Source: an uncultured bacterium (lineage in GTDB: Bacteria > Electryoneota > AABM5-125-24 > Hatepunaeales > Hatepunaeaceae). Taken from it: DNA of 24,694 bases. A program made the position numbers and the translations under genes. The notes beneath the pieces were generated by a model, which was given only the letters and a program-made list of their open reading frames with translations, was not told where the DNA came from and ran no database searches. How positions within the stretch are numbered: the stretch's first letter is position 1; each line of letters begins with the position of its first letter. Where the stretch lies: the NCBI GenBank assembly GCA_964497555.1, contig CAZCEM010000001.1:1-24694 (forward strand). The letters are read 5' to 3'. Positions 1 through 24,694 of the stretch are shown here, piece after piece.

Positions 1-1
1 G

Positions 2-850
2 ATAAATCCCGCCAAAATTGGGGCTGTCTATGTTGGCTCCGAATCCCATCCCTATGCCGTGAAGCCAACCGGCGCCACCCTCGCCGAAGCTATCGGAGCG
101 GTTCCCGATGTTCACACTGCCGACTTTGAATTCGCCTGCAAGGCTGGTTCAGAATCCATGTACGTAGCTTATTCGCAGGTAAAAGCCGGCTTAATCGAAT
201 ATGGTATCGGCTGCGGTGCGGACACCTCGCAGGGCGCGCCGGGTGATGCGTTGGAATACTCGGCTTCCGCAGGCGCGGCTGCTTTTATCTTCGGCGCTCA
301 GGACGTTATCGCTCGAGTTATTGAAACCTTCTCATTCACCACTGATACGCCCGACTTCTGGCGACGCGAACACCAACACTACCCGCAGCACGGAGGTCGT
401 TTTACCGGTGATCCTGCTTATTTCAAGCATACTCTCGGTGCGGCTAATGGTGTTATGGCCAAAGCCAATATGACCGCTAAGGATTTCGACTATGCGGTCT
501 TCCATCAGCCGAACGGCAAATTCCCTATGATGGCGGGGCAGAAACTGGGCATTCCTAAAGAGAAGATCGAGACTGGCTGGCTGGTGCCTTGGCTGGGCAA
601 TACTTACTCCGGCGCGTCTCCGCTGGGTCTCACTGCGGTGCTGGACGTCGCCAAGCCTGGCAGCGTCATTCTGATGGTGTCCTTTGGCTCGGGCGCTGGT
701 TCTGACGCCTTCATCTTCGAGGTTCTGGACGGCATCCAGGACAAGCAAGACCGTGCTCCCAAGACGCGCCCTCAGTTAGACGAGAACAAGATTTATCTTG
801 ACTACGGCCGGTATGCCAAGTTCCGCGGCAAGATCCTGCGTAACCAGTAA
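2..850 (+). CDS. Archaeal-type hydroxymethylglutaryl-CoA synthase, 5'-truncated by the window edge
   Basis: The frame is open from base 2 ([23 protein letters not shown]), so GTG at 59 is not the true start. Motifs [19 protein letters not shown] (catalytic Cys), [10 protein letters not shown] (His), GNTYSG and SFGSGAGSD match the archaeal HMGCS family. Confidence 0.9.
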
Positions 851-867
851 CCAAGGAGACCTATTTA

Positions 868-2028
868 ATGAGAGAAGTTGCTGTAATCGGCGTCGGGATG
901 CACAAGTGGGGCGAGCTGTGGGATATGTCCCTGCGGAACATGTTCCTTTTAGCGGCTCATAATGCCATCGCGGACGCCGGCGTTGACCATATAGATTCGA
1001 TGTACGTAGGCTGCATGTCGTGCGGACTGTTCGCGGCTCAGGAGCACATTGGCTCGCTGCTGGCGGACTATCTCGGCGTGACCCCGATCCCGGCTATGCG
1101 TGTGGAAAGCGCCTGTGCTTCAGGCGGAGCTGCCGTTCGCTTAGGCTGGATGGAAGTGGCTTCCGGCATCTCCGACATCGTGCTGGTCGGGGGCGTGGAA
1201 AAGATGACCGACATAACAGGCGACGAAGCCACTTTTACGCTTTCAACCGCGGCTGACACCGAATGGGAAGGCTACCAAGGCGTTACCTTCCCCGGTCTGT
1301 ACGCTATGATGGCTCGCGCTCACATGGAAAAGTACGGCTCGACCATGGAACAGTTTTCGCTGGTGTCGGTGAAGAACCACGCCAACGGGACTTTGAATCC
1401 CTACGCCCAATATCCCTTCCCGGTTACATTGGAAGCAGTAATGAATTCCACCAAGGTTGCTGAACCCTTGCGGCTTCTGCATTGCTCGCCGATTACCGAC
1501 GGCGCTGCGGCGGCGATTCTTTGCCCACTGGATTTAGCCAGGCAGAAGTTCAAGAACCATCCACTGACGGTCATAACCGGCTCCGGCATGGCTACCGACA
1601 CTATCGCCCTTCACTCCCGCGCGGACTTAACCACCATTAAGGCAGCTACCATAGCCGCAAAGAAGGCTTATGCCCTGGCGGGTGTGGGTCCCCGCGACAT
1701 TGACTTCGCTGAGGTGCATGACTGCTTCGCCAATGCGGAAGTGATGGTCACTGAAGCCATTGGCTTCTTTGAAGCCGGCGACGGCGGTCCGGCGGTTCAG
1801 CGCGGTGACACCACCCGTGATGGTAAGCTGCCGATCAACACCTCCGGTGGTTTGAAATCAAAGGGACACCCAGTTGGCGCAACTGGCGTGGCGCAGATTA
1901 TAGAAGTAGTCGAACAACTACGCGGTGAAGCGGGCAAGCGTCAGATCAAGAAAGCCCATCGCGGTCTGGCTCAGAACATGGGCGGCAGCGGCGGCAGCTC
2001 CGTAGTTCATATCCTCGAGAGGCGATAA
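868..2028 (+). CDS. Archaeal/SCP2-type acetoacetyl-CoA thiolase (partner of HMGCS and DUF35)
   Basis: Motifs ESACASGG (Cys), GGVEKM, EVHDCF and [23 protein letters not shown] at about 852. Sits between HMGCS and DUF35. Confidence 0.9.
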
Positions 2029-2030
2029 AC

Positions 2031-2420
2031 ATGAAGATAAGATCACCTCGTTACCATCGCGAAATACCGCAGCGTTATCGCCTTGAAGCGGAGAAGACGT
2101 CCTCCGGTGTTACGTACTATCCCCCGCGTCCGGTATATCCGAATGGTGAGAAGGGCGAGAAGGTTATTTTAGCCGATCACGGTAAAATAGTTACATTTAC
2201 CGTGATTCACACTCCACCCAAGGAGCATTCCGATTTTTCGCCCTATGGATTGGCGATAGTCGAGCTGGACGACGGCATGCGCATCACAGTACAGCTCGCT
2301 GACGTAGCCGACCTTTCGACCATTACCACCGGCATGAGGGTGCGGCTGGAATTCCGGCGCATCCGTACCGAAGGTGAGGAAGGCTTGCTCTGTTACGGTC
2401 ATAAAGCTGTGCTGGAATAG
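2031..2420 (+). CDS. DUF35-family (rubredoxin-like/OB-fold) scaffold protein, lacking the CxxC zinc motifs
   Basis: Family-like segments PRYHREIPQRYRL, YYPPR, GKIVTFTVIH, PYGLAIVELDDG, GMRVRLEFRRI and YGHK. Starts 2 nt after the thiolase stop. Confidence 0.85.
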   Translation: MKIRSPRYHREIPQRYRLEAEKTSSGVTYYPPRPVYPNGEKGEKVILADHGKIVTFTVIHTPPKEHSDFSPYGLAIVELDDGMRITVQLADVADLSTITTGMRVRLEFRRIRTEGEEGLLCYGHKAVLE

Positions 2421-2440
2421 TCTTTCTTAAGTGCACTTCA

Positions 2441-2486
2441 CCTGCTTTTAGAGGGTGGACTGTTAAGTCCGCCCTCTGAGAGCAGG
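2441..2486 (+). terminator. Long stem-loop ending the HMGCS-thiolase-DUF35 unit (terminator or stability element)
   Basis: Arms 2441-2460 and 2467-2486 pair over 20 bp with three G.U wobbles. No clear U-tract follows. Confidence 0.5.
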
Positions 2487-2620
2487 ACTTCAGGATGAGC
2501 AGGATAATCCCTGTTAGTTTTTACTATAAAACAGGAATTATTCAACCTTAACATCCTTCACTTACCTTTCGGGCATTATCAGCTCGAAAGATCAACGACG
2601 TTAACATTCCTAAAATATTC

Positions 2621-4240
2621 TTGCGCCTCGTGAAAAGAATACAATCCCAAATTGATCCGCGCTCTGAGGAGTTTCAAGCAAATCGGGACGCCATGTTATC
2701 AACTGTGGGGCAGCTCCGTGAGCGCCTGAATCTGGTGAAACAGGGCGGTCCGCCTCAACACGTCGAGCGCCATAAAAAACGCGGCAAGCTCACTGCGCGT
2801 GAGCGCATTGACCGCCTGATAGACCCCGACACGCCCTTCCTCGAATTCAGCGCCCTGGCTGCCAACGGCATGTACAACGACGACGCTCCTTGCGCGGGGC
2901 TGGTCACCGGTGTGGGAGTGGTGCACGGCCGGGAGGTGCTGATTATATCCAACGACGCGACGGTCAAGGGTGGGACCTACTACCCCATAAGCATTCGCAA
3001 GCACGCCCGCGCGCAGGAAATCGCATTGGAGAACAACCTGCCCTGCGTTTATCTGGTGGACTCGGGGGGAGTGTTCCTGCCCCTGCAGGACGGGGTGTTT
3101 CCCGACAAGGATCATTTTGGGCGGATTTTCTACAATCAGGCGGTGTTGTCCGCTGCTGGAATTCCCCAGCTTTCAGCCGTGTTGGGATCCTGTACTGCGG
3201 GAGGGGCTTATGTGCCCGCAATGTCCGATGAGACGGTGATCGTTCGCAAGCAGGGAACTATCTTCATCGGCGGGCCGCCGCTGGTGAAGGCGGCTACCGG
3301 CATAGAGGTATCGGCCGAAGACCTGGGCGGCGCGGATGTGCATTGCCGTATCTCAGGCGTCAGCGACTACTACGCGCTGAACGACGAGCACGCCCTGCAG
3401 ATACTACGGGACATCATCGAGAACCTGAACCGTCCACCAAAATTCGAGTTGGAGCGTGACACGCCTGAAGATCCGTATTACGAACCGAACGAGTTATATG
3501 GCGTCATCCCTGCCGACATCCGCAAACCCTTTGACGTCCGGGAAGTAATCGCCCGGGTTGTCGATGGCAGCCGGTTCAGCGAGTTTAAAGAATTGCACGC
3601 GACCACGCTGATTACAGGCTTCGCTCGAATCATGGGCTATCCGGTGGGGATCGTGGCCAATAATGGAGTGCTGTTCGGCGAGTCGGGGCGCAAGGGCGCT
3701 CATTTCATCGAACTGTGCGCCATGCGGAAGATACCACTCATCTTTCTGCAGAATATCACTGGATTCATAGTCGGCAAGGAGTACGAACACAGCGGCATCG
3801 CCCGCGATGGCGCCAAAATGATCCATGCCGTGGCTAACGCCCAGGTGCCTCGATTTACTATAGTGATCGGCGGTTCTTACGGCGCGGGCAATTACGCCAT
3901 GTGCGGGCGTGGCTATTTTCCCCGGTTGATGTGGATGTGGCCCAATTCACGTATCTCCGTGATGGGCGGTGAGCAGGCGGCTAATGTGTTGTTACAGGTT
4001 AAAATGGAGCAGATGGAGAAGCAGGGCTTGCCGCCGATGAGCCTTGAGGAGCAGGAAGCCTTCAAGAAGCCGACACTGGATAAATACGAGCACGAAGGCA
4101 GCCCTTATTACGCCACCGCGCGTCTGTGGGACGACGGCATCTTGGACCCGCTGGATACCCGCTCGGCTCTGGGGCTGGCGATTTCCATGTCCCTGAACCA
4201 GCCGATACCCGATTATAAGATGGGTATTTTCAGGATGTAG
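2621..4240 (+). CDS. liuB: 3-methylcrotonyl-CoA carboxylase, carboxyltransferase (beta) subunit
   Basis: Motifs [41 protein letters not shown] and [14 protein letters not shown]; 539 aa; TTG start. Confidence 0.9.
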
Positions 4241-4256
4241 AAGGAGGAGCGATGGG

Positions 4257-4706
4257 ATGGATTTGACGGCTAACATTGCGAGCATTCTTGGATTAGTTCT
4301 CTCGATTCTTATCCTTTTGTATTCCGGTACGATCAAGACAGCAGTGAACAATGCTAAAAGTGATCTTATCGGAGTTATAGGTAGAGAAGAGGTAATAGTC
4401 CAGATTGCTCACACTATCACAAAGGTTGAGAAATCTTCTGCATTGTTGACAATACCTGACCAGGCGGTCCTTGCCTCAGTTCTCTTGGAGGAGGCTCTCT
4501 CGGAGTTGATTTATTACATCGAGCGATGGCGTGATTCACTATCTCCAGAAAGATATGAGGATCTACTGGCTTCTCATTTTAGCCTTGAAGATGTTAGAAA
4601 AAAACTGTCTTCGGGGAAAGGATCACTGAAGAGTTCAAGAGAGGCGATCCATTCATCGATTCTCACTTTAAAAGTCGTTGAAGCCTCACTTAGAAAGGTA
4701 GGGTAG
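4257..4706 (+). CDS. Hypothetical protein with one N-terminal hydrophobic (TM or signal) segment, low GC
   Basis: 149-aa ORF with RBS AAGGAGG at 4241-4247 and hydrophobic stretch IASILGLVLSILILLYSG. No recognisable motif. Confidence 0.65.
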   Translation: MDLTANIASILGLVLSILILLYSGTIKTAVNNAKSDLIGVIGREEVIVQIAHTITKVEKSSALLTIPDQAVLASVLLEEALSELIYYIERWRDSLSPERYEDLLASHFSLEDVRKKLSSGKGSLKSSREAIHSSILTLKVVEASLRKVG

Positions 4707-4711
4707 GTAAA

Positions 4712-5071
4712 ATGTCAGACATACATACCACTGCATTAGAAAAGCGTATTCAACTTGTCGAATCTCTCATTTCTGCGACGGGAAAGGACCGGATTCGTTG
4801 GCGGCGCGTCTCAGAGGATACCTTTGAAGCAATTGTCAAAGAGAAGGGATTTCGACTTTTCAGAGATGAGAATGGACTCCATTTGCATGTTTCACAATTC
4901 ATTAGTATGGGATTATCGGACTGGGATTCAATTCTAATAATGGATAGTGGATCTGAAGATTCTATTGACAGTGTTTTAAGAAGGCTCTGGCGATTTATCG
5001 CAGACCGATACGACACTGGGAAAGTTGACGAATTAATTGACTTTCTCACTGGGAGCGGTGTTCTCCAATAG
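4712..5071 (+). CDS. Hypothetical soluble protein, low GC
   Basis: 119-aa ORF starting 5 nt after the previous stop, with GGTAGG upstream. No recognisable motif. Confidence 0.65.
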   Translation: MSDIHTTALEKRIQLVESLISATGKDRIRWRRVSEDTFEAIVKEKGFRLFRDENGLHLHVSQFISMGLSDWDSILIMDSGSEDSIDSVLRRLWRFIADRYDTGKVDELIDFLTGSGVLQ

Positions 5072-5090
5072 AATAGTCAAACTACTAAAC

Positions 5091-5867
5091 ATGAATACAA
5101 TTAATATTGAAAAGCAACTCCATTTCGCCCGCCTGACCCTCAACCGCCCCGACGTCCGCAACGCCTTCGACGAGCTGATGATCGCCGAGATCACTGAGGC
5201 GATGGAGTCGTTAAGCCGGGACGAAGCGGTGCGGGTAGTGGTCATCACCGGCGCGGGCACGGCTTTTTCAGCGGGCGCGGACATCAACTGGATGAAGCGG
5301 CTGGGTGAAGCTGATTTCGAGGAAAACTACCGCGACGCGCTGGGGCTGGCGGGAATGCTGGACGCCATTTACCGCTGCCCGAAAGCCACCATCGCCCGCG
5401 TGAACGGCCCCACTATCGGCGGCGGCTCTGGTATCGTTGCCGCTTGCGATATCGCTGTGGGTGATCCGAGCGCGTTCTTCAGCTTCAGCGAGGTGAAGAT
5501 CGGTCTGGTGCCGGCGTGTATCGGTCCCTACGTCATCCGCAAGGTCGGTGAAGGACGAGCGCGAGAGTTATTCATCTCCGGTCGCAGGATATGCGCCGCA
5601 GAAGCAGAACGGTTGGGTCTGCTTAATGAGGTCGCGGAGGAAGGCAAACTGGACGCTGCGGTCGATGCTATCGTCGCGCGGCTGCTGAGTTCCGGACCGC
5701 AGGCGATAATAATGGCGAAGGAACTGACGCGGAACGTGCCGTCGATGAGCCGGGAACAGTACATCGAATACACTGCCCGCTTGATCGCCAATATGCGCAC
5801 CAGCCCCGAAGGACGCGAAGGCACCAGAGCTTTTCTTGAGAAGCGCAAACCGAAGTGGAGTGAATAA
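5091..5867 (+). CDS. liuC: Crotonase-family enzyme, probably methylglutaconyl-CoA hydratase
   Basis: Motifs LTLNRPDVRNAF, FSAGADI, GGGSGIVAACD, FSEVKIGLVPACI and EGREGTRAFLEKRKPKW. ATG at 5091 is preferred over 5037, which overlaps the previous ORF. Lies between the MCC subunits. Confidence 0.8.
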   Translation: MNTINIEKQLHFARLTLNRPDVRNAFDELMIAEITEAMESLSRDEAVRVVVITGAGTAFSAGADINWMKRLGEADFEENYRDALGLAGMLDAIYRCPKATIARVNGPTIGGGSGIVAACDIAVGDPSAFFSFSEVKIGLVPACIGPYVIRKVGEGRARELFISGRRICAAEAERLGLLNEVAEEGKLDAAVDAIVARLLSSGPQAIIMAKELTRNVPSMSREQYIEYTARLIANMRTSPEGREGTRAFLEKRKPKWSE

Positions 5868-5868
5868 A

Positions 5869-5907
5869 CACTAAGGACACAAAGAACACAAAGTAGTTTT
5901 TTGTGTT
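5869..5907. repeat. Short tandem CACAAAG units with a partial inverted copy (degenerate palindromic element)
   Basis: Sequence cactaaggacacaaagaacacaaag, followed by tttgtgtt (5900-5907), which can pair with aacacaaa (5885-5892). Confidence 0.45.
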
Positions 5908-5955
5908 GGTATTAAAATCATAAGTTAAGACATATAATGTTGTTAAGCGGATAAC

Positions 5956-7476
5956 TTGAAGAAGTACTTCAACAAGATTCTGATCGCCAATCGCGGCGAG
6001 ATCGCCATCCGAGTCATACGCGCCTGCCGCGAACTGGACATCCCAACGGTGGCGGTGTACTCGGAGCCGGATGCTGCCGCCATGCATGTAAGGGAAGCGG
6101 ATGAAGCGGTCCTCATCGGCCCCGCGCCGCCGTCGGAGAGCTATCTCAACCAAGCTCGTATATTCCAGGCGGCTCATGAGCACGGCTGCGACGCGGTGCA
6201 TCCCGGCTACGGCTTCATGGCCGAAAACGCCTCCTTCGCTCGTCGCTGTGCTGAGGAAGGACTGACTTTCATTGGACCTTCGCCTGAAGCCATCACTTTG
6301 TTGGGCGACAAGGTCGCTTCCCGCCAGACCATGTCCAGCGCGGGTGTGCCGGTCATTCCAGGTGTGGACGATACTAGTCTTACCGACGCGGAACTGATAA
6401 AAGCCGCCGATAGAATTGGCTATCCCGTGCTCATCAAAGCCGCCGGTGGCGGCGGTGGCAAGGGCATGAGGGTGGTGCGAACGCCTGATGACTTTCAAGC
6501 CTCACTGGACGGGGCGCGACGCGAAGCCCAATCAGCCTTTGGCAATCCCACCGTCTTCCTCGAGCGATTTCTGGACAATCCTCGCCACATCGAATTCCAA
6601 ATCTTTGGCGACCAGCACGGCAACCGGGTGCATCTGTTCGAGCGCGAATGTTCCATCCAGCGTCGTCATCAAAAAATCATCGAGGAAACTCCCTCACCGG
6701 CGCTCGAAGAGGATTTGCGTCGGCGCATGGGCGAAACGGCCGTCAAGGTGGCGCAAACCGCCAACTACACCAACGCAGGGACGGTTGAGTTTTTGCTGGA
6801 CAAGGAGCGAAATTTCTACTTTCTCGAAGTGAATACCCGCATACAGGTCGAACATCCGGTGACCGAAGAAGTGCTGGGCGTAGATCTGGTGGTGGAGCAA
6901 ATCCGAGTGGCTGCCGGGGAGAAGCTATCCTGGTCGCAAGCTGACTTGAAGCAGCGAGGACACGCCCTCGAATGCCGGATCTACGCCGAAGACGCCGCAG
7001 CCGGCTTCCTGCCCGCTGCCGGTAAAGCCTTCGTCGTAGTGAGTCCCTCCGGTCCTGGGGTGCGCTTCGACTATGGATTAGAATCAGGGGACGATGTGAC
7101 GGTTTATTACGACCCCATCATCGGCAAGCTGATCACCAAAGGTGTAAACAGAAAATCATCCATCCGACGCATGGCCAAGGCGCTGGAGGAAATGGCCATT
7201 CTGGGTTTGACCACTAATATCGATTTCCTTAAAGAAGTGCTCGAACATCCGGCCTTCGCTGCCGGGGATCTACATATAGGCTTCTTAGACGAGAACCTGC
7301 CTCATTGGAAACCGGCGCCGCTCTCTGAGAAAGAGCGGCTGTTGGCGCTGGCATTGGCAGGCATGGCTGAGAGTCGCACGGTTGCGGCCGCGATGTCAAC
7401 CGGTGAAACATCCAGACTGCCTGAACCCTGGCAGACGCTGGGACGATGGGAAATCTGCGGAGGGAGCGGCCGGTGA
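5956..7476 (+). CDS. Biotin carboxylase subunit of methylcrotonyl-CoA carboxylase (N-terminal part of a split alpha subunit)
   Basis: Motifs KILIANRGEIA, HPGYGFMAEN, KAAGGGGGKGMR, RECSIQRRHQK, FLEVNTRIQVEHPVTE and YYDPIIGKLI. No biotinylation motif. Confidence 0.9.
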   Translation: MKKYFNKILIANRGEIAIRVIRACRELDIPTVAVYSEPDAAAMHVREADEAVLIGPAPPSESYLNQARIFQAAHEHGCDAVHPGYGFMAENASFARRCAEEGLTFIGPSPEAITLLGDKVASRQTMSSAGVPVIPGVDDTSLTDAELIKAADRIGYPVLIKAAGGGGGKGMRVVRTPDDFQASLDGARREAQSAFGNPTVFLERFLDNPRHIEFQIFGDQHGNRVHLFERECSIQRRHQKIIEETPSPALEEDLRRRMGETAVKVAQTANYTNAGTVEFLLDKERNFYFLEVNTRIQVEHPVTEEVLGVDLVVEQIRVAAGEKLSWSQADLKQRGHALECRIYAEDAAAGFLPAAGKAFVVVSPSGPGVRFDYGLESGDDVTVYYDPIIGKLITKGVNRKSSIRRMAKALEEMAILGLTTNIDFLKEVLEHPAFAAGDLHIGFLDENLPHWKPAPLSEKERLLALALAGMAESRTVAAAMSTGETSRLPEPWQTLGRWEICGGSGR

Positions 7477-7994
7477 AAAAGAAGCTGCTCTTCGCAGGTG
7501 AAGTATATGAGATCGAGCTTACTGTCAATAACGGCGACGCGAGAGCGGTCAGCAGAGGCATGGAATTGGTGCTGCCAATTCTGGCGCGTCGTGATGAGTT
7601 GATATTGCTCCGTCAGGACGGAGCGACTCTTAAAGCTTACATTCACCGCGACAAGGACAGGATATACGTACGAGTCGCCGGAAGGCACTGGGTTTTCGAG
7701 GACGTAACCCGCCGTGACGAACATGGCGCCGCAGGAGTGGGTGGAGCGGTTGACAACGTCGTGACTCCCATGCCCGGCTCGGTCATCAAGGTGCTGGTCG
7801 CGCCCGGTGAAAGAGTCAAAGCTGGAAAGACGCTGGTGATAGTCGAAGCCATGAAGATGGAGAACGAAGTCAAAGCCCCGGCGGACGTGGTGATAGCCAA
7901 GGTCAACGTGAAGCCCGGTCAACAAGTCAGCGCCGGGCAGGTGTTGGTGGAATTCGAGGCGTCGGATGGCGAAGGCGGCTCCGCCACTAATTGA
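7473..7994 (+). CDS. Biotin carboxyl carrier subunit with N-terminal beta-rich (BT-like) region
   Basis: Contains TPMPGSV and EAMKMENEV (biotinyl Lys). GTG at 7473 overlaps the upstream TGA (GTGA), with GGAGG at 7459-7463. Confidence 0.88.
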   Translation: MKKKLLFAGEVYEIELTVNNGDARAVSRGMELVLPILARRDELILLRQDGATLKAYIHRDKDRIYVRVAGRHWVFEDVTRRDEHGAAGVGGAVDNVVTPMPGSVIKVLVAPGERVKAGKTLVIVEAMKMENEVKAPADVVIAKVNVKPGQQVSAGQVLVEFEASDGEGGSATN

Positions 7995-9237
7995 AACAGC
8001 TCTACGAAGCGACGAATTAAACAAGTGCGTTACCTGTGGATTATGCCAGGCGGTGTGCCCGACCTTCCTCTATTCGGGCAGCGAAGGATTAACCGCCCGC
8101 GGCAAGATTGTGATGATGCGAGCGATGCTGGATGGAGCTTTGGCGCTGTCGCCGTCCCTCGCTGCGCTCTTTGACGACTGCCTGACCTGCTACGCCTGCC
8201 AATCCGTGTGTCCATCGGGGGTGCAGACCGAGCGCCTGTGGACCGCTGCAAGGCAAGATTTGGCTGACTGCTATTCGACCAGCCAATTGAAACGATGGGG
8301 ACTTAAGTGGACCATAGGCAAGCCTTGGGTGTTTCGACTACTAGTCAGACTAGGCGGATTGTTCGGCTTCGCTCCCGACGACCCCCAGGGCGTCGATCTG
8401 GATGCTCTGTTGCCGCTGCCCTTCCGTGGTGCTCCAGCGCTAAGAAAATTGCGGGAGGAGTACCCGCCGGTGGGCGAGTCGCGCGGCAGTGTGGGGATGT
8501 TGCTCGGTTGCAGCGTCAACCTCTATGAGCCACATGTCGCAGAAGGAGCAATCAAGCTGCTGACAGCCGCGGGCTATCGGGTGTTGATACCAAAGAACCA
8601 GGTATGCTGCGGCGCTCCCGCGATAAACAACTCGGCTTGGACCACCGCCCGCAAACTGGCGCTGCGGACCGCTCGATTGTTCAACGGATTAAATGTCGAG
8701 GTGGTGACCTCCTGCGACGCCACCTGCGCCGGGGCGATGATTAACGACTATCGGGAACTGTTCCTCGGCGAAAAAATAGAACTGGCAGAAGTGGAGCGGC
8801 TGGCGGCCAAAACCCGACAGTTGGGTCAGGTGCTGCAAACCGCAGTCGATTCCGGCTGGCTTCGCTTTGATACATGCGACGCTAAGGTGACAGTTCACGA
8901 CTCCTGCCACTCGACTCATTACCGGCAAGGGAAGGTCAACTGGCGGAAGGTCATCCAGCGTGTTCCTGGCGTGGTGATTGTGGAAATGGCTGACGCCGGT
9001 CATTGCTGCGGTTTCGGCGGCAGCTACTCTTTCACTCACCGACGGGATTCAATGGCGATATCGGAGGTTAAGCTGCGCCATGCCATAGCCACCGGCGCGC
9101 AGGAGATTCTGGTGGGCTCTCCGGGCTGTGCGTTGCGGCTGCTGTCAACCCAGCGGGAAGTCCAGGCGAACGCAATAAAAATCCGGCATGCAGTAAATTT
9201 CCTGGCGGATCGGCTTGCTAATTCGATAATATATTAA
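7966..9237 (+). CDS. GlcF-like Fe-S oxidoreductase (two [4Fe-4S] ferredoxin motifs plus two CCG domains)
   Basis: Motifs CVTCGLCQAVCP, CLTCYACQSVCP, LLGCS, QVCCGAP, HDSCH, HCCGFGGSYS and GSPGC. Confidence 0.85.
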   Translation: MAKAAPPLIETALRSDELNKCVTCGLCQAVCPTFLYSGSEGLTARGKIVMMRAMLDGALALSPSLAALFDDCLTCYACQSVCPSGVQTERLWTAARQDLADCYSTSQLKRWGLKWTIGKPWVFRLLVRLGGLFGFAPDDPQGVDLDALLPLPFRGAPALRKLREEYPPVGESRGSVGMLLGCSVNLYEPHVAEGAIKLLTAAGYRVLIPKNQVCCGAPAINNSAWTTARKLALRTARLFNGLNVEVVTSCDATCAGAMINDYRELFLGEKIELAEVERLAAKTRQLGQVLQTAVDSGWLRFDTCDAKVTVHDSCHSTHYRQGKVNWRKVIQRVPGVVIVEMADAGHCCGFGGSYSFTHRRDSMAISEVKLRHAIATGAQEILVGSPGCALRLLSTQREVQANAIKIRHAVNFLADRLANSIIY

Positions 9238-9280
9238 GGGGTGCATTTTCCTTTGAACATTGGAAAAATGCGTCGAAGAC

Positions 9281-9348
9281 GCATCATTCCAGCGAAAGCT
9301 GAAATCCAGAATGTAGCTAATGGATGCCAGCTTTCGCTGGCATAATGC
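9281..9348. repeat. Palindromic REP-like element (module A)
   Basis: gcatcattccagcgaaagctgaaatcca and tggatgccagctttcgctggcataatgc are near-perfect inverted arms, each internally palindromic. A second copy lies at 12675-12754. Confidence 0.8.
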
Positions 9349-9423
9349 GCCCGTGCCGTTAAGCAGTATGTTTAGAATTAAATACACCCCTTAATAGTAC
9401 ATTGACATACTAACGAGGCTGAA

Positions 9424-10560
9424 ATGTTCTTGACAGAAGAACAAACGATGCTCCGCGACATGGTGCGGAATTTCGCCCAGAACGAAGTCAAGCCGCGGGC
9501 GGCGAAGATAGACCAGACCTGCGAGTTTTCTTGGGAAACAGCCAAGAAAATGGGCGAACTGGGGCTGATGGGCATCGTTTTCCCGGAAGAATACGGCGGC
9601 GCCGGCATGGACACCGTATGCTACGCCATCGCCGTCGAGGAACTCTCCCGCGTCTGCGCAGCCACCGGCATCACCCTGGCGGCGCATATTTCCCTGGGTG
9701 TCGCACCCATCTACGAATTCGGCAACGAGGAGCAAAAACGAAAGTGGCTGCCCTCCCTGTGTTCGGGCGAAATTCTCGGCGCTTATGGTCTGACCGAGCC
9801 TAACGCCGGTTCCGACGCCGGCGGCACTGAAACCACCGCCATTCGTCAAGGGAACAACTTCGTCGTCAACGGCTCCAAGCGTTTCATCACCAACGCCTCA
9901 GTATCAAATATATACAGCTTCACGGCTGCTACCGACAAATCCAAAGGCACCAAGGGCATCAGCGCCTTTCTGGTCGAGAAGGGAACCCCCGGCTTTTCTA
10001 TTGACCGGAAGGAGCACAAGCTCGGAATCCGCGGGTCGGACACCGCCGGACTGCTGTTTGAAGACTGCGTCATCCCCGCCTCCAACATGCTGGGCAAGGA
10101 AGGCGAAGGCTTCAAGCAATTCCTCTATATCCTCGACGGCGGTCGGATCTCCATCGGCGCGATGGCGCTGGGCATCGCCCAAGGAGCGTTGGACGAGGCG
10201 TTGAAGTACTCGCAGGTGCGAATGCAATTCAAGCGGCCGATATCATCCTTTCAGATAAACCAGTTCAAGCTGGCGGACATGGCGACCTGGGTTGAAGCCA
10301 GCCGGCATCTGGTCTATCATGCCGCGAGGCTGAAGGATGCCGGCAAGCCCTACATCAAGGAATCCTCCATGGCGAAGCTGTTCGCCTCGGAAACCGCCAC
10401 CAAGTGCGCTGAGATGGCCGTTCAGATTCACGGCGGCTACGGCTACTGCCGAGACTATCCCGTCGAGCGTATGTGGCGGGATGCTAAAATCACGGAGATC
10501 GGCGAAGGCACCTCAGAAATCCAAAGGCTGGTCATCGCCCGCCAAATCCTTAATTTGTAA
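9424..10560 (+). CDS. Acyl-CoA dehydrogenase, probably short/branched-chain (Bacillus YngJ-like; isovaleryl-CoA candidate)
   Basis: Motifs [43 protein letters not shown] and [11 protein letters not shown]. Substrate is inferred from context. Confidence 0.88.
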
Positions 10561-10569
10561 TTCGTAATT

Positions 10570-11364
10570 ATGGAGTTCCACGCCCTTCAAGACGGCTGGA
10601 TCAAGATTAACGCCCAGGATTTTCCTATGGGCAAGAAATTGTTCCAGTCCGACACGTTGTTAATCGGCGTAAATCAGCTTCTGATTCGAATTCACAACCA
10701 GACGGTGCTTCTTGACGCCGGCTTGGGCAATAAATGGAATCTTACAGAAACCGGCTTAATCGGATTTAAGAAGCCACGTCAACTGATTCCCGAACTTAGA
10801 AAGGTCGGCGTCAGCGTCAACGACGTCAACACAGTCATTCTGAGCCATCTGCATCTCGACCATGCTGGAGGATGCACGTATCGAGATGAATCCAGCTTAG
10901 TTAAGCCAGTCTTCCCGAATGCATTATATGTTTGTCAAAATGAGGAGCTGAGTTTTGCCCGGGATCCCGATAACCAATTCAGCGGAGATTATCGACCGGA
11001 GGATTTCGAACCGCTTCTCACTGCCGGGCAGTTGAAGACGATTGAAGGCGCCGGTCAGGTTGTCAAAGGCGTGAAGGTCTTCCCCACAAAGGGACACAGC
11101 CCCGGTCATCAGGTGATTCTGGCGGAGGATGTTGACAATGCGGTCTTTTTCCCCGGCGATTTGTTCGCCGTCAAGGAACACACCAATCTGACAATCTTCA
11201 CCCAGTACGATTATGAGCCGCGAAAACTGATGGATGAGCGGCGCATCTGGCTGGACCGGATGGAGAAGAACGCCTGGATATGCTGCTTTTGCCACCATTT
11301 CCGCTATCCGCTTGGCAGATACTTTAACGGCAGGGTAATCCCCTGCGCCAATGAAGATAATTGA
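10570..11364 (+). CDS. Metallo-beta-lactamase-fold hydrolase (YtnP-like scaffold)
   Basis: Motifs LLDAGLG, SHLHLDHAGG (HxHxDH), GHSPGHQ, FPGDL and a C-terminal His. Confidence 0.85.
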   Translation: MEFHALQDGWIKINAQDFPMGKKLFQSDTLLIGVNQLLIRIHNQTVLLDAGLGNKWNLTETGLIGFKKPRQLIPELRKVGVSVNDVNTVILSHLHLDHAGGCTYRDESSLVKPVFPNALYVCQNEELSFARDPDNQFSGDYRPEDFEPLLTAGQLKTIEGAGQVVKGVKVFPTKGHSPGHQVILAEDVDNAVFFPGDLFAVKEHTNLTIFTQYDYEPRKLMDERRIWLDRMEKNAWICCFCHHFRYPLGRYFNGRVIPCANEDN

Positions 11365-11396
11365 GCCTGAAGGTCAAAAGTTTAAACGGAGGAACA

Positions 11397-12590
11397 ATGC
11401 GCGAAGTAGTAATAGTATCAGCGGTCCGAACGCCTATTGGCTCGTTCAACGGCGTTTTGGCTTCGGTCCCGGCGGTAAAGCTGGGCGCCGCTGCAATAAA
11501 AGGAGCATTGACTAAAGCGGGCCTCAAGCCCGACGAAGTCTGTGAAGTTCTTATGGGGCAGGTGCTGCAGGGCGGCATCGGCCAGGCGCCGGCTCGGCAG
11601 GCCTCGATTTACGCGGGATTGCCGGCATCAGTGCCCTGCACTACTGTTCACAAGGTTTGTGGTTCCGGACTGAAAGCTGTCATGCTGGGCGCGCAGCAGA
11701 TAATGCTGGGCGAAGCCGACGTGGTCATTGCGGGGGGGATGGAATCCATGTCCAACGCCCCTTATTATCTTTTCCAAGCTCGCTCAGGTTATCGAATGGG
11801 CGACGGGAAGCTGGTGGACGGCATGATTTTCGATGGGCTGTGGGACCCTTACAGCGACATGCACATGGGCATGTGCGGCGAAATCTGCGCTGAGGAATAT
11901 AAAATCACCCGCGAGGAGCAGGACGCCTTCGCGATTGAGAGCTACAAACGCGCGCAGACTGCCGTTACAAACGGCAAGTTTGCGGCGGAAATCGTGCCGG
12001 TGGAAATTCCTCAGCGCAAAGGCGACCCCATTGTCATCAGCGATGATGAAGAGCCTTTCAAGACTAAATTTGACAAAATTCCCGAGCTTCGTCCCGCCTT
12101 CAAGAAGGACGGCACCGTCACCGCCGCCAACGCCTCGAAGATAAACGACGGCGCTTCAGCGGTTGTCTTAATGGCGGCGGAAGACGCCCATAAAAGGGGT
12201 TTGAAACCGCTGGCGAAAATTCATGGCTCCGGCACCTTCGCTCAGGATCCGAAGTGGTTCACCACCGCGCCAGCGGAAGCCATACGCCGTGCCCTGAAGA
12301 AGACCCACAAAGCCAACGGCGACGAACTGACGTTGGATGGCATCGGACTGTTCGAAATTAATGAAGCCTTTGCGGTGGTTGGCTTGGTCAACATCAAACT
12401 GCTGAGCCTCGACCCAGCCAAGGTGAACGTGAACGGCGGCGCCGTGGCGCTGGGGCATCCCATCGGCGCCTCCGGCGCCCGCATCCTTACCACGCTGGTT
12501 CACGCCATGAACGACCGCAACGTCCATTGGGGCGTGGCGGGCATCTGTCTCGGCGGCGGCGAAGCCGTGGCGATGGTGGTTGAAAAATAA
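11397..12590 (+). CDS. atoB: Acetyl-CoA C-acetyltransferase (classical thiolase II)
   Basis: Motifs RTPIGSFNG, KVCGSGLKA, GGMESMS, INEAFA, GHPIGASGARIL and CLGGG. ATG at 11397 follows GGAGGA at 11388-11393. Confidence 0.92.
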   Translation: MREVVIVSAVRTPIGSFNGVLASVPAVKLGAAAIKGALTKAGLKPDEVCEVLMGQVLQGGIGQAPARQASIYAGLPASVPCTTVHKVCGSGLKAVMLGAQQIMLGEADVVIAGGMESMSNAPYYLFQARSGYRMGDGKLVDGMIFDGLWDPYSDMHMGMCGEICAEEYKITREEQDAFAIESYKRAQTAVTNGKFAAEIVPVEIPQRKGDPIVISDDEEPFKTKFDKIPELRPAFKKDGTVTAANASKINDGASAVVLMAAEDAHKRGLKPLAKIHGSGTFAQDPKWFTTAPAEAIRRALKKTHKANGDELTLDGIGLFEINEAFAVVGLVNIKLLSLDPAKVNVNGGAVALGHPIGASGARILTTLVHAMNDRNVHWGVAGICLGGGEAVAMVVEK

Positions 12591-12674
12591 GTTAGATAAG
12601 CTTGATGATTTCTTGGAGGGCGAACTGAAAGAGTCCGACCGATAACGCTGTAATTGAGTGGCAACGCCCGCTTC

Positions 12675-12886
12675 GCATCATTCCAACGAAAGCAGGAATC
12701 CAGCAACTCCTATAATTCCAGTATGTTTTCTGGATTCCAGCTTTCGCTGAAATTGTCATGGTGGCTCCCCCATCATGGAGAATGAAAATACCCCCATTTT
12801 GTATTTTCCCCCTGCGAGCAGGGGGGAAATGTCGGGCGAGACGCCCGACCTACACGTTTAAGGTCGGGTTCGGAGACCCAACCTAC
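12675..12886. repeat. Composite palindromic mosaic: module A, two further hairpins and two tandem GTAG-type REP units
   Basis: Module A spans 12675-12754, followed by a catggtgg/ccatcatg hairpin and a ttccccctgc/gcaggggggaa hairpin. REP units at 12831-12853 and 12862-12886 read GTAG plus hairpin on the - strand. Segment 12741-12853 recurs inverted at 24582-24694. Confidence 0.85.
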
Positions 12887-13031
12887 ACAATCGTGGGGCT
12901 GTTTTCTGGAAAATGATGCCTTCGAGGCGTTCAGCCTAAAATGGATTTATCGAACAGACTCTGAAAGTTCGTCCTTCAAGAATTGCTGCAAGTTTATTTT
13001 CCAACTACAGTTAAAAAAAGGAGATAAAGAC

Positions 13032-13880
13032 ATGGCTATCAAGAAAATTGCCGTCATCGGCGGCGGCACTATGGGCAACGGCATCGTTCACGTCGCGGCT
13101 CAGTTCGGTTTCGACGTGACCTTGGTGGAGGTGAATCAACTTCTCATCGACCGCGCCCTTAAGACCATATCCGGCAACTGCGACCGTCAGATTAAAAAGG
13201 AAAAGATGACTGAAGCCGAGAAGATGGATTTGTTGTCGCGCATAAATGCGTCGCTGGACATAAAGGACTGCTCAGACGCCGACATCGTCATCGAGGCGGT
13301 TATTGAGGAGATAAACCTTAAAAAAAGCATCTTCAAGCAGCTTCAGGAAATCTGCCCCGAAGCGGTACTCCTCGCCAGCAATACTTCCTCAATTTCCATT
13401 TCCACCCTCGCCGCGCAAACCAAACGTCCGAGCCAAGTCATCGGCATGCACTTTATGAATCCTGTGCCGATGATGAAGCTGGTGGAGGTAGTGCGCGGAA
13501 TTGAGACCTCCGATGAAACCGTGCAAAAGGTCACCGACCTCGCCAAAAGGCTGGGCAAGACGCCGGTTGTAGTGAACGATTACCCCGGCTTCGTCGCCAA
13601 CCGCATCCTCATGCCCATGATAAACGAGGCGGTCTATTGTCTGATGGAAGGCGTCGCCGACGCGGAAGCCATCGACACGGTGATGAAACTGGGCATGGCG
13701 CATCCGATGGGTCCCTTGTTCCTGGCGGACTTGATAGGACTGGACGTATGTCTTGCCATCATGGAAGTCCTACACCACGACCTCGGCGACAGCAAATACC
13801 GCCCCTGCCCGTTGCTGCGCAACAAGGTGGCGGCTGGTCATCTGGGTCGCAAATCCGGCAAAGGCTTCTATAATTATTGA
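13032..13880 (+). CDS. hbd: 3-hydroxybutyryl-CoA dehydrogenase
   Basis: Motifs [50 protein letters not shown] and [18 protein letters not shown]. Confidence 0.93.
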
Positions 13881-13918
13881 TGTTGCGGCGGGACGGTCCG
13901 GAATCTGCAAGGAATAGG

Positions 13919-13947
13919 TTGCTTGAAAATCTGCGCCTGCTTATATT
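13919..13947 (+). promoter_or_regulatory. Candidate sigma70 promoter for the acyl-CoA dehydrogenase-ilvE-nusB region
   Basis: TTGCTT (13919-13924), 17-nt spacer, TATATT (13942-13947). Confidence 0.5.
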
Positions 13948-14054
13948 TTCCTTAGGATGTCCGGATCGTCCCGGCAGCCTTTGGAGTACAATCCACCTGA
14001 CAGAAAAGCAATCAGGGGGAATGTCCGCTCACTCTGGTTAACTTGGAAGAGACA

Positions 14055-15194
14055 ATGGATTTTCAATTCACTGAAACGCAGCAGATGGTCCGACAGACCA
14101 TCCGGGATTTCGCTGAAACCGAACTTGCCCCCGGCGCCGCTGAACGCGACGAAAAGGAGATTTATCCCCGCGAAGCCATCCAGAAACTGGGCGAACTCGG
14201 CTTCATGGGAGTGACCGTCCCGGAAGAGAACGGCGGCTCAGGGCTGGATATGGTCTCTTACGCGATAGCGATTGAAGAACTCGGTCGAGTGGAAGCCTCA
14301 GTCGCCATAATTGTGTCGGTTCAGAACTCGCTGCTGTGCTATCCGCTGGAGAAGTTCGCCAGCGAAGAGCAAAAGAACCGTTTTCTGAAGCCTCTGGCTT
14401 CGGGCGCGAAACTGGGCGCGTTTGCGCTTACTGAACCGGATTCCGGGTCCGACGCCGGCGACATGAAAACCGTGGCTGTCAAGGACGGAGATCATTACAT
14501 CATCAACGGCTCGAAGTGCTTCATCACCTCTGGCGCGAACTGCAACATGATGTTGACCTTCGTAGTTACCGACGCCACCAAAGGCTCGAAGGGCAGCTCC
14601 GCGTTCATGATCGAGAAAGGCACGCCCGGTTTCAATGTGGTTCGCCGTGAAGAAAAGCTCGGCATCCGTGCCACCGACACCGCGCTCATCTCGTTTGAGG
14701 ATTGCCGCGTGCCCGCTGCGAATATGATTGGCACCGAGGGAATGGGTTTAAAGATTGCCCTCACCGCGCTTGACAGCGGCCGCATCGGCGTTGCCAGTCA
14801 GGCGCTGGGCATCGCTCAGGGGGCGTTTGAGCAGGCGGTAAAGTACAGCAAGGAGCGGGTGCAGTTCGGCAAGCCGATAGCAGCCTTTCAGGCTACTCAG
14901 TTCAAGATTGCCCGAATGGCGACCGAGATAGAAGCGGCTCGCTTGCTGCTGTATTCAGCCGCCGCGAAAAAGGACCGGGGGGAGCGGTTCACGAAAGAAG
15001 CCGCAATGGCAAAGTTATATTGTTCGGAAGTCGCCGTGAGGACCGCGCTCGAGGCGGTGCAGATACACGGGGGCTACGGTTACATCAAAGAATACCCCGT
15101 CGAACGCTTCCTGCGCGACTCAAAGATCACTACGATCTACGAGGGAACCAGCGAAATCATGCACTTGGTGATAGCGGGAACAGTGCTCGGTTGA
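14055..15194 (+). CDS. Acyl-CoA dehydrogenase, short-chain/butyryl-CoA type (MmgC/AcdA-like)
   Basis: Motifs [43 protein letters not shown] and [11 protein letters not shown] at 14055 is preferred; TTG at 14043 is the alternative. Confidence 0.9.
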
Positions 15195-15210
15195 GGGGAG
15201 AGGAGGACGA

Positions 15211-16140
15211 TTGTCTGCATTTGACGAATCCGCCAAGCTATGGTTCTCCGGTCGCATTATCGACTGGAAGGACGCCCATATACATGTGATGAGCCATGTG
15301 GTTCATTACGGCTCCGCTGTGTTTGAGGGTCTTCGCTGCTACAATACACCGCGAGGTTCAGCGGTTTATCGGCTGCGTGAGCATGTCCAGCGGCTGTTCA
15401 ACTCCGCGAAAATCTACAGAATGAACATCCCCTTCACCTTTGAGGAAGTCTTCAATGCCTGCATAGACGTGATTAAAGTCAACGGATGGAAGGAGGCTTA
15501 TATCCGCCCGTTAGTCTTCCGCGGCTATGACAGTTTAGGCGTGGCGCCGGGTAAATGTCCCATAGAGGTGGTGATAGGCGTGTGGAAATGGGGCAAGTAC
15601 TTAGGCGATGAAGCGCTCGCCAGCGGCGTGGATGTCCGCGTTTCCTCCTGGAGCAGATTGGCGCCTAACACCATGCCGGCGCTGGCAAAGTGCGGCGCGA
15701 ACTACATGAATTCGCAGCTCATCAAGATGGAAGCATTGGTTGACGGCTACGTCGAAGGCATCGCCTTGGACCAAAACGGGCACGTCAGCGAAGGCTCAGG
15801 TGAGAATATCTTTCTGGTGGTGAACGGTGAAATTCTGACGCCGCCGCTCAGCGCCTCGGTGCTTCCAGGCATCACCCGCGCCACTGTCTTCACTTTGGCT
15901 GAGGAGTTGGGATACAAAGTCCGCGAGCTTAACATCCCTCGTGAGATGCTGTACATCGCGGACGAGGTCTTTTTTACCGGCTCGGCGGCTGAGGTCTCCC
16001 CAATACGCTCCATCGACCGAATCACCGTTGGAGCGGGACATAGGGGACCTATAACCGAGAAGATACAAAAAAGGTTCTTTGAATACGTCAACGGAGAGCT
16101 GCCCGACACGCACGGCTGGTTGACATACATTTACAAGTAA
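15211..16140 (+). CDS. ilvE: Branched-chain amino acid aminotransferase
   Basis: Motifs HYGSAVFEGLRCY, YIRPLVF, AKCGANYMNSQL (PLP Lys), EGSGENIF, LPGITR, DEVFFTGSAAEV and GPITEKIQ. Confidence 0.94.
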   Translation: MSAFDESAKLWFSGRIIDWKDAHIHVMSHVVHYGSAVFEGLRCYNTPRGSAVYRLREHVQRLFNSAKIYRMNIPFTFEEVFNACIDVIKVNGWKEAYIRPLVFRGYDSLGVAPGKCPIEVVIGVWKWGKYLGDEALASGVDVRVSSWSRLAPNTMPALAKCGANYMNSQLIKMEALVDGYVEGIALDQNGHVSEGSGENIFLVVNGEILTPPLSASVLPGITRATVFTLAEELGYKVRELNIPREMLYIADEVFFTGSAAEVSPIRSIDRITVGAGHRGPITEKIQKRFFEYVNGELPDTHGWLTYIYK

Positions 16141-16149
16141 AAGCGGGCC

Positions 16150-16644
16150 TTGAGAAAAACAGATTCTGAGCTGCCGCAATCCTCTATTCAGGATGATCTG
16201 GAATTGGGAGATGAGCCGCGCCAGCCGGTTCGCCGGCTGGCGCGGGAAATGGCGTTAAGGGCAGCTTACGTGATGGAGTTTCAGAGGTGTAGCGCTGCAG
16301 AAGCGCTCCACGATCCGCTGGTGAACGACCAAAGTAAGCCGCCCGCCTATGCCTTTCGTCTTTTGGAGTATTCCGAGCAGCATCGGGAGTACCTTGACGA
16401 TTTAATTCGCAGCAAGGTTGAGAAATGGGAGTTTCACCGCATTGCCATGATTGACCGCCTGATACTGCGCCTGGCGCTGGTGGAACTCCTGTTTTTCGAC
16501 GACGTTCCGCCCAAGGTCACCATCAATGAGGCGATCGAGGTTGCCAAGAGGTATTCAACCGCTCAGAGCGGCAAGTTCGTTAACGGCATCCTTGATGCGG
16601 TCTATTCAGATGTCATCCAAGGCCGCATTCACCTAAACGCTTAA
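16150..16644 (+). CDS. nusB: Transcription antitermination factor NusB
   Basis: Motifs RRLAREMAL, WEFHRIAMIDRLILRLA, VPPKVTINEAIEVAKRYST and FVNGILD. Confidence 0.92.
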   Translation: MRKTDSELPQSSIQDDLELGDEPRQPVRRLAREMALRAAYVMEFQRCSAAEALHDPLVNDQSKPPAYAFRLLEYSEQHREYLDDLIRSKVEKWEFHRIAMIDRLILRLALVELLFFDDVPPKVTINEAIEVAKRYSTAQSGKFVNGILDAVYSDVIQGRIHLNA

Positions 16645-16658
16645 ACTCCTACCGGCTC

Positions 16659-17342
16659 TTGAAAATAGCGGTCATCTCCGACATACACGGCAATCTGGCG
16701 GCCCTCGAAGCGGTATACCGAGACATTGAACGCGCGGCTGTCGATAGGATTGTCTGTCTGGGAGACATCGTTGGCTACGGCGCGCGTCCCAATTCCTGCG
16801 TAAGATTTATAAAATCGCAAGGAATTTCCTGCGCGTTGGGCAACCATGATGAAGCCGTCTTCACTAAAAGGAGTGACCTTTTTTTTAATCCCGCCGCATT
16901 GGAGGCAATTATCTGGACCAGAAAGAAATTAAGCTCTGAGAATACTCAATTTCTGACAGATTTGCCGATATCCTTTGAACTACAGGATTGTCTATTCGTT
17001 CATGCTTCACCCTCCAATCCTGCTGCTTGGTCCTATATAACATCCAGTTTTGACGCCTCCGCCGAGTTCGACGCCTTTCCACAACCGATCTGTTTTGTGG
17101 GTCATACCCACGTTCCACACATTTTTAGAAGCAGTTCTTCCCCTCGAAAGATGATAGTCAATGTCGGCTCGGTGGGGCAGCCGCGGGATAGAGACCCACG
17201 AGCTTGTTGGATTTTATACGATTCGTCAACCGTCAGGATCGAGTTGCGTCGAGTGGAGTATCCCGTTCACATCACCGCGGACGAGATTCTTACCGCCGGC
17301 CTGCCGCCTATACTGGCTAAGCGGCTGTTCCAAGGTTTTTAA
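16659..17342 (+). CDS. Calcineurin-like metallophosphoesterase (YfcE/MJ0912-like)
   Basis: Motifs ISDIHGN, GDIVGYG, GNHD, VHASP, GHTH and NVGSVGQPRD. Confidence 0.9.
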   Translation: MKIAVISDIHGNLAALEAVYRDIERAAVDRIVCLGDIVGYGARPNSCVRFIKSQGISCALGNHDEAVFTKRSDLFFNPAALEAIIWTRKKLSSENTQFLTDLPISFELQDCLFVHASPSNPAAWSYITSSFDASAEFDAFPQPICFVGHTHVPHIFRSSSSPRKMIVNVGSVGQPRDRDPRACWILYDSSTVRIELRRVEYPVHITADEILTAGLPPILAKRLFQGF

Positions 17343-17453
17343 CCGAGTCGCATTCATACAGACATGTTTAGAGTTTATGCTTCAACATACACACGCAAAA
17401 GCGTGAACTCTAAATTCCCGCTGCGTCAATCCCTTACGATTATTGAAGTTTAG

Positions 17454-20420
17454 ATGTTGCAGTTCCTGAGCAAGATATTCGGATCCAAGCAAGACCGGCA
17501 ACTTAAGCCGCTAATGCCGTTGGTCGCGAAAATCAACGAGCAGTCGGAAATCTACCGAAGAGACCTTGCCGACGCTGATTTCCCGCTGAAAACGCAAGAA
17601 TTCCGGGAAAGAATCGCTAATGGTGAGGAGGTGGATGACTTGCTGCCTGAAGCCTTCGCGCTGGTGAAGGAGGCCTGTCGGCGGCTGCTGGGTCAGCGGT
17701 GGTCGGTAGTCGGCAACGAGACCGAATGGGACATGGTGCCGTATGATGTGCAGTTAATCGGTGCTATAGTTCTCCACACGGGCAAGATCGCGGAGATGGC
17801 AACCGGCGAAGGCAAGACGCTGGTCGCGATTATGCCGCTGTATCTGAACAGCCTCACCGGCAAGGGCTCACATCTGGTGACGGTCAACGACTATCTGGCT
17901 CAGCGCGACGCGGAGTGGATGGGCGGGGTGTTCGAGTTTCTTGGACTCACCGTCGGCGTTATTTTATCCGAGATGACCCCGTCTCAAAGGCGGGAAAATT
18001 ACGCCTGCGACGTTACCTACGGCACCAACAACGAATTCGGCTTCGACTACCTCCGCGACAACATGGCGACCAGCCCGGAGGACGTGGTTCAACGTGGGCA
18101 CTCCTACGCCATTGTCGATGAGGTGGATTCGGTGCTCATCGACGAGGCGCGAACGCCGCTGATAATCTCTGGCGCCGCCAGCAAGCGCGACCAACTTTAT
18201 GAAAAACTGAAGCCTTCAGTCGAGCAGCTTGTCAAAACTCAGCGGAATCGAATAAATACAGTGGTCGCCGAAGCTGAGCGCCTGTTCGAGGAGGACCCTG
18301 AAAAGAATGCTTATGAAATTGGCAGGAACGTTCTGAAAGGCTATCGAGGCACGCCCAAGAATAAAAAGCTGACCAAGCTGCTGGGTGAAACCGGCGTCAA
18401 GACCTGGATGCAGCAGGTCGAGAACGACTACATGCGCGATAAAAAGCTGCATCTACTGGACGAAGAACTGCTCTTTGTAATCGATGAAAAACAGCACACT
18501 ATCGACCTGACTGAAGAGGGCCGCGACCTGCTGGCGCGGTACGAAGGCCTTAATGCGGATATGTTCCTGTTGCCAGACCTGGCGGATGAATCGCATCAGA
18601 TTGACTCACGAACCGACATCGACGACCCGCAGAAGCTCCAGCTTAAGGACCAGCTTCAGGTCACCTTTGCCGAGCGCAGTGAAAGAATCCATAACATCAG
18701 CCAGATTCTGCGCGCCTATTCGCTGTTCGAGAAGGACGTCGAATATGTGGTGCAAGACGGCAAGGTAATCATTGTAGATGAGTTCACCGGGCGGCTGATG
18801 CCTGGAAGGCGCTATTCGGACGGGCTGCATCAAGCGATAGAAGCCAAGGAAGGCGTCAAAGTCGAAGGTGAAACCCAGACCGTCGCAACCATCACGTTGC
18901 AGAACTACTTCCGACTCTACGACAAGCTCGCGGGCATGACCGGCACCGCTGAGACAGAGGAGGCCGAATTCTGGGACATCTACAAGCTGGAAGTAGTGGT
19001 TATCCCAACCAATGAGCCCATCAACAGACTCGACCATGACGACGTTATCTTCAAGACCAAGCGGGAGAAGTTCAATGCCATCATTGAGGAGATAAAATCG
19101 CTTCATGAGAGCAACCTGCCAGTTCTGGTGGGCACCGTCAGCGTGGAGGTGTCCGAGACTTTGTCGCGGATGCTGCGTCGGCAGAACATCTCTCACAATG
19201 TGCTGAATGCCAAGCACCACCAGCGAGAAGCGGAGATTGTCAAGTACGCGGGGCAGGGGGGAGCGGTGACCATCGCCACCAACATGGCCGGTCGAGGTAC
19301 CGACATCAAGCTGGGCAAAGGGGTGGTCCGTTGGAAAGGCAAGGCGGGCGACAAGTCCCAGGCTGAGGGCGGTTTGCAGATTATCGGCACTGAGCGGCAC
19401 GAATCGCGCCGCATCGACCGACAGCTTCGAGGCCGCGCCGGACGGCAGGGTGATCCTGGGGCTTCCATCTTTTATCTCTCGTTAGAAGATGACCTCATGC
19501 GGCTGTTCGGTTCAGAACGCATCGCCGGCATCATGGATAGGCTGGGCACCAAGGAAGGCGACGTCATCACCCATCCGCTCATCACCCGCTCCATCGAAAA
19601 GGCTCAAAAGCGCGTGGAGGCATACCATTACGGCATCCGCAAGCACCTGCTCGAGTATGACGACGTGATGAACCAACAACGCGAGGTCGTTTATAACCGA
19701 CGAAGGGATATTTTGTTTGACGATAATCCCGATAAGGTTGTAAAAAATATTATTGAAGATTATATTATTTGTTTGTTTGAATCGGAAGCGGATCCCCATC
19801 AAGCTCCCGATCTTTGGAATCAAGAAAACATCCGGCTCAAGCTCAGACGCAATCTTCAGATAGACACCCCGCCGCGCGAAGATTGGGAGCGCCTGTCGAA
19901 GATAGAGCAATGGCAGCAGTATTTGATTACAAAGGCTTGGGAGGCATTCGAGCGTCGTTGTCTGATTTACGGCGCGGAACGTTTTCATCCCTATGTTCGC
20001 TTTATTGCGCTGCGGGTGATAGACGAGAAATGGAAAGACCACCTGTACGACATGGACCAGTTGAAAGAGGGGGTAGGGCTGCGGGCTTATGGGCAGCGCG
20101 ATCCGCTTATCGAGTACAAACGCGAGGGCTTCGAGATGTTCAGTGCCATGCTGGACTCGACCAATGAAGAAACCCTGCGCATCGTGTTTAACACGGTTAT
20201 CCGCGATAATGCGGAACGAAGGTCAGCGCCTCAACGTTTAAGCTATGTGAAGTCTGAGGCGTCGGGTCCGCGTTCTGAGGATGTCGCCGAAGACTCGGAG
20301 CAGAAAGGCGCATCGCCAAGGCAGAAGCAGGAGCCGATTCACGTCGAAAAGACAGTAGGGCGAAATGACCCCTGCCCTTGCGGCAGCGGGAAAAAATACA
20401 AAAAATGCTGCGGTCAATAA
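17454..20420 (+). CDS. secA: Preprotein translocase ATPase SecA (long form with extra inserts and a SEC-C zinc motif)
   Basis: Motifs EMATGEGKT, VTVNDYLAQRD, DEVDSVLIDEARTPL, ATNMAGRGTDI, RRIDRQLRGRAGRQGDPG and GRNDPCPCGSGKKYKKCCG. Confidence 0.97.
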   Translation: MLQFLSKIFGSKQDRQLKPLMPLVAKINEQSEIYRRDLADADFPLKTQEFRERIANGEEVDDLLPEAFALVKEACRRLLGQRWSVVGNETEWDMVPYDVQLIGAIVLHTGKIAEMATGEGKTLVAIMPLYLNSLTGKGSHLVTVNDYLAQRDAEWMGGVFEFLGLTVGVILSEMTPSQRRENYACDVTYGTNNEFGFDYLRDNMATSPEDVVQRGHSYAIVDEVDSVLIDEARTPLIISGAASKRDQLYEKLKPSVEQLVKTQRNRINTVVAEAERLFEEDPEKNAYEIGRNVLKGYRGTPKNKKLTKLLGETGVKTWMQQVENDYMRDKKLHLLDEELLFVIDEKQHTIDLTEEGRDLLARYEGLNADMFLLPDLADESHQIDSRTDIDDPQKLQLKDQLQVTFAERSERIHNISQILRAYSLFEKDVEYVVQDGKVIIVDEFTGRLMPGRRYSDGLHQAIEAKEGVKVEGETQTVATITLQNYFRLYDKLAGMTGTAETEEAEFWDIYKLEVVVIPTNEPINRLDHDDVIFKTKREKFNAIIEEIKSLHESNLPVLVGTVSVEVSETLSRMLRRQNISHNVLNAKHHQREAEIVKYAGQGGAVTIATNMAGRGTDIKLGKGVVRWKGKAGDKSQAEGGLQIIGTERHESRRIDRQLRGRAGRQGDPGASIFYLSLEDDLMRLFGSERIAGIMDRLGTKEGDVITHPLITRSIEKAQKRVEAYHYGIRKHLLEYDDVMNQQREVVYNRRRDILFDDNPDKVVKNIIEDYIICLFESEADPHQAPDLWNQENIRLKLRRNLQIDTPPREDWERLSKIEQWQQYLITKAWEAFERRCLIYGAERFHPYVRFIALRVIDEKWKDHLYDMDQLKEGVGLRAYGQRDPLIEYKREGFEMFSAMLDSTNEETLRIVFNTVIRDNAERRSAPQRLSYVKSEASGPRSEDVAEDSEQKGASPRQKQEPIHVEKTVGRNDPCPCGSGKKYKKCCGQ

Positions 20421-20445
20421 GCCCGGTTTCACTGTAGAGGCTTTG

Positions 20446-20916
20446 ATGGAACGACATGTTGTCGAAATACTGGTCATCTTGCTGCGCCAATACCCCGAAG
20501 GGGGACTGAATCATGACGATTTCGAACCCTTAACAGAAGACCTTCTGGGACTGGGATACACGCAGCAAGAAATAGAGACCGCTCTGTTTTGGTTTTACAG
20601 CAAACTGGAGATCAGGCGAAACTCCTCTCTCTCGGAAGGCTTTGACACAGATTCTTTCCGGATACTCCACGAAGTGGAAAGGGCAGTCCTAACTCCGGAG
20701 GCTTACGGCTATCTGGTTGAGCTTCGCCAATTAGGAATATTATCCTTATCAGAGATGGATAAAATCATTGAAAAGGCCGTTCTGCTGGGCGGACGCAGAG
20801 TATCCGCGGACGACATCAAGGCCTTTGTCGCCAACACGATTATGGAGCAGGACGCTGGTTTTCCCCTGTTTGGTCGGGCTATTTACCTGAAAATGCCCAC
20901 CGACTTTGTTCAATAA
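20446..20916 (+). CDS. smg: Smg / DUF494 family protein
   Basis: Motifs LGYTQQEIETALFW, FRILHEVER and EAYGYLVELRQLGILS. ATG at 20446 follows AGAGG; the gene directly precedes topA. Confidence 0.8.
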   Translation: MERHVVEILVILLRQYPEGGLNHDDFEPLTEDLLGLGYTQQEIETALFWFYSKLEIRRNSSLSEGFDTDSFRILHEVERAVLTPEAYGYLVELRQLGILSLSEMDKIIEKAVLLGGRRVSADDIKAFVANTIMEQDAGFPLFGRAIYLKMPTDFVQ

Positions 20917-23272
20917 TCCAAGCGCGGAGACACTGTTGGCAGTATCCAAACAGACAATCGACGACGATGGAAGGCCGGAAGCCCTCCTTATCGTCGAAAG
21001 TCCCACCAAAGCCAAGACTTTAGGCAAATACCTCTCCTCATTCAAAGGTCCATTTCCAGCGGGAATCGTCGTATCTCCTAAGGGATTGCAGTTCAAGATC
21101 AAAGCCAGCACCGGACACGTTATTGACCTGCCGGCCAAGGAACTGGGCGTCGATATTGATGACAATTTCAGGCCGGATTACGTTCTTCTACCGGGCAAGG
21201 CGAAGATAGTCGCGGAACTTAAAAAAGCAGCTTCGACCGCGGCAGTGGTATTCATAGCGACCGACCCCGACCGCGAAGGTGAAGCCATCGCCTGGCATAT
21301 CAACAGCCTCTTCACGCCCGGGGTCCGGCGGTATGTCTTCCGGGTATCCTTCAACGAGATAACTAAGAAGGCGGTTCAGGAGGCATTAGCCTCCCCCGGC
21401 GCGATTGATCAGAAGAAGGTGGACGCCCAGCAAGCCCGCCGCATCCTCGACCGGCTGGTGGGTTATCAGGTCAGCCCCTTGTTGTGGAAGACGGTGGCGG
21501 GGGGATTATCAGCCGGACGGGTGCAGTCGGTGGCGCTGCGGCTTATTTGCGAGCGCCAGGCGGAAATCGACGCCTTCGTGTCGGAGGAGTATTGGACGAT
21601 TGACGGCGTTTTCCAAGCCGCCAAACTAGAGCCGTTGTCCGCGCGTCTGCACAAGCTGGACGGCGAAGCAGTTAAAATCCCCGATGAGGAGAACGCGCGG
21701 AGCATTGAAGACCGGCTGCGCGTGGCTTCCTACAGCGTCCTTGATATAGCCAAATCCCACAAGAAGCGCAATCCGCAAGCCCCTTACATCACCAGCACCC
21801 TCCAGCAGGACGCTTCCCGACGTTTGGGCTTCACCGTGAAGCGCTCGACAGCGATCGCTCAGAAGCTCTATGAGGGCGTCGAACTCGGCGCAAAGGGATT
21901 AGTGGGACTGATTACCTATATGCGCACCGACTCAACCCGCATCGCTGACGAAGCCCACAGTGCGGTGCGTGGATTGATAACCGAGCAATTTGGGGTGGAA
22001 TATCTTGAACCTTCGGTGCGGATTTATAAGAATAAAAAAGCCTCGGTGCAGGACGCCCATGAAGCCATCCGCCCCACCGACGTAACCTTAACGCCGGATA
22101 TCGTGCGCCCCTTCCTGGATCCTGGCGATTATAAGCTATATGAGATGGTATGGCGGCGCTTTGTGGCAACCCAGATGAAGCCTGCGGAACTGGATGTAAC
22201 TACTGTAACAATTGGGGATCGAGCGGGAATTGAATTTCGCGCGGCCGGGCAGGTGATCACTTTCCCCGGTTTCCTGCGGGTGTTTGGCGACGTTAAAAGC
22301 GAGTCGGAGAACAGCGACAAGGAAGAGCAGGAGCAGAAGATACCGAAGGGATTGAAGTTGGGGATGGATTTAGAGTTGCTGGAACTCCGTTCCAAGCAGC
22401 ATTTCACGCAGCCGCCACCGCGCTTCACGGAAGCCAGTCTTGTCAAGGAATTGGACGAACTGGGCATCGGCCGTCCCAGCACCTATGCTACTATAATCAC
22501 TACGCTGTTTGACCGAAAATACGTCGAGCGGGAGGAAAAATCCCTGTACCCGACCGAGCTGGGCAAGACCGTCAATTTAATACTGGTAGATCGCTTCCCG
22601 GACTTGTTCAATGTCGCCTTTACCGCCAAGATGGAGGAGGAACTGGACCGCATCGAGACCGGCGCGGCGTGGGTGAAGGTGGTGCGAGATTTCTATGGTC
22701 CTTTTAGTGTATCCTTGAAAACCGCGATGAACCATTCCGCCCAGCTTAAGAAGGGACTGGCAATCCAGCCGGTCGGACGGGATTGTCCCGAATGCGGGAA
22801 AGCGCTGCTCTATCGCTGGGGACGCAACGGACGCTTCATCTCCTGTTCAGGCTATCCGACCTGCAAGTATTCGGAAAACATCAACGGCGGCAGCGCTGCG
22901 GAACCAGTGAAGGTTGATATGAAATGTCCCCAGTGCGGAAAAGACATGTTGCTGCGGGAGGGACGTTTCGGAAGGTTCTATGGCTGCAGCGATTATCCCA
23001 AGTGCAAAGGAATAAAGCCGTTCACATCAGGCAAACGGTGCCCCGTCAAAGGCTGCGAAGGTGAGTTGTCGGAGCGAAAAAGCAAGAAGGGGGGAGTGTT
23101 CTTCGGTTGCAGCCAATATCCTCAATGCAAGTTCTTATCCTGGGATGCGCCGGAAGGCGGTCCTTGCCCGAACTGCGGAGCACCGACAGTATTCGAGAAG
23201 GTTACAAAAGCAAAAGGCAGTTACAGATATTGCAGTCAGTGTGACTGGCGGGAAAAAGATAAAGAACAATAG
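20906..23272 (+). CDS. topA: DNA topoisomerase I with C-terminal zinc ribbons
   Basis: Motifs LIVESPTKAKT, ATDPDREGEAIAWH, SAGRVQS, ITYMRTDS (catalytic Tyr), AHEAIRPT and GIGRPSTYA, plus four Cys4 clusters. The exact start is uncertain. Confidence 0.95.
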   Translation: MFNNPSAETLLAVSKQTIDDDGRPEALLIVESPTKAKTLGKYLSSFKGPFPAGIVVSPKGLQFKIKASTGHVIDLPAKELGVDIDDNFRPDYVLLPGKAKIVAELKKAASTAAVVFIATDPDREGEAIAWHINSLFTPGVRRYVFRVSFNEITKKAVQEALASPGAIDQKKVDAQQARRILDRLVGYQVSPLLWKTVAGGLSAGRVQSVALRLICERQAEIDAFVSEEYWTIDGVFQAAKLEPLSARLHKLDGEAVKIPDEENARSIEDRLRVASYSVLDIAKSHKKRNPQAPYITSTLQQDASRRLGFTVKRSTAIAQKLYEGVELGAKGLVGLITYMRTDSTRIADEAHSAVRGLITEQFGVEYLEPSVRIYKNKKASVQDAHEAIRPTDVTLTPDIVRPFLDPGDYKLYEMVWRRFVATQMKPAELDVTTVTIGDRAGIEFRAAGQVITFPGFLRVFGDVKSESENSDKEEQEQKIPKGLKLGMDLELLELRSKQHFTQPPPRFTEASLVKELDELGIGRPSTYATIITTLFDRKYVEREEKSLYPTELGKTVNLILVDRFPDLFNVAFTAKMEEELDRIETGAAWVKVVRDFYGPFSVSLKTAMNHSAQLKKGLAIQPVGRDCPECGKALLYRWGRNGRFISCSGYPTCKYSENINGGSAAEPVKVDMKCPQCGKDMLLREGRFGRFYGCSDYPKCKGIKPFTSGKRCPVKGCEGELSERKSKKGGVFFGCSQYPQCKFLSWDAPEGGPCPNCGAPTVFEKVTKAKGSYRYCSQCDWREKDKEQ

Positions 23273-24161
23273 TCCCTTCCTGGACAGGTTTTACGAGGAG
23301 TTGGAAAAGGCTCGCAGGTGCAGTCCGCATACCCTTCGAGCCTACCGACAGAATCTGTCCGCTTTCAGCGACCATCTAACGTCTCGGGGCAAGAGCCTGG
23401 AGACAGCAGATTATCGCGACATGCGGGATTTTATTTACTCTCTGCATCGACAGGGCAATTCACCCCGCACCGTGGCCCGCAAATTAGCGGCGATTAAAAG
23501 CCTGTACCGTTTTCTGCAGCGAATCGGCATTGTACCAACCAATCCAGCCGACCTCATCACGCCTCCCCGCGAAAAGCGGAAACTCCCCGACCTGGTGCCA
23601 CTGAGCACTATCAGCAAGGCTCTGGATGATTCCAATCCCGACAGCCCTTTTGAGTTACGCGATTGCGCAATGCTGGAGCTGTTCTTCGGCACGGGCATCC
23701 GCCTGTCGGAACTGGCGGGATTGACTCTGGGAACAGTGCGGGAAACCTTCATCCGGGTTCGGGGTAAAGGTGACAAAACCCGCGAAATTCCCCTCACCAA
23801 ACACGCCGCGGAAGCCTTAAAGAAATACATTAAATATAGGTCTTATTTCCTTAAAGAAAAAAAAGATAACGGCTATATTTTTCTCAGTAGGAGCGGACGA
23901 CCGCTGACCACGCGGGACATTGCCCGGCGTGTGAAATTATGTTTGAACCGAACCGACGCCTCCTCCCCCGACCATCCGCACGCCCTGCGACACAGCTACG
24001 CCACCGAAATGCTGGCAGGGGGAGCGGACATCCGCGTAATCAAGGAGCTGCTGGGACACAGCAGTTTAAACACCACCCAACAATACGTCCACGTGGGGAT
24101 AGAACGCCTGCGGGACATCGTCAAGCAGGCTCACCCCCACGCAGAAAAAGAACTGGAGTAA
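23241..24161 (+). CDS. xerC: Chromosomal tyrosine recombinase XerC (start uncertain)
   Basis: Motifs SPHTLRAY, TVARKLAAIKSLY, TGIRLSEL (R), GKGDKTR (K), HPHALRHSYAT (HxxR) and LLGHSSLNTTQQY (H, Y). Lies downstream of topA. The nearest in-frame canonical start is GTG at 23241. Confidence 0.85.
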   Translation: MTGGKKIKNNSPFLDRFYEELEKARRCSPHTLRAYRQNLSAFSDHLTSRGKSLETADYRDMRDFIYSLHRQGNSPRTVARKLAAIKSLYRFLQRIGIVPTNPADLITPPREKRKLPDLVPLSTISKALDDSNPDSPFELRDCAMLELFFGTGIRLSELAGLTLGTVRETFIRVRGKGDKTREIPLTKHAAEALKKYIKYRSYFLKEKKDNGYIFLSRSGRPLTTRDIARRVKLCLNRTDASSPDHPHALRHSYATEMLAGGADIRVIKELLGHSSLNTTQQYVHVGIERLRDIVKQAHPHAEKELE

Positions 24162-24164
24162 GCC

Positions 24165-24455
24165 ATGAACGTCTCATTCTCCGCCCGGCATTTTGAAGCA
24201 ACCGACAAACTGCGCAGTTTCGCGGTCAAAGAACTCGCACGCGTTAAGAGGTTTGCTGAGGAAAAAGCCTCCGGTGAGATAATCCTCGAAGAAAACGGCA
24301 ATCTTAAAATGGTCGAATTGAGAGTCAGCGCCTTTGGAAGAAATCTACGTGCCAAAGCCGATGGGCCGGACTTTTTTAAAACGATACCCAAGGCGGTTGA
24401 CAAGCTCGAAGCGCAACTTAAATCCACCAAATCCAAGCTCATCACTCGCGTATAG
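24165..24455 (+). CDS. hpf: Ribosome hibernation promoting factor, short form
   Basis: Motifs SFSARHFEATDKLR and IPKAVDKLEAQLK; 96 aa with no long-HPF C-terminal domain. Confidence 0.85.
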   Translation: MNVSFSARHFEATDKLRSFAVKELARVKRFAEEKASGEIILEENGNLKMVELRVSAFGRNLRAKADGPDFFKTIPKAVDKLEAQLKSTKSKLITRV

Positions 24456-24581
24456 GCACCTGCCCATGATGTTCTTAATGGTGCCTCAGCTCTAAAGAAG
24501 ACAGAAACGAAGACTTCGACAGCAGCGTTACATTAAAATAGATGTGTTTTGAGTTCAGGTTTCAGCGTGTTCATCAAGAAC

Positions 24582-24694
24582 GCGCAGGTCGGGCGTCTCG
24601 CCCGACCTTTCCCCCCTGCTTGCAGGGGGGAAATACAAAGGGGGTATTTTCATCTTCCGTGGTGGGGAAGCTACCATGACAATTCCCGCGAAGG
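24582..24694 (-). repeat. Second, inverted copy of the composite palindromic mosaic (truncated by the window end)
   Basis: The reverse complement aligns to 12741-12853 with 13 substitutions and a 2-nt gap by manual alignment. Confidence 0.88.

Follow-up and report, generated by a model that had tools for sequence, protein, structure and literature searches.

A lyase-less HMG-CoA junction linking leucine-catabolic genes to an archaeal-type HMG-CoA synthase complex in an uncultured bacterium

Bacterial gene clusters for the catabolism of leucine and isovalerate, such as Pseudomonas liuABCDE and Bacillus yngJIHGFE, contain HMG-CoA lyase. The alternative isovaleryl-CoA pathway of myxobacteria comprises MvaS, LiuC, AibA/AibB and AibC, while haloarchaea and trypanosomatids route leucine through HMG-CoA to mevalonate. 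The isovalerate cluster of Desulfococcus multivorans also includes the lyase, HmgL (PMC5109826). We describe here a junction at which genes of this kind adjoin an archaeal-type HMG-CoA synthase (HMGCS) complex and no lyase is present; the literature searched yielded no description of such an arrangement.

The locus belongs to a metagenome-assembled genome (MAG) of an uncultured freshwater bacterium (3.07 Mb, 656 contigs, 89% complete). The window, meaning the whole stretch of 24,694 nucleotides analysed, is an entire contig; base 1 is the contig start and no sequence lies 5' of it. The start of the contig falls inside the HMGCS gene, so that ∼66 N-terminal residues are lacking and the TIGR00748 match opens only at profile position 67. 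In L003, the closest relative (82% identity), the string opens with HMGCS and is preceded by recJ. An earlier note on this DNA had listed the synthase complex, carboxylase, hydratase, dehydrogenase and ilvE genes as co-oriented, with 88 nt between hydratase and biotin carboxylase, and both statements hold. The order on the + strand, with IlvE last, is as follows.

2..850, + strand, archaeal-type HMGCS (TIGR00748 418 bits, cut-off 353)
868..2028, + strand, SCP-x/archaeal-type acetoacetyl-CoA thiolase (NF004720 532 bits)
2031..2420, + strand, DUF35 scaffold protein (PF01796; OB fold kept, four zinc-ribbon cysteines lost)
2621..4240, + strand, methylcrotonyl-CoA carboxylase (MCC) beta, carboxyltransferase (PF01039 502 bits)
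4257..5071, + strand, two small ORFs (149 aa, 119 aa) in a low-GC insertion between MCC beta and hydratase
5092..5867, + strand, crotonase-family hydratase, putative 3-methylglutaconyl-CoA hydratase (PF00378 184 bits)
5956..7476, + strand, biotin carboxylase (BC), part of a split MCC alpha (Biotin_carb_N, CPSase_L_D2, Biotin_carb_C)
7446..7994, + strand, biotin carboxyl carrier protein (BCCP), part of the split MCC alpha (PF00364, AMKM biotinylation motif)
7966..9237, + strand, soluble 2x[4Fe-4S] + 2xCCG Fe-S oxidoreductase, GlcF/GlpC/HdrD-like (PF02754, PF13183)
9424..10560, + strand, Bcd/SCAD-like acyl-CoA dehydrogenase 1 (Pfam ACAD domains)
10570..11364, + strand, metallo-beta-lactamase-fold (MBL) hydrolase (PF00753; conserved in L003 and L103)
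11361..12590, + strand, biosynthetic/degradative type II acetoacetyl-CoA thiolase (Thiolase_N 341 bits, TIGR01930 439 bits)
13032..13880, + strand, 3-hydroxybutyryl-CoA dehydrogenase, Hbd (NF004474 440 bits, cut-off 408)
14043..15194, + strand, Bcd/SCAD-like acyl-CoA dehydrogenase 2 (Pfam ACAD domains)
15211..16140, + strand, branched-chain amino acid aminotransferase IlvE (NF005146 438 bits, cut-off 279)

The complex of M. thermolithotrophicus (6ESQ) is the best PDB match for all three proteins of the HMGCS–thiolase–DUF35 trio, and the adjacency of the three genes is kept. HMGCS scores 370 bits against chain I and retains the catalytic Glu (GSESHPY), Cys (EFACKAG) and His (VFHQPNGKF) motifs; the thiolase scores 390 bits against chain A, with Cys83, the HDCF motif and GH334 conserved; and DUF35 scores 81 bits against chain E. 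An MvaS-type synthase was ruled out (TIGR01835 68 bits, cut-off 360). The ribbon region of DUF35 has no cysteine in the window, L003 or L004 and four in most relatives. A model of the thiolase–DUF35 complex scored 0.93, as against 0.00 for the best of three controls. Of 80 solved complexes 58 attain this mark, as do 2 of 110 mismatched pairs; contacts agreed to at least 98% between runs and partner pLDDT was at least 88. The confidently predicted interface is formed by OB-fold residues 54–88, not by the lost zinc ribbon, although the model may simply reproduce a similar complex that has already been solved. Unlike the archaeal complex, the trio is found in a bacterial host that has the MEP route and lacks HMG-CoA reductase, so that the known biosynthetic sink is missing; its DUF35 lacks the zinc ribbon, its genes lie within a leucine-catabolic operon and we propose for it the opposite flux.

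By its sequence, the carboxyltransferase is clearly of the MCC type: it scores 758 bits against P. aeruginosa MCC beta (3U9R), 741 against human MCC beta and 457 against GCC, as compared with ∼260–290 for PCC beta and 169 for GcdA. BC gives accC-type matches of 627–642 bits. The hydratase ORF is open from 5037, with a likely start at the ATG at 5092; its top NCBIfam matches, PRK07468 (269 bits) and gamma-carboxygeranoyl-CoA hydratase (227 bits), are under the curated cut-offs, none of which the hydratase reaches, and its position immediately 3' of MCC beta is kept in relatives. The insertion that separates the two genes here has a GC content of 42%, as against ∼57–59% in its flanks, and neither L003 nor any other locus compared has it; it is outside the conserved operon. 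One of its ORFs (149 aa) has a hydrophobic helix at the N-terminus, and neither matched a Pfam, NCBIfam or PADLOC family.

The earlier note had called the dehydrogenase YngJ-like, but neither copy is of the YngJ/LiuA type: against C. difficile Bcd (5OL2) dehydrogenases 1 and 2 score 506 and 433 bits, and against isovaleryl-CoA dehydrogenase (IVD) 305 and 283 bits. Dehydrogenase 1, 80% identical to its copy in L003, is nevertheless a candidate isovaleryl-CoA dehydrogenase. The adjoining Fe-S oxidoreductase, which also resembles the LdhH C-terminal region and GlcF and is conserved in L003, is a candidate electron outlet for the dehydrogenase and ETF; a search for a hydrophobic segment in it found none. 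The earlier note passed over this protein, as it did the MBL protein, thiolase II, Hbd and the two-ORF insertion. Like the liu, yng and D. multivorans clusters, the string combines an MCC-type carboxyltransferase, BC/BCCP, a crotonase-type hydratase and acyl-CoA dehydrogenase, here with IlvE in addition. It differs from them in the splitting of MCC alpha, in the Bcd/SCAD-like rather than IVD-like dehydrogenases, in the trio directly upstream of MCC beta and in the absence of lyase from the genome and its family.

Linkage of the trio to the carboxylase genes is widespread. Of the 80 loci that hold the closest HMGCS relatives, ∼45 have the trio beside MCC beta, hydratase and BC, recurrently in the order trio–MCC beta–hydratase–BC–BCCP. 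These belong to at least eight labelled phyla, including Zixibacteria, Aminicenantes/Acidobacteriota, Coatesbacteria, Glassbacteria, Ignavibacteria, Planctomycetota, Eisenbacteria, KSB1 and Myxococcota-labelled MAGs. Mapped on the trio tree, linkage changes 6 times, compared with 12.7 in shuffles. Among 79 genomes of the window's phylum, the trio is present in 49 of the 66 that are MCC-positive and in none of the 13 that are MCC-negative. The linkage is not due to chance, lying far beyond the chance level. Together with the gene identities and the phyletic patterns described next, it is what the analysis establishes directly.

The window had been said to contain no HMG-CoA lyase, and none turned up there or elsewhere when the entire MAG was searched in six frames; the only HMGL-like match, on contig C271, is an isopropylmalate/citramalate-synthase-like protein of 483 aa. 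Searches of the MAG for HMG-CoA reductase and diphosphomevalonate decarboxylase found neither; it does encode IspG, of the MEP route. All 16 genomes of the window's family, up to 100% complete, have the trio, MCC and IspG, and none of them, including some that are 96–100% complete, has the lyase or the reductase. The 66 MCC-positive genomes of the phylum divide into 48 with the trio only, 12 with lyase only, one with both and five with neither, four of the last being only 65–84% complete. Trio and lyase are thus nearly mutually exclusive in the phylum, with the reservation that related genomes are not independent and that the lyase-type state occurs in only about two of its lineages. In f4, a sister family that has the lyase, the genes form a classic hydratase–BC–lyase–MCC beta cluster, the lyase immediately preceding MCC beta. 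Family-I CoA transferase was found in 4/4 genomes of f4 and in 0/49 trio genomes. Complete chromosomes from other phyla show the same pattern: all three (G005, G025, G028) carry the operon and IspG and lack lyase and reductase. The lyase-less junction that the earlier note had picked out is therefore real and conserved.

We propose, with a probability of roughly 0.55, that the HMGCS–thiolase–DUF35 complex runs in reverse as a CoA-dependent substitute for the lyase, so that leucine or isovalerate would be broken down to acetyl-CoA without that enzyme. IlvE would convert leucine to 2-oxoisocaproate, and a ferredoxin-dependent 2-oxoacid oxidoreductase encoded elsewhere would yield isovaleryl-CoA (VorA/PorA-like oxidoreductases and EtfA are encoded elsewhere in the genome). 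3-Methylcrotonyl-CoA would be formed by a Bcd-like dehydrogenase, whose electrons would leave via ETF and the Fe-S oxidoreductase, and would be carboxylated at the expense of ATP by the split MCC with its carboxyltransferase, BC and BCCP; the crotonase would convert 3-methylglutaconyl-CoA to HMG-CoA. The complex would then act opposite to its archaeal role, producing acetyl-CoA and acetoacetyl-CoA from HMG-CoA and CoA, and acetoacetyl-CoA would be channelled to the thiolase to give two acetyl-CoA, free acetoacetate never being formed. The free-energy change of the thiolase reaction is ∼+26 kJ/mol and that of HMGCS is similar in size and opposite in sign, the two together being near equilibrium; endergonic reversal of HMGCS could be pulled by exergonic thiolysis. 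If this is correct, the pathway nets three acetyl-CoA, a gain of one thioester over lyase and CoA transferase, and energy is saved. What we infer in this scheme is which substrates dehydrogenase and hydratase use, which way the flux runs and that the complex is reversible. HMG-CoA cleavage by a reversed synthase complex does not figure in the earlier note.

We favour reverse operation because the complementarity of lyase and trio fits it best. The best matches of the trio to 6ESQ, the retained catalytic residues and the MCC-type carboxyltransferase support it, as do the linkage kept across phyla, the confinement of the trio to MCC-positive genomes and the predicted thiolase–DUF35 interface. 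No HMG-CoA sink other than the trio is apparent in the genome and its lyase- and reductase-free family, and no route for acetoacetate reactivation is apparent in the trio genomes. The catabolic context also fits: IlvE is in the string, the ATP-dependent BC is conserved and the Fe-S oxidoreductase adjoins a dehydrogenase. Counting against it, both dehydrogenases are nearer to reductively working Bcd enzymes than to IVD, the hydratase is below cut-off, the MAG is incomplete and a CitE-like acyl-CoA lyase is encoded on contig C618. Moreover, no HMGCS is known to run in reverse physiologically.

An unlikely and less parsimonious alternative is an anabolic shunt: HMG-CoA, made on the complex from acetyl-CoA, would be dehydrated by the hydratase, MCC working backwards would decarboxylate the product, perhaps with formation of ATP, and the 3-methylcrotonyl-CoA would be reduced by a Bcd-like enzyme to isovaleryl-CoA, for use as an iso-fatty-acid primer or for leucine synthesis via a ferredoxin-dependent synthase and IlvE. 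This would keep the complex in its known direction and suit dehydrogenases closest to reductive Bcd/AcrC/CarC-type enzymes, and lack of lyase would prevent a futile cycle. The conversion of HMG-CoA to isovaleryl-CoA in myxobacteria provides a precedent, in which HMGCS and a methylglutaconyl-CoA hydratase-like enzyme likewise meet at this node without lyase. The HMGCS here is, however, archaeal-type rather than MvaS-type, and neither this genome nor any other trio genome of the phylum encodes a CoA-transferase-family protein resembling AibA/B; in its stead there is a complete ATP-dependent MCC. The operon conserves BC, which is missing from dedicated decarboxylases of this family. MCC orthologues, 65–67% identical, are found in the classic lyase clusters of sister families, so the shunt must assume opposite directions for orthologues. 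LeuA-like and LeuB-like genes make a second leucine route unneeded, and oxidation is the better match for a dehydrogenase with an Fe-S oxidoreductase as its neighbour. It is similarly doubtful that trio and MCC genes are unrelated or loosely related in function, HMG-CoA being cleaved by a missed or non-homologous lyase (in the unassembled 11%, the CitE-like protein or the divergent HMGL-superfamily DRE-TIM protein on C271) and the trio serving, for example, acetoacetyl-CoA or HMG-derived metabolites. Four genomes (G011, G037, G045, G047) do have trio and lyase without reductase, so the trio can have another role. Nevertheless, lyase is missing from near-complete family members and from the three closed chromosomes, every trio genome of the phylum also has MCC and operon order is conserved across phyla; the CitE-like protein does not track MCC, since MCC-negative families have it and trio-positive genomes of family f7 do not.

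A chance neighbourhood of two unrelated operons, to which the 200-nt gap between DUF35 and MCC beta and the lack of decisive promoter or terminator signals in the window might point, is refuted by the conserved operon order and by the presence of MCC in 49/49 trio genomes. The earlier note had taken absent reductase, a lyase elsewhere and no conserved linkage as marks of such a neighbourhood; only the first was found. Its favoured idea, that HMG-CoA from leucine and acetyl-CoA feeds mevalonate for isoprenoids and quinones, is very improbable for this genome, where MCC and hydratase would bring leucine carbon to HMG-CoA beside HMGCS, as in haloarchaea and trypanosomatids, but reductase and lower mevalonate genes are missing, IspG is present and the family shows the same pattern. 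Reductase in the phylum is confined to family f3, which itself lacks IspG. The trio–MCC operon may, however, feed mevalonate in other, reductase-positive, MEP-negative lineages. Five genomes (G013, G017, G020, G024, G044) are reductase-positive and IspG-negative and have one archaeal-type HMGCS, located in the carboxylase operon; there the same operon with its single trio must run forward, and hence the operon as such does not dictate the reverse direction. Routing of leucine to mevalonate is probably realised in such relatives (e.g. L030, G013, G017, G044). In L030 a whole mevalonate operon abuts the trio–hydratase–carboxylase string, with diphosphomevalonate decarboxylase, a kinase and a fused HMG-CoA reductase–mevalonate kinase directly upstream of the trio.

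The genes that the earlier note had named between the HMG-CoA synthase (HMGCS) and ilvE are all present on the forward strand, including the 88-nt gap between the hydratase and the biotin carboxylase (BC), although several members of the string had been left unmentioned. The window is the entire contig C1 of a metagenome-assembled genome (MAG) of 3.07 Mb in 656 contigs, 89% complete with 1% contamination. Only four runs carry its DNA, from freshwater or sediment DNA, with no RNA run among them.

Features of the window from HMGCS to ilvE (coordinates, strand, feature)
2-850, +, archaeal-type HMGCS, cut by the contig end at profile position 67, with the N-terminal 66 residues missing
868-2028, +, SCP-x-type thiolase
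2031-2420, +, DUF35 protein (PF01796)
2621-4240, +, carboxyltransferase of the methylcrotonyl-CoA carboxylase (MCC) beta type
4257-5071, +, two small ORFs
5092-5867, +, crotonase (hydratase)
5956-7476, +, biotin carboxylase (BC domains)
7446-7994, +, BCCP (AMKM motif)
7966-9237, +, soluble 2x[4Fe-4S]/2xCCG oxidoreductase
9424-10560, +, Bcd-like acyl-CoA dehydrogenase 1
10570-11364, +, MBL-fold protein
11361-12590, +, type II thiolase
12591-13031, low-GC (46.5% GC) non-coding gap of 442 nt between thiolase II and hbd
13032-13880, +, Hbd
14043-15194, +, Bcd-like acyl-CoA dehydrogenase 2
15211-16140, +, IlvE

Downstream of ilvE lie the housekeeping genes nusB, secA and topA, then a xerC/D-like recombinase and a hibernation factor. 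The contig holds nothing upstream of base 1, where the earlier note had proposed to look, but in the closest relative (locus L003, 82% identity) recJ precedes the operon and HMGCS, there full-length (L003:9797-10849), is its first gene.

The first three genes, hereafter the trio, have their best solved relatives in the chains of the Methanothermococcus thermolithotrophicus thiolase/HMGCS/DUF35 complex (6ESQ/6ET9; 370 bits for HMGCS, 390 for the thiolase and 81 for DUF35). The HMGCS fragment is of the archaeal (short) type (TIGR00748, 418 bits against a cut-off of 353), scores far under the cut-off for the MvaS type (TIGR01835, 68 bits against 360) and keeps the catalytic Glu/Cys/His in motifs aligned to 6ESQ chain I; it is the only archaeal-type HMGCS of its genome. 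The adjoining thiolase, with its 390 bits to 6ESQ chain A, keeps Cys/His/Cys; none of 30 relatives departs from C83, H284-D-C286 or H334. DUF35 retains its OB fold (PF01796) and has no zinc ribbon, all four ribbon cysteines being replaced in the window (2031-2420), in L003 (L003:12028-12411) and in a locus of the same family whose record is labelled Calditrichaeota (L004, from genome G064; L004:12206-12583). Most DUF35 relatives retain the four cysteines (CxxC...CxxC); all four are also lost in L021, L023 and L034, and just one is left in L028, L074 and L079.

The thiolase and DUF35 were modelled as a pair, with the truncated HMGCS left out. The model scored 0.93, and the best of its three controls 0.00; the mark so reached is attained by 58 of the 80 complexes of solved structure and by 2 of the 110 mismatched pairs. 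At least 98% of contacts agreed between runs, with a partner pLDDT of at least 88. The predicted interface is formed by OB-fold residues 54-88 and not by the lost ribbon. Because a similar complex is already solved, the model indicates likeness to that complex rather than binding, and the known structure may itself explain the pass.

On the leucine side, the carboxyltransferase is of the MCC type, with 758 bits to the Pseudomonas aeruginosa and 741 to the human MCC beta; geranyl-CoA carboxylase reaches no more than 457 bits, PCC-type/MMCT enzymes no more than 294 and glutaconyl-CoA decarboxylase 169. MCC alpha function is split over two genes, BC and BCCP, the latter with its AMKM motif. The best models for the crotonase-fold hydratase, a candidate 3-methylglutaconyl-CoA hydratase (LiuC), namely PRK07468 and gamma-carboxygeranoyl-CoA hydratase, are both under cut-off; its position after MCC beta is conserved. 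The YngJ-type dehydrogenase of the earlier note did not survive comparison: both acyl-CoA dehydrogenases match Bcd/SCAD (506 and 433 bits) better than IVD (305 and 283 bits), and neither is classed as IVD-type. Elsewhere the genome encodes VorA/PorA-like 2-oxoacid:ferredoxin oxidoreductases and EtfA, with EtfAB on contig C79. No E1 component of BCKDH was found in it, only two 25-27-bit matches, and acetate kinase is represented there by a single partial 63-bit match.

The linkage of the trio to the MCC genes is real. We surveyed 80 loci that hold the nearest relatives of HMGCS (62-82% identity); their records are labelled Zixibacteria, Aminicenantes/Acidobacteriota, Coatesbacteria, Glassbacteria, Ignavibacteria, Planctomycetota, Eisenbacteria, KSB1 and Myxococcota. 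In about 45 of them the trio adjoins MCC beta and/or hydratase together with BC, which in nearly all cases follow immediately downstream in the order of the window, as the earlier note had thought worth checking; 14 have several kilobases of flank without these genes, and the remainder are too short for a call. Linked loci group together on the tree of HMGCS and thiolase, where the state changes 6 times as compared with 12.7 in shuffles. A variant operon in L030, L040, L057, L078 and L082 has the order trio-hydratase-BC-carboxyltransferase; its carboxyltransferase (605 aa in L030) shares no more than 32-33% identity with MCC beta, and its substrate may therefore differ.

The absence of HMG-CoA lyase, noticed originally in the window alone, extends to the whole genome, in which the sole HMGL-like match is a 483-aa IPMS/citramalate-synthase-like protein, and to all 16 genomes of its family (f1); the lyase model NF004283 finds nothing in the genome itself or in any of the 15 family relatives. 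Nor did we find HMG-CoA reductase (PF00368 or TIGR01240) or diphosphomevalonate decarboxylase in the genome, which carries IspG of the MEP pathway. HMGCS is its only recognisable HMG-CoA enzyme besides the hydratase. The convergence of leucine and acetyl-CoA on HMG-CoA for mevalonate synthesis, which the earlier note had favoured, is rejected for this organism on these grounds, and likewise for its family, where reductase is found in 0/16 genomes.

A census covered 79 species genomes of the phylum.

Occurrence of key genes among 79 species genomes of the phylum (gene, genomes, distribution)
MCC beta, 66/79, every family except f2 and f8
Trio (archaeal HMGCS), 49, MCC-positive genomes only; 0/13 MCC-negative
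HMG-CoA lyase, 13, f4 (4/4), one genus of f7, and genome G105
HMG-CoA reductase, 16, f3 only (16/16)
IspG, 59, all families but f3 (0/16)
Family-I CoA transferase, 12, f2 (MCC-negative) and the lyase family f4; 0/49 trio genomes

The 66 MCC-positive genomes divide into 48 with the trio only, 12 with lyase only, one with both and five with neither, four of these five being 65-84% complete. In the window's own family all 16 genomes, some of them 96-100% complete, have MCC, the trio and IspG, and lack lyase and reductase. Family f4 has the classic hydratase-BC-lyase-MCC beta cluster, in which the lyase stands directly upstream of MCC beta, the position that the trio occupies in the window. Family f3 has exchanged the MEP for the mevalonate route, the reverse of all other families.

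The most economical reading, to which we give slightly better than even odds, is that the route is catabolic and the trio complex runs in reverse. We infer this direction because HMGCS is the sole recognisable HMG-CoA enzyme besides the hydratase, because BC, which is ATP-dependent, is a conserved member of the operon, and because IlvE stands in the string, an Fe-S oxidoreductase lies beside a dehydrogenase, and VorA/PorA-like enzymes and EtfA are encoded elsewhere. The complex would convert HMG-CoA and two CoA to three acetyl-CoA, with thiolysis pulling the reversal of HMGCS through the channel, ATP-driven MCC pushing from upstream and acetyl-CoA consumption pulling from downstream; one more thioester would be kept than by lyase plus CoA transferase. 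The two half-reactions, HMGCS reversal and thiolysis, have energies of opposite sign and comparable size; their sum would lie near equilibrium, and mass action would set the direction.

The opposite direction, an anabolic shunt in which flux runs backwards to isovaleryl-CoA, is disfavoured: BC is conserved in the operon, AibA/B-like proteins are missing, the orthologous MCCs of sister families sit in classic lyase clusters, and the genome has LeuA-like and LeuB-like genes. It is also unlikely that a missed or analogous lyase cleaves HMG-CoA, since lyase is absent throughout the family and from three closed chromosomes of other phyla. A CitE-like protein was considered as a general alternative lyase and set aside, its distribution not tracking MCC.

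Beyond the phylum, 37 genomes carry the linked operon, two of them with lyase and nine with a strong reductase match; another three of the 37 have weak reductase-like matches (54-60 bits). Where the trio is unlinked, four of 13 genomes have lyase. Three closed chromosomes (G005, G025 and G028) combine the operon and IspG and lack lyase and reductase. Two findings tell against a simple version of the reverse reading. The first is that G013, G017, G020, G024 and G044 have the operon with a single archaeal-type HMGCS and are reductase-positive and IspG-negative; in such genomes the trio must run forward, and leucine and acetyl-CoA may plausibly converge there on mevalonate. In L030 the operon follows genes for diphosphomevalonate decarboxylase, for a kinase and for a reductase fused to a GHMP (mevalonate) kinase; the fusion gene is next to that of the decarboxylase and immediately precedes the trio (L030:4845-9138). 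The reductases of f3, Zixibacteria and L030 lie in open frames of ~750-830 aa. A distinct 'catabolic' HMGCS subfamily was not seen, since the trio tree mixes reductase-positive with reductase-negative genomes and requires 8 changes between them. One orthologous complex thus seems to serve both contexts, which fits a reversible machine. The second finding is that four genomes (G011, G037, G045 and G047) have trio and lyase and no reductase, so that the trio can serve yet another role.

Our boldest proposal, with a probability of about 0.5, is that the thiolase/HMGCS/DUF35 complex is reversible and displaced lyase in many MEP-using bacterial phyla as a CoA-dependent thiolytic system for HMG-CoA, yielding three acetyl-CoA and saving one thioester, or roughly one ATP, for each leucine or isovalerate, and that the same operon joins leucine and acetyl-CoA on mevalonate in reductase-bearing relatives.

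Among known systems, the archaeal complex feeds reductase and mevalonate, unlike that of this organism. With liu-type clusters the window shares the MCC-type carboxyltransferase (LiuB) and BC with a biotinylated carrier (LiuD, here two genes rather than one), but it lacks HMG-CoA lyase (LiuE) and an IVD-type dehydrogenase (LiuA/YngJ). The myxobacterial Aib shunt differs in its glutaconate-CoA-transferase-like decarboxylase AibA/AibB (PF01144), without a match in this genome, its family or any of the phylum's trio genomes, and in its bacterial MvaS-type HMGCS, which the archaeal-type enzyme of the window does not match. The anaerobic isovalerate cluster of Desulfococcus multivorans, unlike the window, employs lyase. 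All components belong to known families. Full-text literature searches turned up no account of the trio-MCC operon, of the pattern of replacement across whole genomes or of such a complex used in reverse, and no paper on reverse HMGCS in leucine catabolism.

If correct, our proposal would describe a new energy-conserving end to leucine/isovalerate catabolism, mattering most for anaerobes, MCC already costing one ATP, in which an enzyme held to be practically irreversible is driven backwards by substrate channelling. It would correct two systematic mis-annotations in MAG work, 'mevalonate pathway present' in reductase-less bacteria and 'leucine degradation incomplete' for want of lyase. With carriers among Zixibacteria, Aminicenantes, Ignavibacteria, Planctomycetota, KSB1 and the Calditrichaeota-labelled group of the window itself, the operon would also bear on the turnover of protein-derived carbon in many sediment and freshwater phyla.

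Counts from promoter and terminator scans of the window were not above those of shuffles, so that operon boundaries cannot be set by such scans, and no Rfam family reached its gathering score anywhere in the window. The gap at 12591-13031, with short ORFs only and no Rfam match, may divide two transcription units. Near the contig end (23061-24455) are the XerC/D-type tyrosine recombinase and the ribosome hibernation factor; the recombinase ORF overlaps the end of topA, and its true start is therefore probably later. The ORFs inserted at 4257-5071 between MCC beta and hydratase, of 149 aa (with an N-terminal hydrophobic helix) and 119 aa, have 42% GC and are absent from the closest relative and every other locus compared. 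They matched no Pfam, NCBIfam or PADLOC family, apart from one ZorA-like match (13.5 bits, E 0.006), and only unnamed clusters in the atlas; they look like a small foreign cassette within the operon. The gene for the genome's sole HMGL-superfamily protein, which is under all curated cut-offs, lies on contig C271 (L001:212-2673) and adjoins a 6-oxocyclohex-1-ene-1-carbonyl-CoA hydratase gene (TIGR03200, 504 bits), a neighbour that points to anaerobic benzoyl-CoA degradation in the organism.
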